Made by a program: the position numbers and the translations under genes
In this document: positions 1 through 64,000 of the stretch, one piece after another
Layout of the letters: each line of letters begins with the position of its first letter
How positions within the stretch are numbered: position 1 is the stretch's first letter
Source of the DNA: Okamejei kenojei
Taxonomy: Eukaryota
Reading direction: 5' to 3'
Assembly: GCA_035221665.1 (NCBI GenBank)
Contig: CM069135.1
Span: 75,082,001 to 75,146,000 of the forward strand
DNA: 64,000 nt
The notes under the pieces: model-generated
What the model was told of the DNA's origin: nothing
Database searches by the model: none
What the model saw: the letters and a program-made list of their open reading frames with translations, nothing else

Positions 1-3000
1 AAAAGCTATATCTCAGATGTGGAGAGGAACCATGGTAACTGGCATGTTGTGAAGCTTTCATCACCTGGCTCAAGGGAACAGTTTATTAGGTGGATGTCAC
101 TATTTGCATTGCAACAATAACATTTGGACATCGACTAGACCAAGATCATCCCCAGTCCACTGACTATTAACCATGTGTTGCAAGCCAAACGTAGACATTC
201 AATTCAACTCCAAAGCCTCTTTCATCACTATGCCAGACTCCAGGAAAGAGAAGATCTGGTGTGAAATGTTGCCCTCCAAACTGGACCCTTAATTTCCCTC
301 TTCAGTCTAGAAAACAGATGTTGCAAGGATCACATTCTACTCAAAATACTTAGGTTTTTGGATCAACCTACTTAAAAGCAATCCAACTAATATCAAATTT
401 TCTCTCAAAAAGAAAACTTCAGAAACTCAGTCAAATCTGCCAGTCCAAACCACATAGATTAGATCAGGAGCAATTCTGTGTGAACAGTGCCAAAAAGGAT
501 ATGGTAATCGATTCTATTTAATTAGGAACTAAATGCCTGCATTAGGTCAGGTTGTGGTTTCTTGCATAATCACAAACAATTCTCCATGTAACGTTTTGCT
601 GCTTCAGATGTGCCAGTCCAAAGGTTGTAGCAGCTCAAATGCATATCCCTGAATGCATTTTAGGAATTTCACAACAATTTGAGGTAGGGAACCTATTCAA
701 ACAAATTGCACCAAGATGGACTATCTGGGGCAGTGGCAACATTAATTTTAATGGAGAACAGCTGCAGGACATCAAGATATGTATCAGTCGATGCAAAAAA
801 TCTTGCTGTGCTGGAAATCTTAAACCAAAACAGAGAATGGTGGATGCATTCCATAGGGCAGGAAAAATAGTAAAACACTATGGATAGCGGCAATAAAAAG
901 TGCTTGCCTTGCAGAGTACTTCCAGATTTCTTATTTTAGTTATGTGGTTATTGAATTAGATATTTTTTGTATTATTTGTGTTTATTGAAGCATATGTGAG
1001 GATTGTATTTTAGTGCTTTCCTTATTTTTAAAGTCAAAGATTTTCTTTTTTGATATGTATGAAGGAACTGCAGATGCTGCTTTTACACCAAAGTCTGATA
1101 ATGACCCAAGATGTCACCCATTCCTTTAGAGATGCTGCCTCCAGAGATGCTGCCTGTCCCGCTCAGTTATCCAGCATTTTGTGTCTATTTTTATAGTTTG
1201 ATATTAGTAATAGATTTTATTAGTTTTGGAAGATTCAGTTGATCTTCAACTGATGCAGTTATCCATAGCCTGCTGTCAAATCTACTTCAGCTGTTTTGTG
1301 GGCAGCGTCTGTTCTCCCTTCTACAACTCCATCTGATGGCAATATATTTGACATGGAAAGCCCTGCTGTTAGATAGGGTCTCCCTCTCCGTATACTCCTG
1401 CTGGTTGAAGCACAGAAGATAATTCTGAACATTTATTAGAGACCAATAATGACTCTAAATTATGGACCAATTATATTTAATTGCAATTTTGCACTCTTTA
1501 CTGATTTACTAATTAAATAAAAAAGGCATTTCTGAGTGGAATAGCTGGTAAAATTACAGGTAAAACAGCCAAATATTCCCGAAGCTGAAAATATTCAAGA
1601 GATATTTAACACCGCTGTTGTGAGTTACATAGTTAGCTGTTGAGATGGATGAAAGGTAATTGAATTGAGAGATTTAACTTTGTCTCTTTCCATAAATACT
1701 ATATTTGAATATTCTACCATATTCTATTTTTATATCTAGTTCTTGGAGTAATAGTTGGAATGTTTTGCACAAGCCTTTTTGAGGGTGAAATATTATTCAA
1801 TAAGAGATGAGTTTGGTGAGATGGTGTTACAGCAGTGGATTAGCGCAAATAAGAAGCTTATTTTGGCATCAATTATGTTGTCAAGGTCACAAACAGATTT
1901 AATTTTAGACAATTCCTTGTTGAGAGAAAGAGTTGGTGGCTGAGGAATGGGGAGCTTGCAATGGAATTGAATATGATGGCTTCAATCTTTCCAGTCGATG
2001 GTTTCCAATTTTAAACAGGCTTTATTTTTTTGAAATGTATAACATCATGTATAACATCATGTTTCAAAATGGAATTTTAAATGTATTTAGTTGAAGTTTG
2101 TGCAAAAATGAATTTAAATTCCAGAAAAATTGCAGAGGAACAGCAATACACGGCAAGAAATCAACATAATCAAGAATATATTTTATGTCAATATTAATTT
2201 ATTATCTATTTCATCAAAGTACTGACCAGAGATGTGAACCTACTGTCATGTAGTTTTGTAGCTTTTCATCTGTAAATGAAAGGAGGTATATCCTGCAGAA
2301 CTTGAAGAATCACACTTTAGAGTTTTCAAGAACAATTTTCATATAATGTGTTATGTATTTTTTCTTGATGGTCACTAAATGACATGTATTTTATGTTGTG
2401 TTTATATTGTAGCTACTGATTTGACACTAGTAGCTGCAGAATCGCTTGCAGCTGACAGAACGTAATTTATGCCACTTAAATCCAAATCAAATTTTCAGCG
2501 CCTGGGAAGTCCTGTATTTGTTTACTTGCACTTATATGCAGAGCTCAGCTTCTGGATGCTAAATTTTAAATAACTGCACACTTGAGTGGGTACTTTGACA
2601 TTCGCAAAACAAAATTATGTAAGTTTATAGAGTACACAGGAGGTCAAATTATCTTGTGTACTCTATAAACTATACAAATCTCCTCACTTTTGAAAATTGG
2701 GTTTCACATTGTATTCCAGATATAATAAGGTAATATCAAAACAACTATGCATATGACCTTCATTTTTCTGTTGAAAGTATGAATAAGACTTGAATCCAAT
2801 TTTTTTTTAATTTTATATCTTACCAAATTGGAAATTTATCTGTGAATGTAAAAATGTCATTATTATTCTGCTCTTAAATAAGCACCTCCGTTTATTGCAG
2901 GGTTAGCCTTGCAATATAAATATTGATTTTAATATCCTTTTTTAAATACTGTGATAAAATGAATTGCAGCAAGCCAACATTTTTGTTAAAATAAATATTT

Positions 3001-3960
3001 AATGACCTCCAAACTTCTAAAAGACAAGAAAGAACCTTTGTTTAAAATGTACTTTCATGGTGTTGAAATTTTGCCTTGCATGGTGTCAAAAACAAAGAAA
3101 GCTGGACTATTAATAAAAGGGACACATTTGCCATTCTCCTCCTGAAAATGTGAATGCAAATAGCTATGCTTTTTGCCTATGGGTGATGCTTTATTAAACA
3201 CAATCTGCAGACAGAAATATGAATGTATCTGCTATCGTGCTGTAATGTTTTAGTAACTTAAGAAACTATTTAAATATCACAGTTGGTGAAATCATTCAAC
3301 AATAAAGAAAGTAAAAATTAGTAGTCTGGTCAGAAAATACAAGTGAGTATGATAGTGCTGGGTGGAAATTCTTATATATTCTAATTCATAAGTTCATGTC
3401 ATAGGAGCAGAAGTAGGCTATTCGGCAATCGAGTCTACTCCACCATTCAATCATAGCTGATCTATCTTTCCCTCTCTAACACATTATCCTGCCTTCTCCC
3501 CATAACCCTTGACACCCTTACCAATCATATATTTGTCTTTAAAGTACCCAATGACTTGGCATCCACGGCTGACCGTGGCAATGAATTCCACAGTTTTACC
3601 ATCCTGTGACTAAAGAAATTCCTCTTTATCTCCTTTCTAAAGGTACATCCTTTCATTTTTCTATGCCCTCTAGTTCTAGACTCTTCCACGAGTGGAAACA
3701 TGCTCTCCACATCTATTCTATCCAGGCCTTCTAAACTCCAGCGAGTACTGGCCCAGTGCTATCAAACGCTCATAATATATATTAACCCAATTATCCCCAG
3801 GATCATTCTCGTAATCTTTTCTGGACCTTCTCCAATGCCAGCATATCCCGCCTCAGATATGAAACCCAAATCTGCTCACAATGCTACAAATGTGGTCAAA
3901 CCAATGCCTTTTAAAACAGCATTGCATTCCTATTTTTATAATCCACTCCTCTTGAAATAA

Positions 3961-4823
3961 GTTAAGTTGAATTGAACATAATTTATTGTCACATGTACCG
4001 AGATACTATGAGAAGGTTTTTTTCCCATACTAACCAGTCAGCAAGTCGGAAGAAGGGTCTCGACCAGTAACATCACCCATTCCTTCTCTCCAGAGATGCT
4101 GCCTGTCCCGCTGAGTAACTCCAGCTTTTTGTGTCTATCCTCAGCAGGAAAAGCAATATATGATTACAATCGAGCCATCCACAGTGTACAGATATATGAT
4201 GAAGGGAATAACGTGAATAACGTTTAGTGCAAAATAAAGCCAGAAAAGTCAGATCAAAGATATTCTGTGGGTCTCCAATGAGGTAGATAGTCATTTAGGA
4301 CTGCTCTCTGATTGTGGTAGGATGGTGCTGTTGCCTGATAATAGCTGGGCACAAACTATCCCTGAATCTGGAGCTGTCGGTTTTCACACATATACATTTT
4401 GCCTGATGGGTGAGGGGAGAAGAGGGAGTGGCCGGGGTGCGACACGTCTTTGATTATGTTGGTGGCCTTGTCGAGGCAGCGTGAGGTATAAATAGTGTAA
4501 ATGGAAAAGAGGTGTGGTGGTCTGGGCTGCGTCCACTATTCTCTGCAATTTCTTGCGGTCTTGGATGGAGCTATTCCCAAACTAAGCTGAGATGCATCCT
4601 GATTAAATGCTTTCTACAGCTCATCTATATAGGTTGGTGAGAGTGGTTGATGACATGCCGAACTTCCTAAGCCTTCTAAGGAAGTAGAGGCAATGGTGTG
4701 CTTTCTTGGCCATTGCTTCAATTTGGTTCTCCAGGGAAGTTGTTGGTCATATTTACTCCTAGCAATTTGAAACTTTCAACCATCTGTAATTCAGCGTTGT
4801 CAATGCAAACCGTATTGTGTACC
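3961..4823 (-). mobile_element. Rex1/Babar-like LINE 3' fragment inside the CR1
   Basis: Homologous to the 3' part of the element at 51.8-54.3 kb. It interrupts the CR1 with a short TAA duplication and itself hosts a Penelope fragment (4044-4140, TSD TCAGCA). Confidence 0.65.
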
Positions 4824-5025
4824 TAAATGCTAACATTGTATTAACCTTCCTTACTACCCATCCTTGCTACCCATTCAACTTTCAATTTAACCTTTTGGGA
4901 ATCCCGCTCAAGCACTTCCAGGTCCCTTTGCACCTCTGCTTTCTGAATCCTCTCCCCATTTAGAAAATAATCTACGCCTTTATTTCTACTGCCAATATGC
5001 ATGACTCCACACTGTATTCCATCTG

Positions 5026-5444
5026 TTCATTTCAGTTCAGTTTTTATTTGTCATATGTAGGTTAACACAGGGTCAACGGTACAATGAAATGTTTTTGACA
5101 AGACAACGGGTCACCTCAGCAATGATATTACAAGGATAAAATTAAGGTAAAAAAATTAAGTTAAGAGTGACATTGGTAGGTAAAAGACAATAATAAATAA
5201 AATAATCAACATATATGATGTGTTTATGAGTTCAGAAACCTGATGGCATGATGTTAAAAACTGTTCTTAAGTCTGGTGGTGCATGCAGCCATACTCCTAT
5301 ATCGTCTGGCTGATGGTAACAAGGAGAGTCTGCGTGCTGGGTGGCTGTGGTCCTTGATGATGCTGTGTGCCTTCCGCAGGCACCGCCTGTGGAAAATGTC
5401 CTGAATGGCCGGGAGACAGTTGCCAGTGAAGTGCTGTGCCGTCT
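5026..5444 (-). mobile_element. Rex1/Babar-like LINE 3' fragment
   Basis: Encodes LPAIQDIFHRRCLRKAHSIIKDHSHP...RYRSM...RLKNSF. Short-repeat tail. TSD CATCTG at 5020-5025 and 5445-5450. Confidence 0.8.
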
Positions 5445-5932
5445 CATCTGCCACATCTTTGCCCACACTCCCAATTTATCCAACTCCTTCTGCAGAATCC
5501 CTGCCTCATCTACATTACCTACCCCTCCACCCATCTTCGTATCATCTGCAAACTTGGCCACAAAGTCTTCAATTCCCTCATCCAAATCATTGCTATACAA
5601 TTGCTCAGCACTGACCCCTGCGGAACACCACTAGTCACTGGCAGCCAATCAGAAAAATCCCCCTTTATCCCACTCTCTGCATTCTGCCATCCAGCCAACC
5701 TGCTATCCATGATGGTATATTTCCTCTAATACCATGGCCTCTCATCTTTTTCCGCACTCACATGCAACACCTTATAAAAGACCTTCTGAAAATGCAGGTA
5801 AATAACATCCTGCCACTAATTACCTCAAAGGATTCCAACAGATTTGTCAGGCAAGATATCTCCTTCATAAAACCACGCTGACCAGCCTATTTTGTCATGT
5901 GCTTCTGTATTTGGAAACCTTATCCTTAATAA

Positions 5933-6242
5933 TCTATCTATCTTCTATCCATCTACTATCTATTTATCCATCTTCCATCCATCTACTATCCATCTATCCA
6001 TCTTCTATCCATCTACTGTTTAGACATCCATCTTCTATCCATCTACTATCTAGCCATCTTCTATCCATCTACTATCTATCTATCCATTTCTATCCATCTA
6101 TTATCTATCTATCCATCTTCTATCCATCTTCTATCCATCTACTATCCATCTATCCATCTACTATCCGTCTATCCATCTTCTATCCATCTACTATCCATCA
6201 ATCCATCTTATATCCATCTATCTATCCATCCATCTATCCATC
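5933..6242. repeat. (TCTA/TCCA)n compound microsatellite
   Basis: Directly visible. A second block lies at 7254-7359. Confidence 0.95.
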
Positions 6243-7253
6243 TTAATATTGGCCAAAATACTGCTATTTTAAAATGGAGGATGTTTGCATCTGCAGGGCC
6301 TGCTAGGTCAATTGACATGTAAAGCTGCAAGCTTCGAGCTGGTGCCAGGAAGTCTACATCCCAGATGGAAATATCAGATAAGGTGAGGTCCAGATGTCCT
6401 CTCTATTGTTAAATTTTATGAGGACTTTGCAGAGAAACCCAGAGGTGTTGCAGATGCATTAGCAGGATTGGCTGTGCAGAAGGGTTGTAAATACTGTTTA
6501 TAATGTTGCAAGGTGTTTGTGTTACTGTTTGATGATTGGCTGAAGTATAAGCCTTGTTTGAATTGTTTATACTCCCCAGGAGAATGTTGCATTACCTGGG
6601 TCAACTGATTTATTTCCAGAAGCTTCTGTAGAAACATTGTAATGGGGTGCTTTGTAATTGGGTTGGGGAACTGTCAATAACACTTTAATCGATATGTGTG
6701 ATTGGATTTCAGGGGCCACCACCCCCATGTAGATCTGCCCCACATGGTTCAATGACCTATAAAAGGTAACCCCCACGAGGTTCGTTGTCGATCTTCTGGA
6801 GGAGCACTTGTGACTGTGAAACCTTTTGGAGGTGTCTACTTGCACAAGGCTGAAGGGCTTCGACAAGCAGAGATAAGGATCGATCCCTCGATGGTTAGGT
6901 ATTGTGTAGGGCAGTGGTTCTCAACCTTGTTTGCCCCATGCACCCCTTTCACCATATGTCAGAATGTCATTCCCCCACAGCAGCAGGTGACTGATGCATA
7001 CTGAATTTTGTGCCGCCCTGGGGAGCTCAAAGGCAATAAAAAGATCAACATTCTAACAGTTTGAGTTTGCTAATCTGTGGTCCCAATTCCCCCCCTGAAA
7101 ACCTGAAATCCCCCTCCCCCCAGGGGGAATTCCCCCCTGGTTGAGAACCCCTGGTGTAGGGAATTTGTTATTGTTTCATAAAATAAAGTTTTGTGGTTCA
7201 GTGCTTGAACTAGAACTAGACTAAGGGGGGTTAGCCCTAGGAGCATAATTACA
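6243..7253 (+). mobile_element. Solo-LTR-like sequence nested in the Helitron 5' microsatellite
   Basis: Several ATTGG boxes, TATAAAA at ~6758, AATAAA at ~7182, and an end of ...AATTACA. The 5' boundary is uncertain (TGTAAT at 6638, or a degenerate start near 6243). No clear TSD. Confidence 0.45.
6912..7153. mobile_element. hAT (Charlie-like) non-autonomous element/MITE, 242 bp
   Basis: TIRs CAGTGGTTCTCAACC / GGTTGAGAACCCCTG, with a perfect 8-bp TSD GTGTAGGG at 6904-6911 and 7154-7161. Confidence 0.9.
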
Positions 7254-7898
7254 TCTATCTATCCATCTATCCATCTATCCATCCATCTATCCACCTATCT
7301 ATACATCTATCTATACATATATCTTCTATATCTATCTATCTATCCATCTATCCATCTAATCTAAACATAAATAAAAGTCTGATCTTGTGCTCTTCTGGTT
7401 TGCGGGGTTTTTCTATTTGTGCAAAAACAGTACGTGATAGCACTACGATATGTTGCCAGGTTACGCACCGTTCTCCTGTGCTATGAGTGCAACAAGTTTC
7501 ATTCCGATCGGTGGTATATTGTAAAAGTTATTGAGGATTAAAACTCTTTAAAACCGCGCATGGGCAGATTACTTCAGTCAGCGCCACGCAGATTGGTCTC
7601 TTCTCCTGTTAGTCAATGCCATGGCCAGGGTGGCGACGCCCCTTCCTGCCCCACCGGCGGCGGCCTGTCCCGCCTCATTCACAAACTCCTCTCTCCCTTC
7701 CCCACAGTAATTTGTCTATCGTCTCCCCCACCATTGGTGGCGGCCGCGGTTCAGTGGAGGCCCAGTGGAGGCCCTGGTCCTGTCTCTCTCTCCCTCATCA
7801 CTCACCCCTCTCCCCTGCCCACCCTCTGCGGCAATGGCGGTCCCATCTACCCGTCCCCCCGGTCCGTCTCCTCTGCCGCCGCCGTTGCGGTAACTCAC

Positions 7899-7979
7899 CC
7901 TCATGGCCTTCTCGGAGGAGATCTGTTCCACCAACTCATTGAAACTCGTGGTGCCCACCGTGATGAACACTGGCTCCAT
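7899..7979 (-). pseudogene. alg13: Captured ALG13 first coding exon inside the Helitron
   Basis: 81 nt encoding MEPVFITVGTTSFNELVEQISSEKAMR, followed by gtgagt. This matches the ALG13 N-terminus (human MKCVFVTVGTTSFDDLI...). No further ALG13 exons were recognised. Confidence 0.85.
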
Positions 7980-8088
7980 CCCCCTCCCCCAGCGGCCCGG
8001 CGGCAGCAGCGAGCAGGCAGGCAGGCACGGGCCGAGCGGCGGCAGTGGGTGGTTGGACAGGACGGGGAGTGTGCAGAGTGGTCGAGCA

Positions 8089-8241
8089 NNNNNNNNNNNN
8101 NNNNNNNNNNNNNNNNNNNNNNNNNNNNNNNNNNNNNNNNNNNNNNNNNNNNNNNNNNNNNNNNNNNNNNNNNNNNNNNNNNNNNNNNNNNNNNNNNNNN
8201 NNNNNNNNNNNNNNNNNNNNNNNNNNNNNNNNNNNNNNNNN
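8089..8241. other. Assembly gap (153 N)
   Basis: Run of N. Confidence 1.
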
Positions 8242-9119
8242 CTAAACATGGTCCAATCTTCATCATCAGGATCTAAACCACAGCTAACAATGAATGACCT
8301 GTGGAGGAAGGAACTGCAGATGCTGCTTTTTAGGGAGGGAGGCACTGAGGGTAGGGGATAGGGAGGGATTGGGGAAGGAGAGGGGAAAGGTCCTGTGGAG
8401 GAGGAGGGTGGGGGATTGAGGAAGGGGTAGGGAGGGAGAGGGGCAAAAGTGGGGGAGGCGAGAAGATTGGGGTAGTAAGGGGAAAAGAGAGAGAGGAGTA
8501 GGGGAGGTAGTGAGTGGGGAATAGAGGGAGGAGGGCACTTGTCAGGAGGGATAGTGGGGGATAGGGGAGGTGAGGAGTTGGTGATAGGAGAGGGTACGGA
8601 GGGGAGAGGAGTTATTGAGGGAGGGAGGGAGTGACTGTGGTTAGAGGAAAGGAGAGGGAGGAATTGGGGAGGGGATGAGGAGAGGGGAAAGAAGGGATAG
8701 GGAGTACTGAGGGATGAGGGGAAATGAGCCGCGCCTGCACAGTTGGGGGCTATGTGTGAGTGGTGGAATATTGCGTTGGGGGGACGGGTTGCATTGGAGG
8801 AATGGGTGAGTGGTGCAATATCGCATTGGGGAACGGGTTGCGTTGGGGGACCAGGCCTCCCGTGTGACAGGGACCCAACGGGTCCCACTTAGTCTAGTGG
8901 ACTCTAAAATCTTTCCAACCACTGAAGTCAGGCAAGCCAGCCTCTCGTTTCCCCTCTTTTGCTTTGCTCCCTTCTTGAATAGCAGAGCAACACTTGCAAA
9001 CTGGGGAAGTTCTTCAACTGGGAAAATTCTATACCATTTCTTCAACCTGGTTGCATCTAGCAGTTCTCTGCAGGGCCTCTCGGAAACCTTGATCAATCAC
9101 TAACTAATATGGAACGCTA

Positions 9120-10530
9120 AAAGATGGAATAGCAGCACATTTGGAAAGTGGTGAAATCATTGGACAAATCATTTAATTTACAAGGTAAATCATGTCTGAC
9201 GAATCTTATAGAATCTTTCAAGAATGTAACTAGTAGAGTGGATAAGGAAGAACCAGTGGATGTGTTATATCTGGATTTTCAGAAGGCTTTCGACAAGGTC
9301 CCACATAAGAGATTAGTATGCAAACTAAAAGCACACAAGGTATTGGGGGTTCAGTATTGATGTGGATAGAGAACTGGCTGGCAGACAGGAAGCAAAGAGT
9401 AGGAGTAAACGGATCATTTTCAGAATGGCAGGCAGTGACTAGTGGGGTACCACAAAGCTCGGTGCTGGGACCCCAGCTATTTACAATATATATATATGAA
9501 TGATTTTGACGAGGGAATTGAATGCAACATCTCCAAGTTTGCAGATGACACAAAGCTGGGGGGCAGTGTTAGCTGTGAGGAGGATGCTAGGAGGCTGCAA
9601 GGTGACTTGGATAGGTTGGGTGAGTGGGCAAATGTTTGGCAGATGCAGTATAATGTGGATAAATGTGAGGTTATCCACTTTGGTGGCAAAAACAGGAAGT
9701 AGACTATTATTTGAATGGTGGCCGATTAGGAAAAGGGGAGATGCAACGAGACCTGGGTGTCATGGTACACCAGTCATTGAAAGTAGGCATGCAGGTGCAG
9801 CAGGCAGTGAAGGAAGCAAATGGTATGTTGGCATTCGTAGCAAAAGGATTTGAGTAGAGGAGCAGGGAGGTTCTACTGCAGTTGTACAGGGTCTTGGTGA
9901 GACCACACCTGGAGTATTGCATACAGTTTTGGTCTCCTAATCTGAGGAAAGACATTCTTGCCATAGAGGGGGTACAGAGAAGGTTCACCAGATTGATTCC
10001 TGGGATGTCAGGACTTTCATATGAAGAAAGACTGGATAGACTCGGCATGTACTCGCTAGAATTTAGAAGATTGAGGGGGGATCTTATAGAAACTTACAAA
10101 ATTCTTAAGGGGTTGGACAGGCTAGATGCAGGAAGATTGTTCCCGATGTTGGGGAAGTCCAGAACAAGGGGTCACAGTTTAAGGATAAGGGGGAAGTCTT
10201 GTAGGGCCGAGATGAGAAAAACATTTTTCACACAGAGAGTGGTGAATCTGTGGAATACGCTTTTTCGTTTTCCTCTGGGTATGCAAATACTCAGAAAAAT
10301 GATAATAAAGATATACAATACTCTGCCACAGAAGGTAGTTGAGGCCAGTTCATTGGCCTATATTTAAGAGGGAGTTAGATGTGGCCCTTGTGGCTAAGGG
10401 GATCGGGGGGTATGGAGAGAAGGCAGGTACAGGATACTGAGTTGGATGATCAGCCATGATCATATTGAATAGCGGTGCAGGTTCGAACGGCCTACTCCTG
10501 CACCTATTTTCCATGTTTTTATGTTTTTAT
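9120..10530 (+). mobile_element. CR1 LINE, 5'-truncated, with 3' UTR and (TATGTTT)n-like tail
   Basis: Motifs [23 protein letters not shown] and RPHLEYCIQFWSP, with frameshifts and stops. Confidence 0.92.
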
Positions 10531-10950
10531 ATGCGTTTCTCTGAACACCTCCGCTCAGTCCACCTAAAGTTACGCGATCTCCCGGTTGCTAAACATTTTA
10601 ACTCCCCCTCCCATTCCCACACTGACCTTTCAGTCATGGGCCTCCCCCATTGTTAGAGGAGGCCTAGAGCATATTGGAGAACAGCACCTCATTTATCGGT
10701 TAGGCTGCTTACAACTCTGCAGTATGAATATTGACTCCTCGAATGTCAAGTAACCTTTGCTTTTGCTCTCTCTCCATCGCAGTTCTATATGTCTGACTGA
10801 CCTTTTGATTAAATTTGTATCTTTGTATGCTGCGTTGTCAACTTCCCCAGCTCACAATGATCTATTCAACATTTTCCTTGAGCTTCGTCGGCTTTGATGC
10901 CTTGTTTTCACACCATCATTCTTTATCTCTGTGCCTCCCTCTCCCATGAC
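10531..10950 (+). mobile_element. Penelope-like element fragment
   Basis: RFSEHLRSV...LPVAKHFNSPSHSHTDLSVMGL resembles the C-terminal part of a GIY-YIG endonuclease. Confidence 0.7.
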
Positions 10951-11019
10951 TAAAGAAGTGCATTGTAATTTGTGAGTGATGTTATTTATCGGAAACATAT
11001 GAAGGATGAATTTTTCTTT

Positions 11020-11350
11020 TCAGGCAATCTCTCTGGATTGAGGATGACTTACCTTTTCGTCAGGTCGGAGGGAATTCCCACTGCCACGGGTACCATGTAA
11101 TCCCGTGCTACCTGCTCCATGGTCGGATAGTCGGTGACTAAACCGTCTCCCCCACCTGGTTTGCCAGGTGAGGAGGGGGCTGTGGATCCCCAGCAGGACC
11201 AGAAACAAGACCTGTCAAAGGGCTAGCGAGCCAACGAGCCAAAGGGCTAGCGAGCCAATGACCCTCCACACTTCAGTAGATCACTATCGTACATAGCATT
11301 GTAAGGCACCGTGCCCGTTGATGTTTTCAACAATGATGATGATGATGACA
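11020..11350 (+). mobile_element. Short RTE-like/SINE-like element with (GAT)n tail
   Basis: Ends in (GAT)n at ~11333-11348. The family call is from resemblance only. Confidence 0.4.
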
Positions 11351-11450
11351 TGTAATGATGATACCTAAAGGAAAAGGACAAGGTGGGCTGAAGGGCCTGT
11401 TTCCTGGATGTACAGCTCTATGACTCTCGATTACTATTTCAACTCTGAGA

Positions 11451-11640
11451 TTAGTTTAGAGATACAGCACGGAAACAAACCCTTCGCTCCACCGATCTTT
11501 GGAGTGTGGGAGGAAACCAGAGAACCCTGGGGTCACGCGGAAAACGTACAAACTCCCTACAGACAGCACCTGTAGTCAGGATTGAACCTGGGTCTCTGGT
11601 ACTGTAAGGCAGCAAGTCCAGCACTGCGCCACTGTTCTGC
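11451..11640 (-). mobile_element. tRNA-derived SINE (HE1-like), internally deleted
   Basis: A/B-box-like head (cagtggcgcagtg...ccaggttcaatcc) and a CR1-like tail ending (ctaaa)n. Homologous to the copies at 47.3 and 58.2 kb. Confidence 0.75.
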
Positions 11641-13199
11641 CCCAGAGATGATTGATGAGGCAAATGTGGGAACCACATTCTCCCTCACAGAGGGGGCAGA
11701 TCATGGCCTGTTTATGCAGGACTTCCATGTGCCCCATTTCGAAGCCTAGAGGTTCTCACTATCACAGATAAGACCATAGCTGGAGTACTATGTTCAGCCT
11801 ATAAAAGGATATTATTACATGGGAGAGGGTGCAGAAGAAATTCATCAGGATTTTCCCTTGGACTGAGCATGTCAGTTCTGTGGTATGATTGGACAGGATA
11901 GATTTGTTTTTCTTGAAGCATAGAAGGCTGATGGGTGTCATGATAGAGATAACCATATATATGATTAGGGGAAAAGGCAGGTTACACAGTAGGAAACTTA
12001 TCTGCATTGTAGAGCAAGGTAAAATAAAGGGCATGTGTTTGCTAAAGAGAAAGGGAATTAGTGAGAGTCTGACAAGGACTTTTCTTTTACACATTCAATA
12101 TGAATTCTGCTGCTTATAAGGGTCAGAGGGAAAAATTGTCACAAAACGAATGAAGTACCTAGCAAGTACTTGAATGATCAGGCTATAGAGGGCAACTGAC
12201 TAAATGCAAGTAACTAACAATTGTATAAATATGCATGTGATGGTCAGCATAAACGTAGTGAGCTGAAATGTTTATGTGTTGTATGACCTTATGATAAAAC
12301 AATCCCTAATGGTCCTTGAATGGTCATGGGTTAGAAATTTCCAAGGAGTCAGTGAGGATGTTCTTTTTTTTTCTGAGGAGGTTTTGAACACACCCTTAAA
12401 TCTTTTCTTCTATTCACCTGCTAATCTCTTCAGATGGCTGAACTCAAAACAGGGTGTTTACTTCAGGAATATGGCATGCGAACAGCAGGTCCTGCCAAAT
12501 GTAGTCAACTGCATGTGAACTAGGGCCCTTGCTTTGCTTGATGGCTTAATAACACTTATGTGCTGTTGGTATAATTTTAAGAAATTGGCTGGAATTTACT
12601 CAGTTAAGTTAATGTGGTGTAGATAATAAAAATAAACGTTGGAAGCATAATTATTAATTTGCTTATTATCAATTACATTTAGCACCACTTAATCAAAATA
12701 TTCTATTTGTTTTGAATAACAGCACATATTTTATATTGCCAATTTTGTTTTGGTTATTCCCTTCTTATAACTGATGCACTACAATGCTGAGAACTATATC
12801 CTACGCTATATCTTTCCCTTTGCTCTATCTATTGCACTTGAGTTTGCTTTGATTTATTCACATACAGTATAATATTATCTAATCTGTTTGGACAGCAAAC
12901 AAAATAAAGATTTTTGTCACTATTTCACAGTTCACATGACAATGGTAAACCTAAACCAAGGTGGAGTCACAGACACATTTTTGCACCTAAAATATAATTG
13001 CCTGAAGACCATGATAAATGTGAACTCCAGAAATGTTATTGCCTTTAAACCATAATTTATCATTTGATGAAGCTAGAAAGGTTATTTAAAAAGTCAATGA
13101 ATCAGATTACAAAGAGATGTTATAAAAATTGAATCCCTTAGTACCATTAGTAAGAAATGTTGGGGAAAAAAAAAACACAATGAGAGTCATACATACAAA

Positions 13200-15562
13200 T
13201 TAAGATTCTGAAGAGTTTTAATATCCTTAACATTGAAATCATGAAACAAATTTGACAAGGTACCATTAAGGAAAATGCCATTTTAAAGTTTAAGTTATCG
13301 GACTGTATTAAACAGGAGACTGTTCAAGTGATAATAATTCTAAGGATCTCAGTATAAGTGGGGCTGTTTGTTAATGATTTAGCTTGGAATGTCAAATGAT
13401 ACATTTTTAAAAACATAAGCACTTTATAATAATTATGACTAGAGTGAACATCACTGCTTCAAGTAATTTTCTTTGTGGATGAATATTGGCAATTTCCCCC
13501 ACCCCCCAAAATAGTGTTGACTAGTCACACCACAATTTCCCCATGGAGATGCACCAGACAATGGAAATAGATATCAGACAACAACTCCACCTGTGACAGT
13601 GATTACAGATTATGTTTCTCAGTTATTTATGGAATGATCCCAAAATTTGGGAATTTAACAATTACCATAGAACATAAATGGAACTGAAGATGGATCCATC
13701 TGTGGATAGGCTTTTCTCTAAAGTAATCTCAAATACATTATTAAAGGAGATATGGAACCTTTGCAAAAATAAATTAGTTACATGCACACTACTTGACAAA
13801 TTGTAACAACTTTCTGTGCCATGTGCATTCTGAGCAAGTATCAAACTTCAGTGCAAACGCCATTATAGCTAAAGTAATAAACAAAACTTGGATACATGAA
13901 GACCAAGTCAATTCTTGGAAACTGTAGTTTTAGAAACGCTTAAGTGAGATTATATTATGTGATATTTAAAAAAAAGAACCAAATAAAATGTATTGGTGAT
14001 TGTGGATATTTGTGATGCTATATTGGCGAATACCTTTATTACTTGATGACTAAATATTAGTCCAGCACTAAGCACATTGCCTACAAGTTTCTCATACTAC
14101 TGATAACTTCATCTCAAAAGTACTGTTACCACTATCACTGCAATGATTAAATTGTTCTTAATTTTCTTTCACACAATCAAGTTACTATTGCTTAGCACAA
14201 AATAGCAATCATTCTTACATTTCTCATATAAACCACAGTATCCTCACTGGATACAAATGCATTCATGTTACACAGTTAAGACAATAAAATTAGCCATGCC
14301 ATATTTGAACAAATATTCTAAGAAAATTACACCAGATTGTCAAATAGGCTCCTTGGGAATGCATCAGTATAGGCCCTCTCCACAGCAATTCCCCACTCCC
14401 CTCCCCTCCCCTGACCTCCCACCCACAGAGTATTTAACTTTTGCCATCCTGCTTTAAATTAAGAATGTATGAACCAAATAATTAATGGTTTGATGATCAG
14501 AATATAAAACTGCAGTGATAATAAGTAGAATATTAATTGTACAAACATTTTGTCTTTTAAAATTATCCCAATTGGTTTCCTTGTGTTCATTGCACTTGAA
14601 ATTATTCATTATTCTGCGAAGCAGTGTTTTGTTTATAAGTTTGATAAGAAGTAATGAGCATGGTATTGGTGGAACAATTTAACAAAACAAGGTCAAATAC
14701 CAAACATTCATTAGTCAAGAAATATGTTCAAATACATCTAAACTGATTTTCTGGTTAAATAATTTCAAGTGCAGAGGGAGGCATCTGATACACATGAACA
14801 AATCATCAATGTTTGTAATGTAGAAACAAAGAACTGCAGATTCTGGTTAATAGATAAAAGGATATAACGGTGTGGTGTAACTCGGCAATGGAGAATATGG
14901 ATAGGTGACAGTTCTTCTGACAGCAGATACACCAGTAGCCAGATCTGAAGAAGGGTCCCAACCTGAAACGTCACCTATCCATGTTCGCCAGAGCTGCTGC
15001 CTGAACTGCTGAGTTACTCCATCACTTTGTGTCCATCTATATTCATAAACTCTGCAATGTATTCTTTTCTTTTCAAATTATTTTGATGCCCAGGATAGAA
15101 TTATTTTGTGTTTTATTGTTGCTGCTAAAGAGTTATTTCAATCAGAATGAAGAAAAACTTCATAGTGCAGGATCACGTCTTGTAATATTATTACTTGGCT
15201 TAAATCAATTGGTACAAGGTCAAATTCTTTGAAGGAATAAGAAGGAATACTTTGGCAATGTGCAGGAGTATGACAAGAATTGCAAAACATCAGTTAATTT
15301 TCATAATTGTAATAATTTCTTATATATTTTTTCAGCTGGCCTTTTGTTAAATGAGTTTACTGGAGTGAATATCATCAGAAGTATAATTTTTGTTGTGTCT
15401 TAGCGTGGTCCTATTTAAAAAGGTAATACCACCGAACTGTTAGTTGGTAATGAGTATAACTCAAAACTACTAAGTACCAACATCTGGGAAGTATTTCCAG
15501 ACAAATAATGTATCTACTCGAGACTGTAGAAATGAGGCAGTGTCTTAAATGAACCGACTGGG
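13200..15562 (-). other. Putative gja1 3' UTR with poly(A) signals
   Basis: AT-rich, mostly unique sequence after the stop codon. AATAAA (minus) at 14035-14040; ATTAAA at ~13217 followed by a U/GU-rich tract (~13165-13178). The end is inferred. Confidence 0.45.
14822..15040. mobile_element. Inverted pair of Penelope terminal fragments
   Basis: gaactgcagat...ataggtgac followed by ctgaagaagggtcccaacctgaaacgtcacctat. The same unit recurs at ~1060-1190, 22045-22105, 37834-38055, 43350-43545 and 44075-44185. Confidence 0.65.
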
Positions 15563-16711
15563 TTAGACCTCAAGGTCATCTGGTCGAGGCCTGCTGCTTC
15601 CTCTACTGCTGGCTCTACTGGGAGGCCTCTGTTCCGTGAGACCAATTGGTTCCAGTTCTGTAACAGATGATAGCTTTTGCATGGTTGGATGTTCACCACG
15701 GAAATCAAACGCCTGTGCATGGCAGTTGGAAATGGTGCTACCAGCCTGACCGATCCGGTTTTGTTCTGTGCTATAATTTGCCCAGTTTTGTTCATTAGCT
15801 TGCTTATTGTAGCTTCGGCAAGAGGACATATTCCTGTCCCCGGTAGCAAGCTTGTATCCAGGAGGGGACATGGGTGCAGTTGGCGCGGAACACCCATTGA
15901 AATAGGCGTACTTCAATGCAGAGGCGTCTTTTAGAGTATTCAAGCCCATTTTTTGAGAGTCTTGAAATAAATTTCTATTCTTTTTGACATGGTCAGCTGT
16001 ACTTTTGAAGCCGATGTAGAACAGCTCTGCCACATTTAACATAGCTGACACAACGGATACCACCAGCATGAATATAACAAAGATGGTCTTCTCTGTGGGT
16101 CGTGACAGGAAGCAGTCTACTTTGTGTGGGCATGGATACCTCTCGCAGGTGTAAATAGCATTCAGTATGAATTTGAAATCATAAATGCACCATTGAGTTA
16201 ATATAAAAGCCACTTCGAAAATTATTTTAAAGATTATACTGACAGAATAAGTGCGCAAGAGGGATCCTTTAATTTTAATTCTGCCCTCCTCCTCCAGACC
16301 ATACTTAATTTTCTTTAGTTCTAATTGTTTCAAGTGCAGACCCACATCTTCACCACGTTCTTGGAGTGTCTTCAAATATGATTCCTTCTTAGATATTTTC
16401 TTCTCTTTGTGAGAGATACGAAAGACGTGGGCGAGGTAGACCAAAGTCGGTGTGGAGACAAAAATAAACTGAAGGACCCAGAATCGAAGGTGGGATATAG
16501 GAAAGGACTTGTCGTAGCAGACATTACCACAACCTGGTTGCAATGTGTTGCATGTGAACGCAGATTGTTCATCATTCCAGGCTGATTCCACCGCAGTGCC
16601 CAGCACCAAGAGACGGAAAATGAAGAGCACAGTGAGCCACACTTTACCTCCCGGAGTCAAATGTGACTGTACTTTATCCAATAGCTTTCCAAGGGCACTC
16701 CAGTCACCCAT
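15563..16711 (-). CDS. gja1: Gap junction alpha-1 (connexin 43)-type protein, 382 aa, single coding exon
   Basis: ORF begins [15 protein letters not shown]. It has the connexin Cys motifs ([14 protein letters not shown]; [12 protein letters not shown]), a PPGY motif, RASSR repeats and the C-terminal PDZ motif RPRPDDLEV typical of Cx43. A splice acceptor tttttacag| lies 16 nt upstream of the ATG (exon starts at 16727). Confidence 0.95.
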
Positions 16712-17679
16712 CTTGCTTTAGCTTTGGCTGTAAAAATAAGAGAACGACTGTGTCAATAGATTGTGAAGTTGCCAGATATGTTGGTTCATTTTAAAATATA
16801 GCTTAATTTGAATTTACATACTTTCTTTAATCATGATTTGACTGGTATGTATATTTTCAGCTCAACAGTGGAGTCAAAACCATTAAGCATTAATAACATT
16901 TCATGTATGTAGCCATTTAAAATGTGGTAGTGTAAAAAAGTTATGAGTAATTATTTGAAAGCAAACAAACCAATCATTTAAAGTGCCAGTCCTTTTAAAA
17001 TCAAAGTTTATCCATTCCGACAATTTAAAAATCTGAAGATAATTTGTTCTTTCAATGTATCTACTCAATTTGCTCTGAAATGATATGTAATTATATTTTA
17101 GTAAGCACTCATAAATATAATAAATATTTACAACAACCTAAAGTCATCTTTTACATAGCAACACATCCCATAATAATTCATGTGGGCATTAAAAGCAAAT
17201 GACACATCCATATAACGGTCTGATAATCAGGTGATATAGATATAGGGTTCTTTTTAAAACATCAAAGGAAAAAATAGTGGGTAGGAGGAGAGCTTTGGAA
17301 ACAAATTCCTGGGTTTTGGGCTTTGGCTGTTGAAGACAAGGCCAATTAAGGTGGAACACCAAAATCCAGGGATGAGCAACAGGCCAGAACTGAAATGGAC
17401 AAGTTGGGCCGAAGGGCCTGTTTAAAAGTTGTATGACTCTATGACTTCAGTGAAATTACAAAGAGAAAAGTAATGCCATGGATAAACTAAATGTTAAAAG
17501 ACAGCACCTTAACCAGGAGCAAGCAGTCAGGTGATGGGTGAACTATATTTGAGGTGACAGGGGTTTTGATGCTTGAACATAAAAAAATAAAACAGTGCAG
17601 GTACAGGAACACATCCTTCAACCCACCAATTATGATGCCAATTTTAAACTAATCCTATCTACGACATATCCCTCTATAT

Positions 17680-18890
17680 CCCTGCCATGAGGGAAAAACG
17701 TTTTCACCCAGAGAATTGTGAATCTGTGGAATGTTCTGCCACAGAACGCAGTAGAGGCCAATTCGCTGGATGTTTTCAAGAGAGAATTAGATTTAGCTCT
17801 TAGTGCCAATGGAATCAAGGGTTATGGGGAGATAGCAGGAACGGAGTACTGATTTTGGATGATCAGCCATGATCATATCGAATGGCGGTGCTGACTCGAA
17901 GGGCCGAATGGCCTACACTTGCACCTATTTTCTATGTCTGTGTGCCTGTCTAAATATTTCTTAAATGTTGCTATTATATCTGCTTCTGCCAGTTACTCTG
18001 ACAGTATGTTTTTGTCACCTCTAACCCTACAGTCACCCTTCCTCAGATCTCTCTCTCTGACTGATTGGTTGAGTTTTTCCAATATTTTTATTTTTATATC
18101 AGTTTCCAACACCTGCAGTTTTGTTTGTTTTCTGCATTCTATAGGTAGCAATGCCAGTAAAAGTTTAGGGTGCCAATAATTGGGATTATTTGTCTTTGAC
18201 ATAAAATGATGAGCCTTGCTGGAGCTGCGTTCTTCCTAGCATGTGGAGAATATTCCAATAACTCAAACACTTCCTCGAGGAACTCCTGCAGTTTAAGGAT
18301 GTCATTAAGTTGGAAAGGGGGCAGAAGAGGTTCACCATGGATGCTATCCAACCTTGTGAGCTTGAGATACAGGGAGAGTTTAGATAGGCTAGGATTTATT
18401 TATTTGGAGCATAGGCTGAGGGGTGATTTTATTGAGTTGTACGGAATCATGAGGAACATGGATAAAGTGAAAGTTCAGTCTTTTTGTCAGGGTAGAGGAT
18501 TTGAAAACTAGAGGAGATGGGATCCATGGCAGATGGCCCCGCTCCCTGCCATGGATGCCCTCCAACGAAAACGGTGTCTGAGACGGGCCGGGAAGATGAT
18601 CAAAGACCCCTCCCACCCTAACCATGGACTGTTTGCCCTCCTACCATAGGGGAGGCGGTACAGGAGCCTCAGGTCCCACACTAGTAGGATGAGGAACAGC
18701 TTCTATAACAACACCATCACACTGCTGAACTCGGAGTCCCGCCGATAGATTTCTCCAGTCTCTCCGTCCACATTGTCTGCATTCTGTATCTACTTATATA
18801 TTGCAATTACTACGAACTGATGCTAAACTGCATTTCGTTGTACCCATACTTGTATCTGTGCAATGACATTAAAGTTGAATTGAATTGAAT
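17680..18890 (+). mobile_element. Cluster of CR1 3' fragments and a Rex1-like 3' end in gja1 intron 1
   Basis: CR1 3' UTR at 17690-17940 and a CR1 fragment at 18250-18510. Rex1-like end at 18540-18890 with a (TTGAA)n tail. Confidence 0.65.
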
Positions 18891-21667
18891 TAAGCTGAAA
18901 AGGGATTGATTTAAGAGGGATCTTAGGAACAACCTTTTTGCTCAGAAGATGTGGAATGAGCTGTCCAAGGAAGCTATTGAAATGAATACAATTATGACTT
19001 CTAAAATACATTTGAACAGAATGTTTACAGGAAATATTTAAAAGGACCATGGGCTAAATGCAGAAAATACTAGCCCAGTATGATAACTTGGTTGACATAA
19101 ACAAAACACGCTGAAGAGCTTGTTCCAGTGTTACATAGGTCTATGGCTCCTTGACTGCACCAGGAGCTGAGGTCTATAATCTTCATCGTATAACCATCTT
19201 CCTTTGCACTAGATCTAATTGGAGTCAAAAAAAAATTCTCCCCAATTCCCATTAACCACAACTTTACAATAATTTCTATTTAGTTCTGTCTACTATTAAG
19301 TGCTACACTTGGTCAAAATCTGTTATAATCTTTCAGGTGGTTAATTTTGACCCACCATTGGAATGCCATTGCTTTCCGTTGCTTTGTACGTGTTTGGATT
19401 AAGGCCATAATGAGGGCTTGAGTCAAATAATTCTGGCGGAAACTTAACAAAGAATGAACGTGTAGATCATGGCGAGTAGGTGAGTGTTTAATAGCAGTCA
19501 AATCTCCATTGAAATATTATATTTTTTTATTGGGCGTACACTGAAGGAAAGATAATTACAGTGATTGGATTTATTATGATTTTTGCGACAGGACAAACCT
19601 GAGAAGAATGGCAGTGAGCATCTGTTTAAAAAACTAATCTATGTGGAATTTCAGTAGCGTAAAATCAACATTAGGCTCTTTCAAGTCGTATTTGAAAGTG
19701 TGAACAACAGCAATCAGTTGTGGGGGGGTCCTGCTTCATTCTTATTTCAGGCTAGTGATGTTGTCACCAGTTCTATCACCATATCATCATCTCAAGCAAG
19801 ATTAAGATAAATTAAGATATGTATTTGAAATTAACAGATCTATTTAAGTTTGAGGAACTGTAATAGTCACGATGGATCTTAAATATATACTTTCAACAGA
19901 CAAATACAAGCTGAATAAATATTAATAACCACATCTTTTGATGCAAGGGTATGGTCATAGTCAAAAAGGGTGGTTTCTGGATGTTCTTTACTGGCAGCGA
20001 AGTTATTTGTGATTCATGCACAGTAACTATGAGGTATCAGACTAACTAAGACTTTTGGCTGTAAGCAAATGGATCGTTGCAGTAAGTTCCACTATGAATT
20101 GTTAGTTGAATTATGTTTTGCAAGCCTGAAAACATTTAAGTATCCTGTTAGAATAACCTTGAAGAAAGAGGTTTACACATTTTATCTCCCCTCCTTCATT
20201 TTGAAATCCAGGAATCTCTTCCCACATTTGTTGGTGCCTTAAAGTTTAACAAAAAAACACACAACTTTAATGAGGAACGGCTGTCAATATACTGGAATAT
20301 CTGGATCCGGAGTGTATTACTACTCCTTTATACAGACATAGTGATCTCCATATACAAAACAGTTTTGAGAAAGACTGACAAGCTCTCTATTATAACATTA
20401 TAAATAAGACTCAAACTCTACTAATTAAAGTAATTTGTTTACGTTAATTATGATTATGTTTACACACTTGAGATATTTTAGTTTAAAATTGTAATCCAGT
20501 TCCTGCTCCTGAAGCAAAATTTAGTGACAGTGATATTTTGGCCAAAAATTGCTCCAAATGTGTTCAGCATTGTCATTTTATGTCACTTAAACTGCGACTT
20601 CATTGCAAGACTCAATGAATTCATATTTTTCCAAATGCAAAATATTGTGCTTTACAAATTATACCCGATTCTGGGTCAAGTCCTTCTAGTCACCAACGAC
20701 CTATGTATTGGAGGTAAATCTTAATATGTTTGTTAACGTTAACTCTGCCAATAGCCTGCCTGACACTACTGTTAAATTACATGCTCTGCATACCTGTTAC
20801 ACTTATGCATTCCATATGCAAATAAGAAAAATTAGAATAATTTGAACACAATAAAATAGATCATAATTAACATATTTTATTCCTCCTTAGCAGGCACCGG
20901 TCAATTTTATGAAAATATGATTTGTAGTTTTGAATTTGTTACTTCATTTAAACATATAGTTCGTCCCCAGTTCTATGGGGCCCGGAGAACTTTCACCTCC
21001 TGTGGGTACAACTGAAAATTTCGGGCACCTCTCTCGTAACTTCAGCTTTCAGAGGTTCTGAGAATGGAATGGGACTACTAGTTAAGATAACTTTGCTGAC
21101 TGTATTTTCAAACTAAAATGCCACCTGTATATGGAGGGGTAGATTAAGATGCCAGCTCAAAGTTTACATATTGACTTCACGAAGTAAATTTAATCCGGGT
21201 ACCCTGGTTCACTTTAACTAGATTGAACCGAACTGCTTGAAGATGCTTAAATAAACTAAAAAGTGGTTTACTGAACAATGCCATTCATCATATTTAGTTA
21301 ATTTATCTAGTTCCAAGTACTTGCGTACGTGAGATGCCTAATTCCAGATTAAAGTTTGTAAAGCACTCTGTGAGTTACTCCAGAGTTTAGCGTAACTTCT
21401 ATAAAGTTAGTGGGACGACCAGCTCCCTGAATTGAGACGCGTTTCTCGCCAGATCCCACTTGTACAGACCGTTATATTTTTCTGTCCAACATCCTTTTAA
21501 CAGCTAGTTTTCAACATTTTGCAAAGTACGATATCGCTCTAAGCCGGACACTACGTGAGGAAGGGGTTGCTTTCAACAAGTTCGTATATTTCGCAATTCA
21601 AACTGCAGCGATGAAGTTCAACTACAGCAGCTCGCTCCTTTAAATGTTAAAAAAAACTTTCACTTAC

Positions 21668-21785
21668 CACCAACGTCTCGGGAGAAGCTCTCAACGATGC
21701 TTGAAGTTGATTAGATCAGACCGAACCACAAAATATTGGAATCCTTGAGCTTTGGTCCACTTCTATGAGAATGAGGATCTTTACT
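21668..21785 (-). other. gja1: Probable non-coding exon 1 (5' UTR) of gja1
   Basis: Strong donor GTG|gtaagtg (intron starts at 21667) just downstream of a TATA-like/AP-1/CRE cluster. This fits the two-exon connexin architecture with a ~4.9 kb intron. The TSS position is estimated. Confidence 0.7.
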
Positions 21786-21812
21786 CCAGCCCGAGCGGTG
21801 AGTGCCGGTCGA

Positions 21813-21929
21813 TTTAAAGCCCTTTTAGCTCAAAAAAAAGTTTTGAGTCATCTGACACTGACGTCACGAGCTCCCTGAAACTTCCAAGATCCAGCGGCTG
21901 CTTGTCACTTGCTCACGTCCCGGGATTGG
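21813..21929 (-). promoter_or_regulatory. gja1 proximal promoter
   Basis: TATA-like TTTAAA at 21813-21818, AP-1 TGAGTCA at 21844-21850, palindromic CRE TGACGTCA at 21859-21866 and CCAAT at 21925-21929 (minus), in locally CpG-retaining sequence. The mammalian Cx43 promoter also has an AP-1 site just upstream of a TTTAAA-type TATA. Confidence 0.7.
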
Positions 21930-24900
21930 CCCTGGTAACCTCTGTCTGTGTCAACTACATCCCCAGTCTTTCTATATGGCCGGCGGTGCCAGTAAATTCC
22001 ACAGTGCACATTCCACTGTTAGAATTCGCTTCCTTAAAACAAAAAGATAGACACAAAATGCTGGAGTAACTCACCGGGCCAGGCAGCATCTTTGGAGAGA
22101 AGGAATTAAAATAAAAAGTCAATACTTGAAACGGCTTCCTTTCTAAAACAGGATTCATCCCGAGAAAATCGACGTCCGTCATCGCAAAATACCACTTTGA
22201 TTACGTGTGGCTATTTTCGAGGTTGAAAATTCTGCAAAATGCCTCCTTTAAGAACACTCTTTTGAGTTTTAGACGAATCATCGAGCATGTCTTGCTTTAT
22301 TTCAGATTCCCAGGATCCGCGGAGATATGTTAACGTTTTATCAATACAATTGTTTTTTCCACTCACTTGTTCGATTCTTCGTGCAAAACGCCATCGTGTC
22401 CTTTACAGTTTTATTCTATGGAGTGTATAAAAGTTTATTCACAGATGACACCCGGTAGAAAGATTTGGCAATGCAAAATGGATAGTTCATTCTGTATTAT
22501 GACAAACAAATTATACTTTAATATTGAAAAATTAAGGTTGTAGTTCAATATATAAACTAAACCCCTTATGATGTAATCATTTGATTAATAACATGCTAAC
22601 AGAAATGTAAAGGTGATGGATATTAAACGGGTTGTTGATGTTATGCATGCCAGAACAGTTATGTTACGACTCGCATTAAAGAGAACCGGGCCCACAAGAA
22701 GCTGTTCAAAATACATTGGAAAAGCATTTGCTTTCACCGTCATGAATGTGACTCTGACATCGAAATACTTTGTCGATGCAGCTGTGATTTCCATTAAAGT
22801 CCAGATTTGTCAAAAGTGTTACAAAACATAATCTGCAGTTCACTCTGTAAAGTTGTGTTGATTTCAAGAATCCTATGTTCTAGTTTTAAATCACCACCAC
22901 TTTAACGGGGATTATAAATACCAGCTAAAGCCTTTTGCCTATGAAAGTTCAACTAAATGGGCGGCATTTTATTTTGATTCCCCGCTGCAACAATACTGAG
23001 GTGTAAACGTAAAACAGGCAAGAGATATAATTTCAGGAATTCTTCAAAATTCAGACACATACTGAAAATAACTCTACTTAAAGCATGTGACGCTCACGAC
23101 GACACTCATAAGTGCTCTGGAGTAAAGAGAGAAAAGTTCGAACAGGATTACTAAATGTCAATGGGAAAGTATTGGTTGAGTTAACAACGTGTCGCAAAAG
23201 AACGCGTTTGCAGGTCGTTATTAGCAATCCATAACTATACCCGCTGGCCGGCCCAACAGACACATGGAAGAGAATAAATATTCATTAATACTGGATGAAG
23301 AGAAGTAAGCAGTAAAACAATTCCAATCCTTTAATCTGCATTTAATGATATTTTCATTCCTTCACTAGGAATATGCCAACCCGTTTAATGACACTGTGGC
23401 AAAATGTGGATGCTGCAAATGCTATTAATGTTCAACAAGACAGACAGCTTCTGGGACGAGAGAACCAGGGCAACCATCTTACTGTCGACCGGAAAGGTTA
23501 ACTCGGTTCTTCTCCTCACAGACGCTCCTATAATGATCATTTATTGATTCGGAAAGGGTCACTGGATCAATCATCCAATATGAAATTAGACAACATAATA
23601 CATTGAGGGGAAATTATCTGGTAACTTGTCAAAAGCTTGGCTGTAACTGTGGTGCTCTATGTTATTGTACTATTCTGGACACGTCTAATCACTGGGGAAA
23701 CATTACCACCTTCCTGGAAATCAAGCCTGAAAATATCATACTCAGTAGTAAACTTTTGTTTTTCGTTCTTATTTGCAGATTGCTTAAAATAATAATTAAA
23801 CAGATCATGCAATCGGGATCCAGTAAATTGATGAGCAATAGACATTTTGAAATGTGGTGTTATTGCGCCCTCTCCTTTAAAACTTGTTAATTTATATATT
23901 GCGCCTTTTACCAGCTCACTGGCACTAAGATTATTTGATCTAAAAAATCTGAAAAAAATCACTAATACAGCCTCCCCCCGCTGCACGCGCGCGACTTTCA
24001 ACATTAAAATTGTTCGTGGAAGAACATAAACATTGGAAGTGATTTCCATGTGATTTTATTTTCGCGGGCATTGAATCTATGTTGATGACGTCAGTAGGTC
24101 TACTTTGAAAGATTCGAAATGAAAGGGAGAAGCATTTATTTCTGCGGAGTTGTCTAACATCACGTCTTGTGTACCTACAGAATAGGCATGTCATGTGACA
24201 AGCACTCCCTATTATCAGTCATACATTTACAGTGCCGTTATAGATATATCTGAAATATGGTTGTGCATCTGTAATTGTTCTTGGGAAGGAGCTGGTGATG
24301 AGCCAGCAACTTAAACCACTGTGGTGCTTGCCATGGAGATTTTCCCTCAGATATGTTGGGTATGAAGTTCCAAGATTTAGACCCAGCTATAATGAGATAA
24401 AGGTTTCATATTTATATCTCTGAACTTGAAAGTGGAACATGCAGGTTCAAATGTTTCCATTTGCAATGCATCCATCCATCCATGTTCTTCAAGCCATTAG
24501 AGATGTTGAGTTTTGGAGTTACTATTACATTGTTGCAGTGGATGCTACCACTGCAACCACAATACACTGGTAGTGGAGAGAAGGAATATTTAAGATAATG
24601 AATGGATACCAATAAAGTAAATATTTTAGAATCATAGAAACATAGGTGCAGGAGTAGGCCATTCAGCCCTTCGAGCCAGCACCACCATTCAATATGATCA
24701 TAGTTGATCATCTAAAATCAGTACCCCTTTCCTGCTTTTTCCCCATATCCCTTGATTCCTTTAGCCCCGAGCTAAATCTAACTCTCTTTTGAAAACATCC
24801 AATGAATTGGCCTCCACTGCCTTCTGTGGATGTTGTTGATCCCAGATGTTGTTCATCTTTTTAAATGTTGTTGATGCTGCATTCATTCAGGCAAGTGGAG

Positions 24901-25378
24901 AGTATTCCAACAGATTTCTGTTTCTGTGGCATCGGGGATATTGCTGGGTTCATCAGTGACCACACCTACACTCGCAGTAGGATGAACTCACATGATATAT
25001 TTTATTTATAGTAGCAAGAATGTCCAGGACCGCATGGGGGTGCAGTTCCTCACAATCAGGGCACAGGTGTGGTGGCACTGGGGAACTTGAGCTTGTCCTA
25101 GCAACTCAGCCCTGGACTTCAAAGGAGGACATGCAAAGATTCCAGGCTTCTCCTGTGGCTCATACTTGCTTCGAGAGGCGGTACTAGACTCAGGTCTCAG
25201 CTTTATCCTGGTGGCTCAGCTTTGGGGCTTGAAGTGGCATCTCTACCAGTCTCTGGATTATCCTGCCAGCAAAATCTTTGCCTTTGTGTTTGAGTACGGG
25301 CACAGACCCTCATTATCTGTCAACAGGAAGAGGCACTGGCGTCTTAGGCTTGCCCTGGCCATTGAGCCTCAGTAGAGG

Positions 25379-25515
25379 GGTGGGAGATTGCAACCTTCAC
25401 GTGGTCCTCCCCGTTTCGACAAATGCAATCAACCCGGCGTGCACAATCATATAAGATCAAATAGAACAAGTTGTCTGACAACTTTAGAATGTGCACACCA
25501 TACGCAAGAAGAAGA
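25379..25515 (+). mobile_element. Short retroposon with (GAA)n tail
   Basis: 14-bp TSD AGCCTCAGTAGAGG (25365-25378 / 25516-25529). Homologous copy at 46870-47010. Confidence 0.8.
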
Positions 25516-28264
25516 AGCCTCAGTAGAGGTGCTGGCTGTCTAGGGCATCTTCCCAGCCTTGACCACATGGTGGTCTTTGGCTTGCCCCCAGTGGTGCAGT
25601 CTTTCTCAAACCTGCAATAAGGGAACACAGCTAGCAGGGAGATGCTTGACTTTCACTCCCTTTCTCCTCTGGATTTTGATGCCTAGATTTTATGTTGACA
25701 AGTTTCAGGTGACCAAGCTAATTGGACCCAACTGTTACCAATGAACCAATGACACTGCAGACTGGCCTCTCAGCTGGTGATAGGGATCAGAACTGCAACC
25801 TAGGCAGGGGGAGATGATGGAAAGATTCCATCATCTACACCTCGTAGATGATGGAAAGATTTTTAACTGGAGTCATTCACTGCAAGATTCCATGCCACTA
25901 AACTGGTCTTTCAGACATAATATATACTTGGCTGCTCCAAAATAATTTCCGGTCAGTGGTGAATCAAGATATTGATTCAATGGTGCTTTATTTGTCATAG
26001 ATGCAACTGCACAGTGAAATTATATTTTCATATTTATATGTACATGTTTTGGTGCTATTTCCAAAGTCCAAAGACTGTTCTGCCTGCATGCTCAGTCTAC
26101 TGGAGAAGTTCTCAATCCAGGTAAGCCCTAAGCTCTTGCAGGGCCCTCCTCCAGCAATCGATTTGGCCTGTGAACTGACATCCCTCTCCTCACTTGGCCA
26201 CCTTTGTCGCCCACAGGCACTTCCTACAGCTGACCTTGAAGGTGCAGGAGACATGAATCTCATGCAATCTTCTACTGACCCTTGTTGCTCGCATTCGACG
26301 TCTCTAGCCCACTGAGTAATCGTGCCCTCTGGGTGGGTTCCTGGTTCCACGGCCCGCCTATCTGAAAGGCTAATGCTTTTGATTTTCAAGCACGGATTCC
26401 ATGTTCATTCTTGTTACCAACAGCAATCACCTGGCACGAACATTATATGCCAGTTGAATGTTTTTCCCATTTTAATGTTTGACGGCAAAGATTGCCTCAT
26501 TGTCTGAGGAGTAGAAAATGGAACAAAAATACAGTCACAATTTTGGATGGCACTTCAGAAACTGCTTTTCATTTTTATTCAGAATGTTTTGAATAATTCA
26601 ATCATCAGCAAATATGCATACCTGCAAACGTATGACCCAGTTGAAGGTAGTTGGATTTAGCTGAGGTCAGTACACACTACTGAGGCAAACATGGAGTGTT
26701 GGAGTAATGTAATTATAATTGTAATTCATTTAATTAGATAAATATGAAAACAAAACAAGTATGTAAATCATACAAGGAACTTGATTTGCCAGAGTCATAC
26801 CAAAAAGCAACAAAATAAGCAACTAAATAAACATTTAACATAAACACCCATCACAGCGGCTCCCCTACATTCCTCATTGGAATGAAGGCTTATCTTCTTT
26901 CCTCCATTTTCTCCCGCGGCCGGGAGCTCCCAAGGTCGATCCCCAGCAAGAGGCCGCCAGCTCCATGATGTTAGGCTGCAGTGCAGACAGAGATATGATA
27001 AGGAAAAAGTTGCATCTCCGTCGAGGAAAGAGATTAAAAAAGTTTCCTCCACATAATACAAAACAAAACATACACTAAAGCAACATTTAACTACAGACTA
27101 AAAAACAACACAGAAAGAAAGGGACAAGACAGACTGTTGGCGAGGCAGCCATTGTACGGCGCCACCCGGTCAATGAGATAGACAACATCTATGGAGGGAA
27201 AATGCTAGATTTCAGCATCTGTAGTTCCTTGTGGCCTGAGGAATGCCTGAAACAATGCCCTGAGGATGAATAAGCACAGCCATTTTCTTTTGTGTTCTGA
27301 ATGATTAAGAGAAGTTTCAGTAACATTGACTTCAATGTTATCAAGGCCCTTTCATATCAAACTTTGGAACCAATTGAGCCATGGAGCTCAAGTAATGTCA
27401 AAACAAATAATTTCTTAGTAGTTTATTGTTGAGCAATTTCCTTATTTTTCGACGTGGGTGTATGATTATTTGGCAAGATGAGAAGCATTTAATTTGGCAT
27501 GCCTCATGTGTAGAATGCATTTCTGGGCACTTTCAGTTTTTCCGAGGTAGTCCCTCAGGATGGAGGATGATTTGCTTCCAATTGAGTCCATAACTTATGG
27601 ACTTAGGAACATGTGTGAACTAAGGTGGTTGTAGGGGCAGACTCTGTCATGCTTGGTGCAAGAGGTACTTGATGTGATGAGTGGGTGGATAATTTTGCTC
27701 CAGCTGTATCTTTCCACCATTTTGCAGAATATACTTCAAGATACCAAATGTCCTTGGTGCAATTTTGATACTTCTTCTCCATTTCCATTACAGGTCAAAG
27801 AATCTCATGATCCAAGGAGTATGACACATGTTTTCAAGAAGGATTTGATAACGTTTAATGCATTTCCTTTGTGCCCCTGACAAATTACAGAGGTCAGATG
27901 GAAGTTCTGGGAACAGAAGGTTTGTGTCAGGAACGTGGGCAATGTAGCTAATCCCTTTGAAATAGACTAAGCTCAACAATAGTATACATTGGCAAGGGAG
28001 AGAATGCTGATTTTGGTTTGCTTATCCTGCCAGAAAATTTGGAGGAATTTGTACTGAATTTGCTGTAAGTATCGCAAATCTCTTGTGGACAGAAATCTTA
28101 GGATCACTGCTGGTCGATAGGCATTAGCTTCTCTTAGAGTTTAAATTCTTCAAAATCCCTTTCTCTCTGAACAGAGGTTAAAATAAGCCAGTACAGGGCA
28201 GCATGATGGTTAAAAAAAAAGGTGGATGCTCTATGATGCATTTTATGAAACAATTCTAAGAAAT

Positions 28265-28800
28265 TTACACTACTTTACCATAAAATGTAGAAATTACTTT
28301 CACCCATGCCTCAGATGGCCAGACATGTGTTGCATCATCGTTGACGTGCCTCTTCACTGACAGGCCACTCCCGAGATGTGGAAAATAGTTCAAGTTTTCC
28401 AAAGTCTTAGTCCTTTTACAGCTGTGCCGGCTGGCAGAGAATCTTTGATTTGCAGATGTGTTGATTCCGTGCAATACTTCACTAACAGATTCAATAATGA
28501 CTTGGAGCTCAGTCTCTGAATGTACACATATGCACGCATTGCCTGCAGACTGCATTTGTTAAAGTTGTAGTGTCCTCGACTGTGGAGTAAAAGTGATAAA
28601 AATAGAGCTGCAGGGTTAGTTCTATTCCTGTTGACAGCCCTTTAGAATTGAGTTGCAATTTTATCGAGGCAAGAGTTGAACAAAAGTGTTGGTATGATGA
28701 TACATTCTTGCTTGACCCTGGTATAGATTCGGATCAGATCTGTAGTGGACTGACTGGTTAGATTCAGGGAGATTCAAGTAATTTTCTGATGGATCTATTC
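28265..28800 (-). mobile_element. Degraded RTE-clade LINE RT remnant
   Basis: LENLNYFPHLGSGLS...VNDD resembles the RTE 'F.YLGS' thumb region. Confidence 0.5.
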
Positions 28801-28949
28801 CCTATTAGGGTAATAGAAGAGAGGTGATTATAGAAACAAATGAGAAATTAGATGCTCAGAGTCTCTTGCCCAGGATAGGGGAATCGAGGATCAGAGGACA
28901 TAGGTTCAAACTGAGGGGAAAAAGATTTAATAGGAATCCTAAGTGTAAC

Positions 28950-30003
28950 TAGAATTAGCCAGAAAAAGCAACCTACCAGAGGACTGGGAGAAATTCAGAG
29001 TCCAGCAGAGGGCAAAGGGCTTAATTAGGAAAGGGAAAATAGATTATGAAAGAAAACTGGCAGGGAACATAAAAACTGACTGCAAAAGATTTTGTAGATA
29101 TGTGAAGAGAAAAAGATTAGTTAAAACAAATGTAGGTCCCTTGCAGTCAGAAACAGGTGAATTGATCATGGGGAACAAGGACATGGCAGATCAATTGAAT
29201 AATTACTTTGGTTCTGTCTTCACTAAGGAAGACATAAATAATCTGCCGGAAATAGCAGGGGACCGAGGGCCAAATAAGATGGAAGAACTGAGTGAAATCC
29301 AGGTTAGCCGGGAAGTGGTATTGGGTAAATTGAATGGATTAAAGGCCGATAAATCCCTAGGGCCAGATAGGCTGCATCCCAGAGTGCTCAAGGAAGTAGC
29401 CACAGAAATAGTGGATGCATTAGTGATAATTTTTCAAAACTCTTTGGATTCTGGAGTAGTTCCTGAGGATTGGAGGGTAGCTAATGTAACCCCACTTTTT
29501 AAAAAAGGAGGGAGAGAGAAAACGGGGAATTACAGACCAGTTAGTCTAGCATCGGTAGTGTGGAAACTGCTAGAGTCAGTTATTAAAGATGGGATAGCAG
29601 CACATTTGGAAAGTGGTGAAATCATTGGACAAATTCAGCATGGATTTACGAAAGGTAAATCATGTCTGACGAATCTTATAGAATTTTTCAAGGATGTAAC
29701 TAGTAGAGTGGATAAGGGAGAACCAGTGGATGTGTTATATCTGGACTTCGACAAGGTCCCACATAAGAGATTAGTATACAAACTTAAAGCAACGGTATTG
29801 GGGGTTCAGTATTGATGTGGATAGAGAACTGGCTGGCAGACAGGAAGCAAAGGGTAGGAGTAAACGGGTCCTTTTCAGAATGGCAGGCAGTGACTAGTGG
29901 GGTACCGCAAGGCTCAGTGCTGGGACCCCAGCTATTTACAATATATATTAATGATTTGGACGAGGGAATTGAATGCAACATCTCCAAGTTTTCTATGTTT
30001 CTA
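28950..30003 (+). mobile_element. CR1 LINE with an internal deletion, nested in another CR1 3' end (28815-30260)
   Basis: ORF 29102-29815 includes GPDRLHPRVLKE, WRVANVTPLFKKG and GNYRPVSL. The sequence jumps from mid-RT directly to the ttctatgt tail. TGTAAC occurs at both flanks. Confidence 0.88.
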
Positions 30004-32777
30004 TGTAACGTTTTCACAGAAAGGATTGTGGGTGTACGAACAAGCTGCCAGACGAGGTAGTTGAGGCTGGAACTATCCTATCGTTTAAGAAACAGTTAGA
30101 AACAGGTACATGGATAGAACAGGTTTGGAGGGATATGGACCAAGAGCAGGCAAGTGGGATTAGTGTAGCTGGGACATGTCTGGGACATGATTTTTGGCCT
30201 GTTTGAGTAAGTTGGGCTGAAGGGCCTTTTCCCACACTGTATCACTCTATGACTCTATGACTAAAGCATTTCCAACTGGGGTGGCACAGTGGTGTAGCGG
30301 TATTGTGCCAGAGAAGCGAGTTTGACCTTGACTATGGGCGCTGTCTGTACAAAGTTTGTACATTCTCCCTGTGACTATGTGGGTTTTTTTCCAGGTCTTC
30401 TCTGTTTTTTGTTTAGATTTCCAGCATCTACAGATTTTTTGATTTTCAACAACTAAGAGTTTGATGAGAAAATAATAATGTGTCATTTTTGGCAGTCACT
30501 ATTCATGTTAATGGATGGTAATTTGTGCTAAGAAAGGAATATAGCTAGAAGTGCAATTCACCACAAGTTGCTAGACTCTTCTATTAACCACAGAAGAACA
30601 GAAGCACAGCATCAACCTCCTCATACATTCAAGAAAAATAAATTTAGCGCAGCGAATTGGGGCTGGTTCTTAATCATGTAAGGAAAGGATTTAAGTTCCT
30701 ACCATGTCATTCAATCTTTTTGGCTCAAAAAAAGGAAAATTGAAACTGTGGGGATTACAAAGCCAGAGGCCAAGAGCTGGAAAGTGGGATTAAGCTGGAA
30801 AGTTACTTTTCTGCCAGCGCGACTTGGTGGTATATTTTGCCTTCTTTACTGCCATTTTCTTATTATTCTGTGCTGAATTTTCCATTGGATACTAAAGTAT
30901 TTCCAGGGATTTTCTTTCAATTTTGCATTTTTAAATATTATTCTTACATTTCCGTTATGTTCCATACTTTTATATTGCTTTTAATCCAAATTCTCTTGCA
31001 CTTATCTCCAAGTCCGGCTATATCTTTTCCAATAATTACTCTTTTTTTTCTTCCGTTTCAGTGACTAATGAGAGAGACTGTTAGTCCCAAGACAGACTCT
31101 AATCCATCCATTCTCTATTGAACAGTTCTTGCATTTGTCTGCTGTGCTTCATAAATAAATGCTGCTTCTATATACTACACATCTATACAATTTAAAATGT
31201 AATTAGTTTGCTACCAAAAAAATCTGTGTGATTTAAATTACATTCTGCAAAGGAAAATGCAGCTTTGAACATAACTTTCACCACTGGGAGGCACCATTGC
31301 TTCTCGTCCAGCATAACATTCTGTCTGGAGTTGCACATTAATGTTCTGACTGCTTATTTCTTTATATCTTTCATAAATGTTTTGTTTGAAACAAGCTATT
31401 GCATATTTCTACTTGCAGTACAAGTAATATTTATTTTGTAGTCTCATTAAGTCTTTGTGCAAGTTCAATGTGAATTCCTTCTTTATGTGTTCCATGCCTA
31501 CTGGTGCAATGTCAATTTAATTTAGTTGCTGTCCTTTGCTTTGCATGCTCTCACCGTCTGTTTACTCAGAGTGATTCATATCCCTTTATCTAACGTGCCA
31601 TAAAGGGATATGCTAGAATTTAGGACTGGAACCAGTTACACAGTCAGCCTTTTGTGCTGTTGTTACTGACAGATTTAATTTTCTTGCCAATGCAACTTCT
31701 TCTCCTGCATGGATGCAGACTGGCAATTAATCTGGCAGAAATGGGGCATGCACTGCTGCTTTCATAACTGCAATGAAGAAAGTGGCTAATTATGTGTTAA
31801 ATCACTCATTACATTTGTAATTTCAATCAGCCTTAATGGCCTGTCCTTCCCCTAAAGGAGCAGCAATTCTCCCATATTCCTGAACTCTGTGGGGTAAATA
31901 TACAGAAATGTCATTAATGTTTCAGTCTTAACTACTTTTACGTAAATGAATTTGCCCTTTGAGCAGGCTGCAGGATTAACACCTGAGGCCCTGTTCCACA
32001 CAACTTCCAGTGGGAGTACATGGAAATCCATTTTTATTATTGATTAACAACTAGCCCTGAATGGAGTACACCAGTTTATTCCTTAAAAAACAAATCAACA
32101 TTTCCCTTTCCAAATTCTTAGATTTTGAGCAAAGCACAAAGTATTTACGGAACTCAACGGGTCAGTCTGCATCTCAGAGAATGGGTAGGAAATATTTCAG
32201 ATTGGAAATATTTCAGGTTTTAGTGTTGCTGCATCTGCTTTGCAGGCTTTTAGTGGCATTTCTCTTATTTGGCAATATTTTTACATCAAACTATTAAATA
32301 GAGTATTCATAATAGGATCTTTTCTTTTTTTCTCTCTCTCAAACTACTACATTGCTGATTATTTTCCTATATGTTTCATTCTTGTTTTTTCCTCTTCTTT
32401 TAAATATTTTTGTCATGAAATTGTATTTGATATTGTACATTCAATTGTCATCTTACACTATTCTACCCATTTGTCACAATTCTGCTTATCTCATTATTTG
32501 CCCAACTAAACAAAATAAAGCCATCACATATATTTCCAGAAAACGTTTTGAAATTTTAATAGATATTGTGACATAAATATTAGTCGTTGTCCTATGTAGT
32601 CTTCTGCAAAAATGCTATTAAAAATTTAACATTTAACATAGATACCTTTCATTCCCATTTGAAACATTATTTACAATGAACTTAGAGCAGGTTAATTATT
32701 AAGATAATAAATAATAATTTGAAGCCTAAAAATGTGCATAGATTGAATCTTTCATGAAGAAGAGTGTTATATTAATA

Positions 32778-34364
32778 CTAGGCTAAGTGGGACCTGTTGG
32801 GTCCCTGTCACAGGGGAGGCCTGGTCTCCCAATGCAACCCATTCCCCCAGGCAATATTCCACCACTCACCCATTCCCCCTAACGCAACCCGTTCCCCCAA
32901 CGCAATATTCCACCACTCACGCCTATCCCTCTTCCATCGAATCCACCCCTCCCTCTCACCCTCTCCCTCTACACCCCCCTCTATCCTACCTTGCCCATCA
33001 CCCCGGACCCCTTCTACCACCCTCTCTACCATCCTGCACTCCACCACCCCTCTACCCCACTCCCTCCCTCTCTTCCCCCCTCCCTCCTCCCTGTCTCTCC
33101 CCCTCCCTCCCTCATCTCCCTCTCCCTCTCTCCCCTTCATCCCTCTCCCTCCATCCCTCTCTCCCTCCGCATCCCTCTCTCCCCCCTTATCCCACTCTCC
33201 CCTCTCCCTCCCCCCTCCCTCCGTCTCCTCTTCTCCCTCCCCACCATGCTGTGGGCCGGGCTGCGGCGCTCCCTCTCTCCGTGTAACACTGTGGTGTGTT
33301 AGGGCCACCCCGGTGTCCACGCCCATGGGCAGGAGCCGCTGGAGCGCGGGACCCGCGGTGTCCTTCGCCAGCGGGTAGACAGCGGGGCTCAGTGCTAACC
33401 CCCCTATATCCCTCTACTACCCCATCTCCCTCCTCCCCATTTCCCACATCCTCCTCCCCTCACTCCCATTCCCTGCCCCAGCACCTACCCAGGTCGTAGA
33501 GCAGCGCCGGGGCCTGGAACTAGGCCTGGTTCTCATACTCAGCCCGGCCCTGGCAGTAGGCGGCCGAAGCACCCGTGGACGTGGGCCTCGACAGAGCTGG
33601 GCTCGCTGTGCTGGGGGCGGGGTGAGGGTGGCGGGCGGTGAGCCAGAGCTGCCTGCTGAGGAGGATGCGGAGGTTGTGCTGCAGAAAGGCGGCGGCCGGG
33701 CGGCCCCCGAGGCGCTGGTACATCTTGACCCAGGCCCTGGGCTTGGGCCCGACTCCAGCCCTCAGCTCGGCCACCACCTGGGCTCCAGTCCAGGCCCCGA
33801 CTTCATCTCCAGGCCCGTCCCTGACTCCGCACCTAGGCTCGTCCTTGGTTCCAGCCCAGGCCCAGTCCCCGGGCTCGGCCCGCAGCACCACCCTCCCCAC
33901 CAGGTACAGGGCGGCCACAGCTCCTTCATCATGGGGGCGAGGCTGCTGCTTGGGGCGGGGGTGTTGCTTGTGGCGGGCTGCTTGGGGTGGGACGGGGGGG
34001 GGGGGGGCTGGGCGGCGCTGGGCTGCGCTGCTATGCGTCCCTCTGAAATTCCTGTTGGAAACCTCTGCCGTGATGGCGCAGGAAGGGGTAGACCGTCCCG
34101 AGGAGTGACAGGGAAAGCGACTAATCTGTGCGGCGCTGACTGTCAGGAGAGATCGGTCTGCGCATGCGCGATTTTTAAGATTTTTAAACCTCGCCAACTT
34201 TTACGACATTCAACCAATTGGAATGAAACTTGGCGCACTCGCAGCACAGGAGAACGGTGAGTGAACTGGCGAAAAATCGTTGCGCTATAGCAAACCGTTT
34301 TTGCGCAAATAGATGGACAACCTAACCAGAAGATAACAAGATCAGAGTTTTAGTTATGTATAGA
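32778..34364 (-). mobile_element. Non-autonomous Helitron, same family, carrying different GC-rich cargo
   Basis: On the minus strand: 5' A|TCTATACATAACTAAAACTCTGATCTTG, and a 3' hairpin GGGACCCAACAGGTCCC followed by ACTTAGC CTAG|T. The terminal segments are homologous to 7360-7600 and 8750-8897. Confidence 0.88.
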
Positions 34365-35805
34365 TGATAGATGAGCTGTTCTCTAATATTGCCACCTGTA
34401 CATTAGAGTAAGATTATGAGGCACTTTATTAAAAATATCAGATTTATTTATTCATTGCTCACATTTATAACACTGAAGCATTGTTTCAAATGATCTTATC
34501 TTATAATATCAATAGAAAATTAAATATTTCCAGATTCTTAAGATGTTATGACATAAATTGGTCTACAACTGAAGTGATTTCAGAAATTTTGGATCGAACA
34601 TGATGTAACTTCACGATTTCTGGCCATATTGATCTCTCTCCTTTTCCACTTGCACTCACCATTGAATCCCAGGGCACTTTAATAATTCCTGAACTTAAGG
34701 TTCGGATAGACATTGTAACTGCCCCTTAGATGGCACCTAGCACAGCTAGGCTAAGAAGAATTGGGACATTCAATTCAATGGTTATATTGACCCTCATTAA
34801 AATGATAGGTTTAACTAAGCATTTTGTTTTTTTCTCTACATTGTAGAAGCACAGAAATATAGAAAATAGGTGCAGGAGTAGACCATTCAGCTCTTAGAGC
34901 CAGCACCGCCATTCAATATTATCATGGCTGATCATGCAAAATCAGTACCCCATTCCTGCTTTCTCCCCATTTCCCTAAAAGTTAACGGAAATTTAAATTA
35001 ATTAATGGTAGTTTAATGTGCTCAAATGTATGTCATTTTAAATTTGTTTTCAATAATGTTTTCATTTTTATATTAACTAAATCAATTTAAGCTCAGAGAT
35101 TTAAAAAAAAGCAGACCTTTGATAGCTTAGCCCTCAGTATCATAGTGATATCCATTGTCTACAGCCTTGCGATTTGTGGCGCAGTCCACTCATGGTAGGG
35201 TCACAGAACCACTATCAAAGTCATTGGGAGCTAAACGGGTTAATAAGATTAACCTGTTTCAGACAACAAATGAGATCAACGGCAATTTGATCAATTGGAA
35301 CTGATATTCAGATCACTCAGAAAATACATTAAAAAATAAGGCAGAAACTGTAATGAGTCAGCATTAATATCTATCAGCATAATGATAACAGTGCACTGTC
35401 AGCTTGGTCAAAACACAGTTTAAAACAATTTCTCACACCATTTTGCCACAAGTGAACAATAACTTCAGCAGAAATCTACAGAACAAACAAATTGCTAGCA
35501 TGGATGCGGTATCATTATGAATCATACGATTCATCAGTTGAAAAATGAATTAGTGTCAGAAAGTTGTACATTTTGGTCAGTTGTCTCCTGATGACATATG
35601 GATTTCTGGCCCTTTTTATCATGGCTGAAGAAACTGCTTAATAATACATTGTAAATTGTTCGTCAGGTTTACAAGCCTAATACAAGAATATAATCATTGT
35701 TACATTTCTAGATTCTTGTTCATGAATTGGTTTGTTGTATTATTTCAGCGACTTATGTTCTGGAATAAAGGCAGATTAATTTATTGAAAAATCATACCCA
35801 TTTTA

Positions 35806-36684
35806 TTATCCTGCATTTTCTTTAATTTCCTCACTACCTTTCTCAATCCCATAATTAATGGTATTCTGAGACTTGGGATCCTGGCTATTGCATGGTTCTG
35901 TACTAAAAGGCTTCACTTTAGAACCTGATAGAGGTAAATCTTCAGTCAGCTTTGATTTATCAAAAGACTCAATAAATTGGGGATGGCCATGTTTTTGATA
36001 TTTCTGCGTTGAAATAGTTATTTGCTTGAAAACAAGGTAAACTATTTCAGCTATATTTAGAAGAAGTGACACACAAGCAACAGCCAGCATGAAAATGATG
36101 AAGATGGTTTTCTCTGTTGGACGTGAGATAAAACAATCTACGGTATGTGGACAGGGATATCTACTGCACACATACATGGGATCCAAAGAAAAGCCATAGA
36201 GATACCATTGACCCACAATGAAACCAATTTCAAGCAGAATTTTACACAAAACATGTAATATGTAGGTAAATAATAGGATTCCTTGTATTTTTACTTTTCC
36301 ATCCCTTACTATGTACTTTGATGTCTTCTTAACTTTTCTGAAGTTTTGTTCTTCAATTAATTTGTGTTGTCTTCTCTCCAAGTGGACAACATGTAAAGCA
36401 TGTCCAAGGTACAGCAAGGTAGGTGTTGAAACAAAAATGATCTGAAGAACCCAAAAGCGAATGTGAGAAATTGGAAAAGCTTTGTCATAGCAGACGTTTT
36501 CACAACCAGGTTGGCGTGTGTTGCAAAGGAAGCCAGACTGTTCATCACCCCAAACCTTCTCTGCAGCAGATCCAAGCAATAAGATCCTGAAGATAAATAA
36601 TACGGTGAGCCAGATTTTCCCAATCACTGTAGATTGTGCCTGGACTTTGTCCAGCAGTCTTCCAAGTAGAGTCCAATCCCCCAT
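35806..36684 (-). CDS. Second alpha-connexin, Cx32.2/Cx32.3-like, 292 aa, single coding exon
   Basis: [33 protein letters not shown] has both extracellular Cys motifs ([14 protein letters not shown]; [12 protein letters not shown]), a short cytoplasmic loop and a short tail. Acceptor ttggcag| lies 14 nt upstream of the ATG. The subtype is inferred from length and from linkage to gja1. Confidence 0.92.
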
Positions 36685-39080
36685 TCTTCAAAGTATACCT
36701 GCCAAATTAAACACATGCACAACTAAATGTACCTGCATTACAAACTGGATGTTAATCTTGTACTTTTTCATATAAGACTTTGGGATGGATATTTGCGAGA
36801 GCTGCCAGCCCTCACCTGTTATAACATCAACAAGGAAGCCATGGAAGCTCTGGAAAAATGCTCTAAATGATGAATGAAGATAGACCATGTGGAAATTCAG
36901 CCCCTGGAATATTTTCAACGTCTTTGAACTCTTTTTATTTTACGTTTTAGGTGCAGCATTTCACATATGTCAAAAATAATTTTACTGAATCAAACTTAAT
37001 GGATTGCTAAATTAGCAAATTTTAGAGATGGGGACAGGGAAACGGGACAAGTTAAAACATTTACATGAACCGACCGCGGTGGCTTTTTTGAGCCACAATT
37101 AATTACAAATTGAGAATAAGAATTTCAAATATAGGTCAAATTAAAGGTCAAGGATGCTGCGGTTTCCTTTTTCTATTCTTCAAATACTGGAATACTCTGC
37201 ACAACCCTGTAGGAGATTCTACATTTTTGTAAAACAGCAGCAAAGTAAGAAGGCAACTCAAAGGTAATTAGGGCAATTAGGTAGGGGTGAGTAATAAAGA
37301 TAGGTCTTCATAGCAATTGCCACATTCCATAAAATAATAAAATTACTGGTAACTGAGGTGCTGTACCTTGCTTATGAATGAGTATGACTATTCCACTATA
37401 CAAGGTATTCGCCTCAAGGTATGCAGCCTGCAGATGGGGACATTACAATAGGGCAGTTACCTAGTTTATGCAAGTCCTCCCTAAGTGTTTGCACACATTC
37501 ATACATAAGAACAGACCTGGATCGTCCTGGTCCATTGATCACTGCAATCAGTTATTAACAAAATGTATTCTTGTGATATTCTGTCATTAATGTGGGAAGA
37601 AGTTTCCTCTGTCAGAGATTATGTTTATTTTTATGGCACAGTAAGCACAAAATACAATTGATCCATCTATAATTTCACCAAACATTATAAACCAAAGCAT
37701 TGGTCTCAGATTTGGCTTAAAGGTTCTAGAAAGGACATACAACCTGACACTTGCCCAGAGAGAAAATCTATAATTTCATCAAAAGTTGCATCGTATCCAC
37801 AACTGGTCAAAAGGTTTTTCATAATTGTATTTTTAAGAAGGAACTGCAGACGGTGGAAAAATCAAAGGTGGGTAAAAATGCTGGAGAAACTCAGCAGGTG
37901 AGGCAGCATCTATGGAGCGAAGGAATTGGAGACGTTTCGGGTTGAGACCCTTCTTCAATCTGAAGAAGGGTCTCGGCCCAAAACGGCACCTATTCCTTTG
38001 CTGCATAGATGCTGCCTCACCAGCTGACTTTCTCCAGCATTTTTATCTACCTTCATAATTGTATTTGATCTGTTTACAAGAAACAAGGGAAAATGTTTGA
38101 ATATCGAACAACCAAATGAAAGCCAAAGGGCTTAATGTGAAATAATGTCAATTCACTCGAGTTGTTTTTATAAATGTTAAAATTAAATATGGCAGCCTGA
38201 TATCCCTGTAGCTCCTTCAATGAAAATTGTTTTTTTTAAGATTGAATAATCATCTAACTGTAAAATGCTTTGAAAATGTGTCAAGTGTAGCAGCTAGAGT
38301 GAAACAATAGACAATCAAACACAATAATATACTGCACAGACGATAAAGCATACAAAATCCTCCCAGGGTTCAACTAGTCAGATGGTGACAGTGAAGACCA
38401 TAACACAATAATGGCAAAGTCTAACTGATATTTAATCATTAAGGAAGTAAAAGATTTGTAAAAATGATCTGAAGTAAAGTAGGAACACCCATTGATCCAC
38501 CTGACATTGTGAACAGCTGTATCATTGATTAAAAAAACACACAGGGAAATGACAATGGTCTGACTTTGCTCAATAAATTGAAGGCAAATTGTTAGAAAAG
38601 TAGAAGAGCTAGCAATCTTGTCATTCTACCACAAGTATTAAGTAGTGATAGACTGCTCCTTTGCAGCCAAGCTACTTTCAAATTATGCCAGAAATCAGAT
38701 ACAGTCTAAACCTTCCAAACCTTCCAAAACTGACTGAATTTAGTGGCTAATACAGCTGCTCCATTTGGGTTTGGTCCCATCTCATGTGGAATAGACAACT
38801 TCTCTCACCATAGACAAAGAAGTACATAATTTAAGCTCGAGAAGAATTACATCATGTCTTACAAATACAATTATGCAAGTGCCAACTTCACAGTAGTGAG
38901 AACTACCCAAACCTGCATTCTTGACTCTATGTTATGAAATGGATAAAGAGGCACTAAAGAAGCTAGAGAAAAGATTTAAACATATTCAGAAATGAGAGTC
39001 ATGGGTATCAGAGATGAAGCAATTAAACTCGATAGAGTTTACAAGAATGAGGGGGTCCTCATTGAAACATACAGAATAGT

Positions 39081-39270
39081 CTTCTTCTTTTTGTGTCCAT
39101 CTTGGGACAAATGTTGACCTCGCTGTCATCGTCCGTCATGAAAAGGACGCAAGCTTCCGGTGACAATCAGTGTGGCCATCACTTGTGGCAATAGATGATG
39201 GTGGTAGCAGAATTAGCTCAGGGTACTTCCAGTTTCCAGCCCCGCGACGTGGACGCTTCTGCTCTGGGGC
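39081..39270 (-). mobile_element. (GAA)n-tailed retroposon fragment inside a CR1 3' end (39030-39630)
   Basis: 13-bp TSD CATACAGAATAGT at 39068-39080 and 39271-39283. Confidence 0.75.
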
Positions 39271-41039
39271 CATACAGAATAGTGAAAGGCTTGGATAGAG
39301 TGGATGTGGGGAGGATGTTTCCACTCATGGGAGACTATGGACTAGAGGTCATGGTCTCAGAATTAAAGGAAGGAGATGAGGAGAAATTTATTTAGTCAGA
39401 GGATCGTGAACTGCGGAATTCTTTGCCACAGAAGGCTGTTGAGGCCAAGTCAGTGGATATTTTTAAGGGATAGCTAGATAGATTCTTAATTAGTACAGGT
39501 GTCAGTTATAGGGAGAAGGCAGGAGAATGGGGTTAGACGGGAGAAATAGATCAGCCATGACTGAATGGCGGAATAGACCTGTTTGGCCGAATGGCCTAAT
39601 TCTATTCCTATTCTTTATGACCTTATAGCCTTATAATTACAAAATGCAGGATGCACAGAAAAAAAAATGGAATTCAGAGAGCTCAGAGAGTTGCAGGGCC
39701 TACCAATATTACAGAGATATTAATGGGGGATTGAGGACTGGAGTCTTGGTGAAGTAGGGAAGGGAAAGGGATAACAGAGAGAGAGAGAGAAAGAGAAAGA
39801 GAGAGAGAGAGACTAAATAGGGAGTTACATGGAAGACAAGGGATGGTATAGAATATAAAGTGGAGGAGGGGTAAATGAGATGATTTGGAGTAAGAGGGCT
39901 TGAGGTGGGTGGTGGGAGGAGATCACCCTATCTAGCGTCCTGACAAGAATTTATAAATTGTCTAGATTTGTAGGTCTATTGGTTTGGTATAGTGAGTCAA
40001 CTTAAGTTCTGGGCCTGAGACCTAGTCTAGCCCTTGTCCCTGATTCCTATTTGCTGGCCTTTAGTCCCAGGCCCAGTCCAGTCCTTTGACTGGAGTCTGA
40101 GTTATTGGACCTGTCCAAGACCAACTTCAGGGTTGCTAGTTGTGCCAGGAATCCTCTCAGTCCCCCTCCGCAATGGGAAGAATGTAAATGCAGCCCAATG
40201 TCCAACAAAAAGCTACCATGCACTCTATATAATTTTAACATTTTATTTTTCTTCAAGTTTCCAATTTCACCCTTCAATAGTTCGAAACACTCAGAGGGAA
40301 GACACATCAATTATGTCCATGTTTCCCCAAATTGTAGTAGAAATGCCATTGCAGTTGCTTCTGCTCCCTCTTGTCTGTCGCCGGACACATGCTCTTGAAA
40401 GATTACATTCTCTTCTTTTATCAACCAAACAGTACCAACTTCAAGGTTCCTTTGTTTGTTTTACTTCAATGATTAGTTATTCTGGTAATACAATGGGTGA
40501 TGTGTTGTGTTAACACTGATACTCTTCAGTTTGCAGTGATTTGTACTCAGTCTTGGAATTCTTGGGTTGAAGAATGGGTTGAAGCTAAGGTGCATTCTGA
40601 GAAGGTGGCACAAGACTTGCACACATGTGATCTCCTTTCAATTGTTGCTCCTTCTGTTGTTTCAAAGAGAGACAGCATTCTTACCGTCCAGTAGGTTATT
40701 CTGTAAGCCTTATAACAGCAGCTTTATTTAAAGTGTTTTCAAAGTGTGTGATCCAGGCTCATTTGCTGCTAAATGATGTCTGTCCAGTGCTTCTAGCAAT
40801 TAGCAGTACAATATGGCACTATGCTTACATGCTATACGTTTCACATTATTTAATCTAGATCATTCATCAACAATATGAAGCATTTGGGCCAAATATGACC
40901 CAACAGATCATTCCTGAAATCTCATTGTGATGTACTCATGCTAATTCTGGACACACGGAGGAACCTTGCTGGATTAACACGAGTAGTGTGATTACACTTG
41001 GAATTACCTCCATATGTCCTGACCAGAATTTGCAACCAT

Positions 41040-41611
41040 GATATCTCTCTTTTTCTCTCTCCATCTCCCTCCCTCTTCCCCCCCAACCAACCAACCAACA
41101 GCCATTTGCTGTACATCACTTCAAACCAACCACCACCAACAGCCATTTGCTGTGCTTCACTTCAAACCAACCACCACCAACAGCCATTTGCTGTGCATCA
41201 CTTCAAACCAACCACATTTTCATTTTCAGACCACATTAAGGGCACTCAAGGTCAGTAAAACCACACTCACAGTTTAGTAGACATGTGTTCAGTTTATTCA
41301 CAGCTCAGACTGAGAGACATGACCCTCTCGCTCCCCCATCTTGCAGAGACTGCCTGAGGCACTCAACACCTCTGGGTTTTATAGTCCCTTCGGAAGGGGC
41401 GTGGCCTTCAGGAGCGAGAATCTCAAAAAATTTTAAACACTAATAACCCTTTTATTTTTCATCGATGGGGATAATCCACTTGTCCTGCACAGCGGAGGGG
41501 GACTGAGTACGATGGCCAAAACTCACAGTCGTAAGTTGCAGCGTTTGTTCTAAAATCAATATACAGAACAACAGAAAGTGGTGAAGATCAGACTTTTAGT
41601 AATATAGAAGA
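41040..41611 (-). mobile_element. 3'-truncated Helitron of the related subfamily
   Basis: 5' terminus TCTATATTACTAAAAGTCTGATCTT at 41608, homologous to 42720-43020, with an internal ~41-bp tandem repeat (41095-41215). No hairpin or CTAG end found. Confidence 0.65.
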
Positions 41612-42137
41612 TATATATACATATACAAACACACATATAAGTCTGTTTTGTTACAGAGTTGCTATAGCACGGAATAGAGTGCAAGGAGTGAAGCTTGTAA
41701 TGTAGCTTGAAATTTAAAAAGAGTTGTTTGGGAAAACCTATTAATTTGCAGGTGCCATGCTTGAGATTAGATGGCGTTTGTAATCTGTCTGTTAAATGGG
41801 GCGTCAGCTTTCTAGCATTTAAGGCAAGTTGTCAAGTTATATATTACTTATAGATTTGTGTAAGGCTAGCAGGTTAGAGTATATATTTTTTCAATTTCTT
41901 GTAAAACAATGTTTGATAAAGTATGTAATTCTCCGCGTATCCTGCTGATATTGATAACTGTAGATGTTCAAATAAATCATCCCAATCATTAGCTAGATAA
42001 CAAAATCTATATATTTGGAGGTTGAGATTCAGTATTAATAATGGCAGGAGAAACAACATAAGATATGGACTGAATAGACTTATTAGGACAAACACTATAG
42101 TTCAATGGATTTATTGTTTTATCTAAATAGTATCTAA

Positions 42138-43303
42138 CTAGACTAAGTGGGACCTGTTGGGTCCCATGTTCACACGGGAGGGCTGGTCCCCCGACGCAAT
42201 ATTCCACCTCTCCACCAATTCCAATATTGGTGGCCAGTGGGGGGGCTTTCTGGAGCGCTGGTATGCGTTCTTGGGGTGGCAGCTCAGTCCCTCAAGCCTG
42301 ATGTGCTGGCAGCTCACTCACGGCTGGTGGGCTGGCTGTTGACTCATGGCTATTCCTTGAAATTCTCTTTCAAGCAGGGTGCAAGGCCACCAAATTCAAA
42401 TCCATTTTCCTACCATTTCTGGCAGGGTGGAAGGCCACCAAATTCATGTGCAGTTTCTTACCATTTCAAGCAGGGTGCAAGGCCACCAAATTCAAATGCA
42501 GTTTCCTACCACTTCAAGCAGGGTGCAAGGCCACCAAATTCAAGTGCAGTTTCATACCACTTCAAGCAGGGTGCAAGGCCAAAGAATTCAAGTGCAGCTT
42601 CATACCATTTCATGCAGGGTGCAAGGCCGCCACATTCAAATGCAGTTTCATACCATTTCAAACAGGGTGAAACCACCATAAAACCACCATAAGACCACAC
42701 AAAACACCAAACTCGCAGTTCAGTAGACATTCAGTTTGTTCAGTTTATTCACAGCTCAGACAGCCGTGACCTCTCCCTCCCCCAGCATGCAGAGACTGAA
42801 CCACACGCACACTTCCGGGTTTTATAACCCCTCCCCCTCCCACCGGAAAAGGTTCGGCCTTCATGACAGGAGAGAGATACTCAACATTTTTTAAACACTA
42901 ATAACACTTTTATTTTTCATTGATGGGAAGAATCCACTGCACCTGCTGAGTGGAGGGAGACTGAGTAAGATGGCCAAAAATCACAGCCATAAGTAATAGT
43001 GTTTTATCTAAAATCAATATACAATTTCACTTCAAGCCAAAGCTCCCAAGCCACCATTTGCAGTAGTGCCTTTTCACTTCAAGCCAAAGCACCCAAGGCA
43101 CCATTTGCAGTAGTGCATTTTATTATTAACATTAATATCTCTCTTATTTTTCATCGATGGGAAAAATCCTCTGGTCCAGGAAGGCAGAGGGGGGCTCTGT
43201 GCGAACTGGCCAAAAGTTATGGCCGTAGATGGTAGCGTTCTCTCGGAAATCATGGCACAGCGAGCCAAAAGCGGTCAAGATCAGATTTTTAGTAATATAT
43301 AGA
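42138..43303 (-). mobile_element. Non-autonomous Helitron with an internal 48-bp tandem array
   Basis: On the minus strand: 5' A|TCTATATATTACTAAAAATCTGATCTTG, with the same 3' hairpin and CTAG|T. A 5'-subterminal-like segment is repeated internally (~42890-43020). Confidence 0.85.
42369..42668. repeat. 48-bp minisatellite, about 6 copies
   Basis: Unit approximately ttcaagcagggtgcaaggccaccaaattcaaatgcagtttcctaccac. It appears as a 16-aa periodicity in the ORF track. Confidence 0.9.
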
Positions 43304-44293
43304 TGTTCAGTTTTCTATAGTGTTCATTTGCATCTTTAACACATGTGGAGAAAGGAACTGCAGATGCTGGTTTACACCTAAGATAGATACAACATGCAGG
43401 ACTAACTCAGCAGGACAGGCAGCATTTCTGCAGAGAAGGAATGGGTGACATTTCGGGCTAAGAGCGTCTCGGCCCACGAAATGTCGCCCATTCATTCTAT
43501 CCAGAGATGCTGCCTGTCCGCAGAGTTACTCCAACATGTTGTATTTTCCTTTAACACATGTGTTGGTTTATTATTTACTATTCAAAAAAATCAATTGGTC
43601 AAACATTTATCCCCAATTTATTTGACCCTATCCATGCACTTGTTTCTCAATATGGGTGTATTATTTTCAGTTTGACTTTATATATGTGATTGCTCTTTGT
43701 TTTCACACAAGGTTTTCTGTTATCCCTTTGAAAACTTACAAAAATTTAATGTCCCAATTGTTTATTTACCTAGGCAGTCAACGATCAAGTTAAGATAGGT
43801 GTTTTGCAACTCAGTCATTATTTACTTTGGAAGAAACTCACTAGTTTGTACTAGTTTAGAGAACTTTGGTCCAGTGATATGGTCTTTTTTGTACTGATTG
43901 CAGGATTAATATATAAGGGCAAATTAATTGCTTAATATGACAAAGAAATTATAGTGCACATAACATACATTGACCTTTGGATAGTGTTCTCCATGTATGT
44001 AACATGCCTAATCATGGATGCAGGGCATGAAGCAGTGGTGCCTGGCATATAATTCTCAAAACAAATCGAAGGGAAGCACAAATGCTGAAGTAACTCAGCA
44101 GGACTCGAGACCCAAAATGTCACCCATTCCTTCTCTCCACAGATGCTGCCTGTCCCGCTGAGTTACTCCAGCATTTTATGTCTATATAGAACCATGGTTC
44201 GTTTTGACAGGTTGTATGTGGAGATAATATTTTTTCATGCAGGAAAATCTAGAACTAGGGTCACTATTTAAAGTGGTAGTTTTCCTACCACTA

Positions 44294-44681
44294 CATTCTG
44301 AGAAGGTGGCACAAGTACACATGTGATCTCCTTTCAATTGTTGCTCCTTCTGTTGTTTCAGAGAGACAGCTTTCTTACCGCCTAGTAGGCTATTCTGTAA
44401 GCCTTATAACAGCAGCTTTATTTAAAGTGTTTTCAAAGTGTGTGCTCCAGGCTCATTTGCTGCTAAATGATGTCTGTCCAGTGCTTCTAGCAATTAGCAG
44501 TACAATATGGCACTATGCTTACATGCTATATGTTTCACATTATTTAATCTAGATCATTCATCAACAATATGAAGCATTTGGGCCAAATCTGACCCAACAG
44601 ATCATTCCTGAAATCTCATTGCGATGTACTCATGCTAATTCTGGACACACAGAGGAACCTTCCTCCATTAACACGAGTAGT
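44294..44681 (+). repeat. Local direct duplication (~390 bp) of 40593-40987
   Basis: Near-identical sequence from cattctgagaaggtggcacaag to ttaacacgagtagt at both sites. Confidence 0.92.
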
Positions 44682-46378
44682 ATTTAAAAAAATAACATGA
44701 ATCATCCTTGTCAGAGAGAGATAACGTTATTTTTACTTTCTCCCATAACTGTCTTATTTAAAGGTTGGTTGAAGCAGATTCTTTGAATATTTTTAAGGCA
44801 GAGCTTGGAGGTCCTACTATTCGTATGATAATCCTCATTTTTAATTTCTTATCAACCCCCTCCCCCAGATTCTACCACTCAACTGCACACCGGCGATTTA
44901 CAGCGGCAGAGTAACCTAACAATCTGCAAGTCTTTGTGATGTGGGAGAAGACTGCAGGAGACCCACGCAGTCACAGAGAGAATGTACAAATGCCACACAG
45001 ACAGTCTCCAAGGTATTGTTAAATAGTATAGGTAGAGCATACTGATATTGGCTTGAGAACAGATTGCCTATCATTATTTAGTTGGGATGTGCAATTATAC
45101 GTAGGTCATTCCAGCCCTTAAGTGTGAGCTATCATTTAATTACCCCATGCCTTATGCATGACTTTACTTAATTTATCCATCTTGGTTCTTTAATAACTTT
45201 GGCTATATTAATATAATCCAGGTTAAACTAATATTGATTGAGAAAAATGTGCAGCGTGATTCATCAGTAAGATGGCATCGATTTGGCATCATTCTGCAAC
45301 TTAATTGCAGTTGCTGAAGAGCAAATCTGACATTTTAACACCTGAGAACCTTTTAAGCATGCGTGCATTTCATGAATGTTAATGCAAAGCTGACTTTTCT
45401 GTCAAGTAACTGATAATAAATCCATTGCTCTGTCAGCCATCTGATTGCTGACATTTGAGTTCTGGTGAGTAGAAAGCAGCAGGTGAGTATGAATGCACAA
45501 TATCAGAAAATGACACATATGTCCGTAGAAGACATTTCTGATGCCCTTCTTCATTCAGCCCCAAACTAAGTGTGAAGTATAATGGAATGCACACCATAAT
45601 TTGTGTTAGGCTATTTTGAAAGTGATTATATGCATGGTTTGATCTCCAGTCAATGGTGAGTGGCATGATTTTGTTAGAGCAATGATGGAACCATTTTCTT
45701 AGTGAGTCAGAGTTCAGGAAAGAGCAAGCAGCTGAGATTGATCAGTTTATATTGATTGTTATAAAAAATAAATTCAAGTTTAAGGTCAGTTGTAGCACAC
45801 CTCCCATAAAATGGTGCATTGGCACAAGCAATTGTATATCGTCAGCAAGAAATCTGTGGCGAGAGGGGAAATATTTAATGGGAACCCGAGGGGCAGCTTT
45901 CTCATACACAGGGTGGTGCATATATGGAATTGGATGCCAGAGGAGGTACTTGAGGCAGATACTTTAACAACATTGAAAAAAAAAAATTGGCCAGAAACAT
46001 GGATAGGAAAAGTTTAGAGGGACATGGGCCAAACACAGGCATGTGGGACTCGAGTAGATTGAGAATCTTGGTCGGTATGGGCAAGTTGGGCTGGTGCCAA
46101 TTTCTGTGCAGTGTGACTATGGATCAATATTTCCGGGCAAGTAAAACAAATTAGCACGAATTAAAACAGAAAATAACTCAACCATGAATTTGCATTACCA
46201 TAACTAATATCCATAGTTTGATTAAAGGTAAATGTGTTTTCCTTACATTTAGATCAGTCAAGCTTCCTTTGTAAATTATGGAAACTGAAAATGCTTGTTT
46301 CCACAAATCAAACAACAATAGCATCCAGGAAATAAATTTGTGTTGTTAATATCAACAAATGGCAACTAAATCACTTAC

Positions 46379-46618
46379 CACGAGGTTAAAAGAGACAATC
46401 TGCTAATAATGGCGTAGAAAGTTTTATGGAGGATGCAGCTGGTCGTGTGCAATGTGAAAAGAGCAGGGTGTTGCATAAGAAGTTCAAATGTTTACTGTTC
46501 TAAAATGTTGTAATCACAAAGTTTATTTGCTTCACCACAGAAATCAAGGTCACATTTTTGTTAACCTATAACATTAGAGCAACTTAACAGGACATCTGTT
46601 CCAATAAGAATATTTATA
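46379..46618 (-). promoter_or_regulatory. Candidate TATA box and non-coding exon 1 of the Cx32.2-like gene
   Basis: TATAAATA (minus) at 46611-46618 and donor GTG|gtaagtga (intron starts at 46378) in non-repetitive sequence. The donor context matches gja1 exon 1. No transcript evidence. Confidence 0.4.
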
Positions 46619-46869
46619 ACTATTCCATTTAATAACTGTTAAATGAAACATCTGGATGATTTTGGTTTTGTTTAATGAGTGGAAAATATCAGTTTTGAAA
46701 CGTAAACCGGCTTTCCCAAGTGACCACACAAGATACTTTCAAATAGAATGACAATACCCTTCTTATTTAGGTATGATGCATCTTCACAATATCCTATTTG
46801 TATCAAAGCACGTCCTAATTAGAAATAGAATTTAACCTCGAGACCTGAATCTTGAAAAATGGGTGAGTT

Positions 46870-47010
46870 TAAGGGCTGGAAGATTGCAACCTTCACGTGG
46901 TCTGCCCTGTTTCGACTAATGCAATCAACTTGACATGCACAAACGGAAGATCAAATAGAACAAGTTGTCCAACGACTTTAGGTTGTGCACGCCACACGAA
47001 AGAAGAAGAA
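46870..47010 (+). mobile_element. Second copy of the (GAA)n-tailed short retroposon
   Basis: TSD GGTGAGTT (46862-46869 / 47011-47018). Homologous to 25379-25515. Confidence 0.75.
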
Positions 47011-47079
47011 GGTGAGTTGTAAGATGTAGAGTCATTTCGACAGGGAAGGAAAGTGACAAAGACTACGGATGCTGTCTGT

Positions 47080-47915
47080 ACGTCTTTGGAGTGAGGGAGG
47101 AAACCAAAGATCTCGGCGAAAACCCACGCAAATCACGGGGAGAACGTAAAAACTACGTACAGACAGCATCCGTAGTCGGGATCGAAACCTGGTCTCCGGT
47201 GCTGCATTCGCTGTAAAGTAGCAACTCTACCACTGCGCCACTGTGACCGCCCTTTGGAGAATTATAGTAATTAAAGTAGAATTGGAAGAGTTGAGTGTCC
47301 AAACTTAGGGTGGCACAGTGGCGCAGTGGTAGAGTTGCTGTCTTACAGCGCTTGCGGCGCCGGAGACCCAGGTTCAATCCCGGCTACGGGTGCTGTCTGT
47401 ACGGAGTTTGTACATTCCCCTGTGACCACATGGGTTTTCTCAGAGATAAAGTATAAAGTAAAGTATAAAGTATCCTTTATTGTCATTCAAACTTTTGGTT
47501 TGAACTAAATTACGTGCCTTGCAGTCATGACAGAGAATAAAATAACAGAACACACAATGAATACAGTTTAACATCCACCACAGTGAGTCTACCAGGCACC
47601 TCCTCACTGTGATGGAAGGCAAAAGTCTTTCCAGGCTTTTGATGTTGGGCCACCCGCTGGGTGATGGTAAGTCCCGCGGCCGAATCGGAGCTCCGCGAGC
47701 GGGTCGGTTCAAACTTGGGCAGCGCCGCCACTTCCGGATCTTCGGTTTCCTCCCATACTCTAAAGACGTATAGGTTTGCAGGTTAATTGGCTTGGTATAA
47801 GTGTAAATTGTCCCTAGTGTGTGTAAGGTAGCTTTAATGTGCGGGGATCGCTGGTCGGCGCGGACTTGGTGGGCCGGAGGGCCTGTTTCCGTGCTGTATC
47901 TCCAAACAAAACTAA
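47080..47915. mobile_element. Two tRNA-SINEs head-to-head (47080-47251 minus; 47308-47915 plus, interrupted by an insert at ~47442-47736)
   Basis: Inverted SINE heads lie ~55 bp apart. The plus copy ends in (aaact)n. Confidence 0.75.
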
Positions 47916-49179
47916 ATTTAAAAGGAATTAAAGGCAATGCAGCAAAAAAATCAACGACCAATTATAGGAAGGAAAAGATTAAGGTAATCACTCAGGATAG
48001 TCCATACCAAAACACAGTGTGGCATTGGTGGCTAACAAATAAAGGTAATGAACAATTGTTACAGTTCTTGAAGTGTTAGAAATGAAAAGAGAAGTAAGGA
48101 AGTCAATATACCACAGAACAAAACAGACCTGTTATCACCATTGAAACTTGGCTACAAGCATGAGTGGAAAATAAACATAAGAGTAATACGGCCAGAAATT
48201 TGAACTGTAGTTTGAAGGATTGAAAACCTGGAACTCATTTCATGAGTAGAATATGATGTAGTTTAAAAGAGACAGAGCAAACACAATCTGGTATATTTTG
48301 TAAATATATAAATAAATCATGTGAATAAGTAGCACGGCCAGGGCATATGCATGATTTAAGTTAGTCTGTCATAATGTGTGTGGAAACTCCTGTTAAGTTC
48401 TGGAGCTAGATTATTCAAATTTTAGAACATACCATCACCACAACATCACAATGACCACAAATGCATAAGCAGCAAAGATAGTTTCAAATACAAATATAGT
48501 CTGGCATTCAGAAAGGTTTGTAGCATCTCTGGAGTTTCACTCATAACATGACTCAACAAGTGGTCAACTCTGCGTGGTGCTCAGATGTATCAGTCCTATC
48601 CAACTCCTGCTCTCCACACCTGGAACACCTGGCCGTGAAATGCTGTCCCTTCTACCTACAAAGGGAATTCACCTCCATCATTCTGACAGCGGTCTACATC
48701 CCACCCCAGGCAGATGTCCACTGGGGGAGCTGCACGCTGTGGTCAACAAGCACCAGACGACTTACCCCGAGGCATTTACCACCATAGCTTCAACAAAGCC
48801 AACCTAAAGAAATTGCTCCCTAATTTCCACCAACATGTCTCCTGCAGCACCAGAGGATCAAACACCTTCGACCACTGCTACATGACCATCAGACGCCTAT
48901 CGCTCTATCCCTCGCCCTCACTTCGGTAAATCCGACCATACTGCGGTGCTGTTTCTTCCTGCCTCCAGGCAGCAATTAAACAGCGCACCCACAGAAGTAA
49001 GGACTGTACAGAGCTGGTCGGGGGTGGGGGGGAGGGACGGCAACGGAACTGAATGAATATGCTACAGTCGTTATAGACTTCATAAAGAAATGTGTGGAGG
49101 ACTACATCCCAACAAAAACCTTCCTAGTGTTTCCTAACCAGAATGCTTGGATGAACCATGAGATCCGCATCCTTCCAGA

Positions 49180-50618
49180 TCATAGAAACATAGAAAATAG
49201 GTGCAGGTGGAGGCTATTCGGCCCTTCAAGCCAGCACTGCCATTCATTGTGATCAAGGCTGATCATCCCCAATCAATAACCCGTGCCTGCCTTCTCCCCA
49301 TATCCCTTGATTCCACTAGCCCCTAGAGGTCTATCTAACTCTCTCTTAAATCCATCCAGTAATTTGGCCTCCACTGCCCTCTGTGGCAAGGAATTCCACA
49401 ACTTCACAACTCTCTGGGTGGAAACGGTTTTTCTCACCTCAGTCTTAAATGGCCTCCCCTTTATTCTAAGACTGTGTCCCCTGGTTCTGGACTCGCCCAA
49501 CATTGGGAACATTTTTCCTGCATCTAGTTTGTCCAGTCCTTTTATAATTTTATATGTTTCCATAAAATTTTCCCTCATCCTTCTAAACTCCAGTCTAGTC
49601 TTTTCAATCTTTCCTCATATGACTGGCCTGCCATCCCAGGGATCAATCTTGTGAACCTACGCTGCACTGCCTGAATCACAAGGATGTCCTTCCTCAAATT
49701 AGGAGTCCAAAACTGTCCACAATACTCCAGATGTGGTCTTACCAGAGCCCTATACAACTGCAGAAGAACCTCTCAACTCCTATACTGAAATCCTCTTGTT
49801 ATGAAGGCCGACATTCTATTAGCTTTCTTCACTGCCTGCTGTACCTGCACACCAACTTTCAGTGACCGGTGTACAAGGACACCCAGGTCTCACTGTACCT
49901 CCCCCTGACCTAACCTAACCCCATTGAGAAAATAATCTGCCCCCTTGTTTTTGCCACCAAAGTGGATAACCTCACATTTATCTATATTATACTGCATCTG
50001 CCACGCATCTGCCACTCACTCAACCCGTCCAGGTCACCCTGCAACCTCCTAACATCCTCTTCACAGTTCACACTGCCACCCAACTTTGTGTCATCCGCAA
50101 ACTTGCTAGTGTTGCTCCTAATTCCCTCTTCCAAATCATTAATATATTTGGTAAACAGTTGCGGCCCCAACACCGAGTCTTGCAGCACTCTGCTCGCCAC
50201 TGCCTGCCATTCTGAAATTGACCCGTTCTCTCCTACTCTTTGCTTCCTGTCTGCCAACCAATTTTGTATCCACGTCAACACCCTACCCCCCAATACCATG
50301 TGCTCTAATTTTAGTCACCAGTCTCCCGTGCGGGACCTTATCAAAGGATTTCTGAAAGTCTAGATACACTACATCCACTGGTTCCCCTTCATCCATTTTA
50401 CTTATAAAATCCTCAAAAAATTCCAGAAGATTAGTCAAGCATGATTTTCCTTTCATAAATCCATGCTGACTAGGACTAATCTATTTACTGCTACCCAAAT
50501 GCCCCATTATTGCCTCATTAATAATTGACTCCAGCATCTTTCCCACCACCGAAGTCAGGCTAACTGTTCTGTAATTCCCCGTTTTCTCTCTCGCTCCTTT
50601 CTTCAAAAGTGGGATAAC
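49180..50618 (-). mobile_element. CR1 LINE inserted in the Rex1-type element
   Basis: CR1 RT motifs in ORFs 49273-50299, with a catagaaa tail repeat at ~49181-49197. Confidence 0.9.
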
Positions 50619-52302
50619 ATCCTGGCATTCAGGTCTGGAGATACAGAGGTCTACAAGAAGTCCAGATATGACCTTGGTAAGGCCATCAAAAAGGCCAAAA
50701 GGGACTTCTGCTCCAAGCTGGAGGATGAGACGGATGTTCAGCAACTGTGGCAGGGCTTAACTGCCATCACCTCCTACAAGGCGAAATCAGGAGGCAGCTC
50801 AATTGTCAGCAAAGCATCACTCCCTGACGATCTCAATGTGTTTTACGCACGTTTTGAAAGGGAGAACACTAATGTGCCTTCCCGAGCCCCCATTCGCCAT
50901 GATGGTATTTCAGTCACAGTCACAGAGGCCGACGTCAGAAGATCCTTCAGGGGGGTGAAAGCGCCTGGACCTGATGGTATACCCGGTCGTGTTCTAAAAA
51001 CCTGTGCGGACCAACTGGCTGGACTTTTTACGGATATTTTCAACCTCTTACTTCTGAGGTCTGAGGTTCCCATCTGCTTTAAAAGGGCATCAATAATACC
51101 GGTGCCCAAGAGCAAGGAGACGTGCCTCAATGATTATCGATCAGTGGCACTAATGTCTGTGGTGATGAAGTGCTTTGAGAGGTTGATTATGGCGCATATC
51201 ACCTCCTACCTCGACAGGAACCTGGACCCACTGCAGTTCACTTACCACCACAACAGATCAATGGTGGATGCGATCTCACTGGCTCTCCACTCCACTCTGG
51301 ACCACTTGGACAACAAAAACTCATATGTCAGGCTGTTTTTCATCGATTACAGCACGGCATTTAATACCATCATCCCCTCCAAGCTGGTTACCAAGCTCTC
51401 AGATCTGGGTCTCTGCACATCCCTCTGCAATTGGATCCTCGACTTCCTCATCCACAGACCACAGTCTGTCCGTATGGTGGAAATGTGTCATCGTCAATAA
51501 CAATCAGCATGGGAGCACCACAAGACTGCCTGCTCAGCCCCCTGCTTTACTCACTCTATACTCATGACTGCGTAGCCGGACATATTATGAACTCCATCAT
51601 CAAGTTCGCCAACGACACCACTGTTGTGGGATGAATCACTGATGGTGACGAGTCAGAGTATAGAAGTGAGATCGACCGATTGACCAAATGGTGCCGGCAC
51701 AATAACCTGGCTCTCAACACCAGCAAAACCAAGGAACTGATAGTGGACTTTGGAAGGGGTAGGATAGGGACCCACAATCCCGTTTGTATTAACGGGACGA
51801 TGGTGGAAAGGGTCAAGAACTTCAAATTCCTGGGCATGCATATTTCCGAAGATCTTTCCTGGTCCCAGCACACTGATGAAATTATAAAGAAAGCACATCA
51901 GCGCCTCTACTTCCTGAGAAGATTACGGGAAGTCTCAGAGAGGACTCTCTCGAAATTCTACAGGTGCACAGTAGAGAGCATGCCGACTGGTTGCATCGTA
52001 GCTTGGTTCGGCAACTTGAGCGTCCAGGAGCGGAAAATAATGCAGAAAGTTGTGACCACTGCCCAGTCCATCATCGGCTCTGACCTCCCCACCATCGAAG
52101 GTGTCTATCGCAGTGGGTACCTCAAAAAGGCTGCCAACATCCGCTGCTCTCCATTCCGTAAGACCATCAGTAAGACCAAGGAACTGATTGTGGACTTTAG
52201 TAGGGGAAGGATGAGGAACCACAATCCTGTTTATATCAATGGGACGATGGTGGAAAGGGTCAAGAACTTCAAATTCCTGGGCATGCATATATCAGAAGAT
52301 AT

Positions 52303-53509
52303 AACCATATAACCATATAACCATATAACAATTACAGCACGGAGACAGGCCCTCTCGGCCCTTCCAGTCCGTGCCGACCATTTGTTTTCCCCTAGTCCCA
52401 TCTACCTGCACTCAGACCATACCCCTCCATTCCCTTCACGTCCATATACCTATCCACTTTACTTTTAAATGTTAAAATCGATCCTGCCTCCACCACCTCT
52501 GCTGGAAGCTCATTCCACACAGCCACCACCCTCTGAGTAAAGAAGTTCCCCCTCACGTTACCCCTAAACTTCTGTCCCTTAATTCTCATGTCATGCCCTC
52601 TTGTTTGAATCTTCCCTACCCTCAATGGGAAAAGCTTATCCACGTCAACTCTGTCTATCCCTTTTCATCATTTTAAAGACCTCAATCAAGTCCCCCCTTA
52701 ACCTTCTGCGCTCCAAAGAATAAAGACCTAACTTGTTCAACCTTTCTCTGTAACATAGTTGCTGGAACCCTGGCAACATTCTAGTAAATCTCCTCTGTAC
52801 TCTCTCTATTTTGTTGACATCCTTCCTATAACTAGGCGACAAAAATTGTACACCATACTCCAGAATTGGTCTTACCAATGCCTTGTACAATTTTAACATT
52901 ACTTCCCTACTCCTATATTCAATGCTCTGATTTATAAAGGCCAGCACACCAAAGGCTTTCTTTACCACCCTATCTACATGCGATTCCACCTTCAGGGAAC
53001 TATGCACAGTTATTTCCTAGATCCCTCTGTTCCACAGCATTCCTCAATTCCCTACCATTTACCATGTACGTCCTATTTTGATTTGTCCTGCCAAGATGTA
53101 GCACTTCACACTTATCAGCATTAAACTCCATCTGCCATCTTTCAGCCCACTTTTCCAAATGGCCCAAATCTCTCTGTAGACTTTGAGAATCTACTTCATT
53201 ATCCACAATACCACCTATCTTAGTATCATCTGCATACTTACTTATACAATTTTCCACCCCATCATCCAGATCATTGATGTACATGACAAACAACAGTGGA
53301 CCCAACACAGATCCCTGAGGCACCCCACTGGTCACCGGCTTCCAACCTGACAAACAGCCATCCACCATTACTCTCTGACATCTCCCATTCAGCCACTGTT
53401 GAATCCATCTTGCTACTCCGCCATTAACACCCAAAGATTGAACCTTCTGAACCAACCTTCCATGGGGAACCTTGTCAAAGGCCTTACTGAAATCCATATA
53501 GACAACAAA
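52303..53509 (-). mobile_element. CR1 LINE of a second subfamily inserted in the Rex1-type element
   Basis: MDFSKAFDKVPH...KYADDTKIGG, an (ATATGGTT)n tail, and a 14-bp TSD ATATCAGAAGATAT (52289-52302 / 53510-53523). Confidence 0.92.
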
Positions 53510-54439
53510 ATATCAGAAGATATTTCCTGGACCCAGCACACCGATGCAATTGTAAAGAAGGCACATCAGCGACTCTATTCCTGAGAAGATTACGGAGATT
53601 CGGCATGTCGAAGAGGATTCTCCTAATCTTCTACAGGTGCACAGTAGAGAGTATTCTGACTGGTTGCATCGTGGCCTGGTTCGGCAACTTGAAGGTCCAG
53701 GAGCGAAAAAGACTATAAAAAGTTGTGACCACTGCCAAGTCAATCACCGGCTTTGACCTCCCCACCGTCGAAGGGATCTATCGTAGTCGCTGCCTTAAAA
53801 AGGCAGCCAAAATCATCAAAATCATCATACAGGAGCCTGAAGACTGTAACGTCCAGGTTCAGGAACAGCTTCTTACCCACAGCCATCAGGCTATTAAACA
53901 CAACAAATATGCTATGAGCTGCAAAAGACTATATTATTATATGTTATTTGCACTATATTTGTTATTTATTGAACTTTTTCTTTTTCCCCCATTATATACA
54001 ATGTTTACATATTCACATATTCTGATATGCTGCAGTAAGTAAGAATTTCATTGTCCCGTCTGGGACATATGACAATAAAACACTCTTGACTCTTGAACAT
54101 CATCAAGGATGTTCCTGACCACACACTCATCTCTCCGCTGCCATCAGGCAGAAGGTACAGCAGCCTGAAATCTGGTACATCCAGGTTCAGGAACATCTTC
54201 ATCCCCAAGCCATCAGGCTATTAAACTAGCCATCAAACAGACTCTGAACTATAACAGCCTATTGCACTTTATCTGTTTATTTATATGTGTATATATGGTC
54301 TATGCTATAAACACACTGAAGTGTTCTGTATTATGCTTAAAAATTCTGTTGTGCTGCAGCAAGCAAGAATTTCATTGTCCTATCTGGGACACATGACAAT
54401 AAACTCTCTTGACTTGACGAAGAGATCTCAAAAATTATT

Positions 54440-56518
54440 ATTTTTTGTTTAATATTTTTATTAGAAGCATTGCATATTATCTAAGGTACAACAGCACTTC
54501 AAATACAAATCAGACTTATCACAAACATTGTACAGATATTATGGGATAATTTATATATGCTAATGTTTTTGATATTTTTTGGGAAGGTAAGGGAGTGAAA
54601 AAAAAAGTAAAAGTATAAATCAATAATCAAGACGTTGTGATTAAATAATAATGATTATATAATAAAAAAATAAAAAATAAAAAAACATATAATCAAGACG
54701 TTGTGATTAAATAATAATGATTATATAATAAAAAAAGAAAAAGTAAAAAAGAAAAGATAAACAAGAAAAATAAAAAAAAATAAAAACAGTTATTATATAA
54801 TTAAAAATTAAATAAAGGAATCTTTACATTGAATGGAACAGTTTTATATAACAATATCTATTGAGACAAGTATACAGATCCCAATACTTCTTTCATCTAA
54901 TCCTACACCAGGGTACTTATTGAGTTACAGTGCTGAGCTCAGCTACCCCTTTAAGTAATCAATGAATGGAGACCATATTTGTTCAAAAAAATCATATTTG
55001 TCCATTAGGACAAACCTAATTCTCTCCAAATGCAATGTCACCGACATTTCCACAGTCCACATTTTGATTGTGGGGGATAATGTTCCCTTCCAGAATTTTA
55101 ATATTAATTTTTTTCCAATTATCAAACAGTAATCAAGAAAATTTATTTGACTTACAGTTAATATTAAGCTTGAGTCAGGGACTCCTAATATTATTAACTT
55201 TAGATCAGGGTCCAATTTAGTTTTAAGAACCTCAGAGATGATTCCAAAAATATCAGCCCAATAACTATTAAGTTTTATGCATGTTACAAAACTATGCGTT
55301 AAGTTGGCTTCTAAATTCTGACATTTGTCGCAAATAGAACAAATGTTAGGAAAAATTCTATTTAATTTTGTTTTTGAGTAGTGTAATCTATGTATTACTT
55401 TAAATTGTACCAAAATATGTCTGGCATTTAATGAGCATCCGTGTGTACGTTGTAAACTTTCTTCCCAAGTGTCTTTCATTATAGATAGACCTATTTCATT
55501 TTCCCATATCTGTCGGTATGATTCTGTTGTTGGGACTTACCTATCCAAAAGAGTATTATATATGCACACTATTAATTTTTCTGTATTTGGGTGCTTGTTA
55601 AGCCACTCATCCAATAATCCTGGCTCTCTATTCTTATAGTCTTGCATGTTTGACTTGATATAGTCTCTAATTTGTAAATACCTGAACAAGTTATTTGGGT
55701 GTAATCCATAGATATCTTTTAATTCTTGAAATGATGTAAAGGTGTTCTATCCTTATAATTCCTAAATTTTTCCAGTGTCTAAACCCCTTTTCCAATATAG
55801 AAGGTTTAAATTTTATTCATAATTGGTAAACAGAGTGACATATTATCCAGATGTAAAGTCTTAACTATTTGTATATTAGCAACGTATATTGCTATAAATT
55901 ATAGGGTTATCCCCGTAAGTTTTTTTTTGTACTTCACTTGGAACAAGAAGAATCGAACTTATATCAAATGGTAAACAGTCTTCCATTTCCATCTTTAGCC
56001 AAGCTGGTTCCTGGTCCATTTTTACCAGCCAAAAATTCATATTCTTAATCTGAACCGCCCAAAAATAATATAAAAAATTAGGTAACGCTAATCCTCCATT
56101 TATCTTGGATTTACATAAATGTTTTTTACTTATTCTGTGATTTTTATAATCCCAAATAAAGCTGTTAATAATAGAATCGATTTTATTGAAAACAAATTTT
56201 GGGAGATATAAAGGGATAGTTTGAAATAAATATAATAATTGCGGTAAAAAGACCATTTTTATAGCATTTATTCTGCAAATCATTGATATTGGTAGTGTTT
56301 TCCAGTATAAAATATTCTTTTTTAGTTCATCCAATAACTGAGGGTAATTTAATTTGAATAATAGATTATAAGATTTAGATACATTAATTCCTAGGTATTT
56401 AAATTTACCCGTAACTATTTTAAACGGAAATTGTTGTAATATGTTTACTTTTATTCCAGTTATAGGCATGATTTCACTTTTATTCCAATTAATTCTATAT
56501 CCTGAAAATGTACCCAAA
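54440..56518 (-). mobile_element. L1-clade LINE, 5'-truncated
   Basis: GYRINWNKSE, FKYLGI, GGLALPN and a C-terminal CCHC motif (CDKC...H...C). A-rich tail. 15-bp TSD ATCTCAAAAATTATT (54425-54439 / 56519-56533). Confidence 0.92.
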
Positions 56519-56778
56519 ATCTCAAAAATTATTTGGAAAAAGAAGGGAGTGAGACAATGTCGGTTGAAGGTTTCAAGTATAGAGTGAATTTGTAACTTTG
56601 TGAGATCTCAGGCAAGTCAAAGCAAAAGAGGGAAATGGGACAAGCCGTAGAAAACATATTTTAATAAGCCACATTGACAACTTCAAGAGCATTACTTTGT
56701 TGTACCGAGTGAAACACCCAATTAAGAGAAGACAGGAAACTTTAACACAGCATCACCATATCGTAACTTTGAATGAGA

Positions 56779-58168
56779 TATAGAATCATAGAAAATAGGT
56801 GCAGGAGTAGGCCATTCGGCCCTTCGAGCCTGCACCGCCATTCAATGTGATCATGGCTGATCATCCAACTCAGTATCCTGTACCTGCCTTCTCTCCATAC
56901 CTCCCGATCCCTTCAGCCACAAGGGCCACATCCAACTCCCTCCTAAATATAGCCAATGAACTGGCCTCACCTACCCTCTGTGGCAGAGAACTCCACAGAC
57001 TCACCACTCTCTGTGTGAAAAATGATCTTCTCATTTCGGTCCTAAAAGACCTCCCCCTTATCCTCAAACTGCGACCCCCCGTTCTGGAGTTCCCCAACAT
57101 CGGGAACAATCTTCCTGCATCTAGCCTGTCCAACCCCTCGAGAATTTTCTAAGTCTCTATAAGATCCCCCCTCAATCTCCCAAATTCCAGCGAGTACAAG
57201 CCGAGTCTATCCAGTCTTTCTTCATATGGAAGTCCTGCCATCCCAGGAATAAGTCTTGTGAATCTTCTCTGTACTCCCTCCATGGCAAGAATGTCCCTCC
57301 TCAGATTAGGACACCAAAACTGTACACAACACTCCAGGTGTGGCCCCACCAAGGCCCTGTACAACTGCAGTAGTACCTCCCTGCTCTTGTACTCAAATCC
57401 TTTTGCTATGAATGCCAACATACCATTCGCCTTCTTCACAGCCTGCTGCACCTGCATGCCTACTTTCAATGACTGGTGCACCATGACACCCAGTTCCCGT
57501 TGCATCTCCCCTTTTCCCAATCGGCCACCGTTCAGATAATAGTCCACCCTCCCGTTTTTGCCGCCAAAGTGGACAACCTCACATTACACTGCATCTGCCA
57601 TGCACCTGCCCACTCACCCAACCTATCCAAGTCACCTTGCAGCCTCCCAGCATCCTCCTCACAGCTAACACTGCCCCCCAGCTTCGTGTCATCCGCAAAC
57701 TTGGAGATGTTGCATTCAATTCCCTCATCCAGATCATCAATATATATTGTAAATAGCTGGGGTCCCAGCACTGAGCCCTGCGGCACCCCACCAGTCACTG
57801 CCTGCCATTCTGAAAATGACCCGTCTACTCCTACTCTCTGCCTCCTATCTGCCAGCCAGTTCTCTATCCACATCAACACTGAACCCCCAAATACCGTGTG
57901 CTTTAAGTATGAATGCCAATCTCTTATGTGGGACCCTGTCGAAAGCCCTCTGAAAGTCCAGATATAACACATCCACAGGTTCTCCCTTATCCACTCCACC
58001 AGTTACATCCTCGAAAAATTCTACAAGATTCGTCAGACATGATTTACCTTTCATAAATCCATGCTGACTTTGTCCAATGACTTCACCACTTTCCAAATGT
58101 GCTGCTATCCCATCTTTACTAACCGACTCTAGCATTTTCCCCACTACCGATGTTAGACCAACTGGTCT
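56779..58168 (-). mobile_element. CR1 LINE copy with strand-specific A>G hypermutation
   Basis: Colinear with the CR1 at 9120-10530 but carries many A>G differences on the element's sense strand (see findings). Confidence 0.92.
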
Positions 58169-58202
58169 CTATATGTGGAGACTAGAGACATAGATATAAA
58201 AG

Positions 58203-59412
58203 GGGTGGCAACGTGGCGCGGCAGTAGAGTTGCTGCCTTACCGTTTGAGAGACCCAGGTTTGATCCTGACTATGGATGATGTCCGTGCAGAGTTTGTACG
58301 TTAAATACTTGGGTATTCAATCACCAGAAGATATCAAGACATGTTTAATGCAAACTATAACCCTGTACTTAAGAAACTTAATTTAATTAATTTAATTCTG
58401 GAAAACGCTTCCGATGTCCTTAATGGGCCGAATAAATGCTATAAAAATGATTTTTTTTACCACAAATCATATACCTGTTCCAATCAATCCTAATATACCT
58501 ACCCAAAAAGTTAAAAAAAAATTGGACTCAGATATCACAAATTTTATTTGGGATTATAAGTCCCATAGAATACAAAGACCACACCTGAATGAACCCAAAG
58601 TAGTAGGGGGATTAGCACTCCCTAATTTTATGTATTACAATTGGTCTGTAAATATCAGAAATATGATTCATTTGTTGGATAACTCTCCTCATCAACCGGA
58701 GTGGATCATTATGGAGAAAGAGGACTGCTCCCCTTTTAATATTGGCACGATCCTTCTCTCACCAATGACGGTGAATAATACAAATTACAACAAAAATCCA
58801 ATTATACTTAGTACAATCAGAATTTGGAAACTAATAAAATATATCAACATTAAATATGTGGATTTCAACTATGTTTGAAACACTACATCTGGAAGATATG
58901 AGACTCTGCCTGGCAGGAAAATCAGATCGTTTCTATCAGACGTGGTCTGCATTTCTAGGGTCTATCTCTTAATCCCCTTTCTATAACTCTTTGACCAAGT
59001 GGTTTTTTTTTCTCCCCTTTGGCACTCTCACTTTCACAACTCTTTTCACCTACTTCACTCTCTTTGTTTCTATTCTCTTTCTTTAAAAGCCATAAAATTA
59101 TGGGGTACAATGATTGTAACAATATATACGTGATGTACACTGATGTATTTACCTCTATTAAATACAATTTTTTTTTTTTTAATTAAAAAAAAGAGTTTGT
59201 ACGTTCTCCCTGTGACCACAAGGGTTTTCTCCGGGTGCTCTGGTTTCCCCCCACAATCCAAAGGCGTACAGGTTTGTAGGTTTGTAATTGGCTTCTGTAC
59301 TTTGTAAATTGTTCCTAGTGTTGGATAGTGCTAGTGTATGGGGTTATCGCTGGTGGGCGCTGGCTCAGTTGGCTGAAGGGCCTGTTTCAGCACTGTATCT
59401 CTAAAGCCTAAA
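58203..59412 (+). mobile_element. tRNA-SINE interrupted by an internally deleted L1 fragment (58303-59191)
   Basis: The L1 peptide SLMGRINAIKM...GGLALPNF is followed by a poly(A) end. 14-bp TSD AGAGTTTGTACGTT (58289-58302 / 59192-59205). Confidence 0.85.
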
Positions 59413-59580
59413 GTCTTTATCCTGCATGGCAATGGCATTTGGGAAGAATCTGTCGGAGATTTCTTCCAACTATTTTTAATCGGACTTTACTAGACTTTGT
59501 CTTGCACTGTACATTATACTGTGTGGAATGTGCTTCCAGCAGAAGTGGCGGAGGCAGGATCGATTTTAACATTTAAGAGT

Positions 59581-59779
59581 TGTAAATGAAAACTTTACAA
59601 GCTCTTAAGTGTGCAACATCTTTTAATGATAGCACAGGGCATTACATACATCTTCAAGCACAGGCTACATTCTTCTACTGCTGCGCCCAGGAAGGGGAAG
59701 GCGTTATGATTGATGTTAACTGGGCGGGGTTAATGGGAGTGAGGTAACTATATTATTGGTTGCATATAAACCATCTACA
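59581..59779 (-). mobile_element. Very short solo LTR (199 bp) inserted in a CR1 3' tail
   Basis: TG...CA ends with imperfect inverted termini TGTAAATG / CATCTACA, and a 5-bp TSD AGAGT (59576-59580 / 59780-59784). CCAAT, a GC box and ATTAAA are on the minus strand. Confidence 0.75.
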
Positions 59780-61263
59780 AGAGTAAAGTGGATAGGTATA
59801 TGGACGTGAAGGGAATGGAGGGGTATGGTCTGAGTGCAGGTAGATGGGACTAGGGGAAAACAAATGGTCGGCACGGACTGGAAGGGCCGAGAGGGCCTGT
59901 TTCCGTGCTAGAATTGTTATATGGTTATATGGTTATATGGTTATACCATTTATCCTGTGTCTGCACACTGTGGATGGCTTGATTGTAATCATGTAGTCTT
60001 TCTGCTGAATGGATAGTATGCAACGAAAAAACTTTTCACTGTACCTCGGTACACATGACAATAAACTAAATAAAACAAAAAATATATCCTTCATGTTCAG
60101 TAGGAATAACATGTCCAGTAGGAATACCTTGTATGAAGGCAGATTGATTTGTTGATTTTATGTTTGTTCAAGTGCAGCCTTGAAGTCAAGTATAGTCATT
60201 TTCAATTCGCCTCTGGAATTCAGCTCTTTGATCAATGTTTGGACTAAGTCTGTGATGAGGTCTGGAGGAGAATGGGCTTGTCAAAACCAAAACTAAGCAT
60301 CAGCATGCATGTCTTTGAAGTATCTCTTGAAGCAATTGTCAAGCACACAATCCATCAATTTGCTAATTTTGAGAGTTGCAAATTATCACTTTTGAATAAA
60401 GTTTGCTTTTGTTAGAAAGTGAGTGGCTTGGTTATATCAAATATTCTTATGTAGAATTTGTTTTGAGGTTGGTAATTTTGAAAATGAGATAGCCATCCAA
60501 TGCATATAAGTAAAGGGGAGTATTTTGTTTCCAGAATAAAACATCATGATCTACATCTTTAAAAAAAAATCTATTTGTGCAAATGCGATTTGGAAGGTTT
60601 TCATCCAATTGTTTAAGGGACAGCAATTACTCACAGTCAAAACCAAAAACATAAGTGTTTCGATTGAATACATCAAATGGATTGTAATATAAATATCCCT
60701 AACTTATCAACTGTTTGTTGCATCTAACAAATTAACAGTTTTTGTAAGGCACACCATTGAACAGCTAATCTCTGTAAGCTCCACCTTGCACTTCAGTAGG
60801 GACCTTTCGAGAGATCAGCTGATGCAAGTTCCCGGGCAGGAGGCAGTATTTTGCTTTTCAGTTCATTCGGCCTGTGGGTTAAATTAATGCAGTAGCTATT
60901 TTATTTCTGTAGCGGTGTGCATAAGCAGCACTTTTGCAGAATGCTTTTTCAGCTGCATAAGTTGTATTAACTAAATGCAAGTCATTTTTAAAACTGAATA
61001 TCTGTAAGCTATTTTTGTGCACTCCGGCATCTAGTTTTTGTTTGCTTACTGCATGTAAAGAGGCTTAATACAAACTATCAGAACAGACTAAGGGCTACAT
61101 CTACAAAGTTGTATTTGGCAGAGCATTCTGAAAGTTTCCTGTTACCAAGCCCGATAATATTTTCACGTGTTGCATTGATGTGAAATTACAGACTTGTGCT
61201 ATTGTGGGACGCCACGGTGTTACTTTGTCCTTTTAGATTAAAAGGTTATCCCTATTCCATAGC

Positions 61264-61483
61264 ATGGCAGCGGTGGATAGTTTCGAACTACTGTACTGGC
61301 AGGTTGCCAGGACGTGTAATGTCTACTCTGATGCATTAACTGTTCTGGGAGCATGGTATGTGGCAAAGACCAGTATCTGCTTTGTTTGTGATATCTACAG
61401 TATGGTTAGACTCCATTTCATCCCGAGACTGATGAGCAGGAAACACCTGCTCAAACACTATGGGAAATGGGCCATGGTAACTG
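61264..61483 (+). CDS. hsdl1: HSDL1-like short-chain dehydrogenase/reductase, first coding exon
   Basis: [32 protein letters not shown]...RLHFIPRL...YGKWAMVT closely resembles the HSDL1 N-terminus. The 220-nt exon ends G|gtatgt (phase 1). Confidence 0.9.
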
Positions 61484-61719
61484 GTATGTAGCTTTTTTCT
61501 GTCTTTAAGTGAATTATGTTGACATGATAAATTACCTTTGTGCTCTATTACTGCTAGATTTGCATTGTAAATACAGCTGCAAAATGTGTGACTCTTCAAC
61601 CAAGACCAAGCAATTCTTTGGATCAGCACCCAATTCATAAATATCCAATCCCTTACATTTCAGCACAGCTCACAGCAATTTACTGAAGTTCTATTATCAG
61701 TTTCCCAATCAACATGATC

Positions 61720-62304
61720 AGTCTCTGGAATTTTTTGAGGATGTAACTAGGAAAATGGACAAGGGAGAGCCAGTGGATGTAGTATACCTGGACTTTCAGA
61801 AAGCATTTGAAGGTCCCACATAGGAGATTAGTGGGCAAAGTTAGGGCACATGGTATTGGGGGTAGAGTGCTGACATGGATAGAAAATTCGTTGGCAGACA
61901 GGAAACAAAGAGTAGGGATTAACAGGTCCCTTTCAGAATGGCAGGCAGTGACTAGTGGGGTACCGCAAGGTTTGGTGCTGGGACCGCAGCTATTTACAAT
62001 ATACATCAATGATTTAGATGAAGGGATTCGAAGTAACATTAGCAAGTTTGCAGATGACACAAAGCTGGCTGGCAGTGTGAACTGTGAGGAGGATGCTATG
62101 AGAATGCAGGGTGACTTGGACAGGTTGGGTGAGTGGGCATATGCATGGCAGATGCAGTTTAATGTGGATAAATGTGAGGTTATCCACTTTGGTTACAAAA
62201 ACAGGAAGGCAGATTATTATCTAAATGGTGTCAAGCTGGGTAAAGGGGAAGTACAGCGTGATCTGGGGGTCCTTGTTCATCAGTCAATGAACGTAAGCAT
62301 GCAG
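61720..62304 (+). mobile_element. CR1 RT fragment in the hsdl1 intron
   Basis: KVPHRRL...VTSGVPQG...KFADDTKL. Ends in a purine-rich tract. Confidence 0.88.
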
Positions 62305-63639
62305 GGGAGGAGGAGGAGGAGGGAGGGGGAGGGGGAAGGGGGGGACAGACAGACAGACAACTGAGCACACAGCCAAATACTCCTGTGCAGATGGTCATTG
62401 AGGAAGAACTGTTGCCAATTGGCACCGTTTGAGCTCTGCTGATGAGAAAGCCGTGAAAAAAGTTGCGTAGGAAATGACTTTATGTGCAATGAGATCATAT
62501 TTCTATTGCGTGCTAATTTGTGAAGCTAAGTGTTCAAATGTTGGAAATGTTACATTCTACTGTAGTTTGACTTCAGTGCCTTCACTGTCAAAAGAAATTC
62601 ATTGAAAAAAAGCAATATCATGATATCTTCTATTTATTCTGAAGGATCAGTAGTCTTCTGAAAGGAAACATTTCTTGACCTTGATCCATCAATTTATTTG
62701 TACATGAGGTACTGCAGATGTTATAATCTTGAGCAAAACACAAATAGCTGGAGGAACTCAGTGAGTCAGGCAGCATCTGTGAAGGGAATGGATAGCACCT
62801 TTCAAACCGGTCAATTTATTTGCACAACTTCTGTGGACACTGTCAACTTCATGTCGATTCATCATGTTTGTCACTTGGGAATTGCAGGCTGCACTCCCCA
62901 TTCTGTTGTGCGATGTAGTTCCCATCTAATTCTCTGCCAAATCAATTCTCATGGTATACCCAGTTTCACATTGCCTGTGTTCTCCTCCCTCCTCCCTTGG
63001 GGAAAAAAGTGCTTTCTACATGATAACTGTAGTGACCGTTGTCACTCGACCAGAGATGTGCTTGTAATAAAAAATCACAATTGACCAATAGATGAGATAC
63101 ACCTGGCTTGTGAATCGCAATGACCACTTTTATTGGATGAAAATAAATATACATTCAGATCGTTCCATTATTAACACTCACATTTCATATGATTAGAGGT
63201 ATTTGGTATAGAATTATAATAGAATAGAAAGTAGATTTTTGGTCAGGATATATCTGATGATCTTAGACAGTTTGTGCAATAATGTGCAGGAATTCTGAAT
63301 CGACTTTGTCTTATTTTATTCTGTGCAATAAGTTTATATTTGGATAATGTAAAGCTAGCACATTTGGAAACTATGGTGTGATGTTTTGTGACTGATAATC
63401 TTGTATGCCTGCCAGAGAAAAAAACATAGAATGGAATGCATTTATGAAATACATCATACATTATGTGATCGGCATGTATGGAATCCTTTCCTTGAACTTT
63501 ATAAATAAGTATTATTTCTCTGAACATAGTCTCTAGTATGGGATTTACTGAGTTAGGCCTTGATGATTTCAGTCACTCTACCAAGAGAGTTAACTAATTT
63601 AACTTTTGACATTAACTGATCTATCTTTGTTGTCCTCAG

Positions 63640-64000
63640 GTGCTACAAGTGGGATTGGTAAAGCCTATGCTGAGGAGCTGGCTAAGCAAGGCATTGATCT
63701 GATTCTTATTAGCCAAGATCAAAACAAGCTGGAAGCCACAGCCGCTGCCATTACAGAAAGGTTTAATGTTGAAACCTATATAATCATAACTGATTTTACT
63801 AAAGGACGCGAGATTTACCAACCAATTCAAGAAGCTCTGAAGGATAAGGAAATAGGCATTCTGGTGAATAGTGCAGATGTGCCTGCTGATTATCCACAGT
63901 TTTTCTTAAATATTTCCGAGGACAAACTCTGGGATCTTATAAATGTAAATATTGCTGCAACCAACATGATGATCCGCATTGTGTTACCAGGAATGGTACA
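63640..64000 (+). CDS. hsdl1: HSDL1-like second coding exon (continues beyond the window)
   Basis: After acceptor tttgttgtcctcag| the frame joins in phase to read (G)ATSGIGKAYAEELAKQGIDLILISQ...KDKEIGILVNSADV...EDKLWDLINVNIAATNMMIRIVLPGMV. This completes the Rossmann TGxxxGxG motif across the intron. Confidence 0.92.

Follow-up and report, generated by a model that had tools for sequence, protein, structure and literature searches.

Four copies of a single Helitron family lie in the window, as we call the 64,000-nt stretch of skate (Okamejei kenojei) DNA analysed here. They are very probably non-autonomous Helitron1-type rolling-circle transposons, and one of their clades carries genomic DNA of host-gene 5′ ends. 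Each such piece was likely acquired in a single event, with transposition then raising its copy number.

Copies in the window and ends across the genome

An earlier note had proposed four copies, and all are present where it placed them. Its region opened at 5933 and includes an (ATCT/ATCC)n satellite upstream of the first copy.

5933–6244: (ATCT/ATCC)n block upstream of copy A
7253–7359, + strand: (ATCT/ATCC)n microsatellite immediately next to the 5′ end of copy A
7360–8897, + strand: copy A, a complete non-autonomous Helitron of the cargo-bearing (AB) clade and the ALG13 subfamily
8870–8897, + strand: 3′ end of copy A, with hairpin and CTAG
32778–34364, − strand: copy B, a complete non-autonomous Helitron of the AB clade and the mosaic SAC3D1 subfamily
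41040–41611, − strand: copy D, 3′-truncated Helitron; majority (CD) clade
42138–43303, − strand: copy C, complete non-autonomous Helitron; CD clade

The three complete copies begin with TC and are flanked by A on the left and T on the right. Copy A runs from TCTAAACAT to TAGTCTAG, copy B from TCTATACAT to TAGCCTAG and copy C from TCTATATAT to TAGTCTAG. Copy D retains the 5′ end only, and two starts are possible for it: 41611, preceded by A, or a position 3 nt inward that agrees with the consensus, preceded by T. The claim that every copy sits between A and T therefore stands for A, B and C and is uncheckable for D. The motif TCTGATCTT occurs four times in the window, once per copy, and the hairpin-CTAG end three times. 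The hairpin has a stem of 7 bp in copy A and of 6–7 bp in copies B and C, and 11 nt separate it from the terminus; the predicted fold contains it in B and C, and in A the hairpin arm pairs with an upstream G run. No terminal inverted repeat (TIR) was found in the first and last 60 nt of copies A, B and C, where the best local match covered 5–6 of 60 nt. The window's 74 open reading frames of at least 100 aa, read by eye, include no RepHel, in line with the earlier note.

Searches of the whole genome returned 2,877 exact matches to the 28-nt 3′ end and 535 to the AB-type 5′ 28-mer (controls, 0 for both), which bears out the abundance that had been suggested. Insertion between A and T without a target-site duplication (TSD) also held up: 84 of 86 sampled copies have T directly after CTAG, A directly precedes the 5′ end in 36/41 and 27/30 copies, and a flanking repeat of at least 4 nt was seen in 1 of 41, in low-complexity DNA. 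All 41 full-start 5′ ends begin with TC, a count that is profile-based and partly so by construction. A 5′-type end lies upstream of 65 of the 86 3′ ends, as judged with 5′ profiles built from the same copy sample to which they were applied; the other 21 had no 5′ end within the 1.5–5.7 kb fetched. Head-to-tail tandem copies were found at loci L043, L091, L111 and L174. Three exact 3′ ends per 64-kb window have a probability of about 5e-5, and we rejected local copy density as a signal, as about two such windows are expected by chance among 43,000.

Joining the flanks of 58 copies gave precise, gap-free paralogous empty sites in six cases, five at A-T and one at G-T; 9 of the 15 junction-spanning matches were gapped, low-complexity or self-tandem, and 43 of the 58, including the window's three, had no junction-spanning match. 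No orthologous empty site for copy B was seen in four other organisms. Several related species hold this Helitron family.

Two clades and captured gene starts

The four copies form two clades rather than one set of constant termini. Short end stretches are indeed common to all, as the earlier note held, but the match between A/B and C/D extends over only about 28 nt of 5′ end and about 60 nt of 3′ end, whereas A and B share about 250 nt and about 150 nt at these ends, and C and D have about 180–320 nt in common. The interiors were resolved as follows.

7620–7807, + strand: GC-rich module before the ALG13 piece in the ALG13 subfamily, weakly similar to intron 1 of the parent
7808–8329, − strand: captured piece of the ALG13 locus in antisense orientation, comprising upstream/5′ UTR DNA, exon 1 and the beginning of intron 1
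7899–7979, − strand: coding part of ALG13 exon 1, 27 codons followed by a GTGAGT donor, 89% to the parent exon
33236–33400, − strand: second GC-rich module of copy B, after the SAC3D1 piece, not found in the SAC3D1 locus
33429–33905, − strand: SAC3D1 exon acquired by capture, with an internal deletion and a frameshift, plus the GT donor at 33488–33487 and the start of the next intron; sense to the element
33941–34125, − strand: 5′ part of the common M1 cassette in copy B, 71% over 199 columns to locus L199
41083–41215: 41-bp minisatellite of copy D
42368–42669: 48-bp minisatellite of copy C
42703–43023: internal copy of a 5′-end-like segment in copy C
43025–43121: 47-bp repeat of copy C

The ALG13 exon that had been read in copy A was correctly called, and its parent was located: the fragment is collinear with C13:63,825,488–63,825,983, and part of it reads N in the window. 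Against the family majority the parent matches at 83% over 512 columns and at 95% in the exon; the coding part of exon 1 aligns to PF04101 positions 2–23 with an E value of 0.036, below the cut-off. Nineteen other loci bear ALG13, 17 with the 5′ family end and 16 with the 3′ family end, and no Helitron end was found over 40 kb at the parent, where ends can decay. The GC-rich, exon-like piece noted in copy B proved to be a captured exon of SAC3D1. It is 81% identical over 314 nt to a parent at 31.55 Mb of C28, and the SAC3D1 parent match reaches 86% over 346 nt. The 5′ family end is present at 17 and the 3′ family end at 16 of 19 SAC3D1 loci, some of them partial; about 6.6 kb around the parent held no Helitron ends, which can decay. 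A PDB search with the window's decayed SAC3D1 frame gave nothing useful. Copy B points its cassette toward the connexin gene gja1. Both gene fragments thus lie inside both Helitron ends, and their parent loci lie outside any Helitron; of the proposed gene-fragment-shuffling vector, the capture of gene fragments stands. The captured parent stretches have 66–74% GC and a CpG o/e of 0.76–0.78, and the 5′-end bias of capture rests on two genes, ALG13 and SAC3D1. When locus L262 was compared with four runs that were guessed to be RNA or are probably DNA, one loose read end led to an unrelated GA-rich stretch and not to a spliced exon.

Parents were found for these two cargos, and none for M1 or three smaller modules, which could for that reason be non-genic. 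DNA searches for an M1 parent returned Helitron copies only (25 of 25 fetched matches have the 5′ end), and locus L228, a 90% match, was rejected as a local duplicate. The 95-codon frame of M1 drew blanks in protein, Pfam and Atlas searches. No parent of the module after SAC3D1 appeared among 25 fetched loci, 24 of which have the family 3′ end.

If interiors were freely interchangeable and every copy an independent product of shuffling, as a strong form of the earlier note would have it, the three different interiors among the window's four copies and the existence of module mosaics would be readily accommodated. Such free interchange is improbable, given that a few amplified subfamilies dominate: the AB clade is a minority (10 of 65 typed 5′ ends), and 30 AB copies comprised 19 with M1, the commonest cassette, 3 ALG13-type, 1 SAC3D1, 2 other and 5 truncated copies. 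ALG13 and SAC3D1 exons occur in none of the 86 copies chosen by their 3′ end. The interiors of C and D, moreover, belong to the family itself, being its own minisatellites and duplicated 5′ ends rather than host captures; no host gene cargo was seen in copy C, and its middle part matches 57 of 86 sampled copies. The idea of interchangeable cargo is right in part only, gene cargo being confined to the AB clade. Each identified cargo defines its own multi-copy subfamily with a fixed internal layout, and gene cargo reflects a few capture events, each amplified and later recombined.

Autonomous partners and the route of capture

The search for an autonomous RepHel element with the same ends, which had been suggested, was productive. 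Rep-domain matches number 101 in the genome, and an 8.7-kb element at C5:45,038,688–45,047,382 has both family ends around Rep (PF14214) and PIF1 (PF05970) domains. At least one correctly placed family end was found at 8 of 10 RepHel loci, at two of these on short matches only. All of these RepHel loci are decayed, and none of the scored matches (127 candidates) was intact, and the longest open frame was 452 aa. The Helitron family is very abundant and likely extinct.

By analogy with Helraiser (PMC4778049), RepHel supplied in trans would nick the 5′ TC end, one strand would be peeled off as far as the hairpin-CTAG and the peeled strand would be joined into an A-T site, presumably via a single-strand circle. 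Host gene pieces were very probably taken up at the DNA level, because intron and upstream DNA are included and both orientations occur. We favour, with modest confidence, a gap-repair or template-switch process in which open chromatin at CpG islands was copied into an element that was broken or replicating, since the cargos are enclosed by intact family ends and the parents show no remaining Helitron end; read-through between two neighbouring Helitrons is a plausible second route. Later deletions and recombination between subfamilies would then have produced mosaics such as copy B.

Retrocopies or cDNA fragments placed in Helitron copies by LINE machinery are conceivable in that CR1-like LINE remains are plentiful in the window and retroposition into Helitrons is among the events reported in bats (PMC4224331). 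This origin is contradicted by the retained intron and upstream DNA and is very improbable: both cargos run across the exon–intron donor into intron DNA, the ALG13 cargo includes about 320 nt of upstream DNA, in which a (CA)n tract and a portion of an adjacent repeat are found, and no poly-A or exon–exon junction was seen.

Relation to known Helitrons and significance

A microsatellite at the 5′ end and a minisatellite interior are DINE-1/HINE traits, and Helitron2/Helentron elements have sub-terminal inverted repeats, T-rich ends and an endonuclease in the transposase. A microsatellite does abut the 5′ end in many skate copies, and minisatellites fill the interior, but a Helentron/Helitron2 (DINE-1-like) family, or a MITE-like one with sub-terminal inverted repeats, is scarcely credible: the skate copies showed none of the Helitron2/Helentron features, and neither the Pfam matches of the cis RepHel fragments nor the domains listed for their nearest relatives include an endonuclease family. 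Instead, the TC start, the hairpin with its CTRR end (here CTAG, 11 nt beyond the hairpin), the A-T target without a TSD, the lack of TIRs and the Rep and PIF1 partner are those of Helitron1, and the earlier reading of the termini as Helitron ends was right.

The closest parallels, as far as the published accounts describe them, are HelibatN3 and other Helibat elements of Myotis (PMC4224331, PMC4778049), which share the TC start, the hairpin 11 nt from a CTAG end and the A-T target, capture promoter, 5′ UTR, first exon and part of the first intron, reach high copy number and usually leave no related Helitron at the parent locus. The skate family differs in its host, a cartilaginous fish, its terminal sequences and its genes; for bats 54 genes are catalogued and promoter activity was tested, and for the skate two parents are identified. 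Heli1Xen1 of Xenopus laevis likewise has canonical Helitron1 ends and captures mostly gene 5′ ends (17 of 19 fragments, with captures in 64 insertions); it is described as possibly active and of proposed horizontal origin (PMC12001565). Compared with it, the skate cargos have far more copies, are 8–12% diverged and visibly contain DNA from introns and upstream regions, a point against the reverse-transcription route considered for Heli1Xen1.

Outside skates, the closest named RepHel comes from a snail, Physella, at about 60% protein identity. The RepHel search, which returned skates and then snail, suggests a patchy distribution over distant animals like that of horizontally transferred Heligloria-type Helitrons, although the Heligloria study set a threshold of more than 80% DNA identity for both the ends and the interior; its main text does not contain the words skate, shark or snail (PMC2997563). 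It is possible, but unlikely, that a Helitron lineage common to skates and a freshwater snail reached the skate ancestor by horizontal transfer, gathered gene starts from CpG islands, assembled them into mosaic promoter–exon–donor cassettes and dispersed these in their thousands, with some of them now acting as alternative first exons specific to skates.

Capture of gene 5′ ends by Helitrons is already known in bats and frogs; in the titles and abstract openings searched we found no report of it in skates, and Repbase or Dfam may already hold the families. Skates join vesper bats and Xenopus as a third vertebrate lineage whose Helitrons took up and amplified gene 5′ ends. Gene annotation and read mapping in skates can be misled by the hundreds of ALG13 and SAC3D1 exon copies and the thousands of cassettes that bear a donor. 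Skate genomes evolve slowly, so that old copies can still be aligned, and several related species carry the family; both the preference for 5′ ends and the route of capture are therefore testable by comparing parent loci across skates.

Copies, termini and target sites

The four non-autonomous Helitron copies claimed for the window in the earlier note were all found in place, and the A/T sites (slash, element boundary) ascribed to every copy were confirmed for A, B and C; D has only a 5' end, whose exact start is ambiguous:

7360-8897, + strand: copy A, complete Helitron, A/TC to CTAG/T
32778-34364, - strand: copy B, complete Helitron, A/TC to CTAG/T
42138-43303, - strand: copy C, complete Helitron, A/TC to CTAG/T
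41040-41611, - strand: copy D, Helitron with 5' end only, 3' end absent

The window copies have no terminal inverted repeat, and their 3' hairpin stops 11 nt short of the terminus. Pairwise alignment yielded two clades: A and B have in common ~250 nt on the 5' side and ~150 nt on the 3' side, C and D 180–320 nt on the 5' side, and between clades only ~28 nt at the 5' extreme and ~60 nt at the 3' extreme are alike. Across the clades, the termini are therefore constant, as had been described, in these outermost stretches but not beyond them. Copies C and D are bracketed by a 395-bp direct duplicate (95% identity; window 40593-40987 and 44294-44681) that starts ~50 nt beyond the broken 3' side of D, has no further copy in the genome DNA compared, and may have arisen by local duplication or by read-through. 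Self-comparison of the window also showed palindromic MITE-like repeats at 37865-38053, 43387-43544 and 47110-47447. Another MITE-like element, presumably hAT-like, lies within the 1 kb separating two ATCT satellite blocks:

6912-7153, strand not given: MITE-like element, 15-nt terminal inverted repeats (14/15 match), 8-bp target duplication GTGTAGGG

Across the 2.76-Gb genome, the 3' 28-mer had 2,877 exact matches and the AB-clade 5' 28-mer 535 (controls, 0 for each). Loci picked by their interior carried the exact 3' end in only 6 of 63 cases and the exact AB 5' end in only 8 of 64; scaling by these fractions gives a crude, order-of-magnitude total of ~10,000–30,000 3' ends and ~4,000 AB elements. 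Among the first 86 listed 3' 28-mer places, all on contig C1, CTAG was followed by T in 84 and a 5'-type end lay upstream in 65 (55 CD-type, 10 AB-type), with none in the other 21 within the DNA extracted per locus; the median length of 55 two-ended elements was 1,388 nt. An A preceded the 5' end in 36 of the 41 copies with a full 5' start, and in 27/30 of a separate set; one of the 41, in low-complexity DNA, had a flanking repeat of at least 4 nt. When the flanks of 58 elements were joined and searched against 1.09 Mb of genome DNA, 15 gave junction-spanning matches: five gap-free A/T empty sites in host repeats (L017, L076, L133, L169, L185), one gap-free G/T site (L184), and others that were gapped, low-complexity or self-tandem. 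On these terminus, A/T and empty-site counts, neither target-site duplications, nor terminal inverted repeats, nor a lack of A/T preference emerged to contradict the Helitron reading.

Head-to-tail copies, with a new 5' end right after CTAG, occur at L043:4184-5833, L091, L111 and L174, as expected of rolling-circle products or of insertion at another copy's end. One copy and its flank are duplicated 75 kb apart (L198 and L228, G000:C1:11.80 and 11.72 Mb); L228 has many small indels, and the duplicate is possibly an assembly artefact.

Host gene cargo

In the same contig C1 sample, picked by 3' end, the middle segment of copy C matched 57/86 copies and its 48-bp minisatellite 39/86; the ALG13 and SAC3D1 exons matched none. 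Copy C, like many CD copies, repeats a 5'-end-like segment in its interior. AB copies picked by 5' end carried GC-rich modules: 19/30 the common cassette M1, 3/30 the ALG13 type, 1/30 SAC3D1 and 2/30 others, with 5/30 truncated. Interchangeable cargo, as first proposed, is only partly borne out: the modules of the AB clade recur in a few amplified subfamilies, and copies C and D, in which no host gene was seen, have interiors typical of the majority clade. M1 (2,953 genome candidates) looks from its sequence like a 5' UTR or exon closing with GTGAGT; DNA, protein and Pfam profile searches found no parent.

The ALG13 exon reported in copy A was traced to a collinear parent at C13:63.82 Mb, where three collinear exons match PF04101 positions 2-22, 32-81 and 80-120 and exon 3 matches a solved ALG13 structure. 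A first look gave 795 genome candidates for this cargo, and 40/40 scored matched; among 19 other ALG13-bearing loci, 17 had the family 5' end and 16 the 3' end. At 83% overall and 95% in the exon, the family majority matches a parent stretch of 496 nt: ~100 nt of intron 1, a 27-codon exon and ~320 nt upstream, the last taking in a (CA)n tract and the margin of a further repeat. The piece lies antisense within the element.

Copy B cargo had 1,592 candidates (40 scored), and of 19 other SAC3D1 loci, 17 had the 5' end and 16 the 3' end, some of these ends partial. The parent, at C28:31.55 Mb, matches PF03399, with SAC3D1 as best solved structure (E 3e-10). The family majority aligns with it at 86% across 346 nt, a stretch that passes the GT donor and enters the intron; two more exon pieces lie upstream with deletions in between, and L195 keeps a less deleted form. 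The start of the profile match suggests that the captured exon is exon 1. Copy B is a mosaic of the 5' part of M1, the SAC3D1 piece and a module that the SAC3D1 locus lacks. It sits between two intact tandem connexin ORFs, in the same orientation and ~16 kb upstream of the gja1 coding region; we take the second to resemble the fish cx32.2/GJA2 group:

15563-16717, - strand: gja1/Cx43, intact connexin ORF
35806-36687, - strand: second connexin, intact ORF

Capture is at the DNA level, and transposition would proceed as in Helraiser (PMC4778049). Both parent stretches are CpG-island-like, and we lean towards gap repair, or template switching, where promoter chromatin is open, which would copy gene starts into the element. 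Read-through to a second Helitron end, which also fits the observed cargos, is a reasonable if less favoured route; no Helitron end was found in 40 kb around the ALG13 parent. In the bat study (PMC4224331), 26 cases showed a parent with no related Helitron nearby, and 3 a parent with ends alongside. Gene-start capture and amplification are already known there, where pieces of promoter, 5' UTR, first exon and intron reached thousands of copies, as is capture mostly of gene 5' ends (17/19) in Xenopus (PMC12001565). A search of titles and abstract starts, Repbase and Dfam lying outside it, found no paper on skate Helitrons. The Helitron copies and their capture of ALG13 and SAC3D1 pieces are real and well supported.

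Decayed RepHel partners

With 127 candidates scored, the Rep-domain profile PF14214 matched at 101 places, the longest open frame being 452 aa. For 10 of the 12 best loci we examined ~19 kb of surrounding DNA. By eye, eight of the ten show one or more family ends placed and oriented as expected, in two of these eight from short matches. One locus has an AB-type 3' end. The autonomous element sought with family ends exists in decayed form at C5:45,038,688-45,047,382 (8.7 kb; C5:45.04 Mb), with a D-type 5' end and a hairpin-CTAG end on either side of a broken coding region for Rep and PIF1. Thus the family had RepHel partners, and it appears dead in the genome of O. kenojei.

No endonuclease domain was found in the skate fragments or in the domain lists of their nearest relatives. 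Within the best 120 of 1,110 RepHel matches, the only named vertebrates are the skates Rhinoraja and Leucoraja, the nearest named relatives, and no shark is named; next in those 120 come Physella acuta and three further proteins, before a fall to ~50%. The Physella protein matches at 69-71% over the Rep region and, against Rhinoraja, at 60% over its full length. Skate RepHel stands with Physella and further proteins well apart from other matches (L043:9002-10000; proteins P0001-P0007), and in a tree built from 30 selected rows, skate and Physella fall together with one further protein (98/95). Horizontal transfer of this lineage is plausible from these relationships, a reading on which we are evenly divided.

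Age and the 5' junction

Divergence from the subfamily majority was 7.8% for ALG13 (n=20), 9.2% for SAC3D1 (n=20) and 12.1% for M1 (n=23). The termini occur in contigs of four other organisms, where their summed depth is very high. The single-copy flank contigs of these organisms, ~2–4% different from the copy B flanks, reach 18-28 nt past both boundaries into copy B, apart from one that falls short at the 3' side. The empty A/T site anticipated in related species was not seen for copy B: no joint skipping it was among those listed for the four organisms, with 473 further joints beyond. An insertion older than the split from these organisms is a hint and not proof, because the reach falls below the 31-nt bridging rule.

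An (ATCT/ATCC)n tract adjoins 18/113 AB 5' ends (one perhaps a slicing artefact) versus 0/59 AB 3' ends, against a background of 0.18% of random 40-mers:

7253-7359 in the window, also L115 and L264, strand not given: (ATCT/ATCC)n at AB 5' flanks, 5' junction only

Since the tract is one-sided, it likely grows from the A/TCTA junction and does not reflect target preference. Such growth accounts for the satellite with which the 5933-43303 span delimited in the earlier note begins, and suggests that the Helitron seeds microsatellites.

Follow-up and report, generated by a model that had tools for sequence, protein, structure and literature searches.

A non-autonomous Helitron1 family carrying a decayed first exon of ALG13 in the skate Okamejei kenojei

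We analysed a 64,000-nucleotide stretch of the Okamejei kenojei genome (hereafter the window) and found a copy of the first coding exon of ALG13, with its splice donor, inside a Helitron. Our main reading, which we hold at a probability of about 0.9, is that this element is one of more than 200, and likely about 440, non-autonomous Helitron1 copies that carry roughly 500 bp of the ALG13 5′ end, probably owe their movement to a Rep/helicase partner sharing their ends, and are likely non-functional. The features on which this reading rests are collected in Table 1.

Table 1. Elements and captured segments in the window (positions counted from its first letter) and the parental ALG13 exons on contig C13
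Feature	Coordinates	Strand	Remarks
CR1 LINE fragment left of the Helitron	5500–5932 (start approximate)	−	reading frame runs across the empty site
Non-autonomous Helitron1 (HLE1) insertion	5933–8897	+	TC at 5933, CTAG at 8894–8897; flanked by A at 5932 and T at 8898, target not duplicated
First part of the 5′ (ATCT)n-type microsatellite	5933–6239	+	other copies begin with similar tracts
Solo LTR nested in the microsatellite	6240–7253	+	unrelated to the capture
hAT-like MITE inside the LTR	6912–7153		15-bp inverted ends (14/15 match); 8-bp target duplication
Remaining microsatellite (to 7358) and conserved 5′ arm	7254–7615	+	arm common to sister families
Segment largely specific to the ALG13 family	7616–7807	+	source not found
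Captured start of ALG13 intron 1	7808–7898	−	donor gtgagt at 7898–7893; C13:63825488–63825582
Captured ALG13 coding exon 1	7899–7979	−	27 codons; 72/81 nt as in the parent
Captured ALG13 upstream DNA (5′ UTR, promoter side)	7980–8329	−	ends in a SINE fragment; aligned to C13:63825983
3′ arm	8330–8897	+	purine-rich tract shared with ALG13-less sister elements; hairpin 8870–8886; CTAG end
Same CR1, right of the Helitron	8898–8958	−	61 bases tested
Sister Helitron with SAC3D1 cargo	32778–34365	−	same termini; much of SAC3D1 exon 1, donor (33488–33483) and intron start, in sense
Parental ALG13 exon 1	C13:63825663–63825583	−	3.3 kb from exon 2
Parental ALG13 exon 2	near C13:63822298	−	98% identical to Leucoraja ALG13 (P0002)
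Parental ALG13 exon 3	C13:63819685–63819575	−	from Pfam search

On the minus strand, an ATG at 7979–7977 opens 27 codons that are followed directly by gtgagt, as an initial annotation made from the sequence alone had described. The piece is short, and searches with it alone said little: Pfam PF04101 gave a weak match (E 0.036, profile positions 2–23), and a PDB sequence search with the 27-residue query, which is too short for that purpose, returned no match. A Pfam search of the genome led instead to an ALG13-type exon, exon 3, on contig C13, away from the window, and we examined 80 kb around it. Exons 2 and 3 at this locus exceed the Pfam cut-off (E 5e-07 and 3.5e-08), and since exon 2 is nearly identical to that of Leucoraja and the 27 residues encoded by exon 1 agree fully with the Leucoraja protein, C13 holds the real ALG13 gene, the single parental locus with downstream exons that had been predicted. 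Intron 1 of the Okamejei kenojei gene begins after codon 27, and contigs from public runs of related species that we guess to be RNA (X1, X7, X8 and X4) join exon 1 to parental exon 2 at the donor. On the strength of this parental locus (exon 1 at C13:63825583–63825663), sequence comparison confirmed that the window’s 27 codons and gtgagt are a decayed copy of ALG13 exon 1, bearing out the identity first proposed. The earlier description of the copy as exact was overstated: it differs from the parent at 9 nucleotides and at 6 of 27 residues (21 identical). Against the consensus of its own family it has eight differences, four of them at CpG, and the two substitutions already attributed to CpG decay (V to I and D to N) are both CpG transitions from that consensus.

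Two further observations were made around the parental gene. One contig of run X4 (on L043:4580) joins ALG13 exon 1 straight to exon 3, and skipping of exon 2 would shift the frame. Intron 1 also contains an array of GC-rich tandem repeats (L043:3700–4420) beside or within the captured region.

An open frame followed by a canonical donor is what a genuine first exon would look like, so the window could in principle hold the gene itself, or an assembly mis-join. We regard this as vanishingly improbable. The true exon 1 lies on C13, 3.3 kb from exon 2, with the same 27 residues as Leucoraja, whereas the window copy has six substitutions and hundreds of siblings of the same arrangement; the C13 gene and these siblings together rule the reading out. 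At a functional gene exon 1 is followed by exons 2 and 3 at one locus, an arrangement that the window lacks: far from being a single-copy exon spliced to an exon 2 downstream, the window exon is multicopy, and exons 2 and 3 are on C13. The gap at 8089–8241, at which a joining of unrelated loci had been feared, is spanned in other copies (L002, L003 and L018), which align unbroken to about C13:63825490–63825983 across the part that is N in the window, so that the fear of a mis-join falls away.

The cargo of about 500 bp (C13:63825488–63825983) consists of exon 1 flanked by about 320 bp of upstream DNA on one side and about 95 bp of intron 1 on the other. It is colinear with the genomic parent, intron and upstream DNA included, and lies between the element’s termini. 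These limits recur from copy to copy, and the upstream end falls inside a SINE upstream of ALG13, of which the window copy keeps a fragment (8254–8329) that is 91% identical to the parent. The captured parental stretch is a CpG island (GC 0.72, CpG observed/expected 0.84). Because intron and upstream DNA are present and exon 2 is absent, capture was from DNA and not from mRNA, as the initial annotation had proposed from the retained intron start. A processed ALG13 mRNA retroposed into a Helitron is thus highly improbable; retroposition into Helitrons is known in bats, as far as the accounts consulted describe it, but the retained start of intron 1 and the upstream DNA running into a SINE refute a processed retrocopy here, where joined exons were not seen and exon 2 is missing.

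We next consider the carrier. In-silico removal of 5933–8897 restored the CR1 reading frame at an A|T junction with no duplication, so the placement of a Helitron within a CR1 stood, although the Helitron proved larger than the span first assigned to it. Its hairpin, with a stem of 7 bp, stops 11 bases short of the element’s end, is followed by CTAG and is conserved in the copies; by itself it is not exceptional (z −1.81, 11 of 200 shuffles folding as well). The 3′ end could be located within the fetched flank in 23 of 36 ALG13 copies, 21 of which have T as the next base, and the same base follows the 3′ end in 32 of 38 sampled elements. At the other end, A precedes TC in 78 of 90 elements chosen by a 5′ motif, with microsatellites blurring the rest. 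By these structural features the window element fits the HLE1 definition of HELIANO as outlined in PMC11417382, with which it shares the 5′ TC, the 3′ hairpin and CTRR, insertion between A and T, and termini held in common with Rep/helicase elements; the skate family differs in its variable (ATCT)n tract at the 5′ end. Assignment to HLE2/Helentron, which has short terminal inverted repeats and a T|T target, fails on the A|T target and the TC and CTAG ends.

Genome-wide we found 101 matches to the Helitron Rep family, and at five of the ten best loci the same hairpin 3′ terminus lies 3–5 kb downstream; at one of these (L069–L070) a similar 5′ end is present as well, some 10 kb upstream. None of these ten loci is an intact autonomous element, all having broken or short frames, so we infer from the shared ends that a Rep/helicase partner was the likely mobiliser of the element.

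Within the carrier, the order of nesting at the locus is CR1, Helitron, LTR, MITE. An arrangement of two tandem Helitrons was dropped once 6240–7253 was recognised as a solo LTR. The LTR family is multicopy (2540 first-look candidates, of which the best 40 were scored), the hAT-like MITE is absent from the other LTR copies compared, and some of those copies are followed by what we take to be primer-binding-site-like sequence. For the approximately 190 bp of 7616–7807, the best score against parental intron 1 equalled the shuffle maximum. Elsewhere in the window, a further 3′ end belonging to this Helitron superfamily lies at 42137–42199 on the minus strand (92% across 63 bases).

To gauge the size of the family, we used a 24-mer across the exon end and donor, which occurs at 214 genome sites with at most one mismatch, the control giving none; these sites and the siblings of the same arrangement bear out the many Helitron-embedded copies that had been predicted. 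Among copies chosen by their 5′ arm, 14 of 29 match the 24-mer, which yields a recapture estimate of about 440 copies, a rough figure with a range of about 320–710. Copy samples throughout consist of top-scoring copies. The DNA search (713 candidates, best 40 scored, other copies 79–89% identical) and the protein search (457 candidates, best 150 scored) are not copy counts. An exact 27-mer of the 5′ motif occurs 569 times in the genome. Of the 90 such sites taken first, all on contigs C1 and C2, 6 carry ALG13, one carries SAC3D1 and 83 carry neither, so the ALG13 family is a minority within a superfamily whose members probably number thousands. One locus contains two ALG13-carrying copies some 500 bases apart, of which the second (L005:3–555) is the more decayed.

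The copies have decayed neutrally. Across 61 copies, transitions at consensus CpG sites run at 0.179 against 0.038 elsewhere, a 4.7-fold increase. In the exon, 159 of 224 changes are non-synonymous where 149 are expected under neutrality (dN/dS about 1.2); this count uses 36 of 55 copies with a full-length exon, leaving out protein-selected copies and likewise 19 with indels or poor alignment. The donor GT is kept in 25 of 29 arm-chosen copies, as fits neutral loss at about 5% per site, and the ATG, the open 81-nt frame and the GT are kept together in only 8 of the 29. In exon-selected copies the exon looked better conserved, which was a selection bias: the effect is reversed in arm-selected copies. 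CpG-biased, neutral change across copies is in keeping with the decay of non-functional copies first claimed for the window, and the CpG decay points to methylation of the copies. Since the copy tree is star-like (external length 8.93 against 1.07 internal, 57 tips), the 5′ arm has a median non-CpG divergence of 6.5% (59 of 61 copies) and the decay is CpG-biased and neutral, the data fit a single burst from one master element, followed by presumed methylation and neutral decay.

A hint of the age of the capture relative to the host species comes from codon 24, which is K in the Helitron family, R in the ALG13 of Okamejei kenojei and Leucoraja, and K in the proteins of Pristis, Mobula and Narcine. 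Helitron-type copies are also present in contigs of two related species (organisms B and C). Taken together, the K at codon 24 and these copies hint at a capture older than the split of these species; had the master element itself changed, the K would look the same.

How the cargo entered the element can be approached through sister elements, which have the 5′ arm (7359–7615) and the purine-rich 3′ arm (from about 8332) in common with the ALG13 family and lack ALG13. Because the sisters share both arms without the cargo, we somewhat favour break repair inside an existing element over end bypass followed by deletion. The cargo presumably entered once, into an existing non-autonomous element, most likely when a break there was repaired with ALG13 DNA as template; one master would then have amplified in a burst, its copies would have been methylated and decayed, and the window copy would later have received the solo LTR and MITE. 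The host-to-arm junction has a 2-base overlap, weak evidence as to mechanism. Under end bypass, a Helitron in ALG13 intron 1 would have read through that gene’s 5′ end and halted at a second, upstream Helitron, whose start was later removed by an internal deletion. This route is the less probable of the two and still a serious contender: it has been shown experimentally for bat Helraiser, an element whose preferred targets also include CpG islands and promoters (as described in PMC4778049), and for one capture in bats the two ends are both present at the parent (as described in PMC4224331). Against it, the junction lies inside the sisters’ 3′ arm with no second 5′ terminus there, and within 80 kb surrounding ALG13 the single Helitron terminus is about 48 kb distant from the captured stretch, with none near the capture in 20 kb surrounding SAC3D1 either. 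The missing ends at the skate parents are weak evidence, because flanking ends were likewise missing at 26 bat parents and found at 3, by the account in PMC4224331.

SAC3D1 is the cargo of a second Helitron in the window. In this sister element much of SAC3D1 exon 1 is present, internal deletions apart, together with the donor and about 55 bp of the intron; the parent is at C28:31550366–31554170. The interior of one such element (copy L126) matched SAC3D1 (P0001) with E 3.7e-31, Pfam gave nothing useful on the SAC3D1-like frame in the window, and the cargo is multicopy, the best 150 of 248 candidates having been scored as matches. Longer exon or SAC3D1 captures reaching C28:31552977 were set aside as an unrelated CR1 in the parental intron. 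The parent’s exon 1 (G000:C28:31550590–31551110) contains GC-rich coding tandem repeats, longer than in P0001. The commonest interior among the sisters is a GC-rich stretch followed by GTGAG, present in 32 of 44 elements in which the anchor was found; in L171–L260 it lies about 250–700 bases after the 5′ end and is followed by a pyrimidine-rich tract. This interior is possibly a third captured first exon; a search for its source returned 24 candidates, none at E 10 or better.

Some copies, the window’s possibly among them, might serve as portable promoter–ATG–donor cassettes spliced to host exons further downstream, in the manner of bat HelibatN3. The window copy keeps its ATG, open frame and gtgagt, and its CpG observed/expected ratio is 0.69 (parent 0.84, whole window 0.38). 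Contigs cover Helitron-type copies in runs X4, X7 and X8 (related species, guessed RNA), and the bat precedent, as described, adds to the case. We nonetheless consider such a role unlikely, as the exon decays neutrally, the retention of the GT fits neutral loss, and the window copy sits about 7.6 kb downstream of a connexin-43-like stop with no host exon evident between the copy and the window’s left edge. No acceptor for its donor was evident within the window. Among the matches listed, loose contig ends at the donor belong to ALG13 exon 2 or 3 and to no other gene; contigs break at branch points, and these ends are hence silent on splicing from the copies. Contigs of runs X15, X17 and X19 gave no cover, and a public-run search with the parent’s 5′ end returned 20 runs, with small shares only and none recorded as RNA. 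The ALG13 copies are thus likely decaying without function, as judged from their substitutions, and pooled neutrality is compatible with a few co-opted copies.

Among the contigs of run X4, a deep one of 1948 bases from organism B covers window positions 7763–7984; it represents a Helitron-type copy in which the donor is unspliced and the sequence upstream of the ATG differs. As for host genes, we take 15566–16717 (minus strand) to be an intact connexin-43-like ORF of 384 residues from stop to stop, 35809–36687 (minus strand) to be a second connexin ORF of 293 residues, and 63603–63998 (plus strand) to be the start of an HSDL1-like exon. The SAC3D1 Helitron shares its strand with the two connexin ORFs and lies between them, some 16.8 kb upstream of the coding exon of the connexin-43-like gene.

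By its structure the skate element closely parallels HelibatN3 of Myotis lucifugus, which, as described in PMC4224331 and PMC4778049, carries the promoter and 5′ UTR of NUBPL together with its first exon and a portion of intron 1. Both are non-autonomous Helitrons that took a gene’s 5′ end with ATG and donor from DNA, with a bias to 5′ ends, and both reached hundreds of copies (hundreds or about a thousand in the bat). They differ in host and gene and in the length of coding sequence, 27 codons against 6 in HelibatN3, and of the two it is HelibatN3 for which exon trapping in cell culture and transcript starts in bats are described. Heli1Xen1 of Xenopus laevis, according to the description in PMC12001565, is likewise a Helitron1 family of a non-mammalian vertebrate that captured gene 5′ ends, the source of 17 of its 19 captured CDS fragments. 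It is young, with 64 insertions and at most 17 copies per fragment, whereas in the skate a single cargo is present in more than 200 copies, with about 6.5% divergence, and no intact autonomous copy was seen among the ten loci examined. To the bat and maize precedents cited in the initial annotation, Xenopus laevis can be added (PMC12001565).

In the literature, repeat libraries and supplements being outside our scope, we found no account of Helitron capture in skates or sharks. The class of mechanism is already known, the skate lineage is new and the window copy looks inert. With this capture, cartilaginous fish join bats and Xenopus as vertebrates in which Helitrons have taken gene 5′ ends, with copy numbers near bat levels and two independent cargoes in a single 64-kb window. 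In skate genomics, the hundreds of exon copies derived from ALG13 and SAC3D1 are a practical concern, as they can lead gene annotation, read mapping and methylation analysis astray. Since parents and cargo-free sisters are both at hand, the skate also offers an independent system for testing the preference for 5′ CpG islands and models of capture. More tentatively, and with appreciable doubt, we suggest that skates may host a bat-scale Helitron1 superfamily that repeatedly took first exons lying in CpG islands of housekeeping genes (ALG13 and SAC3D1, probably with a third, donor-bearing exon in its commonest form), scattering thousands of promoter–exon–donor cassettes, some of which may now start or splice into host transcripts.

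Follow-up and report, generated by a model that had tools for sequence, protein, structure and literature searches.

We have analyzed a CR1 LINE copy that carries a heavy and nearly pure load of A>G changes on its sense strand. The copy lies in a window of 64,000 nucleotides of Okamejei kenojei DNA, the whole stretch analysed here. Relative to the commonest letter in each column of 59 other copies (60 aligned pieces), which served as the yardstick, 45 of the 402 As of the focal copy have become G and only 3 of the 345 Ts have become C. The neighbours of the changed As follow the order published for ADAR enzymes, and the copy bears the marks of target-primed reverse transcription. Judged from these features of the sequence, the copy probably derives from a CR1 RNA that was hyper-edited by ADAR as dsRNA and was afterwards reverse-transcribed into germline DNA. 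An earlier note on this DNA, made from the letters alone, had proposed an ADAR-edited LINE RNA written into the genome and had read it as a possible footprint of an ADAR-based restriction of LINEs; the first of these proposals is supported by the present analysis, while the second is not.

The element and its insertion

The features of the focal copy are collected in Table 1. The copy is 1.39 kb long and, with its flanking target duplications, spans 56776-58198 on the minus strand, corresponding to G000:C5:75138776-75140198; it is broken by an insertion of 1 bp and a deletion of 10 bp. An unbroken relative (L017) matches the Pfam accession RVT_1 with an E value of 4e-32, and its named top protein matches are reverse transcriptase proteins of birds, turtles and batoids, with 82% to a Leucoraja protein. 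These protein matches bear no CR1 label, and the assignment to CR1 is based, by similarity search, on an RT domain related to vertebrate CR1 ORF2 and on a 3' hairpin followed by ATTCTRTG octamers, the CR1 octamer motif as given in PMC8665684 (also PMC4316615). Homologues carry PF14529/PF03372; a full-length CR1 would have endonuclease and RT in one ORF, but the focal copy is 5'-truncated. The 136-nt end of the copy has a predicted fold with a z score of -1.8. The family is large: at least 43,838 copies, counted as matches to one 24-base 3' pattern, are evenly divided between the strands.

Table 1. Coordinates in the window of the focal CR1 copy, its parts and the copies used for comparison.
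Feature	Position	Strand	Basis
CR1 LINE copy, subfamily A, 5'-truncated (3' part of ORF2 with RT domain, and 3' UTR)	56783..58168	-	alignment
Target-site duplication, 3' copy, TATATCT (7 bp)	56776..56782	-	
Microsatellite tail of CR1 octamers (ATTCTATG type), sharing its final 3 bases with the target duplication	56780..56793	-	
CR1 3' hairpin, GGUGCAGG pairing with CCUGCACC; unedited	56798..56836	-	predicted fold
45 A>G changes (T>C on the + strand)	56905..58159	-	site list
5'-junction filler, 23 nt; short reverse-complement patches of the junction	58169..58191	-	
Target-site duplication, 5' copy, TATATCT (7 bp)	58192..58198	-	
Comparison copy, sister subfamily B, unedited	9120..10530	+	
Comparison copy (portion overlapping the focal copy), sister subfamily C, unedited	29531..29991	+	

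The tail, the truncation and the target duplication are those of target-primed reverse transcription. Since a tail together with a target duplication at both ends indicates direct insertion from an RNA template, it is certain that the copy arose by direct retrotransposition and thus passed through an RNA intermediate. A search for the source of the filler found no exact match elsewhere in the genome and one other match, with 2 mismatches. The 3' junction is spanned at single-copy depth, with 2 and 3 other letters respectively, in DNA contigs of runs X1 and X3, which come from two studies; the insertion is therefore common to more than one sample. In four runs the interior of the element was covered by no contig of more than 60 bases, and none of the contigs listed spans the 5' junction; the best run contained only 0.51 of the words, and such contigs drop rare variants, so this is no negative result for the Gs. 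A 56-base contig of single-copy depth in run X6 matches 56876-56932, but since its sequence is found in other copies as well it was left out of the count. The junction motif had 0 matches among metagenome contigs, an uninformative result.

Two connexin ORFs are found in the window, at 15563-16717 (-) and 35806-36687 (-), of which the first matches Connexin43; the second has the orientation of the focal copy and is situated 20 kb downstream of it. Directly beside the focal copy, a SINE-like element at 58199-59420 (+) is interrupted by an insert of ~0.9 kb with an A-rich run at its end. This insert is bounded by a 13-bp duplication (58290-58302 and 59193-59205) and is 67% alike, in inverted orientation, to 55946-56313.

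Number, distribution and context of the A>G changes

The count against the 59 copies bears out the rough figure of about 50 sense-strand A>G changes with few T>C that had been estimated by eye. Besides these, the same comparison gives 3 G>A and 2 C>T for the focal copy, together with 10 transversions that include the junction base. An APOBEC-type excess of sense-strand G>A is absent (3 of 431 Gs), and ordinary decay since insertion amounts to ~1.2%. The background was taken from 165 other copies (151,223 columns), in which A>G affects 0.90% of As and T>C 0.77% of Ts; these copies were mostly picked by similarity or bait, with only 30 loci picked by position, and the sample leans young. At the 0.9% background rate about 3.6 A>G changes are expected in the focal copy (binomial p = 4e-34), and the next most extreme of the background copies has p = 0.007. 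A>G and T>C, whose possible symmetry had been raised in the earlier note, are strongly asymmetric (Fisher p = 6e-10). The changes are also unusually pure, as 45 of the 46 changes at A go to G, versus 402 of 791 in the background (p = 9e-12). They are spread evenly over 1255 nt, between element positions 13 and 1267 (KS test against a uniform distribution, p = 0.93); the last 31 As of the element are all unchanged, a gap that is not significant. Forty codons are hit, with the amino acid altered in 27 of them, and the seven replacements named beforehand (N>S, K>R, K>E, H>R, R>G, Y>C and I>M) are all present.

The family holds at least three subfamilies (A, B and C), and the focal copy fits subfamily A at 19/19 diagnostic columns. 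The two window copies to which it had been compared by eye, taken as siblings of one subfamily, belong instead to B (the 9120 copy) and C (the 29531 copy). The second of these, given in the earlier note as 28950-30003, overlaps the first 475 nt only. In a pairwise alignment of 1323 columns with the 9120 copy, the focal copy has 115 mismatches, of which 61 are A>G, 14 T>C and 10 G>A. Four of its 45 Gs (positions 255, 388, 1239 and 1258) are the normal subfamily C letter, and the remaining 41 are private or nearly so; a multi-copy subfamily with the same Gs, one other origin that had been envisaged for them, was not found. The five example sites of the earlier note all read as quoted, but at position 993, the second G of aattTGGGag, subfamily A normally has G and no edit is involved, and the G of gagtTGGatgtgg is one of the four that are also normal in C.

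No copy among the first 59 has more than 3 of the 45 Gs, and none among the copies listed later has more than 7, mostly subfamily C letters. The nearest sub-lineage copy (L014) has 4 non-edit variants in common with the focal copy and 1 of its 45 Gs. The top genomic matches to the two halves of the element are 94-95% identical, among 40 candidates scored of 13,017 and 8,853. When the four subfamily C sites are omitted, 41 sites are left, the signal persists (p = 2e-6) and every test is still significant. The diagnostic columns beside the four C-like Gs follow A, so that only at positions 1239 and 1258 is a short conversion by a subfamily C copy conceivable.

The chance that an A was changed depends strongly on its neighbours. 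By 5' base, the changed fraction is 21/82 after T (26%), 17/94 after A (18%), 5/90 after C (6%) and 2/128 after G (1.6%), with a chi-square p of 8e-8. With a 3' G it is 26/138 versus 19/256 otherwise (p = 0.0013), which was summarised as a threefold enrichment. This is the published order for ADAR: ADAR1 and ADAR2 are described as preferring U>A>C>G on the 5' side and G first on the 3' side (Eggington 2011, PMC3113232), and depletion of 5' G served as an ADAR mark in the analysis of Zaranek 2010 (PMC2873906). The ADAR neighbour preference that the earlier note expected is thus strong, although the TAG and AAG contexts, to which it had assigned most sites, make up 21/45, slightly below half. 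The WA motif holds 38/45 sites, and within WA a 3' G remains enriched (21/63 versus 17/113, p = 0.007). In the 165 background copies the context is flat (1.02% after 5' T and 0.93% after 5' G) and A>G hardly exceeds T>C, so that no low-level editing of ordinary copies is seen in this sample. An ADAR bias in the subfamily-defining changes was rejected, with 9 derived A>G versus 9 T>C in A and C (measured against a thin outgroup), and so was hypermutation of TpA on both strands, since T>C is not raised.

Origin of the changes

The directly observed counts, strand bias, context, 41 private Gs, insertion hallmarks and ADAR-family genes of this genome are the basis on which we favour editing of the RNA before insertion. 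A subfamily A transcript would have formed a duplex of 1.25 kb or more, its partner being antisense CR1 RNA or an inverted copy within the transcript itself; such a length is suggested by the extension of the editing across 1.25 kb. ADAR would then have deaminated ~11% of the As of the transcript, and the duplex, weakened by the editing, may have separated. The ORF2 protein would have primed at the 3' end, where hairpin and tail were intact, and copied inosine as G; the unedited state of hairpin and tail fits such priming. Synthesis would have halted after 1.39 kb, the junction being closed with the 23-nt filler and the 7-bp duplication. The sense-strand direction of the A>G changes points to inosine in the RNA template, as deamination of the first cDNA strand would yield T>C. 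An event of this kind is a rare accident rather than a routine defence.

Five loci with an adenosine-deaminase domain (PF02137) are found in the genome, on G000:C1, C2, C7, C17 and C41 (L160-L170). The deaminase exons at C2 and C7 contain the HAE motif, and we take these two loci to be ADAR2- and ADAR3-like; those at C1 and C41 have HAV/HAA instead and presumably encode ADAD-like proteins. No ADAR1 ortholog was identified among the five loci. Counting against the editing of LINE RNA, Orecchini 2017 (PMC5224506) transfected human L1 and saw no editing of its RNA over a stretch exceeding 2.5 kb. Elsewhere on G000:C1, two opposed CR1 copies (L103/L104, 594559-598198) have their 3' ends ~600 bases apart, a layout capable of forming dsRNA.

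It is improbable that the Gs are an artefact of assembly or polishing, introduced by RNA-derived data or a systematic error where the chromosome has A. Host transcripts with inverted CR1 copies are natural ADAR targets, and the G alleles were not seen in the independent DNA contigs, which drop rare variants. However, the changes are limited to the element, and the inverted partners in the window and other repeats are unskewed. Nor is any skew seen in six neighbouring CR1 pieces or in the adjoining SINE half, and this speaks against RNA polishing or an error of local extent; two L1-like flanks and the SINE half at 58199-58303 have too few relatives for scoring. The changes also occupy one strand with an even spread across the 1255 nt, and the common sequencing-error cluster is described as G-to-A (Zaranek 2010, PMC2873906). 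We attach an equally low probability to an action of ADAR after the insertion. The enzyme could have worked on the sense strand of the DNA while antisense CR1 RNA formed an R-loop there, or it could have edited a host transcript, the cDNA of which overwrote the locus. Strand and context would be identical, ADAR is active on DNA:RNA hybrids, the two connexin ORFs lie on the same strand 20-40 kb downstream, and inverted CR1 copies lie 27 and 47 kb off. Reverse transcription of edited RNA at a target site has been argued for cancer genomes, as presented in PMC11817618. Such a course nevertheless requires a 1.25-kb tract that is bounded by the element and evades repair; it is not seen in any other copy, and an RNA intermediate is already certain.

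The misplacement of G opposite template T during second-strand synthesis, by an error-prone polymerase (Pol eta type, with its WA motif) or under dATP shortage, is quite unlikely. The strand is compatible with second-strand synthesis, but Pol eta errors are of mixed classes, whereas here nearly all changes at A are to G and the other classes are not raised. A rate of 11% per A would be very high for a polymerase, and the enrichment of 3' G persists even within WA. The predominance of WA sites does fit this explanation, the motif being common to ADAR1 and Pol eta (PMC11817618). An origin in a separate G-rich subfamily, in mosaic or GC-biased gene conversion, or in CpGs retained from the ancestor agrees with the four Gs that equal the subfamily C letter, but is extremely improbable for the element as a whole: the diagnostic sites are all those of A, the other Gs are private or nearly so, a 5' C is present at only 5 sites, T>C is not raised and the best matches reach 94-95%. 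For the 41 sites this explanation is already largely refuted.

Known systems and frequency of edited copies

ADAR-type edits are recorded in DNA by way of reverse transcription in the A-to-G hypermutated proviruses of avian leukosis and spleen necrosis viruses. These are LTR retroviruses, whereas the focal copy is a non-LTR, target-primed insertion that is edited along nearly its whole length. A further likeness is to APOBEC "DNA editing", whose G>A fossils are established in LTR elements (Knisbacher and Levanon 2016, PMC4866542). In both cases a retroelement intermediate is deaminated and the changes are germline-fixed and specific to strand and context; APOBEC, however, converts C to U on cDNA, giving G>A, while the sense-strand A>G of the focal CR1 points to RNA. 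In the lizard, G>A is reported in 85/32,872 L1 copies, and the lizard CR1 data described there are without a G>A signal (Lindic 2013, PMC3880073). The 2016 screen (PMC4866542) deals with LTR elements and DNA transposons and calls other types of cluster negligible.

Another resemblance in pattern is to ADAR hyper-editing of repeat and viral dsRNA (PMC3113232, PMC2873906 and the Sanjuan review, PMC5075021), with its A>G clusters, depletion of 5' G, 5' order U>A>C>G and 3' G. That pattern is normally found in RNA, whereas the focal one sits in a genome assembly; in the account of Zaranek 2010 (PMC2873906), A-to-G is not over-represented in high-quality DNA traces. ADAR1 also meets LINE RNA in the restriction of human LINE-1, which is editing-independent according to Orecchini 2017 (PMC5224506), with L1 editing undetected; the editing of the focal copy is by contrast heavy and did not stop integration. 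The role of ADAR in the evolution of retrotransposons, or in their suppression by mutation, is called undetermined in the Goodier 2016 review (PMC4982230). No description of a genomic ADAR-edited LINE was found in the mostly open-access literature searched, beyond which such a case may exist, and none appears in the available text of PMC5974252, PMC5075021 or PMC11817618.

Six baits, each requiring two A>G changes at favoured sites, gave 70 matches (3, 43, 2, 9, 12 and 1), in which the focal copy appears twice; the 1229/1239 bait is diluted by the G that is normal for subfamily C at 1239. No hyper-edited copy is present among the other 68 matches, two of which have little power, the alignment being just 66 columns long for L128 and 100 for L150. 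The A>G-skewed outliers that the earlier note proposed to look for among CR1 copies thus have no comparable representative in this set. The frequency of comparable copies has a rough 95% bound of less than about 1 in 3,700, with the coverage taken from 30 position-chosen copies. A sizeable class of edited copies is not supported. A restriction footprint fares no better, given that edited copies are very rare, that the RNA integrated despite its editing and that the subfamily changes are unbiased. The measured rarity means that almost no trace of editing is left in this CR1 family, where it does not act as a major mutational defence.

If the focal copy does record RNA editing, LINE RNA rich in inosine can serve as a template for reverse transcription and its product can be inherited, and sense-strand A>G with depletion of 5' G offers a simple screen for any genome. 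More tentatively, and with the odds somewhat against it, germline-edited LINE RNA may enter vertebrate genomes via target-primed reverse transcription as a small overlooked class, of which the focal copy would be the extreme and which would include short patches (L142 being a candidate); LINE copies might then serve as a datable record of dsRNA editing and reveal a route of mutation from RNA to DNA.

A few small groups of A>G changes were noticed in other copies. L142 (G000:C21:11739950-11742974), of subfamily A, has six within 33 bases, two of them bait-selected and the context less typical, and is possibly a short edited patch. L143 (G000:C21:13043814-13046838), also of subfamily A, has three within 5 bases; L142 and L143 have three A>G sites in common, two of them bait-selected. 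L178 and L180, which were picked for similarity to the focal copy and are hence biased, have three A>G changes within 25 bases in common, in AAG, TAG and TAC contexts, and L178 has six in 548 bases, five of which follow T or A.
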